Sequence record: MT446415.1 | Length of the DNA stretch: 64,000 bases | Reading direction: 5' to 3' (one strand) | Source: Escherichia virus TH44 | Shown here: positions 1 through 64,000 of the stretch, in pieces | Numbering within the stretch: position 1 is the first letter of the stretch | Layout: every line of letters starts with the position of its first letter | Position numbers and translations under genes: made by a program | The notes under the pieces: model-generated | What the model was told of the DNA's origin: nothing | Seen by the model: only the letters and a program-made list of their open reading frames with translations | Database searches by the model: none

Positions 1-8
1 AGGAAACT

Positions 9-1037
9 ATGTCATATATTGATAGAGAATTTGCAGTCAGAGCTTTATCGTATCAACCACGTTATAGAGAAGTCACCGGGAGCACATTTAAAGCAAACTG
101 TCGTTGCAAGGTTTGTGGGGACTCCCAGAAAGATTCACACAAGGCTCGATTCTGGGCGTATACTAATCCGGCTGATGGCGCGGTTTACGTGAAATGTTTT
201 AACTGTGACTACTCCACGCATATAAGCAAATACATAAAAGAGTTTGAGCCGGATTTACACCGGGAATATATGGTCGAGAAGTATAAGGAGAATGCCTTTG
301 GGCGGCAACGTACTGAAGTTACAGAAGCTCCGAAAGAACCAGAAAAAACTCCGGTTATTGAGCAGCTTGCTTTTTGTGAAAGACTCGATACTTTACCAGA
401 AGCACATCCGATAGTTAAGTATGTAAAAAGTCGATGTATTCCGAGCAATGTTTGGAACCGACTATGGTTTACAAACCAATGGCCTGCATTAGTTAACTCC
501 GTTAATCCTGGGACGTATAAGAATGAAACGAATGAACCACGCTTGGTTATTCCTATCTTCAACGGCAAAAAAGAAATCGAATCTTTCCAAGGACGAGCTC
601 TTCGCAAAGATGCACCACAAAAATATATCACAATCAAAGCTCACCCAGAAGCTTCCAAAGTCTATGGCGTAGACAAGATTGATGAGCGTAAACGCGTATG
701 GGTAATGGAAGGTCCGATTGATAGTTTGTTTATCCCTAACAGCATTGCGATAACCGGTGGAACATTAGCATTAGAAGCTGTTCCTTATCCAGAAACCAGA
801 GTATGGGTGATGGACAACGAGCCAAGACATCCGGATACGATTAAACGTATGAAGAAGCTCGTTGAAGCTGGCGAAGCTGTTATGTTCTGGGACAATGCAC
901 CATGGCATACGAAAGACATAAATGAGATGGTTAAATCAGAAGGGGCAACCCCTGAACAAATCGAATCATATATGGCCGATAACGTTGCTCAAGGATTGAT
1001 GGCGAGAATGCGACTTTCGAAGTACGCAAAAGTTTAG
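9..1037 (+). CDS. 61: DNA primase (T4 gp61 family)
   Basis: 342 aa with SD; N-terminal zinc ribbon CRCKVCGDS...CFNCDYS then TOPRIM-like acidic motifs (VMEGPID, VMDNEP); same length and map position as T4 gp61. Confidence 0.9.
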   Translation: MSYIDREFAVRALSYQPRYREVTGSTFKANCRCKVCGDSQKDSHKARFWAYTNPADGAVYVKCFNCDYSTHISKYIKEFEPDLHREYMVEKYKENAFGRQRTEVTEAPKEPEKTPVIEQLAFCERLDTLPEAHPIVKYVKSRCIPSNVWNRLWFTNQWPALVNSVNPGTYKNETNEPRLVIPIFNGKKEIESFQGRALRKDAPQKYITIKAHPEASKVYGVDKIDERKRVWVMEGPIDSLFIPNSIAITGGTLALEAVPYPETRVWVMDNEPRHPDTIKRMKKLVEAGEAVMFWDNAPWHTKDINEMVKSEGATPEQIESYMADNVAQGLMARMRLSKYAKV

Positions 1038-1234
1038 GAAGGGATTCCGGTAAAGTAACCGATGATGGAATGGATATGTTCCATTGTGACCTGAGGTAAG
1101 TGTACCCCTTGTGTTGCAGCGATAGGCACAACCAGTAAGTTCCACAGGAAAACATCAAGAGCTAAAAAGCCCATGATGAGCTTCTTGTCTTTCTTACTGG
1201 TTAATTTCCAAATCTGATAGAATAATGTTCCCAT
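1034..1234 (-). CDS. small single-pass membrane protein, paralogue of 1243-1440
   Basis: 66 aa, ATG start with SD AGGTGG; one hydrophobic helix (LALDVFLWNLLVVPIAA); antisense to flanking early genes; 3-prime end overlaps primase stop. Confidence 0.5.
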   Translation of the reverse strand: MGTLFYQIWKLTSKKDKKLIMGFLALDVFLWNLLVVPIAATQGVHLPQVTMEHIHSIIGYFTGIPS

Positions 1235-1242
1235 AGTTCCAC

Positions 1243-1440
1243 CTATACAAGGCCGATTAATGCCAGTGAAACATCTACAACTGATTCGAGCGCGACGACT
1301 GGCAATATAATACCATGTGTCAATGCGACAGGGGCAACAATGAAGTTCCAGAGTAGAACTGAACAGAGTACCGAAAGGACCAGAATCGTTCGCTTACGAC
1401 TGCCTTTGATGGCTTGAATTAGACTAGATAGTTTTAGCAT
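1243..1440 (-). CDS. small single-pass membrane protein, paralogue of 1034-1234
   Basis: 65 aa from the internal ATG (track start is TTG); perfect SD AAGGAGG 5 nt upstream; hydrophobic core LVLSVLCSVLLWNFIVAPVAL aligns with the neighbouring ORF. Confidence 0.5.
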   Translation of the reverse strand: MLKLSSLIQAIKGSRKRTILVLSVLCSVLLWNFIVAPVALTHGIILPVVALESVVDVSLALIGLV

Positions 1441-1524
1441 ACATCCTCCTTTCTTGTATTTATGCTTCAAACCAATACGATATAATTAACATACAAACAA
1501 CATGAATTGATAAGGAAAAATATA

Positions 1525-2043
1525 ATGGCTCATTTTAACGAGTGTTCTCAACTGATTGCTGGTGTTGATAAAGCTCAAGGCGCTTATGATAATGCAATTT
1601 TTGAAGGCACTGACCCACTGCAAGTTATGCTTGATATGCAGAAATCATTGCAGGTTCGTCTGGCTAAAGAAAAACCAGAATATAACGAACATCCTGATAA
1701 CCTGGCGACTGCTGGTGAAGTTGTTACCTGGCTCCGCAACCAGAAAGATTATATTGATGATGAATTCCGTGAACTGATTACTGCATTAGGTGGCATGTCC
1801 AATGGCGAGAAAGCTGCCTCGGCCGTATGGAAACCGTGGAAAGCACAACATGGCGAAATGCAGCAAACCCTGATTAATGATTTATCTCCTGAAGACCAGC
1901 TCGAAATTAAATTCGAAATGATTGATATTCTCCATTTCGTTCTGAACATGTTCCATGGCCTTGGACTGACTGCAGAAGAAATCTTTAAACTGTATTACCT
2001 GAAAAACGCTGAGAACTTTGCTCGTCAAGACCGAGGCTATTAA
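1525..2043 (+). CDS. 56: dCTP pyrophosphatase (T4 gp56-like, MazG-type)
   Basis: 172 aa from ATG at 1525 (track start is TTG); begins MAHFNEC as recalled for T4 gp56; same size; position downstream of primase. Confidence 0.75.
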   Translation: MAHFNECSQLIAGVDKAQGAYDNAIFEGTDPLQVMLDMQKSLQVRLAKEKPEYNEHPDNLATAGEVVTWLRNQKDYIDDEFRELITALGGMSNGEKAASAVWKPWKAQHGEMQQTLINDLSPEDQLEIKFEMIDILHFVLNMFHGLGLTAEEIFKLYYLKNAENFARQDRGY

Positions 2044-2074
2044 TACTAATAAATAAGTCATGTAATTAATAAAA

Positions 2075-2320
2075 ATGGAGAATTGCATGGCTTATGTTAA
2101 TATCAAAACAGCTACCCGTGATGTCACCGGTGGTACTGTCGAAGGCAAAGAAATTTCCATTGATTTTACTCTGTATTCAGATGTCCATAAAATTGCGGGC
2201 TCTCACTACCAGACTTTCCCTTCTAAAGATGCAGCATATTCTACCGTTTTTGAAAAGGCTGACAGGGAGGCATGGATTGCAGCAAACGAAGACATTTTTA
2301 AAGTAACCCCGGCGGCATGA
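2075..2320 (+). CDS. hypothetical protein
   Basis: 81 aa ORF; alternative ATG at 2087 has a GGAG SD; followed by an intrinsic terminator. Confidence 0.45.
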   Translation: MENCMAYVNIKTATRDVTGGTVEGKEISIDFTLYSDVHKIAGSHYQTFPSKDAAYSTVFEKADREAWIAANEDIFKVTPAA

Positions 2321-2333
2321 TAGATTAATTATA

Positions 2334-2360
2334 GGGAACCTTCGGGTTCCCTTTTTGCTT
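2334..2360 (+). terminator. rho-independent terminator
   Basis: GGGAACC-TTCG-GGTTCCC stem-loop followed by a T-run. Confidence 0.65.
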
Positions 2361-2404
2361 TTAATAGAGATGGTATAATTATCTCAACTACAGAGGAGAA
2401 TACT

Positions 2405-2602
2405 ATGTTAAACCGTTGGATTAAACCGAATAAAACTTTAGACGAAGTTATTGCCCATGATGTACATTTTAAGTATGGTCTGGGTGCGTTTGATGAGGTT
2501 ATCGTGCACTCGTTCATGATGCACGATGATGATTCTTTAGAATTCAATATTGAAATCCGTTGTGATGATGGTAAAGTTGAATTTAAACGAGGTTTCTTAT
2601 GA
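2405..2602 (+). CDS. hypothetical protein
   Basis: 65 aa, ATG with SD GAGGAG; upstream extended -10 TGgTATAAT. Confidence 0.45.
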   Translation: MLNRWIKPNKTLDEVIAHDVHFKYGLGAFDEVIVHSFMMHDDDSLEFNIEIRCDDGKVEFKRGFL

Positions 2603-2940
2603 TTAGTTGGCTCAAGAATTTATTCAAGACTAAACCGAATGAAGGTATGCTTCCTGTTAGCATACCGGATGTTAAACTAAGAGAATATGTTTACATGGGT
2701 GATGGCATGATGGAAGAAGTGGTCAAATCAAAATCAAAAGACCTATATTCTACAATGTCAGAAGAAGACTTACAAAAACGTTTAACTCGACTACAAGAAC
2801 AAAGAGCTCAAGCGCAAAGCAGTATCGATACTACTTCGATTGTGGTTACCGCCGCTGCAGTTAGTTCGTGGACCGGTGATTCGTCTTATTCCTCCTATGA
2901 TTCAGGAAGCTGCGATTCGTCTTCCAGCTCGTGTGATTAA
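2599..2940 (+). CDS. hypothetical protein with Ser/Cys-rich C-terminal tail
   Basis: 113 aa; start overlaps upstream stop (ATGA); C-terminus SSYSSYDSGSCDSSSSSCD. Confidence 0.45.
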   Translation: MISWLKNLFKTKPNEGMLPVSIPDVKLREYVYMGDGMMEEVVKSKSKDLYSTMSEEDLQKRLTRLQEQRAQAQSSIDTTSIVVTAAAVSSWTGDSSYSSYDSGSCDSSSSSCD

Positions 2941-3135
2941 ATGAGAATTACAAGTTGGCTTAAAGATTGGTTGGTTACTCCAGGGATTGATGATTCCTGG
3001 GTGGCCAGAGCTGAGGAAGAAATGCAGCGCGAAGCTGAAGAATGGGCCGCTACAGGGCTTAAAGCCATGCAGGAAAAGAAGACCGAAAGAGCTGCGCTTA
3101 AACTGATGCGTGATATCTACGGAGATAAATCATGA
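2941..3135 (+). CDS. hypothetical protein
   Basis: 64 aa ORF abutting the upstream stop. Confidence 0.35.
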
Positions 3136-3277
3136 CACAAGAAGAAGCTGAACGCCGGGCAAAAGAAGCACTGGATTTGCTTTTGAAAATTGGCAGTAAA
3201 ATGATGGAAGAAAATGAAAAGTACATCAAGGAAAATAAAATTCCCGATGGTCCATTAGTTGGTAAGAGGAAATCATT

Positions 3278-3760
3278 ATGAAAGTATACGAATTAGAATT
3301 CTACGTCCGTGATTCGGCAGGTCAAACACGACCTTACGATGCTACCGCATGTCTTATCATGGTTTACAATGGCATGGATTCGGTTACCGAATTGGAAACA
3401 AAATTAATGAACCTGACGATGCCGGAAAACGTTATGATGAAAGTATTTCATAGAAAAAACGTTAATGTGGCCGAAGGGTGTCCGTTTACTGTTTCTGAAG
3501 CTCTGCACATCAAAGGCTATCGTCACCCAGACCTTTATGGCGAAGATATCATTTTCTATAAAGATAGAGATAAAATGGCCACTGAACGTCTTCAAGGTCG
3601 CACATATCTGATTTCCACTACCGACGACCTTGCTGAAGTTGAACGTCAGATTTGGAAGCACTTTGATATCGGCTTGCGCTTTACTTTAACAGAAGAAGCT
3701 ATTCAAGATACTAAAATGCGCGCTCGTATGTATGGTTACGGTCCTATCGGTGGCTACTAA
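3278..3760 (+). CDS. hypothetical protein (at the T4 mrh position)
   Basis: 160 aa, SD AAGAGGA; size and position between 56 and the mod genes fit T4 mrh, sequence not verified. Confidence 0.45.
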
Positions 3761-3935
3761 TGGATTTATTTGAACTTTTTGAAGAGCCTAAAGCTCCTAC
3801 AGAAGCCCGCGTGGACCTAGTTGACGAACTTGATGCGATTATACAGAAGCATGGTTTTAGTCTCCCAATGGAAGTTCTGCGCGACCTGGCCTCATATTAC
3901 GACGACCCACCTCCATGGGCACCATGGGTGAAACG

Positions 3936-4169
3936 ATGAACTGGTTAACAAATATCCCAACATCGGCGCTGGATATCGACCGTAAACACGCTCATAAGGA
4001 AATTGAGCAACAAAAAATTAATCGCTTACAAAGGATTAAGACTGAATCCAAGACAATTAAAGTCGAACGTCCGACAGAATCGAAAAGTTCTTACTCACCA
4101 TATCAATCTCCGATTGGCATGGCTGCAGACATTGCAGTCTTTGGCGTCCCACTTGGAGTATTTAAGTAG
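3936..4169 (+). CDS. hypothetical protein
   Basis: 77 aa from internal ATG of track ORF 3915-4169. Confidence 0.35.
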   Translation: MNWLTNIPTSALDIDRKHAHKEIEQQKINRLQRIKTESKTIKVERPTESKSSYSPYQSPIGMAADIAVFGVPLGVFK

Positions 4170-4225
4170 TTTACTTACTCCCCTCCTAATGACATAATGG
4201 TCTTTCTTACAACAGAGAGACCATT

Positions 4226-4786
4226 ATGAACATCATCAAATCTGATACCGAACCCAACCAGTTAAAATTTAGTGAAATGGAGATAGCTTCATTATTTGAA
4301 TGCCGCACATCAAAGGTTGATAAGACCTTGCATTCAAACATCAACGCAATCATCAAGTCAAGGTTGTCTATACCTGATACAGTCTTGTATCGTGGGGTCA
4401 CCCAACAAGAGATTGATTTGTTAGATGAAGCAAAAGAATCAATGCAACCTTTTGAATTTGGACGGATAACCTCCTTTACAGAAGACTATGGTATTGCCAG
4501 GGATTTTGCTGCAATGGAATATGTGTCAAGGACTATCATCAGATTGAATCAGACCAAAGCTTTTTGTTACCATGATGCGATGCGCAAAATCGCGCTTGAC
4601 GTCCCACTGGAATTCTTCAATACTGCTTCTGGTTCCGAACAGGCAGCAACGTTAAGACGTGAAGAATACATGGACATGATTGATTCTGAGCTTGAATGGT
4701 TTGTTCCAGTTGACCAGAAATTCGTGGTGGTTGATGCTGGATTTGTTGGTGATTATTATGTTCTTGACTGTGTACAAGAGCTATAA
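4226..4786 (+). CDS. ADP-ribosyltransferase, ModA/ModB family
   Basis: 186 aa; ordered R-S-E motifs LYRG, ITSFTEDY, SELEWFVP; position upstream of dda as in T4 modA/modB. Confidence 0.7.
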   Translation: MNIIKSDTEPNQLKFSEMEIASLFECRTSKVDKTLHSNINAIIKSRLSIPDTVLYRGVTQQEIDLLDEAKESMQPFEFGRITSFTEDYGIARDFAAMEYVSRTIIRLNQTKAFCYHDAMRKIALDVPLEFFNTASGSEQAATLRREEYMDMIDSELEWFVPVDQKFVVVDAGFVGDYYVLDCVQEL

Positions 4787-4830
4787 GACACGTTAAGATG
4801 TTCCTATCAACTACTGATGAGGATAATAAA
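4769..4830 (+). promoter_or_regulatory. degenerate early-promoter cassette inside coding 3-prime end
   Basis: GTGTACAAG ... TTAAGATG ... CTATCAACTACTGATGAGGA resembles the cassette family but with a weak -10. Confidence 0.3.
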
Positions 4831-5445
4831 ATGCTGTACACTGATGACGTTTTGAATGGAATTATTGATATTGCTGCTACTAGCGAGTCTTTTCGTAACC
4901 AATGTCAAGCGGAGATTGATGCTCTTTACACAGATAATGAGCAATCAGTACTCTGGCAGTGTATGGAAAATAAACCTGACCTGATTCAAGAAGACTTAAC
5001 CAGGATTATCCGCAACAATCTGAATACTGCACCGCCAGCGGCATTGTTCCGTGGTATATCAAAGAAAACTATGGAATACCTGGAAGATTTCAGATATGTT
5101 GGGGCGACAATTGAGTTCAATCGTGTGATGAGTTTTTCCAGGGACTGGCAGGTTGCAAGAAATTTCGCATCATATAGTTTCTATGGCACAAGGAATATTT
5201 TCTGCATAAACAATGCACCATATGCGTATAACTATCAGGAAGCAATCTTCAAAATGATTTGTGGTGCTCCTCCTGAAGAGTTCAATGGTGCATATCCAGA
5301 AGCAACCAGGAAATCAAACTTACACCTGGTTAATGATGAGGATGAGTTTATGTTTCCCGCTGGGACTACGCTCCGCGTAGACTTGATTGAAACTCACCCA
5401 TTGAATAACCTGTATACTGTTTGGCATTTGACTGTTTTGAACTAA
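4831..5445 (+). CDS. ADP-ribosyltransferase, ModA/ModB family
   Basis: 204 aa from ATG at 4831 (track N-terminal extension is translated cassette); motifs LFRG, MSFSRDW, NDEDEFMFP. Confidence 0.7.
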   Translation: MLYTDDVLNGIIDIAATSESFRNQCQAEIDALYTDNEQSVLWQCMENKPDLIQEDLTRIIRNNLNTAPPAALFRGISKKTMEYLEDFRYVGATIEFNRVMSFSRDWQVARNFASYSFYGTRNIFCINNAPYAYNYQEAIFKMICGAPPEEFNGAYPEATRKSNLHLVNDEDEFMFPAGTTLRVDLIETHPLNNLYTVWHLTVLN

Positions 5446-5494
5446 CCAAAGACCTTAGAACCATTATACACAGTAAAAATAAAAGCGTTAAAGG

Positions 5495-5550
5495 CAAAAA
5501 GTAGTGTACACACCCAATGGATGGTGTATAATGAATCCATACTGAGTTAC
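5495..5550 (+). promoter_or_regulatory. T4-type early promoter cassette
   Basis: A-tract, GTGTAC, 17 bp, TATAAT; inverted repeat ATGGAT/ATCCAT flanks the -10; conserved CCATACTGAGTTACC downstream. Confidence 0.6.
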
Positions 5551-5579
5551 CAAATCGTCCGTAAGATGAGAAAAATATC

Positions 5580-6326
5580 ATGACTTTATCAAAAACCAAA
5601 ACGCTGAAAGTTAAACGTCGTCTGGAACACACTCAAGCTTCCGCTAAACGTCGCGGTAAAGACTTTAACCTGGATTTTGATTATCTGGTTAACATTCTTG
5701 ACCAAAAAGTTTGTGCTTATTCTGGTGAGACATTTAATAACTCTATTGAAGGTGAGAAGTTATCATTAGAGCGTTTTAACAATGATATTGGTTATATCAA
5801 AGGTAATGTTATTCCTGTTAAAAAGAAATACAATACCATGCGTTCTGATTGGTCCCTAGATGAGCTTAAACAACGTCGCGATGATGTTGCTGTAAAAATT
5901 GCTCGCCCGTCCGTCAAGAAGATTGAAAAGTTAAATCTGACTGCAGAGAAATGGGAACAGATTAAAAAGTCATATACCCATATTAAGAACATCCAGCACA
6001 AACGTGATAATCGCGTTAAGCATTATGCTCAAATGAGCAAATCAGAGCAGTCCAAAGAAAACCAATTAAAAATGGTTGCTCTGAAGGCTCGCATTGATGG
6101 TTCCCGTGTTGCGGAAGGTCATGAGCTTACTAAATTGAATGTCCTGCTCAAAGGTAATGACTGGAAGGTTACCAAGAAATTAACTAATGCTGAAACGCTT
6201 TTTGATTGCTATGATAAAATCATTCAAGGTCTTGAGCGTTTTGAGAAGATTGGTTTTATTGGTAAATTAAAACTGAAACGTGGTCTGCCTTTGAACGCGT
6301 CAATTTTTAAACTGATTAGAGGTTAA
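5580..6326 (+). CDS. hypothetical protein (T4 srd position); degenerate HNH-like motif
   Basis: 248 aa; CAYSG...LERFNNDIGYIKGNV loosely resembles an HNH motif; size and position fit T4 srd but unverified. Confidence 0.35.
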   Translation: MTLSKTKTLKVKRRLEHTQASAKRRGKDFNLDFDYLVNILDQKVCAYSGETFNNSIEGEKLSLERFNNDIGYIKGNVIPVKKKYNTMRSDWSLDELKQRRDDVAVKIARPSVKKIEKLNLTAEKWEQIKKSYTHIKNIQHKRDNRVKHYAQMSKSEQSKENQLKMVALKARIDGSRVAEGHELTKLNVLLKGNDWKVTKKLTNAETLFDCYDKIIQGLERFEKIGFIGKLKLKRGLPLNASIFKLIRG

Positions 6327-6330
6327 TGTG

Positions 6331-6627
6331 ATGTACTATGCATATGTGCTAGTCCACAAAGATAAAGATGGTTTTGAACGCCCATTGGAGTATAATGGAA
6401 AGGTTACCTTATACACCACAAAAGCGGGCGCAGAATATGAACTTGCCAACTATTCATATACTACAAACCGCTATTTACGCATGGGACGTATTGAAACACG
6501 GTATATTCCCAGAAAATGGTGGTTTGATAAGCGGGAATCAAAAACTGTTTTTCCTACTGAAGAACACGCCCGAGAATTGAAACAGGTTTTATATACTTTA
6601 TATGTTAAGCGAGTAAAATTGGCATGA
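6331..6627 (+). CDS. hypothetical protein (dda.1 position)
   Basis: 98 aa from ATG at 6331 (track start is GTG); SD GAGG. Confidence 0.4.
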   Translation: MYYAYVLVHKDKDGFERPLEYNGKVTLYTTKAGAEYELANYSYTTNRYLRMGRIETRYIPRKWWFDKRESKTVFPTEEHARELKQVLYTLYVKRVKLA

Positions 6628-7952
6628 TTAAATTTGAAGACTTGAACACAGGACAAAAAGAAGCTTTTGATTATATCACTGAAGCTATTCAACGACGTTC
6701 AGGGGAATGTATCACTCTGAATGGTCCAGCTGGTACAGGTAAAACTACTCTGACAAAATTTGTCATTGACCATCTGGTGCGTAATGGAGTTATGGGAATT
6801 GTGCTTGCTGCACCAACTCACCAGGCAAAAAAGGTTCTATCTAAATTGTCTGGTCAAACGGCGAATACAATCCATAGTATCTTGAAGATTAACCCGACCA
6901 CATATGAAGACCAAAACGTTTTTGAACAGCGCGAAATGCCTGATATGTCAAAATGTAATGTTCTGGTTTGTGATGAAGCAAGTATGTATGACGGGGCTCT
7001 GTTTAAGATTATTCTTAACTCTGTTCCTGAATGGTGTACTATTCTTGGGATTGGTGATATGCACCAGCTGCAGCCAGTTGACCCAGGAAGCACACAACAA
7101 AAAATAAGCCCATTCTTTACGCATCCTAAGTTCAAACAGATTCATCTGACTGAGGTCATGCGAAGCAATGCTCCTATCATTGAAGTGGCGACAGAAATTC
7201 GTAATGGTGGCTGGTTCCGTGACTGTATGTATGATGGTCATGGCGTACAAGGTTTTACCTCACAAACCGCTTTAAAGGATTTCATGATAAACTATTTCGG
7301 TATTGTAAAAGATGCTGATATGTTGATGGAAAACCGGATGTATGCGTACACGAATAAATCAGTTGAAAAACTGAACAATATTATTCGTCGTAAGCTCTAT
7401 GAAACGGATAAAGCATTTTTACCGTATGAAGTCCTGGTTATGCAAGAGCCACACATGAAAGAGCTGGAATTTGAAGGTAAGAAATTCAGCGAAACCATTT
7501 TTAATAATGGTCAGTTGGTTCGCATCAAGGATTGCAAATACACTTCCACAATTCTCCGTTGTAAAGGTGAATCGCACCAGTTAGTGATTAATTACTGGGA
7601 CCTGGAAGTTGAGTCAATTGATGAAGATGAAGAATATCAGGTTGACCGCATTAAAGTTTTACCAGAAGACCAGCAACCAAAATTCCAGGCATATCTGGCT
7701 AAAGTTGCTGACACATACAAACAGATGAAAGCCGCTGGTAAACGTCCAGAGTGGAAAGACTTCTGGAAAGCTCGCCGGACCTTCTTGAAAGTTCGTGCTC
7801 TTCCGGTCAGTACAATCCACAAGGCCCAAGGCGTTTCAGTGGACAAAGCATTTATCTATACTCCATGCATCCATATGGCTGAAGCTTCATTAGCGAGCCA
7901 GTTGGCTTATGTTGGAATCACACGAGCGAGGTACGACGCATATTATGTATAA
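6624..7952 (+). CDS. dda: Dda DNA helicase (SF1B)
   Basis: 442 aa; Walker A GPAGTGKTT, DEAS-box LVCDEASM, long colinear identity with recalled T4 Dda. Confidence 0.9.
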   Translation: MIKFEDLNTGQKEAFDYITEAIQRRSGECITLNGPAGTGKTTLTKFVIDHLVRNGVMGIVLAAPTHQAKKVLSKLSGQTANTIHSILKINPTTYEDQNVFEQREMPDMSKCNVLVCDEASMYDGALFKIILNSVPEWCTILGIGDMHQLQPVDPGSTQQKISPFFTHPKFKQIHLTEVMRSNAPIIEVATEIRNGGWFRDCMYDGHGVQGFTSQTALKDFMINYFGIVKDADMLMENRMYAYTNKSVEKLNNIIRRKLYETDKAFLPYEVLVMQEPHMKELEFEGKKFSETIFNNGQLVRIKDCKYTSTILRCKGESHQLVINYWDLEVESIDEDEEYQVDRIKVLPEDQQPKFQAYLAKVADTYKQMKAAGKRPEWKDFWKARRTFLKVRALPVSTIHKAQGVSVDKAFIYTPCIHMAEASLASQLAYVGITRARYDAYYV

Positions 7953-8184
7953 AGTACATAAAGAAGATTTAGATAATCTTATCTATGGTATTCAGGACGC
8001 GGTTGAATTTTTCGAAGATAATCCGACTATCGTCGTGCAGGGTAATTACGTTTTACTGGAACTGAATCTTATTCGGAAACGTATGGCCGCGATTGAATAT
8101 TTTAACAATGAAGAGCCGGGGATTTTTATCTCTGATTATGTTGCTGGTGAAATTCAGAAATTAAAAGAGATGTGCGATGATTGA
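7945..8184 (+). CDS. hypothetical protein
   Basis: 79 aa from internal ATG; overlaps dda stop. Confidence 0.35.
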   Translation: MYKVHKEDLDNLIYGIQDAVEFFEDNPTIVVQGNYVLLELNLIRKRMAAIEYFNNEEPGIFISDYVAGEIQKLKEMCDD

Positions 8185-8866
8185 TGCTATTATTGACTTT
8201 GAAACTCTGGGAAACGGCTCGAAGGGAGCCGTTATTGACCTGGCCCTGATTACATTCGAATCTGACCCTGCTATTGTGGAATCGTTCGAAACCCTGGTTA
8301 ATCGCGGCAAACGCATTAAGTTCAGTCTCGAATACCAAAAAGGAAAACGTCTGTTTGACACAACAACCATGGGTTGGTGGAAAAAGCAATCAGCGGAAGC
8401 ACGTGTTAACCTGGCTCCTTCTGCGCATGATGTTGATACTCTGACCGGTATCCAACAGGCGATTGACTATCTGAATGGCAATGGAATTAACAAATACGAA
8501 AGCCTTATGTGGTGCCGTGGGATGTCTTTTGACTTCCCGTTGTTTGTCGACCTTATCCGCGACCTACAGCGCAATGAGGGGATTCCTGAGCGCGAATTGA
8601 ATACCTATGACCTGGAGCCGGTCGTATTCTGGAACCAGCGTGATATCAGGACAGCAATCGAAGCCTTGTCACTCGTCCGTAAGATGTGTGAAACCCCATT
8701 ACCGAAAGGGACTTTAGATGGATTTGTGGCGCACGATTCGGTACATGACTGCGCGAAAGATATTTTGATGTTGAAGTATGCCCAGCGCTATGCTCTTGGT
8801 TTAGATGAAGTTCCTTCCGAAGAAGATGCAGACCCGTTATCTTTACCGAAAAACGATAAAAAGTAG
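8177..8866 (+). CDS. dexA: exonuclease A (DnaQ-like 3-prime to 5-prime exonuclease)
   Basis: 229 aa; N-terminal exo motif IDFETLG; size and position match T4 dexA. Confidence 0.75.
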   Translation: MIDAIIDFETLGNGSKGAVIDLALITFESDPAIVESFETLVNRGKRIKFSLEYQKGKRLFDTTTMGWWKKQSAEARVNLAPSAHDVDTLTGIQQAIDYLNGNGINKYESLMWCRGMSFDFPLFVDLIRDLQRNEGIPERELNTYDLEPVVFWNQRDIRTAIEALSLVRKMCETPLPKGTLDGFVAHDSVHDCAKDILMLKYAQRYALGLDEVPSEEDADPLSLPKNDKK

Positions 8867-8926
8867 TGTACAAGGCCAATGGAAAGAGACATAATCATCT
8901 CATCAACTACTGATGAGGATAACAAA
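8858..8926 (+). promoter_or_regulatory. T4-type early promoter cassette
   Basis: AAAAAGTAGTGTACAA with dexA TAG stop inside it, 18 bp, CATAAT, then CATCAACTACTGATGAGGA carrying the SD. Confidence 0.6.
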
Positions 8927-9184
8927 ATGATTACTTCTTTTGAAATTGGCCAACAATATGAAATGTCTGCTCTTCAAGCTGCTGAAGCAGGTCTGACCAA
9001 AGCGTTTGAATGTGCATTTGCAAATATTCGTGGTAAAATCTTTACTGTCAATAAAATTGCGGTATATGATAAAGAAACAGATATGAACAAAGGCATCTAC
9101 CTGAACGTGTCAAATGCAAAAGGTCGTCGTGAAATTATGGTTGTACAACCTAATCAACTGGCGATGTTCAATAAGGTTGCATAA
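8927..9184 (+). CDS. hypothetical protein
   Basis: 85 aa from ATG at 8927; track N-terminus STTDEDNKM is translated cassette. Confidence 0.45.
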   Translation: MITSFEIGQQYEMSALQAAEAGLTKAFECAFANIRGKIFTVNKIAVYDKETDMNKGIYLNVSNAKGRREIMVVQPNQLAMFNKVA

Positions 9185-9933
9185 TGAAACCAGAATTTAT
9201 TGACTTTGATGTTGTAAGTATGTATGTTCGCCCAATTAAACCATTAAAACTTGAGAAACAAAATATGACTATTGAAATTAACAAAACTTATCAACTGATT
9301 GAACCTATTATTCAAAACGCAGCTATGGTTTCTGGATATAATATTCTGACTGATGTTTTAGGTGAAGGTGAATTTATTGTTGAAACTTTTGTAAAAAGTA
9401 ACTGGTTTGATAAAGCATATATTTTGCGTGCACGTCGCCTTGATACAAATGAAGTAGAAAAAATTATGGTTTATGAAGCTGAGATTGAACTCTTCAAAGA
9501 AGTTGAAGAAACTCCTATCAAAGTTGACAAAACCTATCAACTTGTTGGATATGGTGATTTTGATAATACTAATGCATTGAATGCTGGTTGGCGTGTACTG
9601 AAAGGTATTTTTGGATTTGCTCCATTTACCGTTAAAACAGTTAAGTACCACAATCACCAAAGCATCTTTGAATTTACTGCAGTCAATGAATCAGGTGACA
9701 ATCTTGAAGCTATCCTTTATCCGCGCGAATCTGTACTGCTGGAAGAAGTTAGCGTACTGGGCGACCCTATTGACTTGCTATGTAAACCAGTTCAAATCAA
9801 ACGCCCGTTTAATAGTTCCATTTGTGGTTGGGTAACAGACCAGTGGATTGAAGATGGTGTTGAACTCCTGAACGTTGTCCATGCTGGTGAATTTACTGTT
9901 GTACCACGTTCCATGGCTGTTGAAATTTTTTAA
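9184..9933 (+). CDS. hypothetical protein, paralogue family with 10014-10568
   Basis: 249 aa; internal repeat (KTYQL twice); C-terminal module GWVTDQWIEDGVELLNVVHAGEFTVVP shared with the next gene. Confidence 0.5.
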   Translation: MKPEFIDFDVVSMYVRPIKPLKLEKQNMTIEINKTYQLIEPIIQNAAMVSGYNILTDVLGEGEFIVETFVKSNWFDKAYILRARRLDTNEVEKIMVYEAEIELFKEVEETPIKVDKTYQLVGYGDFDNTNALNAGWRVLKGIFGFAPFTVKTVKYHNHQSIFEFTAVNESGDNLEAILYPRESVLLEEVSVLGDPIDLLCKPVQIKRPFNSSICGWVTDQWIEDGVELLNVVHAGEFTVVPRSMAVEIF

Positions 9934-9935
9934 TT

Positions 9936-9995
9936 AAATTTGTGTGCAAACTCTTGGGTCCAGAGTATAATGGTCCCGCTGGAGAATAAACTTAT
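9936..9995 (+). promoter_or_regulatory. T4-type early promoter cassette
   Basis: GTGTGCAAACTCTTGGGTCCAGAGTATAATGGTCCC; -35-like, 18 bp, TATAAT. Confidence 0.6.
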
Positions 9996-10013
9996 TAATC
10001 AAGAGAGAAAATT

Positions 10014-10568
10014 ATGAAAGTTGAAGAAGGTGATATTGTACGTGTTTCTAAAGAATCTCGTTCTAAAGCTGCTGGTCGTTTTGTTGAGGTTGTGAGTCTT
10101 CGCACTAATTTAGTAGGCGGAATTAAAGAAGTTAAAGTGCGTATTATTCCTAAACATGGTCAGGCTGAAACTCAATTGGCTTATGTACATCCTAAATTCC
10201 TGGAATCAACTGAATTTACTGGATATATCGCTCCAGTAGTTGAAGAAGTTGAATCCCATGATGGGTATGTGTGCGAAAGCAATGATATTCGTGGTGTAAT
10301 TGCTCAAGACGTTGAAACCATTGACCAGTCTCATGTTGGGGTTGATTTTAAATGGAAATTGGGTAAAGGTGTCTTTTTCGTTTCACCTAAACCGTTTGAA
10401 TACAATTGCAAGTATGGTCCGACTTATGAAACCACTAGTATGTCCGGTTACATCACCGACCAGTGGGTTGAAGAAGGCGTCAAACTGTATAATATCGTAT
10501 TCCTTGGAACCTTTAAGGTTGTTCCTGAGAGCTTTATCGTTGAGTATGCTGATATTCATTTTGCCTAA
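10014..10568 (+). CDS. hypothetical protein, paralogue family with 9184-9933
   Basis: 184 aa; C-terminal SGYITDQWVEEGVKLYNIVFLGTFKVVP. Confidence 0.5.
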   Translation: MKVEEGDIVRVSKESRSKAAGRFVEVVSLRTNLVGGIKEVKVRIIPKHGQAETQLAYVHPKFLESTEFTGYIAPVVEEVESHDGYVCESNDIRGVIAQDVETIDQSHVGVDFKWKLGKGVFFVSPKPFEYNCKYGPTYETTSMSGYITDQWVEEGVKLYNIVFLGTFKVVPESFIVEYADIHFA

Positions 10569-10614
10569 ATTATAAAAATGATAGGGTTTTTGCCCTATCA
10601 ATGAGGAGAATATT

Positions 10615-10845
10615 ATGTTTAATGAAGATTGTGTGACCACTTCCCTGACCGCTGAAGAGTTCTGGGAAACCGCTGAAAGTGATAAAGTGATTGTTAAGAA
10701 AAATATCAATGAATTTCTTTGCACCACTGATATCATTTATGTGTATGCGTATGAAGGTGCGGAATTACCTAGCTATGCGCTGTTCCGCGAAGAATCAGAA
10801 GATGGTACAGATTTTTGGAAGGAGACTTATCATGTTGAAATTTGA
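10615..10845 (+). CDS. hypothetical protein
   Basis: 76 aa, SD GAGGAG; preceded by ATAGGG/CCCTAT hairpin. Confidence 0.4.
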   Translation: MFNEDCVTTSLTAEEFWETAESDKVIVKKNINEFLCTTDIIYVYAYEGAELPSYALFREESEDGTDFWKETYHVEI

Positions 10846-11209
10846 AACTGATAAATGGTATTATTTTAAAGATAATGTTGCTGAAAGCAGATTCCGTTTG
10901 TTATGCTCTGATAATGATAATATAGCTGATGCTATAATCAATGGTGAAGGATTTAGACCAGTCGGAATTGAAGGCGGTGATGTATATCGGATAGAATTTT
11001 CGACCGGTGGAATAGAGAGAATATTCATAAAGGAAGATGAGCGTCGTTTCTTTGAAGAAGAAAAAGATGACGATACTGAAGATGAATGCGAAGACGCTGA
11101 TGAAGGTCAATTTGAACCCGGTGAATTCCCTTTGACCAAAATCACCATTTCTAATAACTCTGAAGCCTGGACCGTTTACCAGATGTTGAAAGCACACTTT
11201 AAGGAATAA
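10832..11209 (+). CDS. hypothetical acidic protein
   Basis: 125 aa from internal ATG with SD GGAG; strongly acidic C-terminal half (EEEKDDDTEDECEDADEGQFE). Confidence 0.45.
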   Translation: MLKFETDKWYYFKDNVAESRFRLLCSDNDNIADAIINGEGFRPVGIEGGDVYRIEFSTGGIERIFIKEDERRFFEEEKDDDTEDECEDADEGQFEPGEFPLTKITISNNSEAWTVYQMLKAHFKE

Positions 11210-11210
11210 C

Positions 11211-11387
11211 ATGCCACTTTATGACTACAAATGTCAATCCAATGACTGCGCAAAAGAATACGAAAAAATCAAGAAAATCTCTGAAAGAGATAATGATGTT
11301 TGTCCTGATTGCCATCGGCTGGCTGTTCGGTTAGTCTCGGCTCCTAAACATGTTAATGGCGGTTTTTACGACCTGCTCACTAAGTGA
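11211..11387 (+). CDS. small zinc-ribbon protein (CxxC...CxxC)
   Basis: 58 aa not in ORF track; MPLYDYKCQSNDC...CPDCHRL pattern typical of FmdB-type zinc ribbons; SD AAGGA. Confidence 0.5.
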   Translation: MPLYDYKCQSNDCAKEYEKIKKISERDNDVCPDCHRLAVRLVSAPKHVNGGFYDLLTK

Positions 11388-11393
11388 GGAATT

Positions 11394-11654
11394 ATGAAAT
11401 ACATTAATCGTTCTATTGCAGCACTGGTACTGGCGGTTTCATTGGCTGGTTGTACTGATGCAGATAATGCCATTCGTGTATTAGATGCAAACGGCTATGA
11501 GCAAATCCAAATCACCGGATATAACTGGTTCTCTTGTGGTAAAGATGATTTCCAACATACTGGTTTTACGGCCGTCGGGCCAACTGGTAAGAAAGTTGAA
11601 GGAACTGTTTGTTCTGGATTATTGTTCAAGAACAGTACCATCCGATTTGAATAA
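11394..11654 (+). CDS. putative lipoprotein
   Basis: 86 aa; signal peptide with lipobox LAGC; SD GAGGA; followed by terminator. Confidence 0.55.
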   Translation: MKYINRSIAALVLAVSLAGCTDADNAIRVLDANGYEQIQITGYNWFSCGKDDFQHTGFTAVGPTGKKVEGTVCSGLLFKNSTIRFE

Positions 11655-11676
11655 GGCCTTCGGGCCTTTTTGCTTT
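11653..11676 (+). terminator. rho-independent terminator
   Basis: AAGGCC-TTCG-GGCCTT plus T-run. Confidence 0.65.
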
Positions 11677-11717
11677 AAAATATGTGACTTATAATACCTC
11701 CATACACAAGAGGAAAG

Positions 11718-13550
11718 ATGATGATTAATAATGAAATTAAAGTACTCTCGGACGTCGAGCATATCAAAAAACGCTCCGGGATGTATATTGGTTCCAGTTC
11801 AAATGAAGCGCATGAGCGATTCTTGTTTGGTGAATATAAGTCCGTAAGCTATGTTCCTGGTATTGTAAAACTGATTGATGAAATTATCGATAACTCTGTT
11901 GATGAAGCAATTCGCACCAGTTTTAAATTTGCCAATAAAATTGATGTTCAAATTAAAGATAATCAGATTTCGGTTTCTGATAATGGCCGTGGTATTCCAC
12001 AGGCAATGGTTACAGACCAAAACGGTGAACAAATCCCCGGCCCTGTTGCAGCATGGACTATTCCAAAAGCTGGTGGCAACTTCGGCGATGATGCTGAACG
12101 TAAAACTGGCGGGATGAATGGTGTCGGGTCTTCTCTGACCAATATTTTCTCTGTATTGTTCACCGGGATTACCGCTGATGGTGCAAATGAAATCACCGTT
12201 AACTGCTCCAACGGTATGGAAAACAAAGGTTGGTCGACCAAGAAATCTAAGGGCAAAGGTACAACTGTTATATTTGTTCCAGATTTTAGTCACTTTGAAG
12301 AAAATAGTCTGTCCCAGATTTATCTGGATATTACATTGGACCGTCTGCAAACTCTTGCGGTTGTTTATCCGGATATTCAGTTCACCTTTAATGGTAAAAA
12401 GGTTGATGGTAATTTCAAAAAGTTTGCCAAGCAATTCGGAACCGAAGTTGTTATCCAGGAAACTGATACAGTATCGATGGCCTTTACGACTAGTCCGGAT
12501 GGTTTCCGTCAGCTGACTTATGTCAACAACATTCACACAAAGAATGGCGGACACCACGTTGAATGTGTTATGGATGATATCTGTGAACACCTTCAGCCGG
12601 CGATTAAGCGCAAATATAAAGGCATCGAGGTGACCAAGGCACGAGTTAAAGAATGCCTCACCATGCTTATGTTCATCCGCGATATGAGCAACATGCGATT
12701 TGATTCCCAGACCAAGGAGCGATTGACTTCTCCGGCCGGTGAAATCCGAAATCACATTAAGATTGATGCTAAGAAAATCGCGCAAGCTATTCTGAAAAAT
12801 GAACCGCTGATTATGCCGATTGTTGAAGCTGCATTAGCCCGTAAATTGGCTGCAGAGAAAGCAGCAGAGACTAAGGCAAATAAGAAAGCTTCGAAGGCCA
12901 AGGTACAAAAGCATATCAAGGCCAACGAATGGGGTAATGATAAGCTGGAAACGACTCTGTTCCTGACCGAAGGGGATTCTGCAACTGGTCCATTTATCAA
13001 GGTTCGTGACCGTGAATTGCAAGGTGCTTATCCGTTACGTGGTAAGTTTAAAAACACATGGGGTCTGAAAGCTGTCGAAGTTATGAAGAACGCTGAAGCC
13101 TTTGATGTGTGTGCGATTACTGGTTTAACGATTGGACAACCGGCCGAGAATATGAATTACCGAAACATTGCTATCATGACAGATGCGGATGTGGATGGTG
13201 TCGGTAGTATCTATCCATCATTATTGGCGTTTTTCAGTAACTGGCCAGAGCTATTCCATGAAGGACGAATTCGCTTTGTGAAAACTCCTGTTATTATTGC
13301 GCAGCTCAAAGATAAACAAGAATGGTTCTATTCTCTTCCTGACTATGAAGAAGCTAAGGATAAACTTCCGAAGCACACCATCCGATATATTAAGGGACTT
13401 GGTTCTCTGGAAGATGCCGAGTACAAACGCGTATTGCTCGAACCAGTATTCGAAGTTGTTCAATTGCCCGACAACTGGAAAGAACTGTTCGAAATGCTAT
13501 TCGGTAAAGATTCCCAGCAGCGTAAAGACTGGATGAATGCGACGCTATAA
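11718..13550 (+). CDS. 39: DNA topoisomerase II large subunit (GyrB-like), fused gp39+gp60 form
   Basis: 610 aa; ATPase motifs SDNGRGIP, GMNGVGSS; TOPRIM LTEGDSA and DADVDG; single uninterrupted ORF. Confidence 0.9.
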   Translation: MMINNEIKVLSDVEHIKKRSGMYIGSSSNEAHERFLFGEYKSVSYVPGIVKLIDEIIDNSVDEAIRTSFKFANKIDVQIKDNQISVSDNGRGIPQAMVTDQNGEQIPGPVAAWTIPKAGGNFGDDAERKTGGMNGVGSSLTNIFSVLFTGITADGANEITVNCSNGMENKGWSTKKSKGKGTTVIFVPDFSHFEENSLSQIYLDITLDRLQTLAVVYPDIQFTFNGKKVDGNFKKFAKQFGTEVVIQETDTVSMAFTTSPDGFRQLTYVNNIHTKNGGHHVECVMDDICEHLQPAIKRKYKGIEVTKARVKECLTMLMFIRDMSNMRFDSQTKERLTSPAGEIRNHIKIDAKKIAQAILKNEPLIMPIVEAALARKLAAEKAAETKANKKASKAKVQKHIKANEWGNDKLETTLFLTEGDSATGPFIKVRDRELQGAYPLRGKFKNTWGLKAVEVMKNAEAFDVCAITGLTIGQPAENMNYRNIAIMTDADVDGVGSIYPSLLAFFSNWPELFHEGRIRFVKTPVIIAQLKDKQEWFYSLPDYEEAKDKLPKHTIRYIKGLGSLEDAEYKRVLLEPVFEVVQLPDNWKELFEMLFGKDSQQRKDWMNATL

Positions 13551-13556
13551 ATAGAT

Positions 13557-13580
13557 ACGGGAGAATATTCTCCCGTCTTA
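13557..13580 (+). terminator. stem-loop after gene 39 (weak terminator)
   Basis: ACGGGAGA-ATAT-TCTCCCGT 8 bp stem, poor U-tract. Confidence 0.35.
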
Positions 13581-13592
13581 TAGGAGAAGTCC

Positions 13593-13745
13593 ATGAAAAA
13601 GTGGTGGGTTACGTTGTCAAATGGCGAATACGGTTATCTGTGGGCCGATACTAAACCCCTGTTTGCATCCTTTGTCACCATTATGTGCGAGACCTGGGAT
13701 GGTGAATACTATACTGCATATGGGCAAGTCTATAAAGTTGAGTAG
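13593..13745 (+). CDS. hypothetical small protein
   Basis: 50 aa, not in track; SD AGGAGAAG; followed by terminator. Confidence 0.35.
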   Translation: MKKWWVTLSNGEYGYLWADTKPLFASFVTIMCETWDGEYYTAYGQVYKVE

Positions 13746-13748
13746 CCA

Positions 13749-13774
13749 AAAGGACCTTCGGGTCCTTTTTTATT
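13749..13774 (+). terminator. rho-independent terminator
   Basis: AGGACC-TTCG-GGTCCT plus TTTTTT. Confidence 0.65.
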
Positions 13775-13821
13775 ATGTACAAGCCATAAAAATTGCGTTA
13801 AGATGTCCTTGAGGTGAAAAT

Positions 13822-14106
13822 ATGATTATGTCTGATGGAAGTTTAGTTAATCTACAGAATGTTGCTCGTTGTATTATGGAAGCAGGCCTGAGGAAGGTGC
13901 AGGAGCTCCCAGATAGTGACAGGAAGCGAAGTTACTTGTTGGCTGTAAGAGCATCAGCCATGAGCATTAAGGCTGGCCAGAAGGTCCCTGAGGAGCGAAT
14001 TGAAGCACTCCTTGCATTGATATACCATGACCAAGAACATAAAGCTACCATGCGTAGTATGAGAAAAATATTACAGGAGATTGGAAATGACGAACTTCAA
14101 AGTTAA
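13822..14106 (+). CDS. hypothetical protein
   Basis: 94 aa, SD GAGG. Confidence 0.4.
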   Translation: MIMSDGSLVNLQNVARCIMEAGLRKVQELPDSDRKRSYLLAVRASAMSIKAGQKVPEERIEALLALIYHDQEHKATMRSMRKILQEIGNDELQS

Positions 14107-14290
14107 TATGGAACTGTTTGATAAGGCTATCCATAAAGAATACCGTGTTATCCAACGATTTTTTGATATAAGAGAAGCTGAAGAGTTTAAAGAACGCTTC
14201 AAAGAAATCCGTATTAAAATAGCTTCAGACACCGCAACAAAGGATGAACTTCTTGAAGTTGCAGAATTAATCAAACGTAACATAAAGTGA
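14087..14290 (+). CDS. hypothetical protein
   Basis: 67 aa from internal ATG; overlaps upstream gene end. Confidence 0.35.
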   Translation: MTNFKVNMELFDKAIHKEYRVIQRFFDIREAEEFKERFKEIRIKIASDTATKDELLEVAELIKRNIK

Positions 14291-14297
14291 GAAAAAC

Positions 14298-16532
14298 ATG
14301 ATTTTAGAAACTGAAAAGGAAACAATCCTTGGTAATGGCGCCAAGGCATCAGCATTCACAATCCAGGCATCTCCGAAGGTGTTTAAGATTCTGACCAGCG
14401 ACCTTTATACAAACAAGGTGCGCGCGGTTGTCCGTGAGCTGATTACCAATATGATTGATGCTCATATGCTCAATGGCTGTCAGGATAAATTCATTGTGCA
14501 AGCTCCTGGTGAACTGGACCCACGTTTTGTATGCCGTGACTTCGGTCCGGGTATGAGTGATTTCCAGATTCGTGGTGATGAAAATACCCCAGGTCTGTAT
14601 AACAGTTTCTTTGCATCATCCAAGGCTGAATCCAACGATTTTATTGGTGGCTTTGGTCTGGGTTCTAAATCTCCGTTTAGTTATACAGAGACGTTTAGCC
14701 TGATTTCATATCATGATGGACAAGTTAATGGTTATGTCGCTTATATGGACGGCGATGGTCCACAGATTAAGCCAACCTTTAGCGAACCAATGAAACCTGG
14801 TGACCGCACAGGGATTGAAGTTGTTGTCCCGGTTGATAGTAATGATTTCGGTAAGTTCCGTTATGAGATTGCATATATCATGCGTCCATTTGCTGGGCTG
14901 GCTGAAGTGCAAGGCGTGAACGAAATTGAATACTTCCCGGAATTTGATGATTATTATGCTCCAGCGCGTATTAATTATAGCAGTCCAGAACGTTATGGAC
15001 TTTATGCAATTTACGGCGGTATTGTTTATCCGATTGGTGACGGTTATACAAAGAAAACCTGGATGACTGCCAAAAATGATGTTGTCTTTATTAAGTTCCC
15101 GATGGGTTCGTTGGATATTGCACCTTCTCGCGAAGCATTATCGCTGGACAAACGTACGGTCGCAAATATCGTTGAACGTATTGAATCGCTTGATAAGAAG
15201 GTCATGGAAGATGATTGTAAGAAATGGCAGGAATCAGAATGTCTCCGCCATACATATCGCGAATTGCAGAGTCTGAATTATGAAGCTCGTAATTTTCTGA
15301 AAGCTCGTAATGCTGAAACGAAATTTACGAAATCACAATTGACCTTTAACCAGATGTACGAAATGTTCGAGCTGGACAAAGACCTTATTAATGCCGGGGT
15401 TGTCTATGATATCTATAGCACTACTCGTCTGAAACGTCTGCGTAACTCAAGCTCGAACACGAATACTGCAAGCCTGACAAGCATGTTTGGTATTCATAAT
15501 GATACCTTGAATATTGTTATTGACGATGCTAAAGGGCGAATTGCGATGATTCGGGGCATCAGTTCAATGCTGTATGACACCAGCGCGAAAGCCAAAAAGC
15601 TCAAAGCATCTGGTAAAGTCCCGACTGTACAAGGTAGTAGTCTATTGTTCGTTGACCCAACCAGCGAAATTCAAACACGGTTGATGGTTCAACTCCAGGA
15701 ACGATTTAAAGGCGATACGGTTAATATCTATCGTACGTCTGAACTGACTGCCCTTGTAAAAGACTGGATTCCGGTTGCGGACCCGAAAGAGCGTGTTAAG
15801 TCAAAGACTCCATCGGTGATTCGTTGGACTAAAACCAATGGTCGCTGGCAGTCTGTTGAAGAATTTACATGTGCAGCTGATGCAGAGGAAATCGATGGTT
15901 ATGCTGTATTCATTAACCGCAGTAGCATTTCCCCTTTGAATCAAGAATATGGCACCACGACCTTCGGTACCCAGACATTGTGTAAACTGGCGAATCTATT
16001 GGAAATCAATGAATTCTGTGTTATTCGTCCACAGCTTCAGAAAAAGGTTACAAAGCTGGCGCAGTGCGATTGTCTGATTGAAGCTGCAGTCAATCGTTAT
16101 GTGGAATTGATTGATGCGGTTGATGCGGACCAGTACATTGCCGCTTCAAGCCGTTCGCGTTATTATATTCCTATCCTGTCTGAATATGCAGAACTGAATT
16201 TTATGTTCAAGTATTTTTATGCGAAAGATGTTCAGAAAGATGTGAATACTGATTATGCCGAACTAATGCAGTTCAATAAGTTCTTTGCTTATAACGCATA
16301 TAACAGTGGAACGGTTGATAAGACCATGCAGGAAACGCTGGTCCTTTGTAATAAGATTTATGACGACCTGACCAAAAACGCTTCGGTAACAAGCGATAAA
16401 ATGGTTTTTGAATTTGAAAAGAATCACCCGATTGTTTCACACTTTTTATATAACCGTAACGCTATGTCAACTGAACAAGTACAGAACGTTGCTCAAATCA
16501 TGAAGGCCGTGGAAGCGGCCAATAAGGAATAA
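14298..16532 (+). CDS. rIIA: rIIA membrane-associated protein
   Basis: 744 aa (T4 rIIA about 725); N-terminal GHKL-type ATPase-like region; immediately followed by rIIB as in T4. Confidence 0.8.
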   Translation: MILETEKETILGNGAKASAFTIQASPKVFKILTSDLYTNKVRAVVRELITNMIDAHMLNGCQDKFIVQAPGELDPRFVCRDFGPGMSDFQIRGDENTPGLYNSFFASSKAESNDFIGGFGLGSKSPFSYTETFSLISYHDGQVNGYVAYMDGDGPQIKPTFSEPMKPGDRTGIEVVVPVDSNDFGKFRYEIAYIMRPFAGLAEVQGVNEIEYFPEFDDYYAPARINYSSPERYGLYAIYGGIVYPIGDGYTKKTWMTAKNDVVFIKFPMGSLDIAPSREALSLDKRTVANIVERIESLDKKVMEDDCKKWQESECLRHTYRELQSLNYEARNFLKARNAETKFTKSQLTFNQMYEMFELDKDLINAGVVYDIYSTTRLKRLRNSSSNTNTASLTSMFGIHNDTLNIVIDDAKGRIAMIRGISSMLYDTSAKAKKLKASGKVPTVQGSSLLFVDPTSEIQTRLMVQLQERFKGDTVNIYRTSELTALVKDWIPVADPKERVKSKTPSVIRWTKTNGRWQSVEEFTCAADAEEIDGYAVFINRSSISPLNQEYGTTTFGTQTLCKLANLLEINEFCVIRPQLQKKVTKLAQCDCLIEAAVNRYVELIDAVDADQYIAASSRSRYYIPILSEYAELNFMFKYFYAKDVQKDVNTDYAELMQFNKFFAYNAYNSGTVDKTMQETLVLCNKIYDDLTKNASVTSDKMVFEFEKNHPIVSHFLYNRNAMSTEQVQNVAQIMKAVEAANKE

Positions 16533-16533
16533 T

Positions 16534-17508
16534 ATGTTTAATATCAAATGTATGTCTAAAGCCGAACAAGAACGAGTTGTCTCTCTTTATGAATCTGGTA
16601 ACTATACGCAAGACGAACTTGCACTCGGTTTCGGTGTATCGGTTGACACCATTCGCCGCGTTTTGAAAAATGATAAAGAATCAAAATTAGCTAAAACCAT
16701 TTCTGCATCATTGAAAGCCGCTGTCGGGGTGGCGATTAATGCTCCAGTGACAGTAACGGTTGAAGTTCCGATTGTTGAAGATACAATCGGCGGTAGCCGT
16801 CCAGAAATCGTATGGAACGCATCAAGCAAATTCGTTTCCATCACTGAAGGTCGTACAGTCTGGAACGCAACAAAAGACCATAAACACTTTGATGATATTA
16901 TTCAGGCATTGATTGAATTCCGTTATGAAGATGCTATCGAGTTTATCTCAATCAAAGCTGCAGTACAAAAATATGTGAAAGGTGATGTGCGTATTGAAGG
17001 TGGTAGTCTGTTCTATCAGGGAATTGAACTGCGTTCTGGCCTGGTTACTCGTATCATTGATTCAATGCAAAATGGCGAAGACTTTGAATTCTATCTGCCG
17101 TTCCTTGAGAATCTCCTTGAGAACCCGAGTGAGAAAGCCGTACAGCGTTTGTTTGACTTCCTGGTTGCGAACGATATCGAAATCACCGAAGACGGTCATT
17201 TCATCGCATGGAAAATGGTTCGTGCAACTTACAAAGATTGCCACTCAAACACATTCGACAACAGCCCTGGTCAATATGTTAAAATGCCGCGCTCTCGTGT
17301 GAATGACAATGACGAACAGACCTGTTCAACCGGGTTGCATGTTTGCTCTAAAGGCTATATCGGAAGTGGTTTTGGTCATGGTGATGGACGCATCGTATCC
17401 TGTAAAGTTCACCCGCGTGATGTTGTAAGTATCCCGGTTGATTATAACGATTCCAAAATGCGGGTCTGTGGTTACCTGGTTCTTGATGATGTAACTGAAC
17501 AATTCTAA
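16534..17508 (+). CDS. rIIB: rIIB protein
   Basis: 324 aa (T4 rIIB 312); translationally coupled to rIIA (stop/start 1 nt apart). Confidence 0.8.
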   Translation: MFNIKCMSKAEQERVVSLYESGNYTQDELALGFGVSVDTIRRVLKNDKESKLAKTISASLKAAVGVAINAPVTVTVEVPIVEDTIGGSRPEIVWNASSKFVSITEGRTVWNATKDHKHFDDIIQALIEFRYEDAIEFISIKAAVQKYVKGDVRIEGGSLFYQGIELRSGLVTRIIDSMQNGEDFEFYLPFLENLLENPSEKAVQRLFDFLVANDIEITEDGHFIAWKMVRATYKDCHSNTFDNSPGQYVKMPRSRVNDNDEQTCSTGLHVCSKGYIGSGFGHGDGRIVSCKVHPRDVVSIPVDYNDSKMRVCGYLVLDDVTEQF

Positions 17509-17515
17509 ATTAATC

Positions 17516-17529
17516 GGGGCTTCGGCCCC
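17516..17529 (+). promoter_or_regulatory. intercistronic GC hairpin with UUCG tetraloop
   Basis: GGGGC-TTCG-GCCCC directly after rIIB stop, no U-tract, followed by SD. Confidence 0.4.
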
Positions 17530-17541
17530 TAATGAGGCTTT

Positions 17542-17739
17542 ATGTTAGGTTTCCAAGCACGTGTAGTTGAAGAACATGACCAGTTGGTTTTGAAAATTAA
17601 TGCTCTTGAAGAATTTATTAAAGGCGGTGTTTTTGAAACTCTCGATGCTCGTCAACAAGGTCTTTTGATTGCACAACTCGATGCGATGGGTGCTTATGCT
17701 CATGTACTGGCAGTCCGTATCTCTTATTTTGGTGAATAA
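17542..17739 (+). CDS. hypothetical protein
   Basis: 65 aa, SD GAGG. Confidence 0.4.
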   Translation: MLGFQARVVEEHDQLVLKINALEEFIKGGVFETLDARQQGLLIAQLDAMGAYAHVLAVRISYFGE

Positions 17740-17742
17740 ATT

Positions 17743-18063
17743 ATGATTAACTATATGAACGTTGGCGATGAATCTATTAACGAAATTCGATTGCATGGTA
17801 ATCATGTTGCGGATATTGTTTATTGTGTTGATTGTCATTATGCTTCTACAAAGTCAACTGGCCGGTTATATGCGAGAGACATCATTCTTGCAACGAAAGA
17901 AGAACTTCGTAGTCTGGACCATTCTACTCTAGCCGAAAGTGTCAGAATTTATTATGGCGTCGTTCATGTAGACAAAGTTTATATTGGCAGTGATTATCAA
18001 GAGCAAGCTGAGCAAAATTCTTTGGATACTGTCGAAAAATCCGATATGTATTTTAAAGGATGA
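17743..18063 (+). CDS. hypothetical protein
   Basis: 106 aa ORF. Confidence 0.4.
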   Translation: MINYMNVGDESINEIRLHGNHVADIVYCVDCHYASTKSTGRLYARDIILATKEELRSLDHSTLAESVRIYYGVVHVDKVYIGSDYQEQAEQNSLDTVEKSDMYFKG

Positions 18064-18067
18064 GCTG

Positions 18068-18661
18068 ATGATTCAGAAGAGTAAAACATGGGAGCATCTG
18101 AAAAAGATGCCCTCCTTCCTTTATACAAAGGAAGACTTAACCCCCGAATCCCTGCAAAAGATTGTAGACACTGCCAGGTATTCATTGCGTAAAGACCCAG
18201 GTCAGGACCGTGAGCAAGTCATGCAAAGATGTATGGTAGCCACAATGGCTGAACAAGCTATTGCTAAATGGACCTCCGGTTTTTTATGTGGCGGTGATGA
18301 AGATTACGATAATCCTTACTCCTTTGCATTTGATGTAGTTTCGAAGGAAGGGGTAAGAATCGAAGTCAAGACTCATCAGTCTGGTTCCAAATGGATATCC
18401 GTACATACTGGCCACCAGGGCGATTATCCACATGGTTACGGGGTTAATCTTGGTCCCTTTATGCAGCACAAGCTTGCTGACCTTATGATTATGTTTAATG
18501 TAAAAGAGACTCTCAAAGGTTATAGATTTAAACCAAAATTCCTTGCTGGGCCTGGTGCTTTCGTTCCTGAGTCTGGTCTTGTGCAGAAGTCACAAGGGGA
18601 TGGTTGGTACCTCCGTTCTTGTTCAGAAGAAAAATTTCCCTATCACCGGTTTACAAGCTGA
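18068..18661 (+). CDS. putative PD-(D/E)xK-type nuclease (possible denB equivalent)
   Basis: 197 aa from internal ATG; FAFDVV...VRIEVKTH fits D...ExK; lies in the rIIB-to-ndd interval where T4 has denB. Confidence 0.4.
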   Translation: MIQKSKTWEHLKKMPSFLYTKEDLTPESLQKIVDTARYSLRKDPGQDREQVMQRCMVATMAEQAIAKWTSGFLCGGDEDYDNPYSFAFDVVSKEGVRIEVKTHQSGSKWISVHTGHQGDYPHGYGVNLGPFMQHKLADLMIMFNVKETLKGYRFKPKFLAGPGAFVPESGLVQKSQGDGWYLRSCSEEKFPYHRFTS

Positions 18662-18673
18662 ACCAACCATGTA

Positions 18674-18707
18674 ATAATGTCCTCACACCAACAAATGAGG
18701 ACATTAT
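18674..18707 (+). promoter_or_regulatory. RBS-sequestering hairpin
   Basis: perfect 12 bp inverted repeat ATAATGTCCTCA / TGAGGACATTAT with 10 nt loop; SD GAGGA lies in the 3-prime arm, ATG at 18709. Confidence 0.55.
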
Positions 18708-18708
18708 C

Positions 18709-18984
18709 ATGGAACACGTTACTACTCACAACATCAAACAAATTCTTATCCAAGCACTCAAAAACAACAACATCAATTTTCCAACCCATGAAATTTTTGA
18801 TGTGGCATTCAACGAAGTCCAGGGTCAAGTTGCATATTATGACGTTATCGTTTATCTTTCAGAATTTGAAGTCTACCACCTGACTGAAATTGCTTTCTAT
18901 CTCTATCGTGGAACAGCAGATTTCACTGGGGTTGTGAATGCAGTTGGTGCATATAAAGAAGTTAAAGAACAAATGCACAATTAA
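18709..18984 (+). CDS. hypothetical protein
   Basis: 91 aa from internal ATG directly after the hairpin. Confidence 0.45.
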   Translation: MEHVTTHNIKQILIQALKNNNINFPTHEIFDVAFNEVQGQVAYYDVIVYLSEFEVYHLTEIAFYLYRGTADFTGVVNAVGAYKEVKEQMHN

Positions 18985-18985
18985 T

Positions 18986-19050
18986 TAAAAAGTAGTGTAC
19001 ATCAGTATGGAGTCTATGTATAATGATTCCATACTGAGTTACCAAACAGA
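18986..19050 (+). promoter_or_regulatory. T4-type early promoter cassette
   Basis: AAAAAGTAGTGTACA, 18 bp, TATAAT, then TTCCATACTGAGTTACC; ATGGA/TCCAT inverted repeat around -10. Confidence 0.6.
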
Positions 19051-19062
19051 CTGGAGAATAAA

Positions 19063-19218
19063 ATGAAACCTGCTCAATATGCAATGACTTTATACCTTGA
19101 AGTTAATGGCGATATTACTGAATTTTTTAAATTAATGCAACAGCGCGGAAAAAGTTTTGCAGTTACTGAGCGTCAATTTTACGCTTGCCGTAAAAATACA
19201 TACAATCGTTATGCGTGA
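19063..19218 (+). CDS. hypothetical small protein
   Basis: 51 aa, not in track; SD GGAG after cassette. Confidence 0.35.
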   Translation: MKPAQYAMTLYLEVNGDITEFFKLMQQRGKSFAVTERQFYACRKNTYNRYA

Positions 19219-19228
19219 GGAAAACAAA

Positions 19229-19489
19229 ATGGATATCAAATTATATTACGCCAAGCACAAAGTTACAGGTAAAGTTGTTGCTGCCATGTATGATGCATCG
19301 GGTGAAGATGTTATTACGGAATTATCCCTTTCTAATTGTAGATTTCTTCGTCCTTTGATAGCGTCAAAAAAAGATTTACAAAAACTTATCGACGGTAAAT
19401 TAGATAATGTCGATGGTATAGATATCCATTATGAACTCCGCCATGCACTGAATGATGGGTTTATGGAAATAAAAGAGATAGTATTATGA
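19229..19489 (+). CDS. hypothetical protein
   Basis: 87 aa from internal ATG with SD GAGGA. Confidence 0.4.
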   Translation: MDIKLYYAKHKVTGKVVAAMYDASGEDVITELSLSNCRFLRPLIASKKDLQKLIDGKLDNVDGIDIHYELRHALNDGFMEIKEIVL

Positions 19490-19571
19490 GCAGCAAAACC
19501 TGGTGTCTTATCTGGATATTGTGTATCCCAGTAATTTGCGTTTGTTTTAGTTTATTATTAATGAAACTTGC

Positions 19572-19630
19572 ATAAAAAAGTGTACATCTCCAGTGGTTGT
19601 AGTATAATGAACCTATCAACTACTGGAGAT
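19572..19630 (+). promoter_or_regulatory. T4-type early promoter cassette
   Basis: AAAAAGTGTACA, 17 bp, TATAAT, then CTATCAACTACTGGAG. Confidence 0.6.
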
Positions 19631-19634
19631 GATT

Positions 19635-19751
19635 ATGAAAAAGTTACTTAAAGCTATTTGGAACATGTTTGTGCTGTTTGTTGTCCTGAGCATTTTCCCA
19701 ATTGTTTTTATGATTGACCATGTGCGTGTTTACTTTAACTATTTCTTTTGA
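19635..19751 (+). CDS. small membrane peptide
   Basis: 38 aa, not in track; hydrophobic core NMFVLFVVLSIFPIVFMI. Confidence 0.3.
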   Translation: MKKLLKAIWNMFVLFVVLSIFPIVFMIDHVRVYFNYFF

Positions 19752-19761
19752 GGATAATATT

Positions 19762-19968
19762 ATGAATTACAATTCACACTTTCAGAAATCCAATCGTCGC
19801 TTTGACTTTATGTTCAAGTTTATTGTAGCAATGATTATCCTGATTTTCATTGGTGCCATTGCAATGATTGGTTTCCAGGTCTGGATTGCTGCTGAAGTAT
19901 TCACCCAAATCCAGGATAATGGTTTGAAGTCTGTTGTTGATGTAATTTGGAATGGAGCTAAGCAATGA
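19762..19968 (+). CDS. small membrane protein
   Basis: 68 aa, SD GAGGA; hydrophobic FKFIVAMIILIFIGAIAMIGF. Confidence 0.4.
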   Translation: MNYNSHFQKSNRRFDFMFKFIVAMIILIFIGAIAMIGFQVWIAAEVFTQIQDNGLKSVVDVIWNGAKQ

Positions 19969-20210
19969 AACTTTTTAAAGACATTGCAGTTGGTGAAAAA
20001 TTTGTCCTGGGTAATGGTCAACAACTGATTCGCATTTCGCCTTTAATGGATAACAGTGAACGCCCTGTGCGCACTGAAAACTGTTTGGATTATCCTTTTT
20101 ATCAGAAGCGTTTTGCAATTGAAAATAATACTGAGTGTTTCACAGTTGATGAACTGATGGAATCATCAGAAGAAGTTGACTTGTGGGATGGCGCAGTTGA
20201 TGTAGAATAG
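19965..20210 (+). CDS. hypothetical protein
   Basis: 81 aa; TAG stop is part of the next cassette. Confidence 0.4.
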   Translation: MKLFKDIAVGEKFVLGNGQQLIRISPLMDNSERPVRTENCLDYPFYQKRFAIENNTECFTVDELMESSEEVDLWDGAVDVE

Positions 20211-20270
20211 TGTACAAACTCTTGGGAGCAGAGTATAATGCTCCCAGTGGATAATAAAATTTAACTGAGG
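20208..20270 (+). promoter_or_regulatory. T4-type early promoter cassette with hairpin around -10
   Basis: TAGTGTACAAACTCTT-GGGAGCA-gagTATAAT-GCTCCC; perfect 7 bp inverted repeat. Confidence 0.65.
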
Positions 20271-20278
20271 AAATCATT

Positions 20279-20623
20279 ATGTCTAAAGTATTTTTTGGTA
20301 ATCGCAACATTATGTTCTTTAAACAGATTAGCGTATCAGAAGCATTTGATTTAAGTTATTCGGGCGGCACAAAAGCTGTTAACCTTAAAAATTTGATGTC
20401 TGCAGAATTTGCATTCTATCAGGACCCTGAAACTGGTTTCTACAAATTTATTAAGTTCCGCATGACTATGGACCGCGATTATCGTGATGTTTATTATACA
20501 AGTTATGAAAGTGTTGTGAATGCAATTCGTGAAGCTTATGGATTGGATTCGTTATCTCTTGACCGCCTGTATAATGCAAGCCTTTACACCAGCGGATTTA
20601 TTTTAGAACAGCTTCAAAAATAG
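20279..20623 (+). CDS. hypothetical protein
   Basis: 114 aa; TAG stop embedded in next cassette. Confidence 0.45.
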   Translation: MSKVFFGNRNIMFFKQISVSEAFDLSYSGGTKAVNLKNLMSAEFAFYQDPETGFYKFIKFRMTMDRDYRDVYYTSYESVVNAIREAYGLDSLSLDRLYNASLYTSGFILEQLQK

Positions 20624-20690
20624 TGTACAAACTCTTGGGGTCAGAGTATAATGACCCCACTGGAGCACAAAACTTTAACTTACTGAGGAA
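20621..20690 (+). promoter_or_regulatory. T4-type early promoter cassette with hairpin around -10
   Basis: TAGTGTACAAACTCTT-GGGGTCA-gagTATAAT-GACCCC; arms differ from the 20208 copy by two compensatory pairs. Confidence 0.65.
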
Positions 20691-20696
20691 ATTAAT

Positions 20697-21146
20697 ATGA
20701 ATACTTACATGACCCGTCGTGACGTACTGAATGCTGGCGCTACCACTGTTGCTTACATCCATAATGGTAATTATGTCGCCGGTCGCCCAACTAAAGAAGC
20801 TATCACCCAACCGGGTTTTTATTTTGTAGTTAAGGGTGAAGGTGAATCGCGTATTGTTGCGGCACGTTTTTACGTTGGTAACCAACGTTCACAACAAGGG
20901 TTTGACACTGTATTAAGTCACATCCGCAAACAGCGTTCACAACTGTCGCGCACAATGGCGAACAATGGTGTTATCTATGAAGTTCTGTTTGTTCCGGTTT
21001 CTAAAATGAAGCCTCTGACAACTGGTTATGGTAAAGGTCAAATTGCAATGGCGTTCACTCGCTCACATAGTTCTGATTGCCAGACCCTTTCAGAAATGAA
21101 TCGCATGCTTGCTGATAACTTTAAATTCATTCTGCAGAGCTATTAA
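20697..21146 (+). CDS. ndd: nucleoid disruption protein Ndd-like
   Basis: 149 aa (T4 Ndd 151); position between rIIB and stp/52; sequence resemblance from recall only. Confidence 0.45.
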
Positions 21147-21147
21147 T

Positions 21148-21321
21148 ATGAGACATTTCTTTACAATGGGTTACTTATTTGTTTTAGCACTATTTGTTAT
21201 TACAGGAGCCTTTATAGCCTTTGGCGCTCCATTTAATGATAAAGTTGCTGTTACTATGTGCTTTAGTGGCGGATTTATCTGTTTTGAACGTTTATGTAAA
21301 ATGTGTGGTATATATGAGTAA
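21148..21321 (+). CDS. small membrane protein (T4 ac position)
   Basis: 57 aa from internal ATG; hydrophobic [18 protein letters not shown]. Confidence 0.35.
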
Positions 21322-21394
21322 TTTCCATAATGAACATGTGATGCAATGGCATCGCCATAATCTGAAATTAACTGGCGTCTTTGGACGCCCTTGA
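21314..21394 (+). CDS. stp: Stp-like 26-residue peptide
   Basis: 26 codon [29 protein letters not shown], not in track; length and sequence resemble recalled T4 Stp; position upstream of 52. Confidence 0.55.
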
Positions 21395-21401
21395 GGAAAA
21401 T

Positions 21402-21560
21402 ATGATTATTCTGGCTTTTATCGAACTTATTATTGCCGTGGTTTGTTCAGTCTGCTTCTTTTTAGGAGTCTGGACTCCAAGCACATTTTTCATGGGCGCG
21501 ATGTTTATTGCATGGGTTATTTCTGGAATTGTAAGTCTGGCGCGGTATGCGAAAAAATGA
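21402..21560 (+). CDS. small membrane peptide
   Basis: 52 aa, SD GAGGAAAA; two hydrophobic segments. Confidence 0.35.
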   Translation: MIILAFIELIIAVVCSVCFFLGVWTPSTFFMGAMFIAWVISGIVSLARYAKK

Positions 21561-21697
21561 TTAAGAAAATCTTGGGCTACTCGTTAGCCCTTGCTGCCTT
21601 ATTGGTAGCGCTGTATTATGGAGTTGTATTTGCATTAGTGCAGGTTGTGCTTTTTATTTCTGATGCTATAATGGCAGTACATTCGTTAATCTGGTAA
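21557..21697 (+). CDS. small membrane peptide
   Basis: 46 aa from internal ATG of track ORF; hydrophobic LALAALLVALYYGVVFALVQVVLFI. Confidence 0.35.
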   Translation: MIKKILGYSLALAALLVALYYGVVFALVQVVLFISDAIMAVHSLIW

Positions 21698-21705
21698 GGT
21701 GATAT

Positions 21706-23085
21706 ATGTCTGACGTTTTAAGTATGATGTCCAAACAGTTCAGTGATTCCATGGGGACCCTTAACCCACGCAGTCTAAAAGACATTATTGATGTGGAAGC
21801 ATTATCATATGCTATCTACACTGTGGAAGGTCGCGCAATCCCAAACATGATTGATGGTTTTAAACCAGTTCACAGATTTGTTATGGCGAGAGCATTAGAC
21901 CTGGCACGTGGTGATAAGAATAAATTCCATAAGGTTGCATCCATCGCAGGTGGCGTAGCTGATTATGGTTATCACCATGGCGAAGCATCAGCGGAAGAAG
22001 CAACTTCTGGTCTGGTCGCAACATATAAAAATGAATACCCCATGTTTGATGGACAAGGCAACTTTGGTTCCAGAATGGTGCCAGAAGCATCATCAGCTCG
22101 TTATGTATTCGCACGGGTTTCAAAGAACTTTTATAACTTGTTTAAGGATACAGAATATGCTCCGGTCCATCCTGATGAAGAACATAAGCCTCCTGCTTTT
22201 TATCTTCCTGTTATTCCTACTGTATTACTTAACGCCACTTCTGGGATTGCTGTTGGCTTCGCTACTGATATTCTGCCTCATTCGTTCCAGGACGTCAAGG
22301 AAGCTGTTAAAGCTATCGTGGAAGGTCGGGAGCCGGTTGCTCCGAAAGTAAAATATCCAGAATTCCGCGGTAAAGTTGTTGAGCTGGAAGAGCCTGGTAA
22401 GTATGAGCTTCATGGCACGTACAAAATGACTTCCAGGACCCAAATGGAAATTACTGAAATCCCGGTCCAATGGAACCTGGAAAAGTATACAAGTAAAATC
22501 CTGGACCCGCTGGAAGAGAAAGGTTTTATCACCTGGAAAGATAACTGCGGCGAGCATGGTTTTGGGTTTAAGATTAAATTCCGCAAAGAATACAAGCTGG
22601 ATGGCACCGAAGAAGAAAATCATGAGAAAATCATGAAAGACTTTGGTCTGATTGAGAAGCTCTCCCAGAACTTAACAGTGCTTAATCACAAAGGCAAGCT
22701 GGCTGAATACACCAACACGCTTGACCTGATTCGTGATTTCGTTGATGTCCGTAAGACTTATGTTCAAGTGCGAATTGACAGTAAGATTAAAGAAACTGAA
22801 GCGGCATTTAAACTGGCCCGGGCAAAAGTCTTCTTTATTAAAGAAGTGATTGATGGTAAAGTTGTTATCCAGGGGAAACCTCGTAAGAAGTTGATTGAGG
22901 AACTCCAGGCGAGTGAAATATATGGCGATTATGCAGAGAAGTTAGTGGCGATGAACATCTACCATATGACCTCTGATGAAGCTAAGAAGCTTGCGGATGA
23001 AGCTAAGGCTAAGAAAGCTGAGCATGAGTACTGGAAGACAACTGACGTTAAAACTGAATATCTTAATGATTTGGAGGCTCTATGA
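21706..23085 (+). CDS. 52: DNA topoisomerase II medium subunit (GyrA-like)
   Basis: 459 aa; long colinear match to recalled T4 gp52 (IPNMIDGFKPV, QGNFGS, YAPVH, active-site Tyr region). Confidence 0.9.
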   Translation: MSDVLSMMSKQFSDSMGTLNPRSLKDIIDVEALSYAIYTVEGRAIPNMIDGFKPVHRFVMARALDLARGDKNKFHKVASIAGGVADYGYHHGEASAEEATSGLVATYKNEYPMFDGQGNFGSRMVPEASSARYVFARVSKNFYNLFKDTEYAPVHPDEEHKPPAFYLPVIPTVLLNATSGIAVGFATDILPHSFQDVKEAVKAIVEGREPVAPKVKYPEFRGKVVELEEPGKYELHGTYKMTSRTQMEITEIPVQWNLEKYTSKILDPLEEKGFITWKDNCGEHGFGFKIKFRKEYKLDGTEEENHEKIMKDFGLIEKLSQNLTVLNHKGKLAEYTNTLDLIRDFVDVRKTYVQVRIDSKIKETEAAFKLARAKVFFIKEVIDGKVVIQGKPRKKLIEELQASEIYGDYAEKLVAMNIYHMTSDEAKKLADEAKAKKAEHEYWKTTDVKTEYLNDLEAL

Positions 23086-23171
23086 GCATAGAAAATGAAT
23101 ACGCAGTGATTTGTGCTGCTGTAGCTGGCCTGTTGATTGCCTGGGTTATTGGCAAAGTGATTGATTCTTAA
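23082..23171 (+). CDS. small membrane peptide
   Basis: 29 aa overlapping gp52 stop (ATGA); hydrophobic; low confidence. Confidence 0.25.
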   Translation: MSIENEYAVICAAVAGLLIAWVIGKVIDS

Positions 23172-23176
23172 AAACT

Positions 23177-23204
23177 AGGACCCTTCAGGGTCCTTTTTTA
23201 TTTT
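23177..23204 (+). terminator. rho-independent terminator
   Basis: GGACCC-TTCA-GGGTCC plus TTTTTTATTTT. Confidence 0.7.
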
Positions 23205-23206
23205 AA

Positions 23207-23285
23207 AAAAGTAGTGTACAATCCCCTTGTCTTAGGACATAATGATTCCATACTGAGTTACACAATGAATCACAAAAACTTTGGA
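23207..23285 (+). promoter_or_regulatory. T4-type early promoter cassette
   Basis: AAAAAAGTAGTGTACAA, 18 bp, CATAAT, GATTCCATACTGAGTTACAC. Confidence 0.6.
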
Positions 23286-23292
23286 GAATAAA

Positions 23293-23508
23293 ATGTTTAC
23301 TGCACAACAGAATGAAGGTCAAGAATACATCAACGCTAAATTCAAATCTAACAAAGAAGCTTGCTATTACTACTTTGATATGTTCAAACTGGCGAATTCT
23401 AAAGAAGAACGTAAACAAGCGATTGATGTGATTGTTTCTACTTCCCATATGAAACGTACTGTAGTACAATCATATGCATCAAATTACATGAAATCTATTA
23501 AGGGATAA
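23293..23508 (+). CDS. hypothetical protein
   Basis: 71 aa from ATG with SD GGAGA (track start TTG). Confidence 0.45.
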   Translation: MFTAQQNEGQEYINAKFKSNKEACYYYFDMFKLANSKEERKQAIDVIVSTSHMKRTVVQSYASNYMKSIKG

Positions 23509-23510
23509 TT

Positions 23511-24119
23511 GTGAACAAGTTAAATTATATCGTTAAATGCTCCCAGAACGCGCTGCATGAGACTGATGTTAATGCTCTGGTGTTTGTATACAAAAACAAC
23601 TTCGTGAGTCCAGAGGTTGTTTTAGACCAGCAGAATACATCAATTGATAGTGTGCAGACATTGTTGAATAACAACTATGTTGAAGCTTCTGGTGATGGTT
23701 TGATGGTTACAGAAAAGGGTGTTGACCTTATTCTGGATGCAGCTGAACTTTGGGCGAATGAAAATAATCCTGACCTTCTGGAAGTGAAGAAGACAAGAAC
23801 AAAACGCGGTGTGACTGATGAAATGGAAGCGACTGCAGAATATATCAAAGAGCAATTGTTGTCTATTGGTATTGACTTTAAGAGCATTTCAGAAGACCGC
23901 AGCAATCTGATTGTGAAGTTCAAGCGTGTCAAGACATTAAAACAGATTGATGTTCGTCGTGATGGTCAGATTCGCGTACATGCGTATAATACTGAACAAA
24001 AGATAGTAAAACAGTTTACAGACGTGGGATTTAGCGTTAAAGTAGGTGGATTGAATACCTACATTGACAACGTTATGTCAACTGAAAACATTCAACATGT
24101 TATTAACATCTTAAAGTGA
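23511..24119 (+). CDS. motA: MotA middle-transcription activator
   Basis: 202 aa, GTG start with SD; colinear with recalled T4 MotA (KDNF, SGDGL, KQFTDVGFS). Confidence 0.8.
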   Translation: MNKLNYIVKCSQNALHETDVNALVFVYKNNFVSPEVVLDQQNTSIDSVQTLLNNNYVEASGDGLMVTEKGVDLILDAAELWANENNPDLLEVKKTRTKRGVTDEMEATAEYIKEQLLSIGIDFKSISEDRSNLIVKFKRVKTLKQIDVRRDGQIRVHAYNTEQKIVKQFTDVGFSVKVGGLNTYIDNVMSTENIQHVINILK

Positions 24120-24126
24120 GGAAATT

Positions 24127-24459
24127 ATGAATAAGCTGAATATTGTTAATGAATTGCGTGCTTGTGTAGAACCTACTCAAGAGGGTTGGGATGTTTGGTA
24201 TCATGGCGCTTACCTTGGAACTATTGTCAAGGTCAAAGCTGGTCAGTATCTTATCCATCGTCAGGATGATGCAGTAGCTCCGTTTGGTGCACGCAAGAAC
24301 TTCATGGCAGCGATTGGTGCCTTTGTTCCAGCAGCATATGAAGTATATAAAGCTGACTACAAAGAATATCAGGAATCACAACCAGTTATTCGCTCAATTG
24401 GTGTTAATAAAGCTCAACAGAAAAGTCTGTGGCAACGTGTTAAAGGTTGGTTCAAATGA
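24127..24459 (+). CDS. hypothetical protein
   Basis: 110 aa, SD GAGGAAA. Confidence 0.45.
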
Positions 24460-24944
24460 ATCCATTAAAAGGTAAAGAATTATCCTTTAAAGACCGTATG
24501 GCCTTATTGGATAAAGCTCTTTCTCGCGAGACTCCCGAAAGTCTCGCTGCTAAATTACGGGCATATGGTGATTACACCGAATATACTGAAGAAGATGTTC
24601 TGGAAGAGGTTCCGGAAATCTGTTGGCAGATTGCTCATTGGAACAACAATGAAAAATATCAGCGCCGGATTGTATGCGCTGCCAACCGCTTTAAGTTAAA
24701 AGATGGTGGGACTCTGGTTATTCCTGGTGCCAGACATTATTCCAAGGATATGGCAGAAGTGCTTGACCAGGTAAGTGATAAACTTGTGTCAGACCATGTT
24801 TGTGGTGATAACCAAGGGTTTATTGACCAATACAGCAATTACTGGACCCGTGAAGAAGCAATGATTATTGCGACTTATGCAAATCAGGTGCGTATTGAAC
24901 GTGGCGGTAGTGAGAAAGAACTTTATTCAGAGGACCTTTATTAA
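24456..24944 (+). CDS. hypothetical protein
   Basis: 162 aa from internal ATG. Confidence 0.4.
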
Positions 24945-25222
24945 TGAACCTTAAACAACTCCAAATTGATGCAATCGAAAACCATATCAATCATATCAAA
25001 CGTCTGAACACCATGATGGAAGACAACTGGGGAACTTATGTTAACCAGCCGGCTTGGGATGCGTTAGACCATGAATATATAAAGGATATTAGTGATAACA
25101 CGTATAGAGTTAGAGAAGGTCTGAAACCCTTCCTGCGTGATATGTATATTGCAACAAATAAAGCAATTATTAACTATCTTGAATACAAATTAAGGGAATT
25201 GCATGAACAACCTGGTAGCTAA
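24944..25222 (+). CDS. hypothetical protein (size of T4 Arn, unverified)
   Basis: 92 aa; lies in the motA-asiA interval where T4 has arn; no sequence confirmation. Confidence 0.35.
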   Translation: MNLKQLQIDAIENHINHIKRLNTMMEDNWGTYVNQPAWDALDHEYIKDISDNTYRVREGLKPFLRDMYIATNKAIINYLEYKLRELHEQPGS

Positions 25223-25534
25223 GCACGATTTCAATAAGGCGTCTGTCCATAAGGATAAGAAGAAAACTGAAATGCAGTCCAAACGTAAGCAGAAGCACAA
25301 GGGGAATCACTATGAGTCATAACTTAGAGAACACCATCACTGGTCAGCGTACACGCGAGCAGGCTTGCTTTGAGGAATTCCTTGGAGCTGATTTTAAGTT
25401 CCAGGAACCAGTTGAACAGATGTATCAGGAATATGTTGTACAGATGGAAAATCATGTGTACAACCCAGAGGAATAATAGTACAATATCCTTACTGAATAA
25501 TTGAATGTCTTATTGAATACTTGAGTAAATTAAA

Positions 25535-25810
25535 ATGACTAAATTTGAAATCGTTTCTGAAATTGTTACTGTAACTTCAATTTTGATTAAAACCGACCGG
25601 GAAGATATTACGATGAAGCGTGATGTGTTTATCGCGTTTTTGAATGAGTTGGGATTGAGGAATGAGAATGGTAATGAGTTAAACAATGTATCGTTTAACA
25701 AGTTGTTTAAAAGTTTATCTGAAGATGAAATTGAACAAATCATTGAACAATTTAACGAAGGATTCGAAGATATACACCGTTATCTTATGATGTATACCTC
25801 CGGATTCTAA
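25535..25810 (+). CDS. asiA: AsiA anti-sigma70 factor
   Basis: 91 aa; colinear with recalled T4 AsiA (VTSILIK, REDI, FIAFLNE, EQFNEGFE, HRYL). Confidence 0.85.
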   Translation: MTKFEIVSEIVTVTSILIKTDREDITMKRDVFIAFLNELGLRNENGNELNNVSFNKLFKSLSEDEIEQIIEQFNEGFEDIHRYLMMYTSGF

Positions 25811-26460
25811 CGTGTACGCCCGAGCGTACGACCTGCTTGTCCACACATAGCAGAAAGCCTATCAAAACTAAGGTTAGGTTTTTGCTTATACCAGTACAGC
25901 GAAACTGTGCCTGCATAAACGTTTTCCAAATTAAAGAATGGGCAGCTAAACATATATGCGAAGCTGCTTTTTTTCTTTGTTGGTAAGAATACAGATTCCG
26001 TACTGGATTCAAAATAATTACCATTAACCCCCGCCAAATATTCCGCCGAAGTTTTATCTATTGGAAACCCACCTAAATTTTTTTCGTCGACTGTATCAGG
26101 CAATATCCCCTCATATCCCACCATATCCACAAAGTAGTTAAGGTTAGTTGGTCTAAAAGAATATATTGCTGTAAAGTCTGCCCCACTTGACGAGTGGACT
26201 ATCTGGATTTGCTCGATAGCTGCAATTTTAAATCTGTTATCCTGGTCTTGCCTTATCATTTCAGTGTATGAGGCATATGAAGCATCCCTGTACGCATCTA
26301 AAAGTGCATCACCTTTATACCAGATTACCGCCATTAAAAATAATAGAACAATAACTAGTACCCGGGAAAAAACAACTTTCCCGGTCGCATTATCTTTAAA
26401 AATTCTATCAAGAAGTCCAAAAAGTAGGTCGGGTATTGATATTCCTACTTTTGGTTCCAT
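25807..26460 (-). CDS. t: holin T
   Basis: 217 aa; colinear with recalled T4 holin (LLFGLLDRIFKDNATGKV, one N-terminal TM, large periplasmic domain); downstream of gene 38. Confidence 0.9.
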   Translation of the reverse strand: MEPKVGISIPDLLFGLLDRIFKDNATGKVVFSRVLVIVLLFLMAVIWYKGDALLDAYRDASYASYTEMIRQDQDNRFKIAAIEQIQIVHSSSGADFTAIYSFRPTNLNYFVDMVGYEGILPDTVDEKNLGGFPIDKTSAEYLAGVNGNYFESSTESVFLPTKKKSSFAYMFSCPFFNLENVYAGTVSLYWYKQKPNLSFDRLSAMCGQAGRTLGRTR

Positions 26461-26478
26461 ACTTTTCTCCTTTAAAGA

Positions 26479-26486
26479 TATTTATA
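26479..26486 (-). promoter_or_regulatory. late promoter TATAAATA for t
   Basis: TATAAATA on minus strand about 20 nt upstream of t start, followed by SD AAAGGAGA. Confidence 0.55.
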
Positions 26487-26497
26487 GCGCTTATGTA

Positions 26498-27280
26498 CTA
26501 TAGCCAAGACCCATAGATAGTGCCTGTGGCGCCCCATGAAGGGGAACTTCCGAATACCGCGCGTCCGGCTCCGCCCTGCGAGCCGTATGTAACGCTTCGT
26601 CCATAAGCGCCTCCACCAGCCCCGCCCGCGTCGCCACCATTACCACCACCCCACTGTCCGCCAAAGCTACCACCGCCACCTGGTCCGGTATAACTAGCGT
26701 TGCCACCTGGGTTTACGGCACCATTAGTACCACCTAATCCATATGGTCTACCGCCACCGCCACCAGCAGTACCAGCTTCAAGCCAAGAGTTATTTGAAGC
26801 ACATCCGGCACCACCGCCGCCACCTGAAGCTATAACACCATAGTTCCAAATACGGAGTCTGCCTCCAATGTCGTTTTGAATTACATCACCACCATTTGTA
26901 TCGGCTATCCAAACACGGGTCCCACCATTACCGCCGCGTCCCCACATATGAACACCACCATGAATATTCAAAGTAACGTATTCATTAGGAGTATCGCCGT
27001 ACATAAAGAACAATGGAACATCTTTAGTATAAGATACTAAATCACCTGTGATATTAAACACAATAGGTGCAGCACCGGCTTCAAAACAACGGTCTCTAAA
27101 CCATTGTCCGTTAAAGTTGTGGTCCGCCCCAAGTGTATGAATTACTTCAACAGACCGACCTATCATATTACTCATCCAAAACGGAATACCCATTCTCAAT
27201 CGTTGGGCCGCGCCGCCCATCCAATTTTGTCCGGTATTAACTGCTGCAGACCATCCTACCCACGGTCCTTCAACTGCCAT
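26498..27280 (-). CDS. 38: distal tail fibre adhesin gp38 (T2-type, glycine-rich motifs)
   Basis: 260 aa from ATG with SD GGAGG; conserved N-terminus; five or more poly-Gly motifs separated by variable segments. Confidence 0.8.
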
Positions 27281-27291
27281 ATAAACCTCCA

Positions 27292-27307
27292 AGGGGCCGA
27301 AGCCCCT
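27292..27307 (-). promoter_or_regulatory. intercistronic UUCG hairpin between 37 and 38
   Basis: AGGGGC-TTCG-GCCCCT on the transcribed strand, immediately upstream of gp38 SD. Confidence 0.4.
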
Positions 27308-27311
27308 CTTA

Positions 27312-30300
27312 TTATTTTAACAATGATTTAATTAATGCTTTAAGTTCTTCAATCTCTGATTTCAATTCTGCTATTTCTGCAGTGTGCTCATTGATTGCAG
27401 CTGTATTTAAACCAATTACACCGTTATAGTTTAAACGAAGTAAAGCTTCACCATCAGGGTCACCTTCAACCAATTCAGGTAAAATAGCTTGAACTTCTTG
27501 AGCAATTAAACCAGCATTGGGTTCCCATTTCTGATTACCTTCTTCATCCAGCCCACGTTTCTGCATATAAGTGTAACCGTTAATTTTAGAAAGCTTCTGA
27601 GAAGCATTTTCAAATTTAACAAGGTCTTTTTTAACACGAATATCAGAACGAACATAAACGTCACGAACAAATGTTGAATAGCTATCGCTCTGTTGGATTA
27701 AATGACCGAAAGAAATAATAGCTCTTCCGGTTTCAGTCCAAAGCGCACCATTTGTACCCCATAACCCAGTATGTTCATGATAAGCAGATGACCATGAAGC
27801 AATATGCATTCCATTTGCAACCATATTGATTCGGCCATCACCACCATGTGATAATCCTGTGTCGTTATCACCAATAGCAATACTAGGAGAGCCTAATCCA
27901 TTAACAGTACCAACACCAATTGCAGGAGTCTGGACTAAAGTCGGGGCATAAAATAAACCACTAGAGTGGAATTCGAAAATACCTACAGGACCATCACCCG
28001 TATCGGCATTACCAACACGAATTATGGCTTGTCCCCATGCTTGAGGAGTACGACGCGTACCTAATTCAACAGAAGTAGTATAACCCTGGCCATTAATTAC
28101 AGATTTGCCTTTAATAATAGGATAATAACAGTCTTCACCTACGCCACCGAAATCAAGGAAATAAGGTGCTTCTTCTCGCCATTGGTCACCCCAGCCACCA
28201 CCGTGACGTGCAATCCAGTTAGCACCGTTCATATGAATACGGTCGCGGTTTATATTGAATATTGAAACACCTTGTGGAGATAAAATAACCTCACCATTCG
28301 GGTTAATATTGATACCGCCTTGGGATTGGAAGCTCCAGAAGGCTAAACCGTTATCAGCGCCGTCATTACCTACATACCAGTTATCAACGCCACCTTTTTT
28401 ACCCTTAACATAACCTGCTTCATCTGCCGGATAATCAATAACCACAGCGTCTGAGTTGGTTTTAAGAGTTAAGCGGCCTGTCATCGTGTCGCCTTCTTTA
28501 GAAACACGAGTAGCAACAGCATCAAGAAGGTTAGTTATATTACCTGCACCATTAAATCCGTTCCAGATATCAGAGAAAATGTTACCATTTCGGGCAATAG
28601 AAGCTTCGCCACCACCAACCACAACGTTATCCGGGAAATGCGGAATGCAGTTACTATCAAATTTAATAATTTTGTTTTCATCACCGGCGGCATTAATTCT
28701 ATGGATTACAAAATCACCAGAATTAAGTTCGGTTCCCATAGACCACATTATACCGCCATTTAAGTATTTCTGTTTTATAATTGGAATATAAGCAGAAGCG
28801 GAATCATTATCAATTTCTTGATAAATAGGTGCCGCTTGTCCGTACTGATTAATATACAGCTCGGTACCATTACCATGGCCTGTGAACTTAATAGAACCAT
28901 TTGCGTTCATATCCAAATTAGTATTATCCATATTAGGAATACTTACTTTACCTGTATCAAGGTCCATACGGAACGGGCGAAGGGGTCCGATATTTCCAGT
29001 TTTACCTTGTCCAAACTCGGTAGGAATAATATGAAGACTGTTTTCTGAGCGACGGAAAATGACACCGTAATCATCGTTCCAAATTCTAAGAGCATTGACA
29101 GCATTACCAGCAATAGTGCCAGAGGCGTTAACTTCTTTACCGACATTTATGCTTTCGTTTACATTCATACCACCATTTAAATGGGCTTCAACGTTATTAT
29201 CAGTCTTACGCTGAATATAATGCATCCAACCAACGTCATCAGATATTTCCATTACGTTTTTGCGGTCACCGGCGACATTAGTAAAGGTGTTACCCCAAAC
29301 GTTAATAGTCATGTTATCAACTGAACTATTTCCTGTAGTATTTCCTCTGAACATCAGAGTAGATGCATTGTTGCGACCGTCAATATTAACCGAACCACCA
29401 GCCACATCTATATTACCGGGGGTAACTAACAGACCACCTGCAGTGTTAACGTTTGTAGTACCCTTACCACGGAAATAGTGATGATAATTACCGCCTTGAT
29501 AATATCCTAAAAGTGTTTGACCGTCACCATATGCGTTATTATCATGGTAAGTAACAACAGTAGCCAATGCATAGTTTTCTGACGGAGGTGTGGTCAAATC
29601 TGTGCCGTTTACGGAGTAGCCCATGACCATTTTTCTAAGACTGGTTGTTTCTGCAGGGCCGGAAAGGAAAGTTCTTGTTCCGTTGTTTACATTAAAGAAA
29701 TATCCGTCTTGGTACCATTGTAAGCCGGTATCATTATCGCCAAGAGCAATTGAAGCCGTTCCTAATTCAGAATATCCTTTAGGGCCGTTCGGAAGACCTA
29801 TAGAAACAGAATGATTGGCTTTCAATCCACCCGACCAAGTAAACGACCAAAGATAAGCGTCTAGGCCATCTCCGGCATACCAGGTTATCCCGTCATTATC
29901 TTTAACTTCGTGGAATATACCTGCTCCTACAGCATTTCGCATAACACGGAGGTGGTTAATAGCTGTTTCACTTTCTGCCAATGGGCTATTATCGGCCATT
30001 GAATAGATATCATAATCGCCAGCCTTCTTCCCGTTTGTAATAACTTTATCGGTCAGAATTTGTGGAGACGAAATAGATTTCCATGCCGATACTTCAGGTG
30101 AAGTGAACAAACCATTACCTGAAAATGCATAAGTGCTTTCACTACCAGCGGCATAATCTTGAACACGGATATTAACTACCTGAGTTGTCAAACCTGCGTT
30201 ATTAGGAGAAAAGATAATGCCACGTTCACGTGATGCACCGTCAAAGAATCTCAAATGAGAAGTTGAAGCACTCTTAGAAATAAGTTCTCCGCCTTCAGTC

Positions 30301-30614
30301 ATTATCTGACCTGCAGCAATAATATCACGAGTTACACGAGCAATACCGGTTAAATTAAAATCACCTGTTTGGGTAAAGGTACCATTTAGGGTGTAATCAC
30401 CGGTCTGGTTGTAATTTCCTTTATGAATAACGTTACCATCAATATTACCGCCTTTAGCAAAGCCAAGGTCGATGATGGCGCCAGTGTCATCTTTAGTAAA
30501 AAGTAAGCGGTCTTTCAGGTTGATAGCCAGTTCACCTTCAGCAAGAACTGTTGGCGCCGGGCGAACGCCGGCAACCTTACTTCTTTTAAATTGTATTTGT
30601 TTTAAAGTAGCCAT
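27312..30614 (-). CDS. 37: long tail fibre distal subunit gp37
   Basis: 1100 aa; N-terminus [13 protein letters not shown]...[12 protein letters not shown] matches recalled T4 gp37; C-terminal coiled-coil. Confidence 0.9.
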
Positions 30615-30622
30615 AATGCCTC

Positions 30623-31270
30623 TTAATAATATCCAAAATCTTGTACGGAGTCTTTAAGAACGATTTGGTCAAAACGGGGCACGTGAGCCGGGTCTGATGC
30701 TGGGTTCCTAGAGAAGAAATTAGGTGCTGACAAGTTACCTGTCATTGTTTGCAATGTACTATTATTTAGTTCTACCTGTTGCTGGTTAGTTACATTACCA
30801 AGACCAACTTGAGCTTTTGATGGAGTATTTCCTGGAGAAAATACACGACCTGTTTCATCATAAATTTGTCGAGCTAACGTATCACCCATAACAGTAAGAC
30901 GTTTTGCTCCTGTTGTAGTGTCAGGGTCAAAAATAACGAATGGTGTTCCCGTTTCAGTCTCAAATCCAAACGGCCCCTTAATACGGAAAGATGCGGTAAA
31001 TGGTGTGCCGCCTGTTCTCGCTCCCAACTTAATCCCGTAACCATTTGAATCATTAAATGTCAGGCCTTGTTCGAAATATACGTTTGCTTTATAATTACCA
31101 CCAAGAGCTTTAGAAACGAAATCGTTATCGACTGCTTGTGGCTTGTTATATTCGGAATAAATTTTATAAGTTTTGAAATATAAGTCATTACTGACTGGTG
31201 TTAATGGGAAATTACCTTGGTGCCAGAGGACCGAACCTCCGGCTGTTGAGCCTAGTTTTAAATCTGCCAT
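30623..31270 (-). CDS. 36: long tail fibre subunit gp36
   Basis: 215 aa; N-terminus MADLKLGSTAGGSVLWHQGNFPL and C-terminus PRFDQIVLKDSVQDFGYY match recalled T4 gp36. Confidence 0.85.
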   Translation of the reverse strand: MADLKLGSTAGGSVLWHQGNFPLTPVSNDLYFKTYKIYSEYNKPQAVDNDFVSKALGGNYKANVYFEQGLTFNDSNGYGIKLGARTGGTPFTASFRIKGPFGFETETGTPFVIFDPDTTTGAKRLTVMGDTLARQIYDETGRVFSPGNTPSKAQVGLGNVTNQQQVELNNSTLQTMTGNLSAPNFFSRNPASDPAHVPRFDQIVLKDSVQDFGYY

Positions 31271-31305
31271 TTATAAGTCCTCTTCAACCGGCATATGATA
31301 TTTTG

Positions 31306-31313
31306 TATTTATA
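31306..31313 (-). promoter_or_regulatory. late promoter TATAAATA for gene 36
   Basis: TATAAATA on minus strand about 37 nt upstream of gp36 ATG. Confidence 0.5.
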
Positions 31314-31337
31314 ACGAAAAAAGGACTCCGAAGAGTC
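31314..31337 (-). terminator. rho-independent terminator after gene 35
   Basis: on minus strand AGGACTC-TTCG-GAGTCCT plus TTTTT. Confidence 0.6.
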
Positions 31338-32468
31338 CTATTGTTTTTCCCGTAGTTCGGCTGCATATATCTTGCCGGCTCTCGGAGCTTGCGCATCTGG
31401 TAATGTTACAATTGTATTGCCTGTATTTGCTGCATCGTTTGCGTATGACATCCTTATGCCGTTGACACCAAATTCAGCTGGTTTGAATGCCGAGTCACCT
31501 CTGGTTATCTCACCAATAACAATATTACGTATTGACCCAGTTCCCACAGCTACAGTCCTTGATGTTACTACTGTAAAGCCATCGGCTCCCGCCGGAATCT
31601 CGACATATCTTTCGAAACTCGCCCAAGCACCAGCTGGAACGTTTGTTGCAATATCGATGTTTGTATTTGATATTGGAGAAGTGCTAGGACTTTTAAAGAA
31701 TCGAACCGAAGTCCTTACAGTCCCGATGGCTTTCAGTTCAGCGTCAAATGACATCTGAAACTTCAGGTAAAGCACATCCAAAGGTAAAAGGTTATAGGTG
31801 CTCATAGGAGTCACCAGGTCCTCTGTGGGGAACCTTCTAATTGCGGTTGATGTTCCATCACCTGTTGATGAATACGTGCTCTCGTCTTCCGTTATGCGCA
31901 CAGGATAGCCTGTTGCTCCTATATCACTAAAGGTATCATAAATTACTTCAAGTGGAGTCGAAACATCCTCAACTAACTTCCCGTCATTATACTTAACATG
32001 CTCCGAAACAATTACGTTCCGGCCGGTTATGTAAAAAGCCGAGTACGATGTATCAACTTTATCAATCAGCCATTTCTCGGGGAATGCTCTTGAACCGCAT
32101 TTACGAAACCAGTCAATTAATGTCTGTGAAGCATTTAATTTCCCAGAAGAAATAAAAGCAATCAATCTTCCGGCTGGTACAGATTCCACAAAGGTGATTA
32201 ATGCCTGACTGATTACATCGTGTGTGCTGGTCAATGAATAGTTTTTCGTGTTAACAATTTTATTCGTAGTTGTATCAATTTCTAATAGAGTCAAACCATT
32301 ACCAAAAGTAGTTGGTCCGATTCGTTCATCCTGAAATTTGATATACGATTTCACCGTGGAAAGAGTACAGCTCCCTGCTATACTCATTTTAAATTTAACG
32401 GCATTATTTTCTGATATAACTGGCGTTTGGACGTATCCTTGTCCAAACTCTGCCATAAATTTTTCCAT
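31338..32468 (-). CDS. 35: long tail fibre hinge protein gp35
   Basis: 376 aa (T4 gp35 372) between 34 and 36; SD AAGAGG. Confidence 0.75.
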   Translation of the reverse strand: MEKFMAEFGQGYVQTPVISENNAVKFKMSIAGSCTLSTVKSYIKFQDERIGPTTFGNGLTLLEIDTTTNKIVNTKNYSLTSTHDVISQALITFVESVPAGRLIAFISSGKLNASQTLIDWFRKCGSRAFPEKWLIDKVDTSYSAFYITGRNVIVSEHVKYNDGKLVEDVSTPLEVIYDTFSDIGATGYPVRITEDESTYSSTGDGTSTAIRRFPTEDLVTPMSTYNLLPLDVLYLKFQMSFDAELKAIGTVRTSVRFFKSPSTSPISNTNIDIATNVPAGAWASFERYVEIPAGADGFTVVTSRTVAVGTGSIRNIVIGEITRGDSAFKPAEFGVNGIRMSYANDAANTGNTIVTLPDAQAPRAGKIYAAELREKQ

Positions 32469-32476
32469 ATTACCTC

Positions 32477-35400
32477 TTATTCAACCCATTCAAACTTAAC
32501 GGATTTAGTGGTCGGGTCTGGGATGATGCGTACGTTACCAATACGTAACCAATCGAGAATGGTTAAGTTCCCCATCGTTGTGTTGTCAGCCGGTAATGCG
32601 CCAACATCCTCTGCAGACGGAGGGTTATCCGCGGTGTAAACCATTGCGAAAGTCGTCCATGCAGATTTATTTTTCTGCCACGTACGAGTATAACGAATAG
32701 TACCACCGTTCAATCCAGTTGGATAGCAAACCCAATCTTGATAGCACGAATCCAGCGTATTACCAAACTGAGTTAATGTACCAGGATATTTAATTTGTTT
32801 ATCACGAACCGAATAGTCAAACCAGGTTCCGCGCAGTTTTTGACCAGAGCTGCCTAATACTTCATCACCGAGTGTACCATCGTCATTACGATAACGAATA
32901 GCAGGCGAGGCGAAAGTTCCATTTTCAGTTAACCAACCAGAAGCATTCCAAACTTCATCAGTTACCCCGACAGGTTTAGTTTGAACTGTATCAATGTTTA
33001 CCTGACGTTTTAACTTCATTGTCCAATAACCAGGGAACTGGCTATAAGTCGGTTCATCATTGATATCGACAGACCAGAAGCCAACAGTATCTGCAGTCGG
33101 AGCTTGTGCGATAAGACTTGGTTTCGTACCGAATACACGGACCGGAGCATTCACACGGAGCACACCAGACATTGTATCACCGGCTTGGTTAACAAAGTTT
33201 CTATCTACAATCTCAACAGCGTTTTTCTCGGTAAGGACTTTAAATGCACCGCCACCATTTGCTATGATATTACCAGCATCAAGAGTTTTAAGCACTAAAT
33301 TCTGCGAGTTATCACCCAGAGACAGAGTTGCACCAGAAGTTTCACCCGTTGTGGTTGCGATAGTACGACCATTTAGAACGTAATTATTTTTGGCTTGAAC
33401 ATCATTTCCGGCGCTAAGGTTGTTCAATACAGCAGCATTACCCGAGGCGGTGTTTAATGTCAATACGTTAGTCGTATCGCCAATAGTCATTGTCGTTCCG
33501 GTGGAAGGAGCGGTGATTTTCCACTTGTTAGTTCCGTTAACAACATTCACAGTTCCGAACGTCGAAGTGCCAGCCGTTACATCAGTAAACACTGCAGTGC
33601 TCGTCGATACAACCGGAGCAGAGATATTTGTCTGTTTAGTAAGAGTTAACGCACCTTCAACAGTCTGAGCAATATCACGACGAATAAACTGGGTCGAATC
33701 AAGGCTATCAAGTTTTTCGGCATTAACAGCCATCGCATTTATCGGTAAGAAGTTTTGCAATACGCGGTTTAATTCGTAAGGCGAAACTGCATATCCAGAT
33801 TTTGCATAGCTAACCAGTTTACTTGGGTCCGGAGTATACACACCATTTGCATATGTAAATCCTGCGCCTGTCGTTGTAGTTGCGGCCGAAGTAGCTGCAC
33901 CAGAAGATAAACGAACAAATCCGCGCAGTGTTTCAGATGCTTCCCAGGTTGTTTCCGTTTGAGCAATATATTTCAGCGCCGACGGACTGATGGCCAATAC
34001 TTTTGATGTACCTGCTGTTGCTTCTGCGTTTGTCGCGATTCGAACAATACCTTCGGCATTTTCAGTGGCTTTTTTCGACATCAATTTAAGCGGGGTAACG
34101 ATTGTTTTATCGTCAGTGCCGGTATTGACTTCGCCCTGAGTTGCTAATCTTGCCGTGCCGCGTTGAGTCTCATTTGCTTCAAGAATATTCAGGCTATAAT
34201 GGTCCCAGAGCGTCCCTGTTTCTACTAAACCACTTAATGCATTAACAGAAGTACGAGCAGTATTATTAAATCTAGTTTTAATTTTTAATGGAGTTGAGAT
34301 ACGAGTATCATCAGTTCCAGTATCAAATTCTGATTGCGTAGCAATCTCGGCTATGCCGGTTAACGTTTCTGATGCTTTACGGTCATTTAACGTTTTAGGA
34401 GTCACAGCTCTGGTATAATCGGTTCCTGCATCTGTTTCTACTTGAGTTGCAATCTCGATTAAACCGATACGGGAATCAAGAGCAGTTTTGCGATGCAACA
34501 TTTCTGGAGTAACGACTGCGTTTGCCCAGCCGGATTGAGAAGTACCAGCAATTACTTCACTTTCAACCGCAAGAATAACTGCACCTTGCTGAGTGTAAGT
34601 AGCTTTGTACTGGTCAAGAGCTTTCGGAGAAACAACCAGATTAACCGTATTTTTATTATAAACGTTTGTACCATTTAATTCACGCGAAGCAGCAGGGGTT
34701 GCACCGGTTGTTGAAACGTAAGTTACAATACCAGATAGCGATTCCGAGCCCTGGCGCGCTTGCAGTTTCTTCGGAGTGATAATTGTGGTATCATCTACAC
34801 CTGCATCGGTTTCTTGCTGTGTGGCGAGTTCTGCGAGCCCACGTCTCGTTTCTGTTGCTGTACGTTCATTGAGTTTTTTCGGAGAAATAATTACATCATC
34901 AACAAATGCAAAATCACTGTTCTGATTTACTTGAGCAGTCGTTGCGATTCTGGCAATACCTCGTTGGTTCTCTTTAGCGACACGGTTGGCCAAAGTCTGA
35001 GGGGTAATTGCGAGTTCTTTCTCTGGGTTATTTTCATGGTCAACGTTTGCCTGAGTCTGGTTTGCCAGAGCAATAACACCAAGGCGTGCACGCGTGGAAT
35101 CATTTAATGAGTCAACTCGTTCAACAGTAGGAACGTTTTGAGCGACAACCCAATAACTTTTTCCAGATACTTTATCTTCCGCATATGACAATTCAATAAC
35201 CGGAGTATAACTGATATTACCATTAAAGGTCAATGAATCAACCAGCACCCAAGTTGTATCCGGTGGATACTCGGAACGTTTAGGGAATTGCAGCAATTTA
35301 ATGTCAGATGCAATCTTATCACCAACAGCAGCTCTTATATTAACAGTCTGTGATTTACGGAGATAGTTCAGTGCAATCTTAACAATGTCGCCTTGCAAAA

Positions 35401-36433
35401 CATCAGTTGGTAAATCGATATTAATCGTTGCCGGAGTTGAATTATCTTCACCGAATACAATGATGCTTTCGTTTGGTAAAAGTTTAACACTATCGCGAAT
35501 AATACGCAGACGAGTTTTATTATCACCGTCCCAAACATGCCAGAGTTTTTCGGCAGCATTATAAACGAAGAAACCATCACCTGTAGTACGGAATTCCATT
35601 TGATGCTGGCCAGCTTTTCCAAGACTGGAACTGGTGTCAAAAGTTTCAACCATCAGGTGGAACGTTGGTCCCATGCCATCGATATCAACAGATTTGACAA
35701 TATCGCCCTGGTTTGCATACTTAGGAAGAATGAAAGTAATCGGTGCACCAGTTGTATAACGACGCATAATAAAGTCGCCAGCTTGTGCATGGAAACGACC
35801 TGTCGATGGTTCTACTCTGATACCACGTTCTTCGTTGCCAGCTTCCCAAAATTGCCACAGGCGGTTTGAAAAGATAAGCATGTTATAAGAGAATGGTTTG
35901 GTAATTAAAACTTCCGGATACTGATTACCAAAGCGAACAATCTTTTGGTTACCTGCCCCTGGTACGTTGCTTGACTGGATTTTAATTTCATTGTAACCAA
36001 CGTTCCCACCGATATCTTTAATAACGATGGTATCGCCATCAACCGGGTTTGGAGGCAATGTAAATGTGGTAAAGCTTGCAGCCGAGTCGACGGCGATAAA
36101 TTCACCCGAGTTAAGCTGACGAGTTGGAGATGCAACAGTTTCCCATTTCGGGTCAGTACGAGTTGCTAACCAATACTGAGGGGTAAATGCTCCAGCTGGT
36201 GCCGGAATATCACGTTGAGCAACCCAAATACGGTTATCGTTAATAACTGCAAAGTTCTTTTTGTATCCGCGCGTTGCATCATATTGTTGAACTGTGTTTT
36301 CTTCTATAAAGAAATCTACGTTAACGCCGTCTGATAAAACTGAGTAATCAGCTTTTGCGACATTAATGACTTTCTCACCAGCAGCATCGAGACCGGATGT
36401 TGCTCTGAATGCTGGTTTTAAAATATCGGCCAT
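32477..36433 (-). CDS. 34: long tail fibre proximal subunit gp34
   Basis: 1318 aa; extensive colinear match to recalled T4 gp34 including the C-terminal WITYPT and NVRIIPDP...KFEWVE. Confidence 0.9.
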   Translation of the reverse strand: MADILKPAFRATSGLDAAGEKVINVAKADYSVLSDGVNVDFFIEENTVQQYDATRGYKKNFAVINDNRIWVAQRDIPAPAGAFTPQYWLATRTDPKWETVASPTRQLNSGEFIAVDSAASFTTFTLPPNPVDGDTIVIKDIGGNVGYNEIKIQSSNVPGAGNQKIVRFGNQYPEVLITKPFSYNMLIFSNRLWQFWEAGNEERGIRVEPSTGRFHAQAGDFIMRRYTTGAPITFILPKYANQGDIVKSVDIDGMGPTFHLMVETFDTSSSLGKAGQHQMEFRTTGDGFFVYNAAEKLWHVWDGDNKTRLRIIRDSVKLLPNESIIVFGEDNSTPATINIDLPTDVLQGDIVKIALNYLRKSQTVNIRAAVGDKIASDIKLLQFPKRSEYPPDTTWVLVDSLTFNGNISYTPVIELSYAEDKVSGKSYWVVAQNVPTVERVDSLNDSTRARLGVIALANQTQANVDHENNPEKELAITPQTLANRVAKENQRGIARIATTAQVNQNSDFAFVDDVIISPKKLNERTATETRRGLAELATQQETDAGVDDTTIITPKKLQARQGSESLSGIVTYVSTTGATPAASRELNGTNVYNKNTVNLVVSPKALDQYKATYTQQGAVILAVESEVIAGTSQSGWANAVVTPEMLHRKTALDSRIGLIEIATQVETDAGTDYTRAVTPKTLNDRKASETLTGIAEIATQSEFDTGTDDTRISTPLKIKTRFNNTARTSVNALSGLVETGTLWDHYSLNILEANETQRGTARLATQGEVNTGTDDKTIVTPLKLMSKKATENAEGIVRIATNAEATAGTSKVLAISPSALKYIAQTETTWEASETLRGFVRLSSGAATSAATTTTGAGFTYANGVYTPDPSKLVSYAKSGYAVSPYELNRVLQNFLPINAMAVNAEKLDSLDSTQFIRRDIAQTVEGALTLTKQTNISAPVVSTSTAVFTDVTAGTSTFGTVNVVNGTNKWKITAPSTGTTMTIGDTTNVLTLNTASGNAAVLNNLSAGNDVQAKNNYVLNGRTIATTTGETSGATLSLGDNSQNLVLKTLDAGNIIANGGGAFKVLTEKNAVEIVDRNFVNQAGDTMSGVLRVNAPVRVFGTKPSLIAQAPTADTVGFWSVDINDEPTYSQFPGYWTMKLKRQVNIDTVQTKPVGVTDEVWNASGWLTENGTFASPAIRYRNDDGTLGDEVLGSSGQKLRGTWFDYSVRDKQIKYPGTLTQFGNTLDSCYQDWVCYPTGLNGGTIRYTRTWQKNKSAWTTFAMVYTADNPPSAEDVGALPADNTTMGNLTILDWLRIGNVRIIPDPTTKSVKFEWVE

Positions 36434-36463
36434 GTGCTTTATCCTTATTGATTGGTATATGTG

Positions 36464-36471
36464 TATTTATA
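36464..36471 (-). promoter_or_regulatory. late promoter TATAAATA for gene 34
   Basis: TATAAATA on minus strand about 30 nt upstream of gp34 ATG. Confidence 0.55.
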
Positions 36472-36500
36472 TTGCTTTAAAAATTTTATGCTAATATAAT
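36472..36500 (+). promoter_or_regulatory. sigma70-type promoter for rnh (TTGCTT-17-TATAAT; -35 also matches MotA-box core)
   Basis: ATTGCTTTAA then 17 bp then TATAAT, 28 nt upstream of rnh ATG. Confidence 0.5.
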
Positions 36501-36528
36501 CGAGTCAACTAATTGAACAGAGGTTCAT

Positions 36529-37473
36529 ATGAATTTAGATTTTTTACTCCCTGAAGAAGACCGTCAAAAAGATGGTTTTCAGTTACTCGATTTTAGTCAG
36601 CTCATCATGGCTGCAGCCTTCCAGGAATTCGGCAAAGACGCGGGCTTTCCGAAGGTAACAACTGCAATGACCAGGCACCTGGTTCTAAACTCCATCCGAA
36701 AAAATATTGTACAGTTCAAGAAGCTCGGTTATACGATTCCGATTATTTGTGTTGATAACTCGAAGAACGGTTATTGGCGCCGGACTAAATCTTATTATTA
36801 TAAGAAAAACCGTGCGAAAGCTCGTGAAGAGTCTCAATTCGATTGGGAAGGTCTACATGCTGCCATGCACATCATCATCGATGAAATGGAAAAACATATG
36901 CCTTACATCGTGATGAATATGGATAAAGTCGAGGCTGATGACCATATTGCAGTATTAACGAAGTTGCTCACTGGTCTAGGACATCCGGTTATGATTGTTT
37001 CTTCGGATGGTGACTTTACACAGTTGCATAAATTCCCTGGGGTGAAACAATGGTCCCCGATGCAGAAAAAATATGTCAAAACTAAATCAGGCGATGCCCT
37101 TATGGATTGCGTGACAAAGGTTGTTAAAGGTGACAAAAAAGATAACGTGTCAAGCATCAAGGTTCGTGGTGATTTTTATTACACTCATGAAGAAGGTGAA
37201 CGTACTCCATCGACCCGTGCAACCGAGCTTGAACAAATTGCACTCAACTATTACGACCATGACGTGCTGAAAACGCTTTTAACAGAAGAGCAATATAATA
37301 GATTCTGTGAAAACCAATTGTTGATTGATATGGACTTTATCCCAACGGAAATATCCGCTTCAATCTTAGAACGATATAATAACTACGTTATCCCAGCCAA
37401 AAGTAAAGTTTATCCTTACTTTGTTAAGTCTGGTCTGTCTAAACTAACTGCAAACATTGCTGAATTTTATTAA
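36529..37473 (+). CDS. rnh: RNase H (5-prime to 3-prime exonuclease / flap endonuclease)
   Basis: 314 aa (T4 305); FEN-type acidic clusters (VDNSKNG, DKVEADDHIA, SSDGDF); position after gene 34. Confidence 0.85.
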   Translation: MNLDFLLPEEDRQKDGFQLLDFSQLIMAAAFQEFGKDAGFPKVTTAMTRHLVLNSIRKNIVQFKKLGYTIPIICVDNSKNGYWRRTKSYYYKKNRAKAREESQFDWEGLHAAMHIIIDEMEKHMPYIVMNMDKVEADDHIAVLTKLLTGLGHPVMIVSSDGDFTQLHKFPGVKQWSPMQKKYVKTKSGDALMDCVTKVVKGDKKDNVSSIKVRGDFYYTHEEGERTPSTRATELEQIALNYYDHDVLKTLLTEEQYNRFCENQLLIDMDFIPTEISASILERYNNYVIPAKSKVYPYFVKSGLSKLTANIAEFY

Positions 37474-37481
37474 GGTATATT

Positions 37482-37751
37482 ATGAAAGAGAAAAAAGTGA
37501 AAGTTGAATTTTGTCCCGATACTCATGGCGCTGAACTGGCCAAGCTGATTAAAGCTGCTTCCGATACCAAATTAAAAATGGAAGCATATGCAGACGAAAT
37601 TAAAGACCTTAAAGACAAGGCAAAAACTGAATTAGGCGTTGACGGTAAGATGTTCAATACACAGCTCGGCCTGTATCATAAAGGCACTCGTGAGCGTTTT
37701 GAAGATGAAAAAACCGAAGCTGTGGAGCTCTATGATGTCCTCTTTAGTTAA
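37482..37751 (+). CDS. dsbA: dsDNA-binding protein DsbA
   Basis: 89 aa, same as T4 DsbA; position between rnh and 33. Confidence 0.7.
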   Translation: MKEKKVKVEFCPDTHGAELAKLIKAASDTKLKMEAYADEIKDLKDKAKTELGVDGKMFNTQLGLYHKGTRERFEDEKTEAVELYDVLFS

Positions 37752-38025
37752 TTTTGATACACAGAAAACTGAATCGCCTTCCGGGGCGATTAGTAAGCAG
37801 CAAAACGGGCTTGATATTGAAGCCATGGTCGAGACAACTGAAATGTCTTATCTGGAAGCTGCGACTGCCTGGTTGGAAGAACGTGGAATTCCTGAAGGCA
37901 ATTTTGCTCGATATATCCCTGCGGGAATCGTCGATAAGATTATGAATGAAGCATATGATGATAACTTGCTTCGCCCGAGTATGTCTCGTACACAGAAAAC
38001 TAATACGCTGGACTTTTTGTTATGA
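37732..38025 (+). CDS. 33: late transcription co-activator gp33 (start uncertain)
   Basis: ORF between dsbA and 59 as in T4; ATG candidates at 37705/37732/37735, GGAG before 37732; sequence not verified. Confidence 0.45.
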   Translation: MMSSLVNFDTQKTESPSGAISKQQNGLDIEAMVETTEMSYLEAATAWLEERGIPEGNFARYIPAGIVDKIMNEAYDDNLLRPSMSRTQKTNTLDFLL

Positions 38026-38690
38026 TTACGATTCGCATGCCTCCAAATAACAACCGATATATAAATGGTAAATCAGTATATCAACTGTACTTATCCATCA
38101 AACAGCATTTTTCGGGTCGTTATGATATTATCAAATATAACTGGACCATGCGAATCTCCGATAGTGCTTATCAAAAACGTCGCGATAAGTATTTTTTCGA
38201 AAAGCTTAGCGATAAGTACACTCTTAAAGAATTAACGTTAATATTCATGTCAAACCTGGTCGCGAACCAGGATGCATGGATAGGCGATATAAGTGATGCC
38301 GATGCTCTGATATTTTATAGAGAATACATTGGCAGACTTAAAAGAATTAGACAAGTATACGAAGATGATATAAAGAACATCTATTACTTCAGTAAGAAAG
38401 TCGAAGTCAAATCGCTCCAAGAGATTTTCGAGTATAATACTAAAGTGAATACAAGTTATATTTTCAAACTTCTCCAATCGAATGTTATCTCATTTGAAAC
38501 GTTTTGTTTGCTTGATTCATTTTTAGGTATTATAAATAAACATGATGAACAGACTAACGACTTGGTTTGGGAAAAGTATTCAACCAAACTAAATGCCTAT
38601 AAGAAAATCTTAAATATAGATTCTCTTGAAGCTCGTAAATTGTTCATCGAGACCGTTAAAAACTGTCAAATAACGCTTCAATCACTTTGA
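38022..38690 (+). CDS. 59: helicase loader gp59
   Basis: 222 aa (T4 217), basic, immediately upstream of gene 32. Confidence 0.75.
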   Translation: MITIRMPPNNNRYINGKSVYQLYLSIKQHFSGRYDIIKYNWTMRISDSAYQKRRDKYFFEKLSDKYTLKELTLIFMSNLVANQDAWIGDISDADALIFYREYIGRLKRIRQVYEDDIKNIYYFSKKVEVKSLQEIFEYNTKVNTSYIFKLLQSNVISFETFCLLDSFLGIINKHDEQTNDLVWEKYSTKLNAYKKILNIDSLEARKLFIETVKNCQITLQSL

Positions 38691-38750
38691 AGTATAATTA
38701 ATACGTAATCAAAACAACTGCTAAAAATCAAATAATCTAAGGAAAATCAT
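38691..38750 (+). promoter_or_regulatory. gene 32 leader (candidate autoregulatory translational operator)
   Basis: unstructured A/U-rich leader CAAAACAACTGCTAAAAATCAAATAATCTAAGGAAAA before gp32 ATG. Confidence 0.4.
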
Positions 38751-39662
38751 ATGTCTATGTTTAAACGTAAAAACCCTGCTGACCTGGCTGCTTCCCTTAA
38801 TGCACTGAAAGGTGGTGCTGGTTTCTCTTCTGACGATAAAAAAGAATGGAAACTGAAAGATACTGATGGCGTCGGCTCTGCGGTTATTCGTTTCCTGCCT
38901 TCTAAGAATGAAGAAAATCCATCTCCATTCATCAAGCTCGTTAACCACGGCTTTAAAAATGCTGGTCAATGGTATATTGAAAACTGTACTTCTACTCACG
39001 GCGATTATGAAAACTGCCCTGTGTGTGCGTACATGAATAAGAATGACCTGTACAATACAAACGAATCCGAATATCGTAAACTGAAGCGTAATACTTCTTA
39101 CTGGGCTAACATCCTGGTCATTAAAGACCCTGCTGTTCCGTCTAACGAAGGTCAAGTATTCAAATATCGCTTCGGTAAGAAAATCATGGACAAAATCAAC
39201 CAGATGGTTGAAGTCGATGTTGACATGGGCGAAGAAGCTGTTGATGTAACTTGTCCGTTTGATGGTGCAAACTTCGTACTGAAATCTAAACTGGTTTCCG
39301 GTTATAAAAACTACGATGATTCCAAATTCATGAACCAGTCTGAAATCGCCGGCATCAATGATGAAGCATTCCAGAAAAAACTTTGGGACGACATGTCCGA
39401 CCTGAATGAATTGCTGGTATTTAAATCTCTTGAAGAGAATCAGAAGAAATTCTCTAAAGTAATGGGTACAGCTGCTCTCGGTGGTGCTGCTTCTAAAGCT
39501 GCTGCACAAGCCGATAAACTGGGCGCTGACCTGGACGATTTTGATAAAGATATGGAAGACTTCACTTCCAGCAAACCTGCTAAGTCTGAACGCACTGCGA
39601 CTGCTCCAAGCACTCCAGAGCCTTCTGATGATGGTCTTGACGACCTTCTGGCTGGCCTTTAA
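38751..39662 (+). CDS. 32: ssDNA-binding protein gp32
   Basis: 303 aa; MFKRK...[18 protein letters not shown]...[10 protein letters not shown]...[12 protein letters not shown] closely matches recalled T4 gp32; acidic C-terminal tail. Confidence 0.9.
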
Positions 39663-39667
39663 TATAA

Positions 39668-39695
39668 GGGGACCTTCGGGTCCCTTTTTTATTTT
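39668..39695 (+). terminator. rho-independent terminator
   Basis: GGGACC-TTCG-GGTCCC plus TTTTTTATTTT. Confidence 0.7.
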
Positions 39696-39696
39696 C

Positions 39697-39768
39697 AAAA
39701 AGTAGTGTACAAGCCCCTTGAGCTAAGGCATAATGATTCCATCAACTACTGATAACAACTGAGGAAAT
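39697..39768 (+). promoter_or_regulatory. T4-type early promoter cassette
   Basis: AAAAAGTAGTGTACAAGCCCCTT, 18 bp, CATAAT, GATTCCATCAACTACTGATAACAACTGAGGA. Confidence 0.6.
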
Positions 39769-39772
39769 AAAA

Positions 39773-40135
39773 ATGGAAATCGGCAAAAAATATGAGTTCA
39801 ATCCGCATCGTATTAAATCTTTCATTGGCATTAGTTCATCGAATGCTAGTATGGTCGACATCATCCAAGAAAATGGTGGTTGGTTTGAAGTTAAATCAAT
39901 ATCAAGTTTAGACGGCTATGATTATGTAACCGAAATCATTTGTGCTAATGGTGCAATCTATAATGATGATGGCATGGGTGATGATTATTTTGAACTTAGT
40001 GAAGAAGAGTTTTATTGCTTCCGTGAATACTCCAATTATACAAAAACACCTTCGGGGGCGGTTTCTATTAATTGTGTTGTAGATGCTAATAACGTCGACC
40101 AAATCATTGAACTTCTACAAAAAGCTTTCAAATAG
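39773..40135 (+). CDS. hypothetical protein, three-member paralogue family
   Basis: 120 aa; aligns along its length with 40485-40859 (GK.Y...P..K.FI...G..F.V......G.Y..E...DYFEL.E.EF). Confidence 0.5.
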   Translation: MEIGKKYEFNPHRIKSFIGISSSNASMVDIIQENGGWFEVKSISSLDGYDYVTEIICANGAIYNDDGMGDDYFELSEEEFYCFREYSNYTKTPSGAVSINCVVDANNVDQIIELLQKAFK

Positions 40136-40195
40136 CAGTTTACAATGGGTCTATGGTTGAGATACTATAGACCTATCAACTACATGAGGAAAATA
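40136..40195 (+). promoter_or_regulatory. early promoter cassette variant
   Basis: GTTTACAATG then GGTCTAT...ATAGACC inverted repeat around a -10-like TACTAT, then CTATCAACTACATGAGGA. Confidence 0.45.
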
Positions 40196-40197
40196 AA

Positions 40198-40425
40198 ATG
40201 GCTAAGGTTAATATTGATATCGTTGATTTTGAATACACTTACGAAGTTATTCGTAATCGGTATCCTTCTTTGTGTATGACTTACATTAAAGATACCCAAT
40301 TCTTTAGTATTCAAATTGAAGTTCAAGGTCCTCTTGAAGACCTTACCCGCTTTATGCAAAATGAATATTGCGAAGGGATGCACCCGGAAGACGCTAAATT
40401 TTATATGAATTTGATTGAAGCTTAA
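40198..40425 (+). CDS. hypothetical protein
   Basis: 75 aa, SD GAGGAAAA. Confidence 0.45.
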
Positions 40426-40484
40426 TATACAAACCAACGGGAACATGATAATATGTTCCCTCAATTGAATATGAGGAAATTAAA

Positions 40485-40859
40485 ATGATGGAAACTGGTA
40501 AATTTTACGTATTAGACCCTGCTGCTAAAAAACAATTCATCGCTGGTAGCCCTGATGATAATTATAATTCATGCATGGTCAAGTTGATGGAACAGCATGG
40601 CAGTTCCTTCAAAGTCCTGGATATGAGTTATATTGAAGGTGATTATTTTGTTGAAAAAGTTGAAATGAAAGATGGCACTATCCTGAATAGTATGGGTGGA
40701 CCTGATGAGTACTTTGAACTCGCTGAATGGGAATTCTGTCACTTCCTGGAAGTTGATGGCGATGCTCCTGATGTTGATACCCAAACCATTCATGTGCAAG
40801 TCAATCACAAAAATGCCGCAGAAGTCATTGCACTGATTAAAGCAACTTTTGGGGTCTAA
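40485..40859 (+). CDS. hypothetical protein, three-member paralogue family
   Basis: 124 aa; paralogue of 39773-40135; preceded by GGGAACAT/ATGTTCCC hairpin and SD. Confidence 0.5.
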   Translation: MMETGKFYVLDPAAKKQFIAGSPDDNYNSCMVKLMEQHGSSFKVLDMSYIEGDYFVEKVEMKDGTILNSMGGPDEYFELAEWEFCHFLEVDGDAPDVDTQTIHVQVNHKNAAEVIALIKATFGV

Positions 40860-40860
40860 C

Positions 40861-41115
40861 ATGACTAAAGATGATTTCCTGGATGCAGTAGAAAAAGCAA
40901 GCGAACAATTTGAAGTAATGGGTGTACGAGTTCATAAAGACAGAAATTATGGTCTGGATGTTCAAACATACTCATTATGGCTTGTTGGTGAACACAGTCT
41001 TGCAACCAATCTTGTTATGGGGGTTGATACTCATCCTTTATTAGTTAAGTTCAGAAGTATGGAAAAAGCCACCAAGGAAATGATTAAACTTGGCAAATGG
41101 CTTGATAAAATTTAA
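40861..41115 (+). CDS. hypothetical protein
   Basis: 84 aa from internal ATG. Confidence 0.4.
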   Translation: MTKDDFLDAVEKASEQFEVMGVRVHKDRNYGLDVQTYSLWLVGEHSLATNLVMGVDTHPLLVKFRSMEKATKEMIKLGKWLDKI

Positions 41116-41190
41116 AAAGTAGTGTACAACCAAATGGGGCTATGACATAATGGTCCCATACTGAGTTAACAACTAAAACACTGGAGAATA
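41113..41190 (+). promoter_or_regulatory. T4-type early promoter cassette
   Basis: AAAAAGTAGTGTACAA, 18 bp, CATAAT, GGTCCCATACTGAGTTAACA. Confidence 0.6.
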
Positions 41191-41192
41191 AA

Positions 41193-41432
41193 ATGAAATT
41201 ACAACGTGAGAGCATCAAAGATTCAGAAGTTAAAGGCAAATGGTACTTTACAATCCAGGGTAACAATCCAGAAGCTCTGGAAAAAGCTGAAGAAACTTTA
41301 TGTGCGATGGGTTGGAAAGATGAGTGTGATGGTTGTCCTCTTTATGAAGATGGTAGCTCATCTGGTTTCTGGATTCACCACTCTGATGTTGACCAATTTA
41401 AAGCTGACTGGAAAGTCGCTAAGAAAGCGTGA
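41193..41432 (+). CDS. hypothetical protein
   Basis: 79 aa, SD GGAGAA. Confidence 0.45.
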   Translation: MKLQRESIKDSEVKGKWYFTIQGNNPEALEKAEETLCAMGWKDECDGCPLYEDGSSSGFWIHHSDVDQFKADWKVAKKA

Positions 41433-41442
41433 GGAAAATATA

Positions 41443-41780
41443 ATGCTTACTGAATACACTTGCTTTGCTAAAGATGATGTGCATCCTGAACTGATTCTTG
41501 AAGTTAAGGTTAATACGCTTGAACAAAAATTTGATTGGAGCCTTTACATCTATCCTAAAAATAATATTGATGGTCCACAGAAATATACGCTTAATGACAA
41601 GTGCATTAGTGGTATCATTGGATATGGTACAAGTGAAAGCAAGTATTCATTAGAAGATATTCGCAATTCTCGTTGTGCGGTATCATATTTTGATACAGAT
41701 ATAATTAAACATCTTTATAAATTGGTTCTTGATATTCGCAAAGATTTTACTGCCGTTAAAAAGGCAGTTAAGGAATTAAA

Positions 41781-41784
<4 letters not shown>
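41443..41784 (+). CDS. hypothetical protein
   Basis: 113 aa from internal ATG with SD GAGGAAAA. Confidence 0.45.
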
Positions 41785-43445
<1,661 letters not shown>

Positions 43446-43446
<1 letters not shown>

Positions 43447-43643
43447 TGAATATTCGTATAGTAAACAATAGATACGGCACCAATGAGGTGCTGTTTGAAA
43501 AAATGAATATAAGTCTCGATGAACTGCCTAAAGAGAAAACAACGATTTTTGTCCAGGGTAAAGAACTTTATGTTATGCGTGTTATTAAATCGTATGAACA
43601 TGATGATTTCAATCGGTCTATCTGGTTTATTGTCGAGGTATAA
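43446..43643 (+). CDS. hypothetical protein
   Basis: 65 aa overlapping td stop. Confidence 0.4.
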
Positions 43644-43704
43644 TGAAAATTCAAATTGCCGGTATTTTATTTCTGACCGTAATGGTCGGGCTTAACTTCC
43701 TATT

Positions 43705-44004
43705 ATGAAAGCCTGTCGGGTTGTTAACAAATATCAATCCGACTTTGATGTGAATATTCAACGGGGTACCATGTGGGGAAACCCATATAAAGATGGTACC
43801 CGAGAAGAAAACATAAAGAACTTTAAAGAATATTTCATAGCAAAGATTAAATCGGGTGAAATCAAAAGAGAACACCTTGAAACTCTCCGCGGAATGCGAT
43901 TAGCCTGCACATGCAAACCGAAGTCATGTCATGGCGATGTTATTGCTCTGGTCGTTAACAAACTTTTCAAAGACACCTTTTCGCTCGAGGATTTGGGTAC
44001 ATAA
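43705..44004 (+). CDS. small Cys/His-motif protein
   Basis: 99 aa; WGNPY...LRGMRLACTCKPKSCHGD pattern. Confidence 0.45.
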   Translation: MKACRVVNKYQSDFDVNIQRGTMWGNPYKDGTREENIKNFKEYFIAKIKSGEIKREHLETLRGMRLACTCKPKSCHGDVIALVVNKLFKDTFSLEDLGT

Positions 44005-44063
44005 ATACGATTCCGCTTCAGGGCACTGTGATATAATTATTTAAAATTTAATGAGAGGAAATT

Positions 44064-44309
44064 ATGAATTTACGATTTAAACGCCAGTCAGGCGAAGTCA
44101 TTTTTGAAATGCCACAATTTACCGAACAGGATTTACCTGCCCCAAATTCTTATATCACTATTGACGGAATCAAATTTCGGGCCAAACGACATGAACGTGT
44201 CTACTGTCATGATTCAGCCGGTGATGTCCAGTCATATTTTGACATCACTGTCCAGTCAGAAGAAGAATATAATGATGAAATGACTTCGGAACTACCAGAG
44301 ACAATTTAA
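44064..44309 (+). CDS. hypothetical protein
   Basis: 81 aa, SD GAGAGGAAA. Confidence 0.45.
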   Translation: MNLRFKRQSGEVIFEMPQFTEQDLPAPNSYITIDGIKFRAKRHERVYCHDSAGDVQSYFDITVQSEEEYNDEMTSELPETI

Positions 44310-44342
44310 GGTTCCCAACCCTTTTGAACTATAGAGGAAAAC

Positions 44343-46598
44343 ATGCAAGTACAAAAAAGTAGTGGTGTATCCCAAGATTTTGATGGCCAGAAAATTATTA
44401 AAGTTCTTTCTTGGTCATGTGAAGGAACCAATATCGACCCATACGAATTATACGAAACAATCAAACCACATCTGCGCGATGGTATGACTACTCGCGATAT
44501 TCAGACGGTTATCATCAAAGTGTCTGCTGGGCTTATCTCGGTTGAAGAACCAGATTACCAATACGTTGCAGCGAAGGCTACGATGTTTGCTCTGCGTAAA
44601 GATGTTTATGGACAATTTGAGCCGCGTTCTTTTATTGACCAGATTTCTTATTGTGTTAATGAAGGCAAATATGACCCGGAGCTGTTGTCAAGCTACTCCG
44701 CCGAAGAGATTACTTACCTGGAATCTCGCATCAAACACGAACGTGATTTTGACCTGACTTATGCGGGCGCGATGCAACTTAAAGAGAAATACCTGGTTAA
44801 AGATAAAACCACTGGTAAAATCTACGAGACTCCGCAATTCGCTATCATGGCTATCGGCATGGCACTGCACCAGGATGAACCAACGGACCGTCTGAAGCAC
44901 GTTTGTCGTTTTTATGATGCAGTATCCACCCGACAGGTTTCGTTGCCCACACCTATCATGGCGGGCGCCAGAACACCTACCAGGCAGTTCAGTTCCTGTG
45001 TGGTTATCGAAGCGGCTGACTCCCTGAAGTCAATTAATAAGACTGCTAATTCAATCATCGAATATATCAGTAAGCGTGCAGGTATCGGTATCAACGTTGG
45101 CATGATTCGTGCCGAAGGTTCGAAAATCGGTATGGGCGAAGTCAAGCATACTGGTGTTATTCCGTTCTGGAAACATTTCCAAACGGCTGTTAAATCATGT
45201 TCACAAGGTGGAATCCGTGGCGGCGCTGCTACTGCTTATTATCCTATTTGGCATTTGGAAGTTGAAAATTTACTCGTTCTGAAGAACAACAAGGGCGTTG
45301 AAGAAAACCGCATCAGACATATGGACTATGGCGTCCAGCTGAATAACCTGATGATGGAGCGACTGGCTAAGAATGATTACATTACTCTGTTTAGTCCGCA
45401 CGAAGCTGGCGGTGAATTGTATTATTCATATTTTGATAACCCGGATAAATTCCGCGAGTTATATGAAGCTTTAGAAAAAGACCCGACGGTTCGTAAGAAG
45501 CGCATCAAAGCAAAAGATGTATTCGAATTATTCATGACCGAACGTTCCGGGACAGCTAGGGTTTATCCACAGTTCGTTGATAACGTGAATGACTACACTC
45601 CGTTCATCCGTGATAAGGCTCCGATTCGTCAATCAAACCTTTGCTGCGAAATTGCAATCCCGACTACTGATGTGAACAGCGAAGATGCTGAAATCGGATT
45701 GTGCACATTGTCTGCATTTGTTCTGGATAGTTTTGACTGGCAGGACCAAGATAAAATTAACGAGCTGGCCGAAGTACAAGTTCGTGCTCTTGATAATCTG
45801 TTGGACTACCAGGGTTATCCGGTTAAAGAAGCTCTGAAAGCCAAAAAACGGCGCAACCTGGGTGTTGGGGTTACTAACTATGCTGCATGGTTGGCAAGCA
45901 ATTTCGCTTCCTACGCTGATGCAAACGATTTAACGCATGAACTGTTTGAGAGATTACAATATGGCCTTATCCGTGCATCAATCAAGCTCGCCAAAGAAAA
46001 AGGACCTTGCGAATATTATTCAGACACTCGTTGGGCTCGAGGCGAACTACCTATCGACTGGTACAATAAAAAGATTGACCAAATCGCAGCTCCAAACTAC
46101 GTTTGTGACTGGGCGCAGTTGCGGGAAGACCTGGTTGAATATGGCATCCGTAATAGCACATTATCAGCACTTATGCCTTGTGAGTCATCTTCCCAAGTTT
46201 CTAACAGTACAAACGGTATCGAACCTCCGCGTGGACCAGTCTCTATTAAAGAGTCAAAAGAGGGTTCCTTTAATCAAGTCGTGCCCAATATTGAGCACAA
46301 TAAAGGATTGTACGATTACGCATGGGTGCTAGCTAAGCAAGGTAACAAACCTTATCTGACACAAGTCGCGATTATGTTGAAATGGATTTGTCAGTCAGCA
46401 TCAGCCAATACATATTATGACCCGCAGAATTATCCGAAAGGAAAAGTTCCGATGTCAGTTATGCTTGACGACCTGATGTACTTCTGGTATTTTGGTGGAA
46501 AAAACCTTTATTATCATAACACTAGAGATGGTTCCGGAATAGACGATTACGAAATCGAAGCTCCTAAAGCAGAAGACTGCTCCGCCTGTAAACTTTGA
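44343..46598 (+). CDS. nrdA: ribonucleotide reductase large subunit
   Basis: 751 aa; ATP-cone N-terminus, active-site NLCCEI and C-terminal CSACKL. Confidence 0.9.
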   Translation: MQVQKSSGVSQDFDGQKIIKVLSWSCEGTNIDPYELYETIKPHLRDGMTTRDIQTVIIKVSAGLISVEEPDYQYVAAKATMFALRKDVYGQFEPRSFIDQISYCVNEGKYDPELLSSYSAEEITYLESRIKHERDFDLTYAGAMQLKEKYLVKDKTTGKIYETPQFAIMAIGMALHQDEPTDRLKHVCRFYDAVSTRQVSLPTPIMAGARTPTRQFSSCVVIEAADSLKSINKTANSIIEYISKRAGIGINVGMIRAEGSKIGMGEVKHTGVIPFWKHFQTAVKSCSQGGIRGGAATAYYPIWHLEVENLLVLKNNKGVEENRIRHMDYGVQLNNLMMERLAKNDYITLFSPHEAGGELYYSYFDNPDKFRELYEALEKDPTVRKKRIKAKDVFELFMTERSGTARVYPQFVDNVNDYTPFIRDKAPIRQSNLCCEIAIPTTDVNSEDAEIGLCTLSAFVLDSFDWQDQDKINELAEVQVRALDNLLDYQGYPVKEALKAKKRRNLGVGVTNYAAWLASNFASYADANDLTHELFERLQYGLIRASIKLAKEKGPCEYYSDTRWARGELPIDWYNKKIDQIAAPNYVCDWAQLREDLVEYGIRNSTLSALMPCESSSQVSNSTNGIEPPRGPVSIKESKEGSFNQVVPNIEHNKGLYDYAWVLAKQGNKPYLTQVAIMLKWICQSASANTYYDPQNYPKGKVPMSVMLDDLMYFWYFGGKNLYYHNTRDGSGIDDYEIEAPKAEDCSACKL

Positions 46599-46636
46599 TA
46601 TAATTATGCTCATGGATGAGCTATTGAGGAAATAAA

Positions 46637-47815
46637 ATGAGTACAGTTTTTAATACCACTCCGGTGGATGTTTTAGCCGAGCCGATGTTTTTTGGTTCAG
46701 GATTGGGCATCGCACGTTATGATATCCAGCGTCATAAAGTTTTCGAAGAATTAACAGAAAAGCAATTATCATTCTTCTGGCGACCAGAGGAAGTCAACCT
46801 GATGATGGATGGGGCCCAATTTAATAAGCTTCCTGAACATCAACAAAATATTTTTACCAACAACCTGAAATACCAATCACTCCTGGACAGTATCCAGGGT
46901 CGTGCTCCAGCTGCAGCATTAGCCGCATTAGTTTCTGACCCAAGTCTTGATACATGGATTCAGACCTGGACATTCAGCGAGACAATTCACTCTCGTTCTT
47001 ATACGCACATCATGCGAAATCTCTATACGGACCCGGCGAAGGTATTCGACGAAATCCTGTTGGATGATGCAATCATGAAGCGAGCTGAATCCATCGGTCA
47101 TTACTATGATGATGTTCTGAATAAAACTCGTCAATGGCAAAACCAGATTGCTTTTGTTGAACTGGCCAAAGAAACTCCCGAAGCAGACGAACGTTTGGAA
47201 CGAGCTATCAAACAAGAAGCTATCGCCAAACGAGCATTGATGAAGTCTCTTTATCTCTGCCTGCATGTTATCAACGCCCTGGAAGCTATTCGTTTTTATG
47301 TATCTTTTGCATGTACTTTCAACTTCCATAAGAATATGGAAATCATGGAAGGCAATGCGAAGATAATGAAGTTCATCGCCCGTGATGAACAACTTCACCT
47401 TAAGGGGACCCAATATATTCTTCGTCAGTTGCAGACTGGTACCGACGGTGACGAATGGGTTAAAATTGCTCAAGAATGTGAAGCAGAAGCTGCAGCCATT
47501 TTCATGGAAGTTAATCGCCAGGAAAAAGAATGGGCCGTGCATCTGTTTAAAGACGGTGGACTCCCTGGGTTGAGCGTCGAGATTCTTAACCGCTTCATCG
47601 ATTACCTGACAGTTTCTCGTATGAAGCAATGCGGTCTCCCCTGTGAAATCGTGTTAGAATCTACTAAGCACCCGATTCCATGGATTCGTGAATATCTCAA
47701 CTCTGATAATGTGCAATCTGCCCCACAAGAAGTTGAGTTGTCTGCTTACCTGGTAGCCCAGATTGACAATGACGTCGATGAGAATGTTCTTGCTGGTTTC
47801 CGTAAATATCTATAA
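46637..47815 (+). CDS. nrdB: ribonucleotide reductase small subunit
   Basis: 392 aa, uninterrupted; di-iron ligand regions and radical Tyr region. Confidence 0.9.
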   Translation: MSTVFNTTPVDVLAEPMFFGSGLGIARYDIQRHKVFEELTEKQLSFFWRPEEVNLMMDGAQFNKLPEHQQNIFTNNLKYQSLLDSIQGRAPAAALAALVSDPSLDTWIQTWTFSETIHSRSYTHIMRNLYTDPAKVFDEILLDDAIMKRAESIGHYYDDVLNKTRQWQNQIAFVELAKETPEADERLERAIKQEAIAKRALMKSLYLCLHVINALEAIRFYVSFACTFNFHKNMEIMEGNAKIMKFIARDEQLHLKGTQYILRQLQTGTDGDEWVKIAQECEAEAAAIFMEVNRQEKEWAVHLFKDGGLPGLSVEILNRFIDYLTVSRMKQCGLPCEIVLESTKHPIPWIREYLNSDNVQSAPQEVELSAYLVAQIDNDVDENVLAGFRKYL

Positions 47816-47818
47816 GGA

Positions 47819-47840
47819 AAGGGCTTCGGCCCTTTTTGCC
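47819..47840 (+). terminator. rho-independent terminator
   Basis: AAGGGC-TTCG-GCCCTT plus TTTTT. Confidence 0.6.
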
Positions 47841-47841
47841 C

Positions 47842-48252
47842 ATGAAACAAATCGCTGATGAATACAGTTTTATAAAATACGCGGAGTTGGAGTTAGTCGA
47901 TGGTAAAATCCCTATCCTTACTCTCGCAAACAAGAAAAATGTTATCTATGCTATTTCAGTTGATGATGAACTAGTGTATATTGGTAAGACGAACAACCTT
48001 AAGAAGCGTATCAACTATTACCGGACTGCAATTAACCGAATCGAACAGACGAGTGATTCAAACAAATCCCGGATGATACATGAAGCTTTACAAGAAGGCA
48101 AAAAGGTGGTATTCTATGCACGGCAATGTTTCAATCTGTCAATGACCAATGAACTTGGCACAATGTCAGTCGAAACGATGTCTCTGGAAGAGCCGATGTT
48201 CATCAAGCTTTTTAATCCCCCGTGGAATTACCAACATAAGGTGAAGAAATGA
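47842..48252 (+). CDS. denA: endonuclease II (GIY-YIG family)
   Basis: 136 aa from ATG (identical to T4 EndoII length); VIYAI...LVYIGKT GIY-YIG-like motif; position between nrdB and rnlA. Confidence 0.6.
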   Translation: MKQIADEYSFIKYAELELVDGKIPILTLANKKNVIYAISVDDELVYIGKTNNLKKRINYYRTAINRIEQTSDSNKSRMIHEALQEGKKVVFYARQCFNLSMTNELGTMSVETMSLEEPMFIKLFNPPWNYQHKVKK

Positions 48253-49385
48253 TTGAATTATATGATAACTTAATGAAGCTTTGCGCCGAATCCGATAAAG
48301 GTAAGTTTTTCTATACGGATTTTGTTTCTCCATTTGAAACTAAGTTCCGCATCTTTAGCTATAACTATGCTTCCTATAGTGATTGGCTTCTTGATGATGC
48401 GCTGGAGTGTCGTGGTATTATGTTTGAAATGGATGCTAATGGCCCAGTTCGCATTGCCGCCCGTCCTATGGAAAAATTCTTTAATCTGGGTGAGAATCCA
48501 ATGACCATGGACCTTAACCTTGATGAGGTTGTCCTGGTTACTGCAAAAGCTGATGGTAGTTTGGTTTCTACTTATATGGACCAGACTAATATCGCCTTTA
48601 AATCCAAAGGGTCAATCAAAAGCTCCCAGGCTGCTGAATCCTTGCAGGTGTTTAAACAAGAGCATCGCAGTGCATTCAGGGCTCGCGTAACTGAAATCAC
48701 TGAAGCTGGTTATACATGCAATATGGAATATGTTGCACCAACCAACCGCATTGTTTTGCCTTACCAGGAACGTGACCTGATTTTACTGAACGTTCGTCAT
48801 AATGAAACGGGCGAATATATTCCTTATCAGGAACTGTTCAAAGATGCTGCACTCCGTCCTTTCCTGGTTGAAGCATATGACCCGGCGAGCATTGAGAATG
48901 TTCGTGGTATGAAAGAGATTGAAGGCTTCGTCTACGAGTTGGCAAGTGGTCAGAAGTTCAAGATGAAAACAGAATGGTATTGTGCTCTGCATCATACTAA
49001 AGACTCCATTAATAATAATGAGCGACTGTTTGAAGTTGTTGTTGCTGGCGGGGCAGATGATGTTATTGCCATGTTTACTGGCGATAATTATGCTCGCGAA
49101 AAAGTTAATGCCTTTACTGTAACGCATCTGGATTATCTGTCCAATACGCTGGGATTGTTGCTTGATGCTCAGAAACAATTGGCAGGAAAAGACCGTCGCG
49201 AGTTTGCGATTAAAGGTCAAGAGTTGTGCAAACCATACCCGGGATTGTTCTCCGTATTAATGAACACCTATCAACGCCCACAGGAAACTGAACAAACGAT
49301 TGCTCAAATCAATAAAGTTTTCCTTAAAAATCATAAACTTTACATTCCGTCGGACTACCAAGCGGAAGTAATCCTTCCTGAATAA
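48249..49385 (+). CDS. rnlA: RNA ligase 1
   Basis: 378 aa (T4 374); nucleotidyltransferase motif I lysine in TAKADGSL. Confidence 0.8.
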   Translation: MIELYDNLMKLCAESDKGKFFYTDFVSPFETKFRIFSYNYASYSDWLLDDALECRGIMFEMDANGPVRIAARPMEKFFNLGENPMTMDLNLDEVVLVTAKADGSLVSTYMDQTNIAFKSKGSIKSSQAAESLQVFKQEHRSAFRARVTEITEAGYTCNMEYVAPTNRIVLPYQERDLILLNVRHNETGEYIPYQELFKDAALRPFLVEAYDPASIENVRGMKEIEGFVYELASGQKFKMKTEWYCALHHTKDSINNNERLFEVVVAGGADDVIAMFTGDNYAREKVNAFTVTHLDYLSNTLGLLLDAQKQLAGKDRREFAIKGQELCKPYPGLFSVLMNTYQRPQETEQTIAQINKVFLKNHKLYIPSDYQAEVILPE

Positions 49386-49389
49386 TAAA

Positions 49390-49455
49390 AAAGGGGTGTA
49401 CAAGCCCCTTCTTTCTATACATAATGGTTCCATCAACTACTGATGAGGACCAAAA
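49390..49455 (+). promoter_or_regulatory. T4-type early promoter cassette
   Basis: AAGGGGTGTACAAGCCCCTT (the -35 sits in a hairpin loop), CATAAT, GGTTCCATCAACTACTGATGAGGA. Confidence 0.6.
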
Positions 49456-49456
49456 C

Positions 49457-49690
49457 ATGTTAAACTTAATTACAAATGACAGAGTTACACAGGCATATGG
49501 TGACAGAAATGATGGAATCTATGTCTACAAGGGAGACCACCGGATTGGTTTCATTACTGACCTGAAGGCCAAATTGTTAAAAGAACTGAAAGCTCAAACA
49601 GGTGATTCTGGGTTTAGAGCAAGAGCCAAAAAGAAAGATGAGCGCCTAGGTGCCAACTCTTTTGGTCCCCGGGGTTACAACCGCTACTAA
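49457..49690 (+). CDS. truncated paralogue of the alc N-terminal region
   Basis: 77 aa from internal ATG; ...QAYGDRNDGIYVYKGDHRIGFITDLKAKLLKELKAQ aligns with the N-terminus of the next ORF. Confidence 0.45.
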   Translation: MLNLITNDRVTQAYGDRNDGIYVYKGDHRIGFITDLKAKLLKELKAQTGDSGFRARAKKKDERLGANSFGPRGYNRY

Positions 49691-49703
49691 TGAGGAAAAT
49701 ATT

Positions 49704-50207
49704 ATGGATATGCAACTGATTTCAAATGAAATGATTGTCAATGAATATGGTGACCGTCATGACGGAATTTATGTCTATAAAGGGACCAAGAAAATTGGTC
49801 TCATGACTGACCTGCGGAAAAAACTCGCCTCCAATAAAAAGTTGAAAGCGAAACAAAAAGAATATCGTGATAAAAAATCAGAAGAGCGGAAAGAAGCACT
49901 GCATGAATCTGTTCCTGAAATGGTTGACTTCTTAAAGAACCATTTGGTTAAATATGATGCAGAAGTGTTCATCAATCAGACCCAACCTAATGTGCATATC
50001 AATGGATGTGTTTGTTATGTTGTGGTTGAACCCCTGACACTTCAACACCGCCTGGGAATTAAACACCCAGTGTTAACCCAGGATGATATGGCGGATGAAG
50101 TTGGTAATCAGTTCCGCATTTCAGCATCTGACAGTACAAATCACATCCTCCTGAATGGTTTATCCCAGGATGATATTGTTGAGGTAATCATCAAGTTATG
50201 CAAATAA
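49704..50207 (+). CDS. alc: Alc-like protein
   Basis: 167 aa from ATG with SD GAGGAAAA, exactly T4 Alc length; position between rnlA and pseT; sequence not verified. Confidence 0.45.
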   Translation: MDMQLISNEMIVNEYGDRHDGIYVYKGTKKIGLMTDLRKKLASNKKLKAKQKEYRDKKSEERKEALHESVPEMVDFLKNHLVKYDAEVFINQTQPNVHINGCVCYVVVEPLTLQHRLGIKHPVLTQDDMADEVGNQFRISASDSTNHILLNGLSQDDIVEVIIKLCK

Positions 50208-50551
50208 GTAATCTCACCGCAGGGCTTATGCTCGCCCTGGTAGTAACTGCTGGTAGTGGTTTCTATCTAAAAGCAAAAGTGGATAATCTCAAGACAGCGG
50301 TGGCGGAAGTCACCAAAGTCGCAGAAGATAATGCGAAAAATCTGCAATCAGTAAAAGACCAGGTTAATCAAATTAATCTCCTTGACCAACAGCGCCAGGA
50401 ATATGTTGAACACCTGCAGAAGGAAAATGATAAACTTCGTGCAGATGCAAAACGTACTAAGGTTGTGGCAGCGAAGCCTAAATTAGTTGAAAAACAGATT
50501 AATCAGTCTTTTGATAAGTTCGCCCAGGACTTCCAGGAGCTCACCAAATGA
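50198..50551 (+). CDS. i-spanin (T4 pseT.3-like)
   Basis: 117 aa type II membrane protein (N-terminal TM LMLALVVTAGSGFYL) with coiled-coil periplasmic part. Confidence 0.6.
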   Translation: MQISNLTAGLMLALVVTAGSGFYLKAKVDNLKTAVAEVTKVAEDNAKNLQSVKDQVNQINLLDQQRQEYVEHLQKENDKLRADAKRTKVVAAKPKLVEKQINQSFDKFAQDFQELTK

Positions 50552-50838
50552 TGAAATCTATCATGGCAGTATGTTTGGCTATTGGACTCGTTTCATGCGC
50601 CCAGAAGCCCGTTGTGGAGCCCACAATCCAAGTTCATCCTAATTGGCCTGTTGCATTGGCTGATTACAAACAGCAATGGGAAGTGAAGGTAATTGAGGGC
50701 CAAGCCTGGGTTGGCATGCCTTTTGAAGCATCGCAAGAATTCAGGATTTGGATGAATGATGTAAAAAGGTATGTACATGACCAAAAAGGTATGTTATGTT
50801 ATTATCGTTCTGAACTAAAAGAGGAACGTTGCAAATGA
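50548..50838 (+). CDS. o-spanin lipoprotein (T4 pseT.2-like)
   Basis: 96 aa; signal peptide with lipobox LVSC; directly downstream of i-spanin. Confidence 0.6.
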   Translation: MMKSIMAVCLAIGLVSCAQKPVVEPTIQVHPNWPVALADYKQQWEVKVIEGQAWVGMPFEASQEFRIWMNDVKRYVHDQKGMLCYYRSELKEERCK

Positions 50839-50942
50839 TAGAGACCTGTAGCCTTGGTTGGGATATTGTTAGATTTGGTGCATTCTGTTTTTGTTTTGGA
50901 ATTACGGCCACTTTATGTGTTCAAGGTCTTTTTGGAAAGTAG
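50835..50942 (+). CDS. small hydrophobic peptide
   Basis: 35 aa, not in track; TAG stop embedded in the next promoter cassette. Confidence 0.25.
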   Translation: MIETCSLGWDIVRFGAFCFCFGITATLCVQGLFGK

Positions 50943-51000
50943 TGTACAAACTTATGGGAGCAGAGTATAATGCTCCACGGATTATAAAATTTGAGGAATT
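50940..51000 (+). promoter_or_regulatory. T4-type early promoter cassette
   Basis: TAGTGTACAAACTTATGGGAGCAGAGTATAATGCTCCA. Confidence 0.6.
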
Positions 51001-51004
51001 GAAT

Positions 51005-51462
51005 ATGAAAATATTATGGTATGTTGAGAACGCTAATAATATCATGAAGTGTAAAGACGAATTCTTCCAAAAGCTGGCCCGAATTGGCTCTTGCCGCAAA
51101 ACACCTTTGGAAGGTAAAGCTCGATTCTTTATTAAAGAATGTAAAGGTGGAGCTATTACAGAAGTCGAATATTATGCTCCATGGAATGATTTCCCAAGCC
51201 GAGTGTTAGAATTATCCGAGCCTATTCCTTCTGATGTATGGAATTCAATCTTAGATGTTACGGCGTGCTATGAAGAAAACCAATCACTTCATGAAGAAAA
51301 AGAACGTATTCGTGAGCTAGTAAAAAGTTTTGAATACGCGGCTAAACGCCATGGTCAAATGCAATCTGCCGCTGCACTTGGTGATGTTTCTGAAAGTGCA
51401 GCTTATGAAACTGGTAAAATCCTTAAAACCTGTCGCGAAGAACTTTATAAGGAGCTTGGTGT

Positions 51463-51466
<4 letters not shown>
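51005..51466 (+). CDS. hypothetical protein (pseT.1 position)
   Basis: 153 aa from internal ATG with SD GAGGAA. Confidence 0.45.
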
Positions 51467-52684
<1,218 letters not shown>

Positions 52685-52685
<1 letters not shown>

Positions 52686-52882
52686 TGAATAATATCGAAA
52701 AGATTTTTCGTACAATCGAAGAAATTGAAAAACGTTACGAATACTTTTTCAGCGTATGGCCTTTAACCGATGGACGTATTGGCCTGGATGTGATGGACTA
52801 TAAAGATGAAGACAAGGTCGATGGTGGTATTTTTAAATCCGCTCCTGAACTCCTTGCCTTCTTGGAAGAACATTATGTATAA
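52685..52882 (+). CDS. hypothetical protein
   Basis: 65 aa from internal ATG. Confidence 0.35.
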
Positions 52883-53090
52883 CAAACACCATGAAGTTGA
52901 AGAAGAAGCTTATAAAGAGCTTCAGAAACTGGTAGGGCAGAATATGTCTCCTGCTCTTATCAACAGCCTGGCTGCACTGCGCAATGATATCAACGAACGA
53001 TACAAGGGCGAATATTATGTTGAATTCGTTCCGCTGACTGAAGTCATTGACCGATTTATCGTTAATGTCAAGGTACATACCGTCCATTAA
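52875..53090 (+). CDS. hypothetical protein
   Basis: 71 aa from internal ATG. Confidence 0.35.
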   Translation: MYNKHHEVEEEAYKELQKLVGQNMSPALINSLAALRNDINERYKGEYYVEFVPLTEVIDRFIVNVKVHTVH

Positions 53091-53163
53091 CGCTTTAAAA
53101 ATTTTATGTTATAATGGGGTCTAGGTCCTTTGGATAACTCCAATAACTAAGCGAGAAAAGAAA

Positions 53164-53442
53164 ATGTTTCCTACGTATTCTGAAATTGTTAAAGTAGTTT
53201 TTAGTCAGATTGTATCTGATTATCTATACGAAAGCGTCGACACGTCGACTGAACTAAAGGTGCATGGTCGTTTGTCTGCTATTCTGGAAATCATGTTCCC
53301 GGATGCAGTTGATGCAATCACTGTTCAACTCACGCCTGGCGCAGCATTTGCAATTGTTCCGTTTAAAATTGATAACCACATTTTGGCTATTTCATGCAAA
53401 ATGGACTTCCAGAAACAAACAGTAGTTGTTGAAGCAATTTAA
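53164..53442 (+). CDS. hypothetical protein
   Basis: 92 aa, SD GAGAAAAG. Confidence 0.4.
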   Translation: MFPTYSEIVKVVFSQIVSDYLYESVDTSTELKVHGRLSAILEIMFPDAVDAITVQLTPGAAFAIVPFKIDNHILAISCKMDFQKQTVVVEAI

Positions 53443-53443
53443 G

Positions 53444-53500
53444 TGTTTACTTTCACCACGGATGGTGTATAATGAATTTCATCAACACATGAGGAAAACA
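53444..53500 (+). promoter_or_regulatory. T4-type early promoter cassette
   Basis: GTGTTTAC, 17 bp, GGATGGTGTATAATGAATTTCATC (same variant as the 5495 copy), then SD. Confidence 0.55.
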
Positions 53501-53502
53501 AA

Positions 53503-54045
53503 ATGAGCAATTTCTTTGAAGAAGGTAAGTTTTACAAATTCGTATCCGAAAATGCCAAAAAACGCTTTGTCTCCGGTGGATGGGCAGCTAATTACCAAAT
53601 TGCTGGATATATCGGTATGACTCCGTTTGAAGTAAAGCTTGAGCCTGATAATATTAGCGGCGGTAAAAAAGTTTGTGAGATTCGTTTGATTGATGAAAAT
53701 AATTTTGTGGATTTGGCAAAAATATCTGGTGCACAAAACAGGCATCATGGAGCAATGTTTGTTTCCAATGGTCCGTTATCAGATGAATTTGAATATTTCA
53801 TCCAGGTAGAAGTTGGTGTTAAGCCAGAAGTTGAGCCCCCGCCAGCGAAACTTGCATCAGATTGGAAATTGCTTGTGGTTAAAAATGGCAAGATTGAGAT
53901 TAACTCTCGTCATGTGTCAAAAGAGCGAGCGGAAGGCGAAGCAGAGCGCCTGTTAAAAAGTGGTACTGCAGAAGATTGCTATATTATCAAAGGTGATATC
54001 ACAAAAGCTTCTATCGTTAAACAAATAAAACAGGAGACAATCTGA
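53503..54045 (+). CDS. hypothetical protein, N-terminus related to the 39773/40485 paralogue family
   Basis: 180 aa; N-terminal EEGKFYKFVSENAKKRFVSGG resembles METGKFYVLDPAAKKQFIAGS. Confidence 0.45.
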   Translation: MSNFFEEGKFYKFVSENAKKRFVSGGWAANYQIAGYIGMTPFEVKLEPDNISGGKKVCEIRLIDENNFVDLAKISGAQNRHHGAMFVSNGPLSDEFEYFIQVEVGVKPEVEPPPAKLASDWKLLVVKNGKIEINSRHVSKERAEGEAERLLKSGTAEDCYIIKGDITKASIVKQIKQETI

Positions 54046-54290
54046 TGCTTAGCGAAACCCCAATTACTGTTGAAGAGTTTCACGAAAAAGTGAAGGCATT
54101 TGCTCAAGAGATGATTAACCGTGTATCACAGCGATTCCCTGCTGCGACTTTGCAAGTTATTCAGGAATCTGCACGCAGTTTTATGATTGTCATTAATCCG
54201 AAAATTACTCTAAAAGGTGGTGACCAGCTTACCCAACTGAAATTGGGTTCTGATGGTCTGGTTGAAGCACAGCGAGTGTATATTCAATGA
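54045..54290 (+). CDS. hypothetical protein
   Basis: 81 aa; translationally coupled. Confidence 0.4.
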   Translation: MLSETPITVEEFHEKVKAFAQEMINRVSQRFPAATLQVIQESARSFMIVINPKITLKGGDQLTQLKLGSDGLVEAQRVYIQ

Positions 54291-54622
54291 TGAATTTAAT
54301 GGATATTTTCCAGGAAGCACTTAAAAATGATTTGGGTGACCATCGTAAGTTGGACCCGGAGACAGCTGCATTTATCAAAGTAACGCTTGCGAATGATGCT
54401 CTGTTTAAAAGTATTCACCCAAGTAATTATGATGCGGTTGTTATCACAGAAGCTCCTGTAGAAATTGGTGAGCGAATGTTTGGAGTGATTTTTGACGATA
54501 AGAAAAAACGCTTCAGTGACGGTGATAGTATAATTACAACACATGTTAAGAGCATTACTAAATTGCGACATGAATTATATCGTGTTGAAACTATTAAAAC
54601 CAATTATCTCGTGGTGATGTAA
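54287..54622 (+). CDS. hypothetical protein
   Basis: 111 aa; translationally coupled. Confidence 0.4.
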   Translation: MMNLMDIFQEALKNDLGDHRKLDPETAAFIKVTLANDALFKSIHPSNYDAVVITEAPVEIGERMFGVIFDDKKKRFSDGDSIITTHVKSITKLRHELYRVETIKTNYLVVM

Positions 54623-55204
54623 ATGAAACCAACTACTGTTCTGCAAATCGCATACCTTGTATCTCAAGAATCCAAATGTTGCTCCTGGAAAGTGGGAGCT
54701 GTTATTGAAAAGAATGGCCGCATTATTTCTACAGGGTATAATGGTTCCCCTGCAGGTGGGGTTAACTGTTGCGAGCATGCGGAAGAGCAAGGTTGGTTAC
54801 TGAATAAACCTAAACCTGTTCTTATCCCTGGTCATAAGCCAGAATGCGTGAGATTCAGTCAGGTTGACCGTTTTGTATTGGCGAAAGCTCATCGCGAAGC
54901 TCATTCGGCCTGGTCAAAGAACAACGAAATTCATGCCGAGCTTAATGCGATTCTGTTCGCAGCCAGAATGGGTTCGTCAATTGAAGGCGCTACTATGTAT
55001 GTGACGCTTTCTCCTTGCCCTGATTGTGCAAAGGCAATTTCTCAATCAGGAATCAAGAAATTGGTTTACTGTGAAACGTATGATAAGAATATTCCTGGTT
55101 GGGATGATATCCTGAAGAATGCGGGAATTGAGGTGTTCAATGTGCCTAAGCGTAGTCTAGACAAATTGAACTGGGAAAACATTAACGAATTTTGTGGTGA
55201 ATAA
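54623..55204 (+). CDS. cd: dCMP deaminase
   Basis: 193 aa (same as T4 Cd); zinc-binding HAELNA and PCPDCA. Confidence 0.85.
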   Translation: MKPTTVLQIAYLVSQESKCCSWKVGAVIEKNGRIISTGYNGSPAGGVNCCEHAEEQGWLLNKPKPVLIPGHKPECVRFSQVDRFVLAKAHREAHSAWSKNNEIHAELNAILFAARMGSSIEGATMYVTLSPCPDCAKAISQSGIKKLVYCETYDKNIPGWDDILKNAGIEVFNVPKRSLDKLNWENINEFCGE

Positions 55205-55437
55205 TGAAATTTCGTATGGTTAAAATAACCGGTCTTAGTCCACGAGGGACTGGTATAATCTCTTTTTCGGTGGAATACAAAAAGTATTTCTTCTCTCGCT
55301 GGAAGTCTTACTATAAATCCGAATGGATTGATGAAAGCATTAAGTATAAAACGGACCCAGTTTTTGAAAAATGCAAAGACCTGCTGAGTGCTTTACAAAA
55401 GCGCGGCACAACTACCATTAAAACTGTTTTGGAATAA
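55204..55437 (+). CDS. hypothetical protein
   Basis: 77 aa. Confidence 0.35.
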   Translation: MKFRMVKITGLSPRGTGIISFSVEYKKYFFSRWKSYYKSEWIDESIKYKTDPVFEKCKDLLSALQKRGTTTIKTVLE

Positions 55438-55439
55438 TT

Positions 55440-55739
55440 ATGATTTTAACTGAACAAGAAACAATTCGTCTCCGTGAAAAAGTCAAGACTATTTTGTCTG
55501 TTGGTTTTCACGAAGTTCTGTTTGAAAAAGCAGATGGTAGCATCCGTCGTATGACTTGTACTCGTGACCTGGACCTGCTACCGTATAAAGAAATCCAGGC
55601 ACCTGGACCAGAAGCCAATAAAGAACCAGTTAGCTATATCCGGGTATTTGATACCAAGCTTAATGAATGGCGTTCATTCTGTTTCAATAAATTGATTTCC
55701 GTGAATGGACTGCAGACCGAGACTCTGCTTGTCCTTTAA
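55440..55739 (+). CDS. hypothetical protein
   Basis: 99 aa. Confidence 0.35.
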   Translation: MILTEQETIRLREKVKTILSVGFHEVLFEKADGSIRRMTCTRDLDLLPYKEIQAPGPEANKEPVSYIRVFDTKLNEWRSFCFNKLISVNGLQTETLLVL

Positions 55740-55770
55740 TGCTTCAAACGGTGCGTGTTATTATTAATAC

Positions 55771-56118
55771 ATGACCAAACAACATGGATTAAATATGGAA
55801 TTACCAATTAAAGCAGTAGGTGAATATATTATTTTGGTTTCTGAGCCAAAGCAAGCTGGTGATGAAGAAACTACGGCATCAGGTATTGTTATCGGAAAAC
55901 TCCATCAGGGTGAAATCCCGGAGATGTGCGAAGTATTTTCGGTTGGTCCGGATGTTCCTGAAGGTTTCTGTGAAGTGGGTGATTTGACTCCTCTTCCGGT
56001 TGGCAAGATTGCAAACGTTCCGCATCCTCTGGTTGCTCTGGGACTTAAGCAGGCTAAAGAAGTTAAGCAGAAATTTGTGACCTGTCATTATAAAGCTGTT
56101 CCTTGTCTTTATAAGTAA
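55771..56118 (+). CDS. 31: co-chaperonin gp31 (GroES-like)
   Basis: 115 aa (alternative ATG at 55795); near-colinear with recalled T4 gp31 ([39 protein letters not shown]). Confidence 0.85.
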
Positions 56119-56289
56119 AATTAGCGTTATAAATAATAATATGGATTGGTTGATGTCATACAGAGCTTTGCTGGTGTATGGGGTTAGCCAATCCTAAACG
56201 GTGGACTACAACTGAGAGACTTGCCGAAAGGAAGTGAAATTCAGAAGAACGTGTCCACCAAATATTCACCTCATATTGAGGCTTCTAAA

Positions 56290-56544
56290 ATGTCTTTAAA
56301 CAAACAATTACAACACGCTCTTGAACTGCAACGCACTGCATGGAATAACGGTCACGAAAACTACGGCGCATCTATTGATGTTGAAGCCGAAGCACTGGAA
56401 ATTCTGCAGTATTTCAAACATCTTAACCCGGTTCAAACCGACCTTCGCGCAGTGCTCGAAGCAAAAGATGAACTGAAATTTGCTAAGCCGCTGGCATCTG
56501 CTGCCCGCAAAGCTGTTCGCCATTTTGTCGTAACCCTGAAGTAA
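56290..56544 (+). CDS. hypothetical protein
   Basis: 84 aa from internal ATG (track start TTG). Confidence 0.4.
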   Translation: MSLNKQLQHALELQRTAWNNGHENYGASIDVEAEALEILQYFKHLNPVQTDLRAVLEAKDELKFAKPLASAARKAVRHFVVTLK

Positions 56545-56606
56545 GTTTTAGGTGATTCGCTACCTTAGTGCGGCTAGAAAATCGAGGAGCCACCGAATTA
56601 TCTGAT

Positions 56607-56635
56607 TAATGATTTGCGAATCATTATAGTTTTAG
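56607..56635 (+). terminator. AT-rich hairpin with U-rich tail (possible terminator)
   Basis: TAATGATT-TGCG-AATCATTA then TAGTTTTAG. Confidence 0.35.
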
Positions 56636-56941
56636 ACCCCGATAATTTTGTGGTGTACCTCTTGAATGTTATTCTTATAGCGGCAAGTGCATGCTACCCC
56701 GAGGTGATGGCCAATCGGGAGTACGCCTCAAGGCCTATATATCCATCAGTATATATCTTATCCTCGAGAAATCGAACCCGGAACCTTTAAGCTAACGGTG
56801 TGCAACAGATAAGAGCTATAAGGTATGATGACGAGGTTTATGGTTATCCTGTCGTTAAATATCCGAAACCTAATGTTCCCTTCGAGGGCTTGCGCAGGCA
56901 ATGTCAATAAGTCCTGCATTCTATTTTAAAGAGAATTTAAT

Positions 56942-57103
56942 ATGGCTAAGAAAGAAGTTAAAGTTGTTGATGGCTCCTCCAAACGCGCTGGTTACAAGCG
57001 TGGGTCCAACAAGCGAATCAATCAGGTAACTGATAAACTTCAGGCTCGTGCTCGTGCGGTATTGCGTGCCGATGCAGCTTGCTTTGGTAAGCCGAAAGCA
57101 TAA
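56942..57103 (+). CDS. small basic protein
   Basis: 53 aa, not in track; weak SD; immediately followed by a strong terminator. Confidence 0.35.
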   Translation: MAKKEVKVVDGSSKRAGYKRGSNKRINQVTDKLQARARAVLRADAACFGKPKA

Positions 57104-57108
57104 GTTCA

Positions 57109-57135
57109 GGGACTCTTCGGAGTCCCTTTTTATTT
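57109..57135 (+). terminator. rho-independent terminator
   Basis: GGGACTC-TTCG-GAGTCCC plus TTTTTATTTT. Confidence 0.7.
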
Positions 57136-57139
57136 TCCA

Positions 57140-57215
57140 TAAAGGGGTTTACAACAGGGTTGGTCCAGTGCATAATGATTCCATACTGAGTTACACAATA
57201 AAACACTGGAGAATA
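57140..57215 (+). promoter_or_regulatory. T4-type early promoter cassette
   Basis: AAAGGGGTTTACAACAGGG, CATAAT, GATTCCATACTGAGTTACACAA, SD GGAGAA. Confidence 0.6.
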
Positions 57216-57217
57216 AA

Positions 57218-57586
57218 ATGAAAATCAATCTTAACTCATACATCAAAGGTAAAGACCACGACGGCTACAAAGCAATCGAAACTAAAGAGATGCAATGGCA
57301 CTTGTATAAAGAACAATTTGAATTCGTTTCTTGCATGACTCCAGAAGGTCCTTCTGATGACTTCTCCTGGAAAATTATGGTAACAAACTTTTTTACTGGC
57401 GACACATATGAATTGAAAACTTTGATTCTTGGTAAGATTCGTTGTAAGACCTATGAAGATGAAGAAACTGGTTATTCTGAAGATGTTACATGGTATCAAA
57501 ATGGTCGCACTACTGCTGATGATTTGATTGAAAAAATGAAAGCTAAGGGTGAATTAAATTTAGATAATTGGATTAAAGTCGCATAA
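57218..57586 (+). CDS. hypothetical protein
   Basis: 122 aa. Confidence 0.45.
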   Translation: MKINLNSYIKGKDHDGYKAIETKEMQWHLYKEQFEFVSCMTPEGPSDDFSWKIMVTNFFTGDTYELKTLILGKIRCKTYEDEETGYSEDVTWYQNGRTTADDLIEKMKAKGELNLDNWIKVA

Positions 57587-57587
57587 A

Positions 57588-57655
57588 ACAGTTTACTTTG
57601 GTACAGGTTATGATATTATAAACCTGTACCAACAAATGAAAACAACTGGAGAATA
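57588..57655 (+). promoter_or_regulatory. early promoter cassette variant with 10 bp hairpin
   Basis: GTTTAC then GGTACAGGTT-atgatattata-AACCTGTACC perfect inverted repeat around a -10-like TATTAT. Confidence 0.5.
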
Positions 57656-57657
57656 AA

Positions 57658-58023
57658 ATGAACTATATCAACTTTGAACGCAAATATGTTTCTATCGGTG
57701 CAGTTGGTTCTAACGAGTATATGAGCTTATGGGAACATAAAAATGGTTCAGTATGTGAAATTGACCATTGGGTTTCTCCTGACTACGTTTATATGCGATT
57801 TGAAAATGGTATCACTCTTTCAATCACTAAAGAAGGTTCTAATTTTAAAATTGCTTTAGATGATGATTTCCGTCAACGTGATTTGGGTACTCATCCTTGC
57901 TGGAATGGTGTTAATCGCAAGCTTCTGGTTAAAACTTGGATTCGTCATATCCTGAGCAACAAAGCAAAACCTGAACACCTGGAAGCAATCTTTGATGTAG
58001 TTCTTAATGAATTTGATATCTAA
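57658..58023 (+). CDS. hypothetical protein
   Basis: 121 aa, SD GGAGAA. Confidence 0.45.
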   Translation: MNYINFERKYVSIGAVGSNEYMSLWEHKNGSVCEIDHWVSPDYVYMRFENGITLSITKEGSNFKIALDDDFRQRDLGTHPCWNGVNRKLLVKTWIRHILSNKAKPEHLEAIFDVVLNEFDI

Positions 58024-58031
58024 TCTTAAAT

Positions 58032-58046
58032 GGGGCGAAAGCCCCT
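58032..58046 (+). promoter_or_regulatory. intercistronic GC hairpin with GAAA tetraloop
   Basis: GGGGC-GAAA-GCCCC between stop and SD GAGGAAAA, no U-tract. Confidence 0.4.
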
Positions 58047-58059
58047 TGAGGAAAATACT

Positions 58060-58347
58060 ATGTTTATGACTACTTACTTTGATACACGTAAAAATTTCTG
58101 TGAAGTTGTTTTCTCTAAAAAAGGCCCTAATGTTCCTGCCGGGTGTGAACCAACTAAAGAATCCATTAAAAACTATGTGGATGTAGTTTGCCCAGTTGAA
58201 TTCAGGACTGTTAATGGACGTGATACGCTGGCAATCACCAAGCTTAGACGCGACATTGATATTGACCCAATTGCAGCACGTGAAGTCAATTCGTCTGATA
58301 TTAATGGCGGTAATGTTAAATCACACGGTTTCCGGATGAGGTTCTAA
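58060..58347 (+). CDS. hypothetical protein
   Basis: 95 aa from internal ATG. Confidence 0.4.
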   Translation: MFMTTYFDTRKNFCEVVFSKKGPNVPAGCEPTKESIKNYVDVVCPVEFRTVNGRDTLAITKLRRDIDIDPIAAREVNSSDINGGNVKSHGFRMRF

Positions 58348-58541
58348 TGCAACTATTCTTATCACAAACTGTCCAGTTAAAAGGCATAGGTATTCCTGGA
58401 ATGATTTCTAAGGTCTTGCCTGCTTTTCAATTAGGCAATATTTCCATTAAAGAAGCATATGCAGTCCTGTGGGTTGACGGAACAGAAGACGTTCGCATGG
58501 GTGGTGAGTTGTCTGTAATCAAATGTTTAAAGCGAGGATAA
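58347..58541 (+). CDS. hypothetical protein
   Basis: 64 aa, coupled start. Confidence 0.35.
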   Translation: MQLFLSQTVQLKGIGIPGMISKVLPAFQLGNISIKEAYAVLWVDGTEDVRMGGELSVIKCLKRG

Positions 58542-58542
58542 T

Positions 58543-58755
58543 ATGTTTAAGAAACTGATTCAGAAAATTTTGGGAACAGAAATGGTTGAAGTTACTTATC
58601 GTGTAACAGACGTGAGCCCATGGGCCCGAAATATTGAACCATATACTAAAACAATTAAAATGCTGAAATCTGACGGTGGATTGTCTATTAAAGACCGTCT
58701 ACCTGGTTATGGTCATTGGGCTGATGTAGAGATTATCAGCGTCAAAGATATTTAA
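58543..58755 (+). CDS. hypothetical protein, tandem duplicate A
   Basis: 70 aa; same length and about 50 percent identical to the next ORF (EMVEVTYRV.D.SP...SIK.RLP..G.W....IISVKD). Confidence 0.45.
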   Translation: MFKKLIQKILGTEMVEVTYRVTDVSPWARNIEPYTKTIKMLKSDGGLSIKDRLPGYGHWADVEIISVKDI

Positions 58756-58764
58756 GGAATCTTC

Positions 58765-58977
58765 ATGATTAAGAAATTATTTAAAAAGCTGTTTGGCTTG
58801 GAAATGGTTGAAGTGACTTATCGTGTTATTGATTTATCACCGCCATATGCTTGCGATGAAGATGCTATTAAAACTGTTGTTATGCGAAAAACATATCGCG
58901 GGCGGTCAATTAAAGAAAGATTGCCAGACCATGGCATGTGGTATGCAACCAAGATTATCAGTGTCAAAGATGTCTGA
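58765..58977 (+). CDS. hypothetical protein, tandem duplicate B
   Basis: 70 aa; paralogue of 58543-58755. Confidence 0.45.
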   Translation: MIKKLFKKLFGLEMVEVTYRVIDLSPPYACDEDAIKTVVMRKTYRGRSIKERLPDHGMWYATKIISVKDV

Positions 58978-59428
58978 GTTAGAAATCAGAAGCAATTTCC
59001 CATGGCCGTCATGTGCATTAAGTAACTTTGCTAAATGGCCTTTTGTTATGGATGGCATCCAGTTTGGAGGTCTTGAAGGCTTCCTCCAAGGGTGCAAGGT
59101 GAGAAATAATGAACAACAAAAACGTATATTTGGGATGTCCGGATTGGCCGCCCAGCAAAGTGGAAGAGCTTATGCAAGAGCTGCGGACCGTGGGACGCTT
59201 TTCTGGCTTGGAATTCCCTTTTCAAGATACTCTACATCATGGAAAGAGTTGTATACAAATGCATATTTTGAAGCAGCGCTCCAAAACAAAGGATTCCGCG
59301 ACGCATTACAAGCCACAAAGGGCAAAGTTTTAAAGCATTCGATGGCGAGCCACCTTACTGTTCATGATACAATATTGACTGAACAAGAATTTATTGACAT
59401 ACTTAACCAATTGAGAGATGCATTATGA
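58970..59428 (+). CDS. NADAR-domain protein (YbiA-like N-glycosidase family)
   Basis: 152 aa from internal ATG; LSNFAKWPF...DG..FGGLEGFLQGCK pattern resembles the NADAR/DUF1768 signature. Confidence 0.5.
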   Translation: MSELEIRSNFPWPSCALSNFAKWPFVMDGIQFGGLEGFLQGCKVRNNEQQKRIFGMSGLAAQQSGRAYARAADRGTLFWLGIPFSRYSTSWKELYTNAYFEAALQNKGFRDALQATKGKVLKHSMASHLTVHDTILTEQEFIDILNQLRDAL

Positions 59429-60249
59429 AACCCGTTATTTTAACAGATATTGATGGCGTATGTTTGTCATGGCAGTCTGGCTTGCCTTATTTCGCCCAAA
59501 AATATAATTTACCCCTGGAACATATCCTTAAGATGATTCAGGATGAAAAATTTGTGACCCCTGGTAAACTGTTCAATTGTGATGAAGAGTTGGGAGCACA
59601 GTTGATTGAGAAATATAACTGTTCAGATTTTATTCGCTATTTGTCTCCTTACGCGGATGCGTTAAGGGTTATTAATAACCTCAAAGAGCAATATGATTTT
59701 GTGGCTGTTACGGCTCTGGGTGATTCCATTGATGCCCGTCTGAATCGTCAATTCAACCTGAATGCTTTGTTCCCTGGTGCATTTAAAGAAGTGATGATGT
59801 GTGGTCATACAGCCTCTAAAGAAGAGTTATTTCAGAAAGCGAAGACCAAATATAATGTCGTTTGTTATATTGATGACCTTGCACACCATTGCGACCATGC
59901 GAGTGAAATCCTTGAAGTCCCGGTTTATTGGATGGCCCGTGGTGAACGTGATGCTATTCCTAAAACAGCTTCCAAAGTTTTTAATTGGGACGATGTAGCC
60001 GGACAGCTTAAACTGAAACACAAAGATGAACCAGTCAAACCAGAATTCACCCCTGATGAACTCCGTAAACTGGAAGAGCTGTTTCGTGAAACTCGCCGTC
60101 TTCAACAACAAATGCAGCAAGGCTGGCAGCCAGGTCAACCATGGACCCCTGGATATAATCCAGCATATCCATATCAATATGGCCCACGCGTAGGTACCGG
60201 CATTGAATATTGGTACAATCAACCGACCGGTGGCCAAGGGGGTAATTGA
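59425..60249 (+). CDS. HAD-superfamily phosphatase / nucleotidase with Q/P/Y-rich C-terminal tail
   Basis: 274 aa; HAD motif I LTDIDGV near N-terminus; C-terminal low-complexity QQQMQQGWQPGQPWTPGYNPAYPYQYG. Confidence 0.5.
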   Translation: MKPVILTDIDGVCLSWQSGLPYFAQKYNLPLEHILKMIQDEKFVTPGKLFNCDEELGAQLIEKYNCSDFIRYLSPYADALRVINNLKEQYDFVAVTALGDSIDARLNRQFNLNALFPGAFKEVMMCGHTASKEELFQKAKTKYNVVCYIDDLAHHCDHASEILEVPVYWMARGERDAIPKTASKVFNWDDVAGQLKLKHKDEPVKPEFTPDELRKLEELFRETRRLQQQMQQGWQPGQPWTPGYNPAYPYQYGPRVGTGIEYWYNQPTGGQGGN

Positions 60250-60527
60250 TGTTTGTCGTTCATACTATTTCAGACCGTGGTCCAGTTACCACGATGGATT
60301 ACGGTCATGTTAACCAGTTTATTCGTCATGTGAATCATAATTACTCGTTTGATATTAATCCGGCTAAAGATAATCCTGTTTGGCGTGAATGTGTTGAGCA
60401 AGGATTTATCTATGTTCACTTCATGACTAAAATGAAACCGGATGGGGCGACTAAATTTGTGTTCACTTATCACAAACGCCTGGATTTGCTTTTGGAAGAT
60501 GTGGCATATAATAGAGCCAACGACTAA
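60249..60527 (+). CDS. hypothetical protein
   Basis: 92 aa from ATG (track start TTG at 60246). Confidence 0.4.
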   Translation: MFVVHTISDRGPVTTMDYGHVNQFIRHVNHNYSFDINPAKDNPVWRECVEQGFIYVHFMTKMKPDGATKFVFTYHKRLDLLLEDVAYNRAND

Positions 60528-60536
60528 GAGGTGATT

Positions 60537-62069
60537 ATGATTTTAGATATTTTAAATGAAATTGCTGCAACCGATTCCACTAAAGAGAAACAAGCTATTC
60601 TGGAATCGTATTCTGACAATGAAACCCTCAAACGTGTGTATCGTTTGACATATTCCAAAGGCATCCAGTTCTATATTAAGAAATGGCCTAAACCTGGTAC
60701 AACGTCTCAAAGCTTTGGCATGTTGAATATCGATGATATGCTTGACTTTATCGAATTTACATTAGCCTCTCGTAAATTAACAGGTAATGCTGCAATCGAG
60801 GAATTATCTGGCTATATTGCTGATGGTAAAAAAGCAGATGTTGAAGTCCTGCGGCGTGTTATGATGCGTGACCTGGAATGCGGGGCATCCGTATCCATTG
60901 CAAATAAGGTTTGGAAAGGTTTAATTCCTGAACAACCGCAGATGCTCGCTTCTTCCTATGATGAAGCCGGTATTGCCAAGAACATTAAGTTCCCGGCCTT
61001 TGCACAATTGAAAGCCGACGGCGCTCGGTGTTTTGCTGAAGTTCGTGGCGATGAGTTAGATGATGTTCGATTGTTATCCCGAGCTGGCAACGAATACCTC
61101 AAGCTTGACCTCCTTAAAAAGGAATTGATTGAAGCTACCCGTGAAGCGCGTGAGAGACATCCTGAGGGCGTTTTGATTGACGGCGAGTTAGTATATCATG
61201 AACAGAAAGTAGCTCCCCAGAATGACGGTTTGGGCTTCCTTTTTGACGATTCAGATGAGATTGCCCCTGCACAAGAAACTGCGGAATCAAGAACCTTTTC
61301 AAATGGTCTGGCCAACAAATCATTGAAAGGAACTATTTCTGCAACAGAAGCTGCTTGTATGAAATTCCAGGTTTGGGATTATGTTCCACTAATTGAAGTC
61401 TATTCTGATGTTAAGATTCTCAATCCATTGAAATACGATGTGCGTTTTGCTGTTCTGGAAAAGATGATTGCAGATAACGTGGTGCTGCATGGTTTCGACC
61501 GCATGATTCTGATTGAAAACCATGTTGTTAACAATCTTGATGAAGCGAAAGTTATCTATAAGAAATATGTTGATGAAGGTCTTGAGGGTATTATCCTTAA
61601 GAATATGGCATCGATTTGGGAAAACAAGCGCTCAAAGAACTTGTATAAGTTCAAAGAAGTAATTGACATTGCAATGGAAATCATTGGATATTACGAGCAC
61701 GATAAAGACCCGAATAAGATTGGTGGTGTTGTGCTTCGTTCTTCTTGTGGTAAGATTACAAATAACTGTGGTTCTGGTTTTAAAGACACAACTCAAGTTA
61801 AAGATAAGAAAACCAAAAAATGGGTTACTATTCCGATTGAGGAGCGTCATGAAATGGACCGTGAAGCCTTGATGGTTAAAGCTCGTAAAGGTGAATTGGT
61901 TGGAATGATTGCCGACTGTGAATGTAATGGTTGGTTGACTTCCGAGACTCGTAAAGATAATACGGTTGCATTGTTCCTGCCGATTATCAAAGGGTTCCGT
62001 TTCGATAAAGACCATGCAGACACATTCGAAGATGTATTTGGCGACTGGTCAAAGACCGGGTTAAAATAA
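60537..62069 (+). CDS. 30: ATP-dependent DNA ligase
   Basis: 510 aa from ATG at 60537 with SD AAGAGG; near-colinear with recalled T4 ligase including the adenylation lysine in QLKADGARC. Confidence 0.9.
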   Translation: MILDILNEIAATDSTKEKQAILESYSDNETLKRVYRLTYSKGIQFYIKKWPKPGTTSQSFGMLNIDDMLDFIEFTLASRKLTGNAAIEELSGYIADGKKADVEVLRRVMMRDLECGASVSIANKVWKGLIPEQPQMLASSYDEAGIAKNIKFPAFAQLKADGARCFAEVRGDELDDVRLLSRAGNEYLKLDLLKKELIEATREARERHPEGVLIDGELVYHEQKVAPQNDGLGFLFDDSDEIAPAQETAESRTFSNGLANKSLKGTISATEAACMKFQVWDYVPLIEVYSDVKILNPLKYDVRFAVLEKMIADNVVLHGFDRMILIENHVVNNLDEAKVIYKKYVDEGLEGIILKNMASIWENKRSKNLYKFKEVIDIAMEIIGYYEHDKDPNKIGGVVLRSSCGKITNNCGSGFKDTTQVKDKKTKKWVTIPIEERHEMDREALMVKARKGELVGMIADCECNGWLTSETRKDNTVALFLPIIKGFRFDKDHADTFEDVFGDWSKTGLK

Positions 62070-62071
62070 CA

Positions 62072-62092
62072 AAAGGGCTTCGGCCCTTTTTT
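62072..62092 (+). terminator. rho-independent terminator
   Basis: AAAAGGGC-TTCG-GCCCTTTT plus T-run. Confidence 0.65.
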
Positions 62093-62127
62093 AGTATAAA
62101 TACATCATATTTTATAAGGAACCTATT

Positions 62128-64000
62128 ATGTCTGAACAATTAAATGAACTCTTTGACAAATATATCGAAGCCTTCGGTTATCCTGTCATTAATATGAATC
62201 CAAAATACAAGGTCCCACAGGTTTGGCAATTCGGTGTTCCTGGGACCAATTCTCTTATGGCCCGTTTGATGCAATTCACGGGCAAAGAAACAGTTAAACA
62301 ATATAAACGTGGTGATGCAATTGCCGAGGTATTCCTGCTCTCCGGGACTTCACATGGCCATGCTGTTCCTCTGAAGGGTGGTCTAGGTGAAAAACCTCTT
62401 GATGCGATTAACCTGATTTTTGTTACAGTCTGGGAAAGCATTAAACTAGGCAAACCTGATGTAGTCTTGTTCCGTTTCCCATCCAAAAAGATGAAAGGAC
62501 AAGACCAAGCTGTTATTCGTATTATGAATCGACTGATTCAAATGAAAACTAGCGGACGTTATCATGTTCTTCCGAATGCTTCTGGCCTCGGTAAAAAGAA
62601 CGCTTATGTAATTATGTACAAAAAGGGTGTTGACCTGCTTTCGGTTGATGGTATGCCACCGGTCCCTGAGAAATATCAAAAAGTTGAAACTAAAGTTGGC
62701 GATGTATTCACCAATAAAGATACAGGTGCACAAGTCTCCAAACAAGAAATCGCAGCCGAAGTTCTGATTGATGCAGCAAACAAAAAGACCGATGCTGCTG
62801 TTGCCCAGAAAACTAAAATCAGTCGCCGAGCTATTGCACAAGCCCAGTATGCTCCAAGTGATTCCGTGCCAGACGGTTGGGACGAAATTGATGCAGAAGC
62901 TGCTAAGTTTAGTCGACCGGCTACGGCAGAACTTATCGATGATTATGAAGAACTGGAAATTTTTGTTCGACCTTCCGAAACGAATACTATGGCTCGTATG
63001 CGCGCAGCAGATGAGGCTATGCGAGCAAATGGTGTTTGGAAAGAAGAAATTCGTGTTGAAGACTCTGACCCAATTTTTAACCGTATGCATCGTGAACTTA
63101 AACGTGCCCCTGTTGGCAGTATGAAGCAGATGCAGATTTTTGCCGAATCATGTGCAGAGATTCTTAACCTTCGCAAAGCTGCATTTATCGAAAGAAAAAT
63201 GAATGATGCACCTCCTAACCTGGATGCAGCCACTTATGCAGCCTCGCTCTGGGAAAAAGAATACACAAGCGCCATTCGTGTTGCAGTTAAAGACTTTGCC
63301 GAAGAAGCATCAGAAAATACTCTTAATTTCACAGCAGGGTATACTGACAACCGTTTCCATTATGGCCAGCGAGAAGCAATCGCAGATTATTGTGGAGCAA
63401 ACTATGCCGATATTAATAATTATTTGATGGGCAAATATTATGAAGAAGAAGCTGAATTCCTAAATCTAGACAGAGTTGTCGAAACAATTAAGGAATTGGA
63501 TTCGGCCTTTGAAATTGGACATAAGTTGCCGCCGAATACAACTCTTTGGCGTGGTCAATATTTAAACGTTCCTACATTTGATAAAATTAAGAAATCTAAA
63601 TTATTTTATTTCAGGAACTATGTATCAACGTCGTTTAAACCGATTATCTTTGGTGGCTGGGTGGCGAACGTTGCTATGGCTGCAGTTCATCAGGACTATC
63701 GTGATGGGACATCTTTCCAGGCTGATGACGAAATTGTTTTACCAGATATGCCGGATGCACGCCGCGACCACGTAATGATGCATGTTGGTTGGAAAATTTC
63801 CGGGGCGGACTTAATTAACGTAATTGTTCCTGGGGAATTGTCGAGCAACCCGTCCGAGCAGGAAGTTATTCTTCCTCGTGGGACCGTAGTTAAGATTACC
63901 AAAATTACTGATGCTTCGTATCAAGGAAACGCGAACGTCAAAATGCTGGAAGCTGATATCCAGACTACGGACCAACTGGATGAAAATGCAGTTATCTATG
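62128..64000 (+). CDS. alt: Alt ADP-ribosyltransferase, partial (3-prime end beyond window)
   Basis: open frame from ATG 62128 (SD AAGGA) to the window end, absent from the ORF track; motifs LWRGQ, NYVSTSF, SEQEVILPRG; KISRRAIAQ block as recalled for T4 Alt. Confidence 0.75.
   Translation, partial: MSEQLNELFDKYIEAFGYPVINMNPKYKVPQVWQFGVPGTNSLMARLMQFTGKETVKQYKRGDAIAEVFLLSGTSHGHAVPLKGGLGEKPLDAINLIFVTVWESIKLGKPDVVLFRFPSKKMKGQDQAVIRIMNRLIQMKTSGRYHVLPNASGLGKKNAYVIMYKKGVDLLSVDGMPPVPEKYQKVETKVGDVFTNKDTGAQVSKQEIAAEVLIDAANKKTDAAVAQKTKISRRAIAQAQYAPSDSVPDGWDEIDAEAAKFSRPATAELIDDYEELEIFVRPSETNTMARMRAADEAMRANGVWKEEIRVEDSDPIFNRMHRELKRAPVGSMKQMQIFAESCAEILNLRKAAFIERKMNDAPPNLDAATYAASLWEKEYTSAIRVAVKDFAEEASENTLNFTAGYTDNRFHYGQREAIADYCGANYADINNYLMGKYYEEEAEFLNLDRVVETIKELDSAFEIGHKLPPNTTLWRGQYLNVPTFDKIKKSKLFYFRNYVSTSFKPIIFGGWVANVAMAAVHQDYRDGTSFQADDEIVLPDMPDARRDHVMMHVGWKISGADLINVIVPGELSSNPSEQEVILPRGTVVKITKITDASYQGNANVKMLEADIQTTDQLDENAVIY

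Follow-up and report, generated by a model that had tools for sequence, protein, structure and literature searches.

Within the 64,000-nucleotide stretch of Escherichia virus TH44 (MT446415.1) analysed here, hereafter called the window, two small tandem genes on the minus strand, ORF-A and ORF-B, lie in the gap between the primase and dCTPase genes. Comparison with related phages shows them to be real paralogous genes, conserved and syntenic, and identifies ORF-B as the orthologue of an ORF that stands unannotated in T4. What is peculiar to Gaprivervirus is the tandem arrangement of the two subtypes, which by sequence comparison is a conserved, probably late gene that has been doubled. Late expression and membrane insertion of both products are quite likely, given the promoter and the protein features described below.

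ORF-A (1034..1234, minus strand; 66 aa, ATG start; MGTLFYQIWKLTSKKDKKLIMGFLALDVFLWNLLVVPIAATQGVHLPQVTMEHIHSIIGYFTGIPS) belongs to subtype A of the protein family phrog_2024, and ORF-B (1243..1440, minus strand; 65 aa, ATG at 1440; MLKLSSLIQAIKGSRKRTILVLSVLCSVLLWNFIVAPVALTHGIILPVVALESVVDVSLALIGLV) to subtype B. The phrog_2024 profile (65 positions) aligns with residues 1-64 of ORF-A over profile positions 1-64 (E 6e-28) and with residues 1-65 of ORF-B over positions 1-65 of 65 (E 6.5e-27). The two proteins share 40% identity across 42 residues in BLASTP (E 2e-10), while full-length identity between the subtypes is 26%. In pairwise comparisons, ORF-A yields dN/dS ratios of 0.0-0.2. The ratios of ORF-B lie at 0.1-0.2 for the majority of Tequatrovirus pairs and largely at 0.35-0.6 within Gaprivervirus, and these values indicate that both genes are under purifying selection. 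These ratios, together with the profile matches, rule out the reading of the two as spurious ORFs. The original prediction of two tandem minus-strand genes of 66 and 65 aa in this gap, encoding homologous small membrane proteins, is borne out. The same holds for their orientation against the surrounding early genes, since primase gp61 (9..1037; phrog_47, E 3e-94; annotated identically in relatives) and dCTPase gp56 (1525..2043; phrog_173, E 1e-46, plus Pfam dUTPase_2) both lie on the plus strand. At the tail-to-tail junction (1034..1037), the two stop codons overlap: ORF-A ends in TAA at 1036..1034 of the minus strand, primase in TAG at 1035..1037 of the plus strand. A 75-aa form of ORF-B starting at a TTG was also considered and rejected; its start codon would precede the 5' end of the predicted transcript and lacks a ribosome-binding site.

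PHROG labels the family "function unknown", and hundreds of Tevenvirinae genomes list its members under "hypothetical protein". The closest relatives carry both ORF-A and ORF-B under that same annotation; ORF-A is 100% identical to QQG30882.1 of UPEC01, and the exact ORF-B sequence has already been recorded from NCBI assemblies. The database labels "DNA packaging ATPase" and "Holin" on phrog_2024 members are unsupported, the latter being a stray label on one member with no evidence behind it. Scans of Pfam, NCBIfam and PADLOC with both ORFs, the T4 ORF and two distant members returned nothing meaningful. When the family profile was run against PDB sequences, nothing but noise came back (E > 0.6), and tblastn with the distant member P0109 added nothing new. 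When 1.84 billion representative proteins were searched exhaustively with the profile, 18 matched, 17 of them being proteins of 33-82 aa with the same signature and one a spurious 449-aa repeat protein; all contigs examined for these matches are phage or prophage-like. Full-text literature searches and several T4 reviews yielded no mention of the family gene.

In T4 (NC_000866), the gap between dam and gene 61 contains a 66-aa ORF (17738..17938, plus strand of that record) that is 49% identical to ORF-B and keeps the motif W-N..P.A...G..P. It is preceded by GATAAATA and AAAGGAGG and stands tail-to-tail with primase, the stop codons of the ORF and of gene 61 overlapping. The dam gene lies on the early strand and the 66-aa ORF on the opposite one. 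NC_000866 holds no RefSeq feature for this ORF, and its exact sequence matches no NCBI protein record. T4 has one copy with dam upstream, whereas in the window dam is missing from the primase-dCTPase interval and two copies occupy the position that dam holds in T4.

Furthermore, tblastn finds subtype B in 694 phage records and subtype A in 112, nearly always abutting the 3' end of primase. Most phages with a phrog_2024 gene have a single copy, of either subtype A or subtype B; Gaprivervirus has both, in tandem as one operon. The stop-to-stop overlap with primase recurs in T4, AR1, Klebsiella phages, JS98-type phages and a distant locus (L030). At another distant T4-type locus (L022), one gene separates the family gene from primase and a strong terminator follows the family gene directly. 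Several Gaprivervirus members have lost ORF-A since: in VR20, SP18 and RZ it is reduced to a pseudogene or deletion remnant, and probably in TH54 too. The 5' leaders of the T4 B gene and the JS98 A gene are nearly identical, which makes A and B two versions of a single locus. Altogether, the T4 homologue and the 694 and 112 records argue that the family gene is ancestral at the primase-flanking locus.

The pair shares its strand with the late genes of the window. A late-promoter-like element, CATAAATA (1464..1457, minus strand), lies 16 nt before the ATG of ORF-B, matches the consensus TATAAATA at seven of eight positions and predicts a transcript start near 1451 on the same strand. Its single mismatch is at position -13, which is C in the window and G in T4; late promoters vary at this position (PMC2988020, PMC1524935). 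The motif NATAAATA is rare in the window, with only 11 sites on the two strands, that of ORF-B among them. Seven of the 11 sit 16-39 nt before the start of an ORF, among these ORFs soc, holin t and genes that probably encode tail fibres. At the family gene, NATAAATA is found 16-34 nt upstream in T4, AR1-type, JS98-type and Klebsiella phages and at one distant T4-type locus, and it is kept in every T4-type lineage read despite the diverging sequence around it. Likewise, AGGAGG ahead of the family gene is kept in all T4-type lineages compared. In the window, the Shine-Dalgarno sequence of ORF-B, AAGGAGG (1451..1445, minus strand), stands 4 nt before the ATG, and that of ORF-A, AGGTGG (1244..1239, minus strand), overlaps the TAG stop of ORF-B. 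Two strong Shine-Dalgarno sequences and a promoter-like element one mismatch off the late consensus had been claimed at the outset, and all three are present.

The intercistronic gap between ORF-B and ORF-A measures 8 nt and contains no promoter motif, so that ORF-A has no late element of its own; the junction is arranged identically in UPEC01, MN01, VR25 and VR26. ORF-A is probably co-transcribed with ORF-B, and we infer translational coupling from ORF-B to ORF-A. About 80 nt downstream of ORF-A, inside primase, a weak hairpin, AGGGGTTGCCCCT (941..953, minus strand), is followed by a T-poor tail and would make a poor terminator at best. It is not kept in the T4 or Klebsiella-phage lineages, and in lineages whose family gene abuts primase we found no conserved terminator within primase. 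Since the hairpin is weak and not conserved, late transcripts probably run antisense into primase. A list of T4 transcript start sites from dRNA-seq exists (bioRxiv 10.1101/2024.04.04.588121).

Both proteins carry the family signature in alignments: a basic patch, a hydrophobic helix with a central W/Y-N, a Pro at +5 from the Asn, A...G, and LPxhxh(E/D), where h is hydrophobic. Residues M1, W31, N32, P37 and G43 are invariant among T4-type members; in 16 diverse members the Pro is invariant and the Asn at least 90% conserved, and the residue-level motif persists down to 25% identity. The hydropathy maximum is 2.1-2.4 (19-residue window). The charged segment is N-terminal with a net charge of +5 to +6, and the C-terminal 23-24 residues are hydrophobic or acidic with no basic residue; over 43 family sequences, the mean charge is +4.2 on the N flank and -2.2 on the C flank. 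The predicted topology is that of a single-pass inner-membrane protein with the N-terminus in and the C-terminus out. The earlier single-pass claim is plausible for ORF-A and ambiguous for ORF-B, whose C-terminal 23 residues are strongly hydrophobic too. Structure prediction, which had been suggested earlier, yielded for ORF-B an AlphaFold2 model (pLDDT 83) in which residues 3-10, 14-41 and 51-61 are helical, the 28-residue helix at pLDDT > 90. Asn32, Ala39 and Gly43 lie on a common face of the transmembrane helix. A long helix thus emerged, but no fold match outside the family: Foldseek returned nothing from the PDB and only family members from BFVD.

In siphovirus-like prophages of enterobacteria, distant members of the family are embedded in blocks of late tail genes. 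As tail genes are late genes, we count this context for late expression. In all siphovirus-like relatives, the family gene is accompanied by genes for a basic protein of 180-196 aa and a protein of 99-109 aa, and it usually follows directly after endonuclease VII. In prophages L047 and L049, it overlaps two genes of its own strand, endonuclease VII on the upstream side and the 180-aa gene on the downstream side, and the tail assembly chaperone and tape measure genes come after this cluster. The constant neighbours in L021, L047 and L049 are endonuclease VII, the 180-aa protein and the 100-aa protein, then tail chaperone and tape measure; the examined regions of these three contain no lysozyme near the family gene. 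A T4-type lysozyme gene lies within 1-2 kb of the family gene in L025, L028, L029 and L032, and in L025, L033 and L034 the family gene opens a same-strand run that ends in such a lysozyme. The 180-196 aa partner matches phrog_1924, "minor tail protein", weakly. Homologue searches with the 180-aa protein gave only "hypothetical protein" entries from enterobacterial genomes, and among phage genomes tblastn located it solely in the non-T4 portion of record DCP80. Its structural model is poor (pLDDT 62), and a fold search was uninformative.

With these data in mind, we propose the following course of events. RNA polymerase of the gp55 type would initiate late at CATAAATA and produce a short-leader bicistronic mRNA, from which ORF-B and then ORF-A would be translated. 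Each product would hold a basic amphipathic N-terminus in the cytoplasm, span the membrane with one helix and end in a short acidic tail that is exposed to the periplasm or rests at the membrane interface, although the tail of ORF-B may re-enter the membrane instead. The proteins may then work through association of their helices within the membrane, each with itself, A with B, or with a partner membrane protein, as suggested by the conserved Trp-Asn, Pro, Ala...Gly and LPxhxh(E/D) elements and by the common face of Asn32, Ala39 and Gly43.

As to what such association might serve, our tentative and weakly held proposal is a dispensable late accessory that tunes inner-membrane or envelope integrity, being holin-like or holin-modulating. 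We lean towards lysis and the envelope because the proteins are small, probably late and membrane-embedded, and because lysozyme is nearby in several siphovirus-like relatives. Dispensability is suggested by the loss of ORF-A in VR20, SP18, RZ and probably TH54, and agrees with the fact that we know of no T4 genetic locus at the dam-61 position. Like small holins (class II or pinholin, e.g. S68 of phage 21), ORF-A and ORF-B products are phage-encoded, within 60-80 aa, likely late and embedded in the membrane with at least one predicted transmembrane domain, and they would probably oligomerise through small-residue helix faces. Unlike in classical holins, where the charged domain is C-terminal, theirs is N-terminal. 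The pair also adjoins primase and dCTPase rather than an endolysin, and T4-type phages already use holin T as part of a complete lysis set of T, RI, RIII, lysozyme and spanins. In the window, holin t starts at 26460, and the lysis-set genes are not adjacent to the pair. Neither ORF has a holin family match in Pfam, NCBIfam or PHROG at E up to 1. Moreover, decades of T4 r-mutant hunts have, to our knowledge, mapped no locus between dam and 61, which argues against a strong role in lysis timing. The tail neighbours and the lack of a nearby lysozyme in L047, L049 and L021 fit morphogenesis as well as lysis.

A broader reading, to which we give rather little credence, is that phrog_2024 constitutes an unrecognised class of late phage inner-membrane effectors that extends from T4 to siphovirus prophages. 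Here, the Trp-Asn/Pro/Ala-Gly face would form homo- or hetero-oligomers or clamp onto a host or phage membrane protein. The late step so affected, one so far absent from descriptions of T4, might be membrane conditioning before the holin acts, late exclusion, or the neutralisation of a membrane-bound abortive-infection sensor, and the A/B pair of Gaprivervirus would be a heteromeric or host-range-broadening version.

Late membrane-level protection, in which the proteins would block the entry of superinfecting DNA or blunt a membrane-associated host defence, is conceivable by analogy with small exclusion proteins of the inner membrane but rather doubtful. The products are small, phage-only and predicted to lie in the inner membrane with a conserved intramembrane face. 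ORF-A is present or absent in close relatives, and two diverged subtypes are swapped at one locus, a variability that host-interaction genes typically show. A gene with a RelA/SpoT domain follows the family gene in L031 and L032. The T4 exclusion genes imm and sp also encode small envelope proteins of T4-type phages, and sp lies only a few genes past primase. Yet imm and sp are early genes on the early strand without sequence similarity to ORF-A or ORF-B, whereas the family gene has only a late-type promoter. The location in prophage tail regions recalls HK97 gp15, a small YebO-like moron protein encoded among the tail genes of an enterobacterial siphovirus, which confers superinfection exclusion at the inner membrane (PMC3594210). 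HK97 gp15, however, forms a transcription unit of its own, which the prophage expresses, and is homologous to bacterial YebO proteins, while the phrog_2024 gene overlaps its neighbours, has a late-type promoter in T4-type phages and occurs, in the contigs examined, solely in phage or prophage-like surroundings. Indeed, the overlap with both prophage neighbours leaves no room for a promoter or terminator, and the gene can thus not be a moron expressed from a repressed prophage. Neither PADLOC nor Pfam gave a match, and at E up to 1 Pfam revealed no similarity to YebO/gp15, Imm or Spackle families.

We regard as unlikely that the proteins help in morphogenesis or DNA processing, as a late membrane anchor or chaperone for head or tail assembly or DNA maturation. 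Such a role would agree with the constant company of the 180-196 aa and 99-109 aa proteins in all siphovirus-like relatives, with the usual place right behind endonuclease VII, with the tail chaperone and tape measure genes that lie downstream in L047 and L049, and with the fact that the T4-type copy is driven by the promoter class of structural genes. But the 180-aa partner has no detectable homologue in T4-type phages, and its poor model and uninformative fold search leave the "tail" label weak. ORF-A has been lost repeatedly, and we know of no amber or temperature-sensitive morphogenesis gene of T4 at dam-61.

A function at the RNA or DNA level, with late antisense shut-down of primase or an R-loop near oriA and the peptides being secondary, is very unlikely. 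It would explain the convergent orientation, the stop codons that overlap that of primase in many lineages and the lack of a convincing downstream terminator where the family gene abuts primase. Furthermore, a candidate middle promoter of dCTPase (1460..1486, plus strand), composed of a MotA box TTATGCTTCA (1460..1469), an 11-bp spacer and TATAAT (1481..1486), overlaps the late element on the opposite strand by 5 bp of its MotA box; the middle-promoter consensus is (a/t)(a/t)(a/t)TGCTTtA, 12 +/- 1 bp and TAtaaT (PMC2988021). According to reviews, which also speak for this reading, several T4 sites are transcribed on both strands (PMC2988020), oriA is more active late, and R-loops at late promoters may prime replication (PMC3016281). 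Against it stand the strong purifying selection on the amino acids, with a motif kept down to 25% identity, and the conserved strong ribosome-binding site. At L022, the terminator follows the gene directly and the neighbour is not primase, and the gene and its neighbours run in one direction in the siphovirus-like relatives. An antisense effect may nevertheless arise as a by-product. A type I toxin-antitoxin system of the Hok/Ldr/Ibs kind finds no counterpart either: neither ORF matches a Pfam or NCBIfam toxin, and the strand opposite the pair shows no recognisable small RNA, the convergent neighbour being primase.

Finally, the notion of a recent insertion at a locus whose T4 counterpart would consist of same-strand early genes alone, which the original prediction had favoured as an inserted module absent from T4, is hardly credible: the pair does stand where T4 has dam, and the opposite strand is empty in the T4 reference annotation, but the T4 homologue at the same position with the same layout of promoter and ribosome-binding site, the 694 records with subtype B and 112 with subtype A at the locus, a synteny that extends to very distant T4-type contigs and the likeness of the T4-B and JS98-A leaders contradict it.

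In summary, the RefSeq record of T4, the reference for this group of phages, is without a gene that is under purifying selection in hundreds of relatives and has a conserved late element, a strong ribosome-binding site and a residue signature. Should the gene product prove to be yet another dispensable accessory peptide, the finding would be ordinary. Annotation of the family gene in T4 would, in any case, allow existing transcriptome, proteome and knock-down data sets to be read again, and the natural variants with A only, B only, A and B, or A lost offer a ready set for comparison. The family is small, phage-specific and common to virulent T-even phages and temperate siphoviruses; given this sharing, a phenotype would probably point to a general late step at the membrane.

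The DNA primase gene gp61 opens the window (9..1037, plus strand; phrog_47, E 3e-94) and is separated by 487 bp from the dCTPase gene gp56 (1525..2043, plus strand), after which soc comes next (2075..2320, plus strand). Between primase and dCTPase, ORF-A (1034..1234, 66 aa) and ORF-B (1243..1440, 65 aa counted from the ATG) lie on the minus strand. Every sequence detail given by the original prediction is correct: the core common to both ORFs is recovered by BLASTP with 40% identity over 42 residues (E 2e-10), the proposed Shine-Dalgarno sequences AGGTGG and AAGGAGG stand ahead of ORF-A and ORF-B, respectively, and the proposed promoter motif CATAAATA is present at 1464..1457. Both ORFs are annotated in UPEC01 and MN01, which together with VR20 are the nearest genomes (Gapriverviruses, 94–97% identity), as two hypothetical proteins in MN01 and as a hypothetical protein and a "DNA packaging ATPase" in UPEC01. 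The latter name is absurd and unsupported. Unsupported product names of this kind, "DNA packaging ATPase" or "Holin", are attached to family members in UPEC01, SAKp28, VAC36 and the UniRef entry for OE5505, and the "molybdenum ABC transporter" and "major capsid domain-containing protein" named next to the pair in UPEC01 are apparently propagated mis-annotations too.

ORF-A and ORF-B are genuine genes and belong to a single family. Each aligns along its whole length with phrog_2024, a PHROG without known function (E 6e-28 for ORF-A and 6.5e-27 for ORF-B), and pairwise dN/dS is 0.0–0.2 for ORF-A and, for ORF-B, 0.1–0.2 in most Tequatrovirus pairs and mostly 0.35–0.6 in Gaprivervirus. The alignment of homologues resolves two subtypes: A (MGTLFYQIWKL...; 112 records) in Gaprivervirus, JS98-type and Klebsiella, Enterobacter and Pectobacterium T4-type phages, and B (M.KL..L..AIKG...; 694 records) in Gaprivervirus and Tequatrovirus, so that only Gaprivervirus has both. 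When 1.84 billion representative proteins were searched exhaustively with a profile, 18 matched, all but one of 33–82 aa; the exception, a 449-aa repeat protein, is spurious. Outside the family, no match was found in Pfam, NCBIfam, PADLOC, PDB or fold searches.

The pair had also been read as a module inserted at a locus with same-strand early genes in T4. This reading is wrong, being contradicted by a homologue in T4 itself and by primase-adjacent synteny across T4-type lineages. In the T4 RefSeq genome NC_000866, the order is dam, an unannotated 310-bp gap and gene 61, and the gap contains an opposite-strand ORF of 66 aa (17738..17938, plus strand; 3739..3939 in our T4 locus L003), which is 49% identical to ORF-B, is preceded by GATAAATA and AAAGGAGG, and overlaps the stop codon of gene 61 with its own. 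The reference genome has no annotated feature for this ORF, though it is conserved in hundreds of relatives, and no NCBI protein record has its exact sequence. The same opposite-strand site beside primase, with stop-to-stop overlap, is found in AR1, in JS98-type and Klebsiella phages and in the very divergent T4-type contig L030; in L022, another distant T4-type contig, the position is equivalent, with one gene lying between the family gene and primase. Since the leader of the T4 B gene (cgATAAATAttaatttaaAGGAGGA) is nearly identical to that of the JS98 A gene, A and B behave like alternatives at a single ancestral locus. The Gaprivervirus arrangement places B, which retains the predicted promoter, first, followed by A without one.

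Counting both strands, NATAAATA occurs at only 11 sites in the 64 kb window. Seven of these stand 16–39 nt ahead of an ORF start, ORF-B being the seventh and the others including soc, holin t (26486, minus strand) and two long tail-fibre-like ORFs. The element before soc, AATAAATA (2048..2055, A at −13), lies 19 nt from its ATG; −13 variants of the late promoter therefore serve a known late gene in the same genome. In a list of 50 T4 late promoters, 32 match perfectly, A stands at −13 in nine, and the remainder show single deviations (PMC2988020); position −13 is poorly conserved among relatives (PMC1524935). Promoter motif and synteny are both conserved: NATAAATA precedes the family gene by 16–22 nt in five distinct upstream sequence classes and by 34 nt in L022, and the first base is T, A, G or C. 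Transcription is predicted to start at ~1451, with an 11-nt leader that opens with the ribosome-binding site; ORF-B and ORF-A are separated by 8 nt, with the ribosome-binding site of ORF-A overlapping the ORF-B stop codon. From this layout we infer that both ORFs are carried on a single bicistronic late mRNA, and late expression of the pair is likely.

On the plus strand, a probable middle promoter for dCTPase combines a MotA box close to consensus (TTATGCTTCA, 1460..1469) with TATAAT (1481..1486) across an 11-bp spacer. The box and the minus-strand late element (1464..1457) overlap by 5 bp, and in AR1-type phages the late element sits within the spacer of the equivalent middle promoter; because of this overlap and interleaving, the 84-bp intergenic region may act as a compact, time-switched bidirectional control region. 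In L022, a strong GC-rich hairpin with a T run (4205..4235) lies directly 3′ of the family gene, between convergent genes. No such hairpin and T run follows the gene in lineages where it abuts primase, and antisense read-through into primase is a probable side effect of this lack of a conserved terminator.

Intact ORF-A copies are under strong constraint, and the gene is repeatedly lost. In VR20 (locus L007, 2696..2910) it carries ATG-TGA, with a nonsense codon, and a 2-nt frameshifting deletion, in SP18 (L051, 1209..1320) and RZ (L050, 1800..1930) only the 3′ half is left, and TH54, with a partial tblastn match to residues 28–66 only, is probably reduced likewise. ORF-B is intact in all Gapriverviruses examined with an inactivated ORF-A. 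This pattern suits an accessory gene of condition-dependent value. A partial tblastn match in T4_ev240, a laboratory-evolved T4 (LR597657.1, 16213..16317), covers ORF-B residues 31–65 only and could reflect a lesion in the ORF or an alignment-filter effect. Gene gain and loss are concentrated in the 61-56-soc interval. In RZ, a homing endonuclease gene (1926..2675) separates primase from what remains of ORF-A, and the endonuclease repeats at its C-terminus the primase ending ...KYAKV; a homing endonuclease is also annotated at the site in DK-13, under the ORF-A match, and the 3′ end of primase is apparently a target for homing. T4 carries dam in the 61-56 interval and segF between dCTPase and soc, where UPEC01 and MN01 have an additional 93-aa ORF (UPEC01 locus L001, 3543..3824) that is missing from the window (2044..2074).

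Across 43 family sequences, a hydrophobic core of ~24 residues separates an N-terminal flank of mean charge +4.2 from a C-terminal flank of −2.2, so that by the positive-inside rule an N-in/C-out orientation is predicted; insertion of both products into the inner membrane is likely. The AlphaFold2 model of ORF-B (29-sequence alignment, pLDDT 83) has helices at residues 3–10, 14–41 and 51–61, and its C-terminal tail, unlike that of ORF-A, is hydrophobic enough for a second membrane segment. Conserved within the helix are a central Trp/Tyr-Asn, a Pro five residues past the Asn, and an Ala and a Gly, followed by LPxhxh(E/D), where h is a hydrophobic residue. Asn32, Ala39 and Gly43 share one helical face, a pattern that appears typical of helix-helix contacts, and the family proteins may act via helix association within the membrane.

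More remote family members are found in Enterobacteriaceae, in siphovirus-like elements of which some are integrated beside host genes. The family gene mostly comes after endonuclease VII and close to a lambda-J-like tail tip protein; its constant companions are an uncharacterised basic protein of 180–196 aa and a protein of 99–109 aa; a structure-based attempt on the 180-aa partner gave no identification. In L047 and L049 the family gene overlaps both neighbours, and tail assembly chaperone and tape measure genes follow. A T4-type lysozyme lies within 1–2 kb in L025/L033/L034, L028, L029 and L032, not in every element. This context places the family gene within late operons there too. Also nearby, all siphovirus-like relatives encode a protein of 83–153 aa with one N-terminal transmembrane segment and a coiled coil (L021, 3260..3544; L025, 5643..5918; L028, 1771..2022; L029, 3853..4314; L032, 2726..2980), whose gene adjoins that of the tail tip or lysozyme and which is a candidate alternative holin or spanin. 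L029 is from DCP80 (PQ671644.1, 18620..29129; 141 kb, classed as Gaprivervirus), a record that holds a siphovirus-like block with lambda-J-like tail tip, endonuclease VII, endolysin, a probable small terminase subunit and an unannotated 57-aa family member (4792..4965 of the locus), and that is apparently chimeric, assembled from two phages. In two non-T4 contigs, a protein of 352–361 aa is encoded directly after the family gene (L031, 325..1383; L032, 5134..6219); the L031 product has a Pfam RelA/SpoT domain (alarmone-synthetase-like), the L032 product is similar by eye only, and both are possibly toxin or counter-defence cargo.

As to function, a lysis or envelope-modulating accessory role ranks first, as a tentative proposal. 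No described holin family includes ORF-A or ORF-B, and the family departs from holins in two criteria, having neither a charged C-terminus nor endolysin adjacency. Late exclusion or anti-defence at the membrane ranks second and seems unlikely. A morphogenesis helper, ranked third, is more doubtful still; the siphovirus-like context favours neither lysis nor morphogenesis over the other. Ranked last, and very improbable, is a mainly antisense or R-loop role, as selection acts on the protein and a terminator directly follows the family gene in L022. The gene pair is a real, conserved, uncharacterised and probably late gene that is doubled in Gaprivervirus, and a notable by-product of its analysis is a conserved T4 gene missing from the annotation.

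Follow-up and report, generated by a model that had tools for sequence, protein, structure and literature searches.

The 64 000-nucleotide stretch of Escherichia virus TH44 DNA analysed here (sequence record MT446415.1; hereafter the window) carries 18 strong copies of a repeated 60–90 bp module, directly observed on the + strand in every case and located immediately 5′ of an ORF preceded by an SD, where ∼ 0 would be expected by chance. These modules are very probably early (Pe) promoters, belonging to a T4-type phage (genus Gaprivervirus); they represent an already known kind of element, and most of them, instead of being mobile, were inherited in place. To judge from its sequence, the window comes from a T4-like coliphage of the genus Gaprivervirus (VR7/VR20/UPEC01-like): it is ∼ 95–96% identical to the best matching records and has the layout of the T4 early region, from gp61 to asiA and from rnh to gp30. 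Downstream of the modules lie the classic early genes modB, modA, srd, motB, ndd, the motA operon and asiA, MotA being an early product (PMC2988021).

The modules consist, in this order, of an A-tract, GTGTAC or GTTTAC, a 17-bp spacer, (T/C)ATAAT, a predicted +1 seven bases later, a conserved leader and an SD. This anatomy agrees with the T4 early promoter consensus, in which GTTTAC, the −35 element, occupies −36 to −31 and positions −40 to −44 are A-rich (PMC1524935; PMC2988021), and the orientation is that of the early genes; both support the early-promoter assignment made in a preliminary description of this DNA. From the anatomy and from T4 biology we infer the early timing, start sites and promoter strength of the following cassettes.

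4155..4225, + strand: modB cassette, −35 GTTTAC 4169-4174, −10 CATAAT 4193-4198, upstream TAG stop inside, hairpin GGAGTA..TACTCC around the −35, ATG 4226; T4 counterpart upstream of modB.
4757..4830, + strand: weak variant before modA, within the modB 3′ end, TGTACA 4771-4776, 17 bp, TAAGAT 4794-4799, leader CTATCAACTACTGATGAGGA, ATG 4831; no score in the profile search.
5490..5579, + strand: srd cassette, −35 GTGTAC 5504, −10 TATAAT 5527-5532, predicted +1 A 5539, leader AUACUGAGUUACC, ATG 5580; T4 has its srd promoter at this junction.
8852..8926, + strand: post-dexA cassette containing a TAG stop, −35 GTGTAC 8866, −10 CATAAT 8890-8895, leader AUCAACUACUGAUGAGGA, ATG 8927; T4 counterpart at 8218.
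9928..10013, + strand: motB promoter (subfamily A), −35 GTGTGC 9942, −10 TATAAT 9966-9971 with stem GGGTCC/GGTCCC around it, ATG 10014; 81% identity to the T4 motB promoter at 7215.
13748..13821, + strand: terminator (GGACCTTCGGGTCC-T6, 13748-13769) and weak variant, TGTACA 13776, TAAGAT 13799-13804, ATG 13822; the UPEC01 ortholog has a 91-bp tandem duplication of the unit.
18981..19062, + strand: cassette of the denB-ndd variable block, −35 GTGTAC 18995, −10 TATAAT 19019-19024 with 13-bp stem CAGTATGGAGTC / GATTCCATACTG around it (−23 kcal/mol, z −5.2), GGAG SD, ATG 19063.
19566..19634, + strand: cassette of the ndd.4 homologue, −35 GTGTAC 19580, −10 TATAAT 19603-19608, ATG 19635; long stem in which spacer TCTCCAGTGG.. 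pairs with ..CTACTGGAGA containing the SD (z −4.0).
20196..20278, + strand: subfamily A copy, −35 GTGTAC 20210, stem GGGAGC/GCTCCC around TATAAT 20234-20239, TAG stop inside; ATG 20279 opens a 114-aa ORF without T4 homologue.
20609..20696, + strand: subfamily A copy before ndd, −35 GTGTAC 20623, stem GGGGTC/GACCCC around TATAAT 20647-20652 (z −3.2), TAG stop inside, ATG 20697; no counterpart before ndd in T4.
23177..23292, + strand: terminator (AGGACCCTTCAGGGTCCT-T6, 23177-23194) and cassette, −35 GTGTAC 23214, −10 CATAAT 23238-23243, leader AUACUGAGUUAC, GGAG SD, ATG 23293 (71-aa ORF, next motA).
25442..25534, + strand: asiA cassette, −35 GTGTAC 25456, −10 TACAAT 25480-25485, ATG 25535, fold z −3.0; T4 counterpart at 161211.
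39666..39772, + strand: gene 32 terminator (39666-39687) and cassette, −35 GTGTAC 39705, −10 CATAAT 39729-39734, ATG 39773 of a frd.2-like ORF.
40124..40197, + strand: frd.3 cassette, −35 GTTTAC 40138, −10 GATACT/TACTAT 40161-40168 in the loop of stem GGGTCTAT/ATAGACC(T) (z −4.2), ATG 40198; T4 counterpart at 146875.
41108..41192, + strand: frd.1 cassette, −35 GTGTAC 41122, stem ATGGGGCT/GGTCCCAT around CATAAT 41146-41151, GGAG SD, ATG 41193; T4 counterpart at 146143.
49382..49456, + strand: cassette of an alc-like ORF, terminator-like hairpin AAGGGG-TGTACAAG-CCCCTT + CTTTCT with the −35 in its loop, −10 CATAAT 49420-49425, ATG 49457; T4 counterpart upstream of alc.
50928..51004, + strand: subfamily A copy, −35 GTGTAC 50942, stem GGGAGC/GCTCC around TATAAT 50966-50971, TAG stop inside, ATG 51005 of a window-specific allele.
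53431..53502, + strand: cassette at the cd.3/next-ORF junction, −35 GTTTAC 53445, stem CACCA/TGGTG in the spacer, −10 TATAAT 53468-53473, ATG 53503.
57108..57217, + strand: terminator (AGGGACTCTTCGGAGTCCCT-T5, 57108-57127) and 30.8 cassette, −35 GTTTAC 57147, −10 CATAAT 57171-57176, leader AUACUGAGUUAC, GGAG SD, ATG 57218.
57577..57657, + strand: 30.7 cassette, −35 GTTTAC 57591, 10-bp stem GGTACAGGTT/AACCTGTACC around TATTAT 57614-57619 (z −3.3), GGAG SD, ATG 57658; 79% identity to T4 129918.

A profile built from the 18 good copies recovered just these 18 at E<0.01 in a search of the window, a result that is circular for its own members; the profile had no matches on the − strand or in the late tail-fibre block (25.8–36.4 kb). 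All the sites previously listed (16 copies and two degenerate ones) are real, the motif lying 0–10 nt from where each had been placed, and two had been missed, with the −35 at 4169 (modB) and 25456 (asiA). Both of the tails described earlier were found, CCATACTGAGTTACC in five + strand copies at ≤1 mismatch (eight matches at ≤3 mismatches vs 1.17 expected) and CCATCAACTACTGATGAGGA in four matches (0.01 expected), but that description left uncovered a third subfamily, A, with the sequence AAACTCTTGGGnnCAGAGTATAATGnnCCC (9942, 20210, 20623 and 50942). The supposedly degenerate copies at 4771 and 13776 form a variant of their own, TGTACAAG-N15-TAAGAT-GT(T/C)CCT, with 17 bp between TGTACA and TAAGAT. 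Nor are the copies near-identical, as had been claimed: the best paralogue pairs share exact blocks of 15–30 nt and are only 64–76% identical over 80 nt. In five copies (4169, 8866, 20210, 20623 and 50942) the stop codon of the upstream gene is indeed the TAG of (A/G)TAGTGTAC or TAGTTTAC.

Comparison with T4 revealed an early-promoter-like site (GTTTAC-N17-TAnnAT) at the same gene junction for 14 of the 18 strong cassettes, which makes most of them old promoters, inherited in place. Such observed synteny includes the 53445 cassette, whose junction in T4 is labelled 'early promoter Pe133295' in that phage's record, and the terminator–promoter pair that T4, like the window, has upstream of 30.8. 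The T4 promoters of motB and 30.7 are 79–81% identical to the window copies, whereas the T4 counterpart of the ndd.4 promoter (166807) has the architecture of the window copy at 19580 in a different sequence. Clear T4 homologues (modB, srd, motB, ndd.4, ndd, asiA, frd.2, frd.3, frd.1, the alc-like ORF, 30.8 and 30.7) follow 12 of the 18, and the weak variant at 4771 likewise precedes one (modA). With these 12 and the 14 shared junctions, the proposal that the cassettes lie precisely around those genes that T4 lacks or that vary relative to it is wrong; several window-specific ORFs, such as 41781-42011 and 58765-58977, have no adjoining cassette.

It is possible, if somewhat doubtful, that the cassettes are primarily mobile units (PeSLs), at which recombination inserts, deletes or swaps the flanked ORFs and which mark accessory, non-T4 content. 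There is experimental precedent in RB49 and phi1 (PMC2839356), and the window cassettes match the published description of PeSLs, many having a stem-loop inside and some an adjoining terminator (PMC2839356, PMC4122927). The earlier identification with PeSLs thus holds for the promoter anatomy, the stem-loop in many copies and the terminator next to some, but mobility is indicated only modestly. Between close relatives, some exchange boundaries fall exactly at cassette edges, at 4165, 19042/19068, 20192, 20268 and 50998-51010. CJ20 lacks the ORF 3915-4169, the deletion reaching the edge of the 4169 cassette, and the 18995 cassette has a mosaic allele in PSD2001/P479. Of the records examined, only UPEC01, MN01 and SP18 share the 20210 cassette with the window, its upstream ORFs being variably present among relatives, and the 50942 cassette is kept in all seven relatives fetched for that half of the window, with three different downstream arrangements that start at the SD/ATG. 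Seven of 73 breakpoint edges lie within cassettes, which cover 3.6% of the sequence (p=0.017). Copy numbers were also observed to differ, subfamily A occupying one place per T4-like record and 2–4 places in Gaprivervirus-like records; the motB-type cassette now stands at sites without it in T4, which modestly suggests spread to three further sites. Against mobility as the primary role are the T4 homologues and syntenic sites counted above and the lack of breakpoint enrichment at cassette junctions in eight relatives (5/20 as scored, ∼ 7 with the 50942 and 13777 junctions missed by the automatic gene call, vs 29/80 other gene junctions; Fisher p=0.43). For most of the window's indels, neither end lies at a cassette (2044/2321, 11655, 17750/18067, 21159/21552, 24125, 41790/42008, 52685 and 58749/58955).

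The cassettes are homogenised by lineage: 11 of 14 cassettes are closer to an intragenomic paralogue than to the T4 orthologue, and the leaders are alike inside each genome and different between genomes. The shared 60–90 bp would provide homology patches for the phage recombination system, which fits this lineage-wide homogenisation, the motB-type spread and the few cassette-edge exchanges. We infer recombination as the cause, although the intragenomic similarity could stem from lineage-specific selection rather than gene conversion. A role in recombination is a secondary property and not the reason for the elements' existence.

As early promoters, the cassettes would be bound by host σ70 RNA polymerase at the A-rich UP-like tract, the −35 GTGTAC or GTTTAC (alternatively read as TGTACA or TTTACA with a 17-bp spacer) and the −10 (T/C)ATAAT. 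The predicted transcription start lies ∼ 7 nt beyond the −10, usually on the A of a CCA, and the transcript would comprise a short conserved leader, a strong SD (often GGAG) and the early gene. About half of the copies fold into a significant hairpin and about half do not (10 of the 20 have z < −1.8; mean over the 20 copies −1.58); where present, it appears to be under selection. Across 23 distinct sequences, the 6-bp stem enclosing the −10 is paired in 98.6% of cells vs 86% when shuffled and 38–62% when slid. Covariation was observed at three of the six pairs, where both sides have changed, with G-U tolerated, and the paired double substitutions in paralogues and orthologues (GGGACC/GGTCCC, GGGGTC/GACCCC, GGGAGC/GCTCCC, GGAGTC/GGCTTC) leave the stem intact. 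The 5′ arm lies in the spacer and the −10 box in the loop, and the 3′ arm extends from the discriminator to the first transcribed bases; since the predicted start falls inside the 3′ arm, the hairpin would form only in RNA from an upstream promoter. It may mark or insulate the gene boundary on such read-through transcripts, possibly as an attenuator, 3′-end protector or processing signal. The stems are not classical terminators because most lack a U-tract; five terminator-like hairpins are present, at 13748, 23177, 39666 and 57108 immediately upstream of the cassette and at 49391 wrapped around the −35. At 19580 the hairpin would hide the SD (unpaired 0.00 in read-through RNA vs 0.60 in the promoter's own transcript); SD masking by hairpins in general was not stronger than in control genes.

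It is unlikely that these are simply ordinary early promoters, whose stems, leaders and similarity reflect promoter-strength constraint and common descent, with no selected structure or recombination role. T4 early promoters do conserve extra positions beyond the σ70 elements (PMC2988021), and the copies without a significant fold and the negative SD-masking test point the same way. However, the compensatory substitutions preserve the 6-bp stem, the ndd.4 promoters of T4 and the window pair spacer with SD in unrelated sequences, and the leaders resemble each other by genome.

It is extremely improbable that the modules represent middle promoters dependent on MotA/AsiA, or an AT-rich motif arising by chance: the phage encodes both motA and asiA and the −10 boxes are σ70-like, but the MotA box (TGCTT centred near −30) occurs in 0 of 18 aligned copies, all 18 show instead a −35-type hexamer correctly spaced by 17 bp, the strand bias is complete, and GTGTAC-N15-20-TATAAT has six matches, on the + strand only, vs 0.07 expected (∼ 0 in shuffled controls). 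A relaxed −35/−10 pattern gave 21 matches on the + strand and two poor ones on the − strand. Against the early-promoter reading, the −35 TGTACA matches the σ70 consensus at only four of six positions and a generic σ70 scan of the region barely exceeds chance (70 vs 55, 63 vs 52); thus, recognition would rest on extended, family-specific conservation.

The recurring 60–90 bp modules of Escherichia virus TH44 are, to judge from their sequence, T4-type early promoters, many of them of the PeSL (promoter-early stem-loop) kind (PMC2839356; PMC4122927), as the preliminary description had recognized. The motif was present at every coordinate reported there. A relaxed −35/−10 expression gave 21 matches on the + strand and two poor ones on the − strand, and from these matches we curated 18 strong copies, two of which (4169 and 25456) are new relative to the earlier list. 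Each copy, or cassette, is named by the start of its −35 hexamer.

Strong copies of the early-promoter cassette (starts of the −35 hexamer)
4169, 5504, 8866, 9942, 18995, 19580, 20210, 20623, 23214: + strand, first nine strong copies
25456, 39705, 40138, 41122, 49396, 50942, 53445, 57147, 57591: + strand, last nine strong copies

The strict pattern GTGTAC-N15–20-TATAAT had six matches, on the + strand only, against 0.07 expected by chance. With up to three mismatches allowed, the tail CCATACTGAGTTACC was matched eight times (1.17 by chance; five + strand copies had at most one mismatch) and the tail CCATCAACTACTGATGAGGA four times (0.01 by chance). A profile HMM built from the 18 strong copies recovered those 18 alone at E < 0.01, with no matches on the − strand and none in the late block; this search, though circular as regards membership, is informative in turning up no additional copies. 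A generic sigma-70 scan of the cassette regions was barely above the level of shuffled sequence (70 vs 55, 63 vs 52) and so cannot alone separate cassette promoters from noise; the distinguishing mark of these sites is extended family-specific conservation, as for T4 early promoters (PMC2988021). No Rfam family matched anywhere in the window at gathering thresholds.

To call the copies near-identical was an overstatement, the best paralogue pairs being 64–76% identical over 80 nt, and where two conserved tails had been proposed we found three main subfamilies, the third of which (AAACTCTTGGGnnCAGAGTATAATGnnCCC) comprises the motB-type cassettes at 9942, 20210, 20623 and 50942 (subfamily A). 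The two degenerate copies, 4771 and 13776, are alike (TGTACAAG, 15 bp, or 17 bp from TGTACA, then TAAGAT and GT(T/C)CCT) and are probably weak promoters. Inspection by eye revealed no obvious terminal repeats or target duplications in the cassettes, and their single orientation and conserved junctions speak against a transposon- or MITE-like reading.

All 18 strong copies conform to G(T/G)(G/T)T(A/G)C, 17–18 nt, (T/C/G)A(T/C)(A/T)(A/C)T; with the −35 read as TGTACA or TTTACA, followed after 16–17 bp by a (T/C)ATAAT −10, the arrangement is that of a T4-type promoter. A MotA-dependent middle promoter can be dismissed, as such a promoter replaces the −35 by a MotA box, (a/t)(a/t)(a/t)TGCTTtA, with its centre near −30 (PMC1524935), and the aligned copies contain no TGCTT, with GTGTAC or GTTTAC at the −35 position instead. 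Most copies carry an A-rich UP-like tract directly 5′ of the hexamer (AAAAAGTA, AAAAATA or AAAAGG), which fits the A-rich tract found at about −40 to −44 in T4 early promoters (PMC1524935). An A, mostly that of CCA, stands seven nt past the −10 in 12 of the 18 copies; if this is the start, the conserved tails would be the first 15–20 nt of the transcript (AUACUGAGUUAC... or AUCAACUACUGAUGAGGA). SD and ATG follow 20–43 nt past the predicted +1, and the upstream stop codon lies 0–11 nt from the −35 in 12/18 strong copies. In five copies that stop falls within the cassette, which bears out an earlier remark on the TAG of the upstream gene. With an upstream stop and a downstream SD and start codon, the cassettes have the boundaries of PeSLs.

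An SD block, (C/T)TGGAGAATAAAATG or CTGGAGATGATTATG, both with GGAG, is common to six copies. GGAG is found in the SD of six cassette-driven genes, mostly as the block CTGGAGAATAAAATG.

GGAG-containing SD blocks
19046–19065
19621–19637
23276–23295
41176–41195
57201–57220
57641–57660

In subfamily A, CTGGAG directly follows the predicted +1 (9980–9985, 20661–20666). Since the T4 RegB endoribonuclease targets GGAG within SDs, for instance in MotA mRNA (PMC2988021), the GGAG-bearing cassette-driven early mRNAs may be RegB substrates.

In megablast searches of three large window pieces against phage genomes, the closest records were 95–96% identical over 90–98% of each query, and the best matches belong to the genus Gaprivervirus (TH41, UPEC01, MN01, RZ, PSD2001 and the VR7/VR20 group). 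By the annotation of UPEC01 and VR20, both large early regions of a T4-type genome lie in the window (40.6% GC), with the + strand as the direction of early transcription.

Gene blocks of the window
First early block, + strand: gp61 ... modB, modA, srd, dda, dexA, motB, gp39, rIIA/B, denB, ndd, gp52, motA, asiA
25.8–36.4 kb, − strand: late tail-fibre genes t, 38–34, between the early blocks
Second early block, + strand: rnh, gp32, frd, td, nrdA/B, denA, rnlA, alc, pseT, cd, gp31, 30.9 to 30

Every cassette lies on the + strand, 5′ of an ORF. A scan of the early strand of the syntenic T4 regions found counterparts (GTTTAC-N17-TAnnAT) of 14 of the 18 copies at matching junctions, upstream of modB, srd, motB.2, motB, ndd.6, ndd.4, motA, asiA, frd.3, frd.1, alc, cd.2, 30.8 and 30.7. 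These are calls by consensus and synteny, not taken from a mapped promoter list: NC_000866 and AF158101 contain no such list, and a single misc_feature mentions one promoter by name, Pe133295, which lies at the cd.3/cd.2 junction and is the counterpart of window copy 53445. The T4 motB promoter (GTTTACAAACTCTTGGGACCAGAGTATAATGGTCCC) is 81% identical to copy 9942, and the T4 30.7 promoter 79% identical to copy 57591.

The cassettes share with T4 early promoters the A-rich UP-like tract, a −35 at −36 to −31, a 17-bp spacer, a TATAAT-like −10 and extra conserved positions, and their leader motif CTATCAACTACTGAT is found in T4 as well (PMC2988021; PMC1524935). In T4, the leader CTATCAACTACTGATAC is part of the early promoters that precede ndd.6 and motA, and shorter forms of it are found before ndd.4. 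The two sets differ in the −35, which is GTGTAC or GTGTGC (G at −34) in 12/18 window copies and GTTTAC in all 14 T4 counterparts; in the −10, often CATAAT in the window; in the leader, where the lineage-specific GATTCCATACTGAGTTAC takes the place of T4's ACAACTATCAACTACTGATAC at several junctions; and in the motB-type cassette, present four times in the window but once in T4. The −34 G is distinct from the −33 G preference of RB49, RB43 and Aeh1 (PMC1524935).

According to tblastn, the first ORF behind the cassette has a T4 homologue in 12 of the 18 cases (modB, srd, motB, ndd.4, ndd, asiA, frd.2, frd.3, frd.1, an alc-like ORF, 30.8 and 30.7), and modA stands behind the weak copy 4771. No T4 homologue was detected in this search for the ORFs behind the other six strong copies (8866, 18995, 20210, 23214, 50942 and 53445) or behind the weak copy 13776. 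The cassettes had been said to bracket exactly those genes that are absent from T4 or variable relative to it; with 12/18 preceding T4 homologues, that claim is incorrect. Cassettes cluster in the denB–ndd and 32–frd blocks, and most are old promoters inherited in place, ahead of classic early genes. The window also has two frd.2-like ORFs (regions 39691–40135 and 40485–40859). The first (39773–40135; 79% amino acid identity to T4 frd.2) has a cassette of its own and is placed between gene 32 and frd.3. As T4 has the order 32, frd.3, frd.2, frd.1, a promoter and ORF seem, by comparison, to have been duplicated or inserted here together.

RNA folding in 70-nt windows gave z < −1.8 for 10 of the 20 copies (mean z −1.58).

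Stems and hairpins at individual copies
Copy 18995: 13-bp stem, CAGTATGGAGTC / GATTCCATACTG, −10 box in the loop; −23 kcal/mol, z −5.2
Copy 40138: stem GGGTCTAT / ATAGACC(T), −10 box in the loop; z −4.2
Copy 19580: spacer paired with the SD region, −10 box and leader in the loop; z −4.0
Copy 57591: 10-bp stem, GGTACAGGTT / AACCTGTACC, −10 box in the loop; z −3.3
13748, 23177, 39666, 57108: strong terminators of the GGACC-TTCG-GGTCC-T6 type, ahead of four copies
49391: G4/C4 hairpin followed by a T-rich run, with the −35 of copy 49396 in the loop

In the commonest stem, the 5′ arm (six bases) occupies positions −10 to −5 with respect to the −10 hexamer, and the 3′ arm is formed by the six nucleotides directly behind that hexamer. 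Its conservation was assessed in 23 distinct sequences from the window, seven relatives and T4, which had TGG at a conserved spacer position and were picked without regard to pairing. In these, 98.6% of cells were paired, compared with 86% after shuffling and 38–62% when the register was slid. Both sides had changed in three of the six pairs (22 cells), as in the variants GGGACC/GGTCCC, GGGGTC/GACCCC, GGGAGC/GCTCCC and GGAGTC/GGCTTC, and G–U pairs were tolerated. Terminator-like hairpins adjoin or overlap five copies. A stem-loop of the PeSL type is present in about half of the copies, the remaining ones having weak stems or none, and 'promoter plus stem-loop' is a description that fits roughly half to two thirds of them.

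The tolerance of G–U pairs points to a possible role of the stem at the RNA level. With transcription predicted to start within the 3′ arm, the hairpin would form in RNA arriving from upstream and not in the promoter's own transcript. For lack of a U-tract, most stems cannot count as classical terminators. A reporter was attenuated by the PeSL stems of RB49/phi1 (PMC2839356), though these are stronger G/C stems. General masking of the SD in read-through RNA was rejected: truncation raised accessibility from 0.42 to 0.62 over the 18 cassettes, an effect no larger than in control genes (0.42 to 0.55; Mann–Whitney p = 0.28). Masking is retained for copy 19580, whose SD is predicted to be unpaired with a probability of 0.00 on read-through and of 0.60 when transcription starts at the promoter itself; the cases at 49396 and 4169 are weaker. 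The T4 counterpart of 19580 pairs CTGTTCTTCC with GGAGGAACAG, the same architecture in unrelated sequence. Long transcripts of the T4 genes e, soc, 49 and I-TevI hide the RBS, which becomes accessible in transcripts that begin inside the hairpin, the internal promoter being late or middle rather than early. Copy 19580 and its T4 counterpart likewise have the promoter inside a hairpin and the SD in its 3′ arm, so that, on these folding models, only the promoter's own transcript should be translatable.

A change of another kind was seen in the relatives UPEC01 and TH41, where the 10-nt loop AGAGTATAAT of the 50942 orthologue is exactly inverted to ATTATACTCT between intact GGGAGC/GCTCCC arms, which takes the −10 box off the coding strand.

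Sites of the inverted loop
Window 50956–50977: loop of copy 50942
UPEC01 (sequence L002) 22585–22606: inverted loop
TH41, MT446412.1, 4187–4256: inverted loop

A flank-anchored BLAST search found the inverted loop in 2 of 99 matching records. Assembly error is unlikely because UPEC01 and TH41 come from two separate sequencing projects. A scan of IMG/VR with TGGGNNNATTATACTCTNNNCCC was uninformative for inverted loops: reverse-complementing the normal hairpin gives this very pattern, so that the same sites were picked up again on the other strand. The T4 record describes 133300–133313 as 'inverted complement of previously reported sequence; corrects the early promoter Pe133295'; these 14 nt are exactly the loop, including the −10 box, between the GGTAGAG and CTCTACC arms of that promoter, and the change is the same kind of flip as in UPEC01. 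One account of these observations, to which we would give little credence, is that the stem is selected in its own right, each cassette serving in DNA as an early promoter and in RNA as a boundary hairpin formed only on read-through, and that recombination or template switching between the arms flips the loop; the promoter would then be turned off and the hairpin kept. Should such inversion recur, a hairpin promoter would serve as a simple heritable on/off switch for the early gene behind it.

For 11 of 14 cassettes, the best paralogue in the window (0.64–0.76) is more similar than the T4 orthologue (0.55–0.66); T4 promoters are likewise most like one another (up to 0.82). Subfamily A occupies one place per T4-like record (motB) and two to four places in Gaprivervirus and related records, and the window has a promoter directly upstream of ndd where T4 has none. 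The paralogue likeness, the −34 G and the spread of subfamily A would fit occasional copying or gene conversion among cassettes, but lineage-specific selection may instead lie behind all three.

The modules had further been taken for PeSL cassettes that drive modular gene shuffling. We aligned the window to eight relatives, of which six cover both early blocks, CJ20 the first only and VR20 the second only, and reduced the end points of the collinear blocks to 73 breakpoint edges by clustering. Counted per base, 7 of the 73 edges fall in cassette spans, which make up 3.6% of the sequence (2.6-fold enrichment, p = 0.017). Counted per gene junction there is no enrichment, with breaks at 5/20 cassette and 29/80 other junctions (Fisher p = 0.43), the five becoming about seven if junctions 50942 and 13777, which automatic gene calling overlooked, are counted. 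Many indels lie away from any cassette, among them the window-specific ORFs 41781–42011 and 58765–58977, the ~405-bp insertion at 11655 and the homing-endonuclease insertions. There are nevertheless local examples of cassettes at boundaries: the 50942 cassette is kept in 7/7 relatives covering the block, and three arrangements start exactly at its SD/ATG; the 20210 cassette and the preceding ORFs are present in some relatives only (boundaries 20192 and 20268); CJ20 lacks ORF 3915–4169, up to the edge of the 4169 cassette; and in PSD2001 and P479 the 18995 cassette is a mosaic, identical as far as the spacer and then divergent together with the downstream ORF, with the stem still paired. Shuffling has such boundary cases and the per-base count in its favour and the junction counts against it, and support for it is weak.

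The cassettes resemble the PeSLs of RB49/phi1, PST/T4 and nt-1/KVP40 (Arbiol 2010; Comeau 2014) in the succession of upstream stop, AT-rich tract, early promoter, stem-loop, SD and start codon, in the varying register of the stem-loop (upstream, enclosing the −35 or the −10, or within the spacer) and in that some adjoin indels between close relatives; cassette 49396 shows the G4-loop-C4 hairpin that is typical for PeSLs of RB49 (PMC4122927). They differ in that most of their stems are of 5–13 bp without a U-tract, most precede conserved T4 genes rather than ORFans, and indels are not enriched at their junctions. Experimental proof of PeSL termination or attenuation, and of mini-circles from PeSL pairs, is for RB49/phi1 only (PMC2839356). 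The literature searched, which may omit the VR7 and JS98 genome papers, contained no description of PeSLs or early promoters of Gaprivervirus or VR7/JS98-type phages.

None of this would surprise a T4 specialist, and knowledge of T4-type gene regulation is unchanged; stem covariation, the lineage-wide −34 G and loop inversion in two relatives are minor additions. New relative to the PeSL papers, as far as these were consulted, are compensatory substitutions, which reveal selection on the promoter-embedded stem, and promoter and leader sequence homogenised across a lineage. The 'mobile cassette' idea is tempered, as most cassettes are old in-place promoters and indel boundaries are no likelier there than at other junctions. 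Gaprivervirus is the source of many candidate therapy phages, usually annotated without regulatory features, and the present set is a ready-made early-promoter map for one of its members.

Several smaller differences among the relatives were also seen. From the srd promoter into the 5′ portion of the gene (5446–5871, 5871–6176), the window is only ~76% identical to PSD2001/P479, or unalignable, between flanks of ~96%, which suggests allelic replacement including the 5504 cassette. UPEC01 has a 91-bp tandem duplication (window 13766–13856; 18108–18289 of UPEC01 sequence L001), which takes in the end of the terminator, the variant weak promoter and about 13 codons at the start of the ORF behind it. 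The window ORFs 41781–42011 (76 aa) and 58765–58977 (70 aa) are found in none of the relatives fetched for the second half and have no adjoining cassette. Six relatives carry a ~405-bp insertion with an extra ORF at 11655, RZ and P479 carry larger insertions there, and the insertion point coincides with a terminator-like hairpin (AAGGCCTTCGGGCCTT-TTTG, 11653–11668) just upstream of gp39. RZ and P479 also have homing-endonuclease genes at gene ends, missing from the window, that account for several cassette-unrelated breakpoints.

Homing-endonuclease insertion points in RZ and P479 (window positions)
About 1031: after gp61
38665: gp59/gp32
46607–46627: nrdA/nrdB

Follow-up and report, generated by a model that had tools for sequence, protein, structure and literature searches.

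The window analyzed here is a stretch of 64,000 nt from Escherichia virus TH44 (MT446415.1; one strand), which over positions 17500-20500 is 92-97% identical to phages of the genus Gaprivervirus (VR7, SP18, VR20/25/26, and others). Downstream of rIIB, it encodes denB.1, a DUF7418 ORF, denB, and a 91-aa ORF, with the small ORFs of the ndd region lying further 3' (Table 1). The feature under study is a hairpin in the 47 nt that separate the denB stop codon (TGA, 18659-18661) from the ATG of the 91-aa ORF, in the variable rIIB-ndd early region, the gene content of which differs among relatives; the 3' end of denB holds the upstream half of a putative promoter. The product of the 91-aa ORF, assigned to a PHROG for which no function is given, matches no Pfam or NCBIfam family. 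The ORF was found in 34 phage records, all 94-100% identical and all from Gaprivervirus, and relatives of it are present at three loci in IMG/VR; because it has no such family and is confined to this genus, we regard it as an ORFan of the variable early region. One record labels the product a MafI-family immunity protein and one note an HNH nuclease, and library searches support neither assignment. The ORFan lies between two promoter cassettes because a second one adjoins its 3' side. Between rIIB and denB, we detected no promoter or terminator consensus, the sole feature of this interval being a GGGGCUUCGGCCCC hairpin; given the lack of a promoter consensus there, transcription entering from upstream would presumably continue across denB and reach the hairpin beyond it.

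Table 1. Genes and sequence features at the denB locus of the TH44 window, and further cassettes of similar design
Feature	Position	Strand	Remarks
rIIB	16534-17508	+	
denB.1	17542-17739	+	
DUF7418 ORF	17743-18063	+	
denB (DNA endonuclease IV)	18068-18661	+	95-100% matches to annotated denB in VR7, SP18, others
A-rich tract GAAGAAAAATTT, UP-element-like	18626-18637	+	about -59 to -48 from the predicted start; putative role
-35 element GTTTACA	18649-18655	+	T4 early consensus GTTTAC; overlaps the last denB codons
Outer helix CCAUG/CAUGG	18667-18671 with 18708-18712	+	from the fold; AUG also paired
Extended -10, TGT + AATAAT	18670-18678	+	bases 18674-18678 are the first five of the 5' arm
Hairpin 5' arm ATAATGTCCTCA	18674-18685	+	from sequence, fold, and inverted-repeat listing
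Predicted transcription start, ~18685	18683-18687	+	A18685 is the 7th nt after the -10
Hairpin loop CACCAACAAA, 10 nt	18686-18695	+	from sequence and fold
Hairpin 3' arm TGAGGACATTAT	18696-18707	+	SD GAGGA (18697-18701) plus SD-AUG spacer
91-aa ORFan	18709-18984	+	phrog_17571, unknown function
Next promoter/stem-loop cassette	18996-19062	+	TGTACA-17-TATAAT; stem 18997-19014/19025-19042, -10 in the loop
modA/B-like ADP-ribosyltransferase cassette	4193-4228		TTTACT-17-CATAAT; CATAATGGTCTTTCT pairs with AGAGAGACCATTATG
Weaker example of the design	8867		
ndd.4-like 38-aa ORF cassette	19585-19631		SD GGAG masked
Alc-like 77-aa ORF cassette	upstream of ATG 49457		opening energy 11.4 in read-through RNA, 4.3 kcal/mol from own start

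The arms of the hairpin are 100% complementary and form a perfect 12-bp stem; the TCCTCA part of the 5' arm resembles an anti-Shine-Dalgarno sequence, and 7 nt separate the Shine-Dalgarno (SD) sequence GAGGA from the ATG (18709-18711), with a single base (C18708) between the stem and the start codon. The original prediction had described this arrangement, namely, a 12-bp stem with a 10-nt loop, an SD inside the 3' arm, and an ATG right after the stem, and every element of it is found in place. The computed fold energy agrees as well: in a 69-nt context, the hairpin folds at -21 kcal/mol (z = -5.38), a value matched by none of 200 dinucleotide shuffles, and the 42-nt core by itself folds at -14.8 kcal/mol (z = -4.7). 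In the TH44 strain, the outer pairs bring the helix to a total of 17 bp; this outer helix is strain-specific, and relatives of the VR7/SP18 type carry CTGTG at this position. The window contains two inverted repeats that pair perfectly over 12 bp across a loop of 3-40 nt, compared to 0.23 expected from first-order Markov simulations of its composition, which gave a probability of 0.165 for at least one such repeat and 0.035 for at least two. Both of the observed repeats fall within promoter cassettes.

The 5' arm of the hairpin overlaps an apparent sigma-70 promoter of the T4 early type, the activity and exact start of which are predicted from the consensus. T4 early promoters have an UP/-35/TGn/-10 architecture (PMC2988021), with GTTTAC at -36 to -31, conserved A at -11 and T at -7, and a variable -12 position (PMC1524935); the consensus in the T4/PST group is TTTACW-N17-TAYWAT (PMC4122927). 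A promoter scan of the TH44 sequence yielded TTTACA (18650-18655) and AATAAT (18673-18678) separated by 17 nt, with TG preceding the second hexamer and 10 of the 12 hexamer positions matching; the GTTTAC, the TGn, and the A-rich tract further upstream all agree with the published T4 early consensus. The AATAAT hexamer has A rather than T at -12, which counts against the promoter call, but this departure is mitigated by the TGn motif and by the fact that -12 varies among the early promoters of T4-like phages (PMC1524935); in the relatives, the sequence is TGn-TATAGT, with unchanged spacing. The predicted start falls on the final base of the 5' arm, and A is the commonest base at the seventh position after the -10 (24 of the 43 promoter-like sites in the window). 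The 5' arm runs from within the -10 through the discriminator to the predicted +1, and the loop resembles (T)ATCAAC(T)A, the initial-transcribed consensus of the other early cassettes of this phage. Two other promoter types were considered and rejected: the best match to a late promoter (TATAAATA) in the arm is only 5/8 (TAATAATG), and 4/8 in the relatives, and a MotA box of a middle promoter would be wrongly spaced from the -10. The original prediction had overlooked the promoter in the 5' arm (GTTTACA-17 nt-TGT-AATAAT).

Because transcription is predicted to begin at the final base of the 5' arm, RNA from the gene's own promoter would lack this arm, and the computed accessibility of the SD depends strongly on where the RNA begins. 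The energy needed to open positions 18697-18711 is 14.4-17.7 kcal/mol for RNAs with 5' ends at 18500, 18600, or 18662 versus 4.4 kcal/mol for RNAs with 5' ends at 18683-18687, so that RNA holding both arms should be poorly translated at AUG 18709. In a rough survey, the energy of opening the SD through the AUG was calculated in a 180-nt read-through context for 108 gene starts across the window; this start ranked second highest, at 16.5 kcal/mol (mean 5.9, s.d. 3.0). The third most masked start was that of the soc homolog at 2087 (PF16855, E = 6e-32); because T4 soc is a textbook example in which a promoter-proximal start lifts the mask of a ribosome-binding-site (RBS) hairpin, the survey picks up an established case. 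The translational repression that had been deduced from the hairpin is supported for RNA with both arms (14-18 kcal/mol) and would not extend to the gene's own transcript (4.4 kcal/mol). The accompanying claim, that relief must come from mRNA processing or a helicase, is not supported given that RNA from the embedded promoter would already lack the 5' arm: no processing or helicase would be needed because relief would come from the site of transcription start, as it does in T4 e, soc, and I-TevI (PMC3014915, PMC2988022).

The region 3' of denB was compared across 64 T4-like sequences (63 distinct). In 63 of the 64, the exception being L175, a -35 element of the GTTTACA, GTTTACT, or GTGTACA type is followed by a spaced -10 and a stem-loop. 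Hairpins homologous to that of the window, in which the -10/discriminator pairs with the SD/spacer, are present in several lineages with different stem sequences: TAGTACTCCT/AGGAGTACTA in Marfavirus (Klebsiella phages), TATAGTACTCC(T)/(A)GGAGTACTATA in Kanagawavirus (an Enterobacter phage) and several IMG/VR genomes, AGTACTCC/GGAGTACT in L177, and AGCTCCA/TGGAGCT in L163. The loop changes little in Marfavirus, Kanagawavirus, and L163. When 12 lineage variants were folded, including the two of the window, 10 gave z scores from -2.7 to -7.1. A Marfavirus sublineage (L006, L131, and L145) has an A.C mismatch in the stem, with z = -2.2 for L145, and in L178 the stem is lost (z = -0.03) and the 3' half resembles that of another cassette (L006:1348). 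The variation seen within Gaprivervirus comprises two loop variants, one change in the outer flank, and a C-to-U substitution in the stem, where pairing persists as G.U.

Covariation was counted in 17 distinct versions aligned with MAFFT. The positions of the hairpin structure are paired in 84.6% of the cells, compared to at most 52.7% when the partners are slid against each other. Two pairs changed on both sides, namely, A-U to or from G-C at position 5 of the -10 hexamer and G-C to or from A-U just after the hexamer; the double-changed cells number 9, versus 3.2 +/- 1.2 in column shuffles, none of which reached 9 in 500 trials. These counts reflect few independent events because only two or three clades are compared. 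The compensating bases sit in the SD-AUG spacer, where no other constraint is known. In our reading of the alignment, the upper stem also shows a matched one-base shift on both arms between clades; MAFFT misses this shift and aligns the 3' arms by sequence, so that the pairing count is conservative, being understated in the Gaprivervirus rows. Judging from its conservation with compensatory changes in other genera, the hairpin is more than a chance repeat.

At least eight different, unrelated genes follow the post-denB cassette among T4-like genomes, and because of this diversity, we view the cassette as a conserved boundary for exchanged genes. A pattern scan of IMG/VR for the loop plus SD (CACCAACA N1-3 TGAGGA) gave more than 120 hits; after refolding, the cassette was recovered only at T4-like loci downstream of denB, the other hits being due to chance. 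A search of positions 18300-19100 against Rfam identified no family, the lone hit being at chance level (E = 0.62), on the wrong strand, and to a eukaryotic lncRNA.

The closest counterparts of this arrangement are the PeSL (promoter-early stem-loop) cassettes of T4-like phages (PMC2839356, PMC4122927). As in TH44, PeSLs are intergenic, lie among small early ORFs in the hyperplastic region, and have the same order of parts: an upstream stop codon, an A/T-rich tract, sigma-70-like -35 and -10 elements of the TTTACW-N17-TAYWAT type, a stem-loop over the -10, an SD, and an ATG. Stem-loops overlapping the -10 box form a common PeSL subclass (PMC2839356). PeSLs occur in many copies per genome and at the edges of ORFan exchange, both of which are observed in TH44, so that the hairpin displays the sequence hallmarks of the class in its position, promoter (by consensus match), stem-loop, SD/ATG, and repetition with ORFan swapping. 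Recombination at PeSLs has been reported to take place in the interval from the -10 to the ATG (PMC2839356), and the apparently exchanged 3' half in L178 fits this published position. PeSLs have been catalogued in RB49/phi1, T4/PST, and KVP40/nt-1, and Gaprivervirus is not among these groups. The published stem-loops have been read as terminators or attenuators, with translation left undiscussed, and the tested one is G/C-rich (PMC2839356). The TH44 stem is unlike it, being A/U-rich, having no U-tract, and carrying the SD itself as its 3' arm.

The second relevant group consists of T4 hairpins that sequester the RBS and contain an internal promoter, which have been described for e, soc, 49, I-TevI/II/III, and segB, as well as for mobE of phage Aeh1 (PMC3014915, PMC2988022). 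In the e/soc/I-TevI type, as predicted for TH44, the SD and/or AUG is paired solely on transcripts initiated upstream, whereas translation proceeds on a shorter RNA, made from a promoter in or at the 5' arm and therefore devoid of it. Within the window, the soc homolog (2087) would be subject to the same promoter-dependent masking. However, the published T4 cases of RBS masking all involve late promoters and late genes (PMC2988022), whereas the TH44 promoter is of the early sigma-70 type and is located in the early region, without the late promoter that characterizes those cases. Because the promoter is of the early type, early-only rather than late-only expression is predicted for the ORFan. 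The TH44 hairpin joins these two known kinds, the PeSL cassette and promoter-dependent RBS masking, and involves no new mechanism.

We consider it probable that the hairpin belongs to a composite early-promoter/stem-loop cassette of the PeSL type, in which translation of the 91-aa ORFan depends on the gene's own early promoter. Read-through RNA from promoters upstream, passing via rIIB, denB.1, and denB, would contain both arms and fold into the helix; the folded RNA would fail to recruit 30S subunits at AUG 18709 and would be almost untranslatable for the ORFan. RNA initiated at about 18685 would lack the 5' arm, start with the unstructured, A/C-rich CACCAACAAA leader, and be translated. The hairpin would, in effect, insulate the ORFan from upstream transcription and let the cassette govern its own translation at any site to which recombination carries it. 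The early promoters of T4 fire at once, with early transcription being switched off a few minutes into infection, and middle-mode RNA comes partly from extended early transcripts and partly from middle promoters, such as PrIIB1 and PrIIB2 (PMC2988021); in TH44, synthesis of the ORFan product would likely be confined to the immediate-early burst. From the sequence, we infer the existence of the read-through RNA, the block of its translation, and this temporal effect. Translational coupling from denB was considered and set aside: 47 nt separate the denB stop from the AUG, and a ribosome with UGA 18659-61 in the A site would, by established geometry, extend its footprint and helicase reach to about 18667-18671, that is, only to the outer CCAUG helix.

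The possibility that the stem-loop mainly terminates, attenuates, or pauses polymerase arriving from denB, leaving the ORFan to be transcribed from its own promoter alone and the burial of the SD incidental, appears unlikely; it is compatible with the translational model. One PeSL stem-loop cut lacZ expression like a strong terminator (Arbiol et al., PMC2839356), and, as with an intrinsic terminator, a stable stem-loop lies just after a stop codon. A terminator scan of 18674-18720, however, returned nothing; the stem is A/U-rich, in contrast to the G/C-rich stem-loop tested in the PeSL study, and is not followed by a U-tract (CAUGGAACACGUUACUAC; tail CAUGGAACACG). Furthermore, the 3' arm corresponds exactly to the SD plus the spacer, and the compensatory changes fall in the spacer; a pure terminator needs neither.

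It is quite improbable that the sole mRNA holds the whole hairpin and is repressed until an RNase, a helicase, or another trans factor opens the stem. The great stability of the stem and the burial of the SD speak for such a factor, as does the fact that T4-type phages process early mRNAs, for example, with RegB and RNase E (PMC3014915); moreover, a ribosome ending at the denB stop would not be expected to open the 12-bp stem. Nevertheless, with a conserved T4-type early promoter over the 5' arm, an unmasked transcript would be expected without any factor, and we found no match to a known RNA family or protein-binding motif. RegB targets intergenic GGAG (or GGAU) in the SD of early genes; the SD of TH44 (UGAGGAC) contains no GGAG, and RegB cleavage was rejected for this phage on that ground. 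The Marfavirus and Kanagawavirus versions carry GAGGAG, and the point concerning RegB may differ there.

Complementarity without any regulatory role, whether a by-product of cassette recombination and independent constraints (an A/T-rich -10 facing an equally A/T-rich type of spacer, and pyrimidines in the discriminator facing purines in the SD) or a DNA-level recombination site, would accommodate the weak default complementarity of the TCC-rich discriminator and GAGGA SD found in many cassettes, the documented role of PeSLs as recombination points (PMC2839356), the loss of pairing in L178, apparently through exchange of the 3' half with another cassette, and the modest rarity of one perfect 12-bp repeat in 64 kb (P ~0.17), but is very improbable considering that the stem is perfect and costs 16.5 kcal/mol to open against a mean of 5.9, that it is kept with different sequences in at least four lineages, with double substitutions and a matched shift, and that the substitutions seen within Gaprivervirus are located in the loop or flank, or preserve pairing as G.U.

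The promoter-dependent mask that we favor for the post-denB hairpin has parallels elsewhere in the window, which contains about 20 intergenic promoter cassettes. The recurring logic places the 5' arm ahead of the predicted start, with the SD and/or the AUG in the 3' arm. The start of the modA/B-like ADP-ribosyltransferase gene is the most masked of the 108 surveyed, with the opening energy dropping from 19.5 to 2.9 kcal/mol when RNA begins at its own start; cassettes of the same design precede the ndd.4-like and Alc-like ORFs (Table 1). In T4 (NC_000866), the modB leader contains GTTTACT-17-TATGAT, and its -10 hexamer and discriminator (ATGATAGCTTC..) pair with ..GGAGGCTATCAT(G), which comprises the SD plus the AUG. 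This is the same design as in the TH44 hairpin, on another gene and with another sequence, and the modA/B-like gene of the window has a hairpin equivalent to that of T4 modB, again with a different sequence. In the searchable literature, we found no published description of, or experimental data on, the T4 modB leader.

These parallels raise the tentative possibility, to which we give less weight than to the reading of the individual hairpin, that SD masks embedded in early promoters form a conserved class of their own in T4-like phages and serve as translational insulators, mirroring the late-gene hairpins and confining dose-sensitive takeover genes to their own immediate-early burst. Members of such a class may include T4 modB and, in the window, the modA/B-like, alc-like, and ndd.4-like genes, as well as the 91-aa ORFan. 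If this is the case, later read-through or middle-mode RNA would be silent for these genes, and at least a subset of PeSL stem-loops would act on translation rather than as terminators. Confirmation would extend the unmasking by promoter choice known for T4 late genes to early genes and to mobile PeSL cassettes, and would account for the shielding of newly acquired ORFans against transcription that enters from upstream. For annotation, RBS hairpins in the early regions of T4-like phages should be read together with any embedded promoter, as a sign of promoter-specific translation rather than blanket repression. Masking is not universal among the promoter cassettes: a large difference between read-through and own-start RNA was found in only about a quarter of those in the window.

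Among the 108 gene starts ranked by masking, that is, by the computed energy required to open the segment from the SD to the AUG in read-through RNA, the top position in the window belongs to the modA/modB-like gene (19.5 kcal/mol; promoter and hairpin within 4170-4228). The predicted promoter of this gene, TTTACT-17-CATAAT, is embedded in the hairpin such that the -10 hexamer together with the discriminator (CATAATGGTCTTTCT) pairs with AGAGAGACCATTATG, a segment that includes the AUG as well as the SD-like region. The T4 modB leader shares this early-promoter/SD-AUG hairpin design with the cassettes of the window: its predicted promoter is GTTTACT-17-TATGAT, ATGATAGCTTCTG pairs with CGGAGGCTATCAT(G), and the local fold of the upstream region reaches -31.3 kcal/mol. 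The modB hairpin of T4 and the modA/B hairpin of the window have the same structure but different sequences.

The start of the soc homolog ranks third for masking in the window (13.6 kcal/mol). Here, a 15-bp hairpin (window 2040-2100; AAGTCATGTAATT with AATTGCATGGCTT, G.U pairs included) pairs the AUG, and its loop holds the SD, GGAG. Directly upstream lies AATAAATA, a putative late promoter judging by its resemblance to such promoters. The masked start of the soc homolog is the counterpart of the classic regulation of T4 soc.

Coordinates of the genes, cassettes and hairpins discussed here
Feature	Location	Strand	Remarks
soc homolog gene	2087-2320		Pfam Soc, E = 6e-32
modA/modB-like RNA polymerase ADP-ribosyltransferase gene	4226-4786		phrog_832, E = 7e-28
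GGGGCUUCGGCCCC hairpin, UUCG tetraloop	17516-17529		between rIIB and denB.1
ndd.4-like 38-aa membrane ORF	cassette at 19581-19637		phrog_3098
Alc-like 77-aa ORF	downstream of double-hairpin cassette 49385-49460		PF17527, E = 1e-9
T4 modB upstream hairpin	NC_000866, ~13131-13215	minus	early-promoter/SD-AUG design

In the cassette of the ndd.4-like ORF, CATCTCCAGTGGTTG and CAACTACTGGAGATG form a 15-bp stem whose loop contains the -10 of the predicted promoter TGTACA-16-TATAAT, and the SD GGAG is within the 3' arm. The Alc-like ORF is preceded by two hairpins. The first, GGGGTGTACAAGCCCC followed by TTCTTTCT, appears terminator-like and carries the -35 TGTACA in its loop; the second, GGTTCCATCA with TGATGAGGACC, masks the SD. 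The opening cost for this ORF drops from 11.4 to 4.3 kcal/mol in RNA initiated at the embedded predicted promoter.

An early-promoter cassette family with the layout AAAAAGTAG-TGTACA-N17-(T/C)ATAAT-GATTCCATACTGAGTTAC..CTGGAGAATAAAATG is repeated in the window at 5505, 18996, 23215, 41123 and 57148, with related sites at 20211, 20624 and 50943. In a second cassette type, stems GGGAGC/GCTCCC or GGGGTC/GACCCC, compensatory from copy to copy, flank the -10. Besides the hairpin between denB and the 91-aa ORFan, the window has just one inverted repeat with perfect 12-bp arms, at 57598-57632 (TTGGTACAGGTT and AACCTGTACCAA); it encloses the -10 of the predicted promoter TTTACT-16-TATTAT. The hairpin between rIIB and denB.1, which lacks a U-tract and a nearby promoter, possibly contributes to RNA stability or to RNA processing.

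Downstream of denB, the -35 region GTTTACTTCCGG pairs with the SD (CCGGAGTAAAC) in Klebsiella phages L136, L181, L182 and L184, and the promoter spacer CTCCGTTAG with the SD (CTAACGGAG) in the L154-type genomes (L154, L155, L168, L169); from the predicted pairings, these are alternative routes to the same outcome, SD pairing. In Escherichia phage fDHCT2, the ORFan is probably a pseudogene because it carries a 16-bp deletion (region 770-1030) and is left unannotated; the hairpin of this phage has a C-to-U change, and a G.U pair remains.

Follow-up and report, generated by a model that had tools for sequence, protein, structure and literature searches.

The source of the 64-kb stretch of DNA analysed here (the window) is a T4-like coliphage and a member of the VR7/SP18 group (Gaprivervirus). 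Around two of the intergenic cassettes described below, copies B and C, its identity is ~96% with ECML-359, TH41 and UPEC01 and 94-96% with SP18 and VR7, which both belong to the genus Gaprivervirus. With gene names transferred from the annotation of SP18 and VR7, the genes in this part stand in the order denB, two ORFs, ndd.4, ndd.3, ndd.1, an ORFan of 114 aa, ndd, small ORFs and gp52. Copies B and C occupy consecutive intergenic gaps, ndd.1/ORFan (20208-20281) and ORFan/ndd (20621-20699), and form a direct repeat that is 84% identical over 57 nt, the two copies being 413 nt apart. They belong to a family of hairpin-promoters whose neighbours are ORFs of 81-184 aa in the denB-ndd-gp52 region.

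Copy B, which like all family copies in the window lies on the plus strand, reaches from the TAG stop codon of ndd.1 (20208-20210) to the ATG of the 114-aa ORF at 20279. Its -35 hexamer TGTACA (20211-20216) is located 17 bp upstream of the -10 hexamer TATAAT (20234-20239). The 5' arm of the hairpin, GGGAGCA (20224-20230), lies in the promoter spacer at about -22 to -16, and the 3' arm, TGCTCCC (20239-20245), in the discriminator region; five bases of the -10 stand in the 8-nt loop GAGTATAA, and its last T opens the 3' arm. The predicted +1 is 20246, and 3 nt after the stem follows GGATAATAAAA (20249-20259), which resembles a RegB/S1 site as a sequence match only. Copy C extends from the TAG stop codon of the 114-aa ORF (20621-20623) to the ATG of ndd at 20697, with the -35 at 20624-20629, the 5' arm GGGGTCA at 20637-20643, the -10 TATAAT at 20647-20652, the 3' arm TGACCCC at 20652-20658 and the RegB/S1-like GGAGCACAAAA at 20662-20672. 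The hairpins are GGGAGCA-GAGTATAA-TGCTCCC in copy B and GGGGTCA-GAGTATAA-TGACCCC in copy C. An earlier sequence-only reading of this DNA had given the same arms at the same positions, and its description of a stem that overlaps the promoter and encloses the -10 is correct.

That reading listed four copies, but the window contains five. The two that it placed near 9948 and 50947 do exist and have lost one pair each, although their arms lie about 8 nt away from where it had put them. Copy A (9931-10016) runs from a stop codon at 9931-9933 to the ATG of a 184-aa ORF at 10014 and has its -35 TGTGCA at 9943-9948, the arms GGGTCCA/TGGTCCC at 9956-9962/9971-9977 with a T:T mismatch at pair 4, and the RegB/S1-like GGAGAATAAAC at 9981-9991. 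Copy E (50940-51007), between a stop codon at 50940-50942 and the ATG of a 153-aa ORF at 51005, has its -35 TGTACA at 50943-50948, the arms GGGAGCA/TGCTCCA at 50956-50962/50971-50977 and the RegB/S1-like GGATTATAAAA at 50979-50989; its stem has 6 bp, the outer pair having been lost via a 1-nt deletion relative to the relatives. The additional and diverged copy D (40423-40487; ATG of a 124-aa ORF at 40485), whose hairpin at 40439-40460 was found in a register-fixed scan of the window, consists of the -35 TATACA (40426-40431), the arms GGGAACA/TGTTCCC (40439-40445/40454-40460) with 7/7 positions paired and the -10 TAATAT (40449-40454), and its hairpin is GGGAACA-TGATAATA-TGTTCCC. A 36-nt motif occurs four times in the window, always on the plus strand, with 0 occurrences expected in shuffles.

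The predicted sigma70 promoters of copies B and C, TGTACA-17-TATAAT, reach a consensus score of 10/12; copy E has TGTACA-N17-TATAAT, copy A TGTGCA-N17-TATAAT and copy D TATACA-N17-TAATAT, and many relatives have TTTACA as -35 at the same 17 bp from TATAAT. A G+C-rich stem of 7-8 bp brackets the -10, its 5' arm in the spacer and its 3' arm filling the discriminator. In copies B, C and E the -35 directly adjoins the upstream stop codon, and SD and ATG lie 33-36 nt (copy D: 26 nt) 3' of the stem. Taking the usual 7-nt distance after the -10, +1 is predicted to be the base right after the stem. With a start just 3' of the stem, a transcript of the promoter itself would be without the hairpin, and the hairpin would therefore be present only in read-through RNA of the gene upstream. 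For the Gaprivervirus-type cassettes, promoter activity, read-through and 3' ends are predictions. Like the early promoters of T4, which have extra conserved positions beyond -35 and -10, those of the family are predicted to be strong sigma70 promoters ahead of early genes (Hinton, 2010, PMC2988021). In contrast to T4, they have no TGn extended -10 but read CAGAG-TATAAT, and they have an enclosing inverted repeat, which is absent from the description of the T4 early promoters (PMC2988021). For DksA- or discriminator-based regulation of T4 early promoters no motif was found in the literature.

Relation to PeSL cassettes and mosaicism

Judged by its layout, the family is that of the published PeSL (promoter-early stem-loop) cassettes, with new members in a further clade. 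According to the available part of the original report, PeSLs are repeated intergenic motifs of the T4-like phages RB49 and phi1 that fall into five subclasses by stem position, the commonest with the stem between -35 and -10 or overlapping the -10; G-T pairs are marked in the stems, promoter activity was shown, the cassettes were connected with mini-circles and with the gain and loss of ORFans, and JS98 was noted to have PeSL-like sequences (Arbiol, 2010, PMC2839356). A later paper extended PeSLs to PST/T4 and nt-1/KVP40 and gives, in the part available, the PST/T4 promoter consensus TTTACW-N17-TAYWAT and, as an example of exchange by way of PeSLs, the ndd region (ndd.4/.5, T4 versus PST) (Comeau, 2014, PMC4122927). 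On the early promoters of VR7 and JS98 the literature yielded nothing specific beyond the remark on JS98.

The layout of stop codon, sigma70 -35/-10, stem-loop, SD and ATG is common to the RB49/phi1 PeSLs, as far as that report is available, and to the window cassettes, and both recur next to small ORFans in plastic regions and are linked to insertions, deletions and replacements (PMC2839356). Feature by feature, the window family has a predicted sigma70-like early promoter with ~17 bp spacing, a stable stem-loop in or next to the promoter (-9.8 to -13.9 kcal/mol, with covariation), an intergenic location between the stop codon of the gene upstream and the downstream SD and ATG, repetition beside small or unknown ORFs (five family copies in 64 kb), and indels or replacements between close relatives at copies B and E. 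Of the upstream A/T-rich stretch that also belongs to the published layout, only short A-rich pieces are present (CAAAAATAG, GGAAAGTAG, ATTTTTTAATTAAATTT), because the upstream ORF extends to the -35. The window cassettes differ from the RB49/phi1 PeSLs, in the available description of these, in clade (Gaprivervirus-like versus RB49-like), in the -35 (TGTACA/TTTACA versus TTGACA), in the stem (GGGNNCA/TGNNCCC versus polyG/polyC) and in that activity was assayed for the latter and is predicted for the window cassettes (PMC2839356). The PST/T4 promoter consensus fits the relatives of the window family, and the exchange example of that paper is this very ndd region; however, in the accessible text the PST/T4 stems lie just upstream of the promoter, while those of the window bracket the -10 (PMC4122927).

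Gene shuffling in the plastic regions of T4-like phage genomes is attributed to PeSL cassettes, and several loci of the family differ between close relatives. Window, SP18 and VR26 all have the copy B cassette, which VR7, RZ and pEC-M719 lack; in these the SD directly follows the ndd.1 stop codon. Downstream of copy E there are three states in all: in a 98%-identical relative the sequence is replaced, turning to unrelated sequence exactly at the SD/ATG (50998), and in another relative it is deleted together with the whole 153-aa ORF. At the locus of copy A, relatives have the arms GGGGTCA/TGACCCC, GGGGCCA/TGGTCCC or GGGGTCG/TGGCCCC, and these three other arm pairs suggest exchange between cassettes. 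A common upstream gene, considered for copies that start with CAAAAATAG, was rejected, since by BLAST they share only the cassette of ~85-90 nt and their flanks are unrelated. Being repeated, the cassette serves as a homology patch for the gain, loss and swap of neighbouring ORFs, as the comparison with relatives shows, and copies B and C would be a suitable tandem pair for the formation of mini-circles. The window also holds early promoter/stem-loop cassettes of other subclasses: unrelated stems bracket the -10 of other early promoters at 18996 (13 bp, -19 kcal/mol), 40139, 41145 and 57592, and one promoter has a stem around its -35 (49391-49410). The practical value of these assignments is modest: in therapeutic T4-like coliphages, early transcription units and mosaic junctions could be annotated better.

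Pairing in the stem and the level of selection

The stems of copies B and C are both fully Watson-Crick paired (7/7), and each has an additional flanking eighth pair, T-A. At stem pairs 4 and 5 the two copies are not alike, and each change in one arm is matched in the other (A-T to G-C and G-C to T-A). The two hairpins have the same predicted RNA energy of -13.9 kcal/mol though their sequences differ. The energies of the five window hairpins are -13.9, -13.9, -9.8, -11.9 and -10.4 kcal/mol, with z-scores of -3.1 to -5.4. The constraint is not absolute, as copies A and E are imperfect.

From two such copies the sequence-only reading had concluded that the stem is kept while its sequence changes, and that selection acts on the pairing. 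This holds in a larger sample in which the arms were left unconstrained. The search patterns, ACAAACTNNTNNNNNNNGAGTATAAT for viral contigs and metagenomes and one looser viral pattern, had N at all arm positions, and the matches were sorted by flank features only. The resulting alignment comprises 31 distinct copies, 27 from the viral and metagenome scans and four from the window, among them copies A and D, which have no match to the scan pattern and were added by hand. In this alignment 98.6% of the stem cells are paired, compared with 85.4% in shuffles, and none of 500 shuffles reaches the observed value. Sliding the 3' partner by 1-3 columns drops the pairing to 41-51%. Double changes occur at four of the seven stem pairs, and at columns 27-40 all six pair types are found (GC, CG, AU, UA, UG and GU). 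At least seven stem sequences are fully paired (GGGAGCA, GGGGTCA, GGGACCA, GAGAGCA, GAGGACA, GGGAACA and GGGAGTA); as the copies share ancestry, cell counts overstate the number of independent events, and the compensated stem types that arose independently are estimated at six or more. Among 58 T4-like copies, 56 have 6-7 Watson-Crick or G.U pairs, and of the two exceptions one is placed out of register and one is a false positive. The eighth pair, T22-A/G45, is plausible, being U-A in 16 copies, U-G in 11 and broken in 4.

So many distinct compensated stems cannot be explained by chance, and a chance origin is also ruled out by the four occurrences of the 36-nt motif against none expected and by pairing above that of shuffles and slid registers. 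Neither is the stem a by-product of the promoter consensus: promoters of unrelated phages that fit the same search pattern, with ACAAACT..T and (GA)GTATAAT, are without it and have 0-5 Watson-Crick matches, mostly 1-3, their chance pairs centring on 2-3. An outer helix CUCU:GGAG appears in some predicted folds, but the spacer variants CTCAT, CTCGT and CTTAT are uncompensated downstream, and it is unsupported. Membership in a curated RNA family was rejected, since Rfam 15 gave no match at gathering score anywhere in the window. The family is a clean natural experiment in that the promoter is near-invariant and the stem sequence varies at constant pairing and stability. A near-invariant promoter around a changing but paired stem shows that the stem is itself under selection within the cassette and does not simply follow from the promoter sequence.

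The sequence-only reading had left open whether a DNA cruciform or an RNA hairpin is selected, and the imperfect pairs bear on this. In the alignment of 31 copies, 17 of the 20 non-Watson-Crick cells are G.U, read with the plus strand as the sense strand, and A.C does not occur. A wider census of 58 T4-like loci, in which G.T and A.C were treated symmetrically, gave 48 distinct hairpins enclosing a -10, with 27 internal G.T and 6 internal A.C; the independent events are estimated at ~17 and 5, respectively, where base composition would give near-equal numbers. Furthermore, all 20 distinct family cores and 40 of the 48 census hairpins fold more stably as sense than as antisense RNA. Since a two-strand cruciform or neutral palindrome-templated mutation predicts no strand bias, and a structure in the sense transcript does, the data speak for an RNA hairpin of read-through transcripts rather than a symmetric DNA cruciform. 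Covariation and G.U bias together show that selection for base pairing on the sense strand maintains the stem. The G.U bias suggests that this selection acts on RNA, although it would also suit a single-stranded-DNA hairpin of the sense strand. Covariation statistics and a G.U strand bias were not found in the available parts of the two PeSL papers (PMC2839356, PMC4122927).

Role of the hairpin

It is probable that the copies are PeSL-type cassettes in which a sense-strand-selected stem marks an RNA boundary and which serve as a homology patch. The cassette is a compact intergenic module of ~70-85 nt, composed of a stop codon, a predicted strong sigma70 early promoter, an SD and the ATG of the next small gene, and the most likely job of the hairpin in read-through RNA would be to mark the boundary between adjoining early transcription units. 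It could do so as a stable 3' structure that slows or blocks the polymerase, and/or it may guard the upstream message from 3' exonucleases after a cut in the A-rich RegB/RNase E-like stretch downstream.

Less convincing, and on balance rather unlikely, is the role proposed by the PeSL authors, namely that the stem-loop is a terminator or attenuator for polymerase coming from upstream, which would shield the promoter from occlusion and prevent cumulative over-expression downstream. The location directly after the stop codon and the stable G+C-rich stem (-10 to -14 kcal/mol) agree with it. Moreover, the stem-loop of RB49 PeSL211/210 cut lacZ read-through as much as rrnB T1, this being, in the available part of the report, the one example for which stem-loop function was tested (PMC2839356). 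However, an intrinsic terminator consists of a G+C-rich hairpin with a direct U-run, and here only the hairpin is present: no copy has a T-run after the stem, the tail being AGTGGATAATAAAA and similar. Classic intrinsic termination at these stems is therefore unlikely, and the termination seen with the one RB49 stem-loop is not simply transferable. Likewise, a terminator scan of the window reported nothing at the hairpin-promoter sites, whereas textbook terminators with GC stem, UUCG-type loop and T-run stand upstream of other early promoters of the same genome (23177-23203, 39667-39695 and 57108-57135), which indicates that the -10-enclosing stems are a different device. An 8-nt loop on a stem of 7-8 bp is also weak for hairpin-only termination. 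Rho-independent terminators and 3' stabiliser hairpins, including those of lambdoid 'moron' promoter-gene-terminator units, resemble the window cassettes as G+C-rich hairpins after a stop codon and as self-contained units, but the window hairpin has no U-tract and is fused into the next promoter, and the conserved window cassette itself appears to be the recombination substrate.

We consider it very unlikely that the inverted repeat works at the DNA level, either by modulating the promoter as a cruciform or single-strand hairpin or as a hot spot of recombination or nicking. The paired changes could in that case arise mutationally, by template switching in a quasi-palindrome instead of by selection, and such quasi-palindrome-templated mutation is classically documented in T4. 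The cassettes are indeed located at mosaic junctions, and their DNA hairpins, at -7.5 to -7.8 kcal/mol, are beyond shuffles in stability. On the other hand, the large excess of G.T over A.C is expected neither for a two-strand cruciform nor for neutral template switching, a 7-bp stem with an 8-nt loop is poorly suited to cruciform extrusion, and the junctions observed lie at the 3' end of the cassette (SD/ATG) or around the whole cassette, not in the loop. That a dimeric protein of phage or host binds the palindrome and shuts the early promoter off would suit the dyad symmetry centred on the -10 and the shut-off of early promoters a few minutes post infection (PMC2988021), but is most improbable, because such a site predicts conserved bases, whereas complementary co-variation is seen at positions 2, 4, 5 and 6, with six pair types at one stem position, the other early promoters of the window have wholly different stems at the same place, and complementarity is already observed to be retained across unrelated stem sequences. 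An RNA boundary, stabilisation or processing is the most likely role of the hairpin, followed by attenuation or termination and, in third place, by roles at the DNA level.

The RegB/S1-like motif after the stem

The architecture of PeSL cassettes is already known, and the RegB/S1-like motif after the stem goes beyond the published description; RegB, RNases and processing are without mention in the available text of the paper on RB49 and phi1 (PMC2839356). All 20 distinct downstream variants of the family have GGA(G/U)-N-A-Y-A-R-A-A at 2-3 nt 3' of the stem, with an invariant GGA and with positions 6-10 conserved in 85-95% of these variants. Copy D, the diverged one, has no GGA motif after its stem and is the sole family copy without it. 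The consensus of strong RegB/S1 sites is GG*AGRAYARAA (Uzan and Miller, 2010, PMC3014915), and 7-10 of its 11 positions match across the 20 variants. In consensus and in their early intergenic location the window motifs are like the RegB/S1 sites of T4 early mRNAs, with GGAG or GGAU followed by RAYARAA (PMC3014915). They differ in that U is commoner than G at position 4 in the window family, and in that a RegB site of T4 is usually the SD itself, whereas the window motif is separate and lies 20-30 nt upstream of the SD GAGGAAA (PMC3014915). A regB gene is annotated in the close relative VR7, the corresponding region lying outside the window. The motif is a candidate RegB/S1 cleavage site and as such a modest lead. 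A conserved initial transcribed sequence, a relic SD or a late-promoter-like TATAAA box may explain it just as well. The sequence-only reading had named a terminator or a processing site as possible functions of the hairpin; the terminator loses ground for want of a T-run, and the processing site gains some from this motif. The missing U-run and the adjacent RegB-like site suggest that at least this subclass may use RNA processing or stability over classic termination; in that case the usual label 'promoter-terminator' would need refining.

A more speculative proposal, which we advance tentatively and hold to be doubtful as it stands, is that the PeSL core is a three-part RNA-processing module, made up of the read-through hairpin, a RegB/S1 or RNase E site and the placement of +1, and not a promoter with a terminator. 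The cleavage site would lie 2-3 nt after the hairpin, and the promoter's own transcript would bear the same site, unpaired, at about +3 to +15. After a cut, a 3' hairpin would cap and thereby stabilise the upstream message, while the downstream message would receive a 5'-OH end and could be degraded by way of a T4-type polynucleotide kinase and RNase G/E, so that every small early gene would have a life-time not tied to those of its neighbours. In one predicted fold of read-through RNA, GGAG pairs with the upstream CUCU, and this possible spacer pairing would make cleavage depend on the promoter from which the RNA originates.

Across the window, a loose form of the motif occurs 12 times on the plus strand, with 2.7 expected, and twice on the minus strand. 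Four matches come after family hairpins, and the SD of other early genes (GGAGAATAAAATG or GGATAAYAAAATG) accounts for seven, GGAGAATAAAATG being the SD of 5 other genes in the window.

Stem turnover at the site of copy A

At the site orthologous to copy A of the main family of promoter-early stem-loop (PeSL) cassettes (9956-9977, compared with the loci L004, L035, and L210 of related phages), four different arm pairs are found in phages that are ~95% identical overall. Two of the four are identical to the arms of other main-family cassettes, and for one of these two the matching cassette is located in the same genome. Since a single site carries this variety of arms, half of them shared with other cassettes, the sequences suggest gene conversion between main-family PeSL cassettes as well as a stem turnover at this site that is fast relative to the flanks.

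A second cassette family and other stem positions

Besides the main family, early promoter cassettes of a second family occur in the window, with the motif GGAGAATAAAATG at 19053, 23283, 41183, 57208, and 57648 (all + strand) and the promoters ~40-60 nt 5' of these sites. Its layout is AAAAAGTAGTGTACA, followed by a variable stem and then (C/T)ATAATGATTCCATACTGAGTTAC. The SD and spacer of these cassettes exactly match the RegB strong-site consensus GGAGRAYARAA (Uzan and Miller, 2010), with five strict matches on the + strand of the window and none on the - strand, compared with an expectation of 0.27. Directly 5' of early promoters, canonical intrinsic terminators are present at 23177-23203, 39667-39695, and 57108-57135, each with a GC stem of 7-9 bp, a TTCA/TTCG-type loop and a T-run, and these represent the PeSL subclass with the stem 5' of the -35. 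A further early promoter has the stem AAGGGG/CCCCTT around its -35 (TGTACA) at 49391-49410, which is the subclass "overlapping the -35" (Arbiol, 2010).

A late promoter box and similar sequences

In the region 13547-13576 (-16 kcal/mol), a late promoter box of the T4 type, TATAAATA, precedes an 8-bp hairpin (CGGGAGAA TATT CTCCCG) by 4 nt. As an SD and ATG lie directly 3' of this hairpin, a late transcript may carry it as a structure in its 5' leader. TATAAAA or TATAAAT is frequent in the conserved stretch after the stem of the main-family cassettes (20249-20262 and 50979-50992; loci L031 and L139 of related phages). It differs from the late box by only 1-2 bases, and hence some of these cassettes could additionally fire late.

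Small-ORF polymorphism beside cassettes

The 51-aa ORF 3' of the promoter at 18996 is missing from the relatives VR20 and VR25, and ~150 nt 3' of ndd are missing from several relatives. pEC-M719 has an additional 48-aa ORF, flanked by repeated SD-ATG sequences, between ndd.1 and the 114-aa ORF. These additional cassette-adjacent polymorphisms are located at 19066-19225 and 21160-21311 of the window and at 2227-2373 of the related-phage locus L219.
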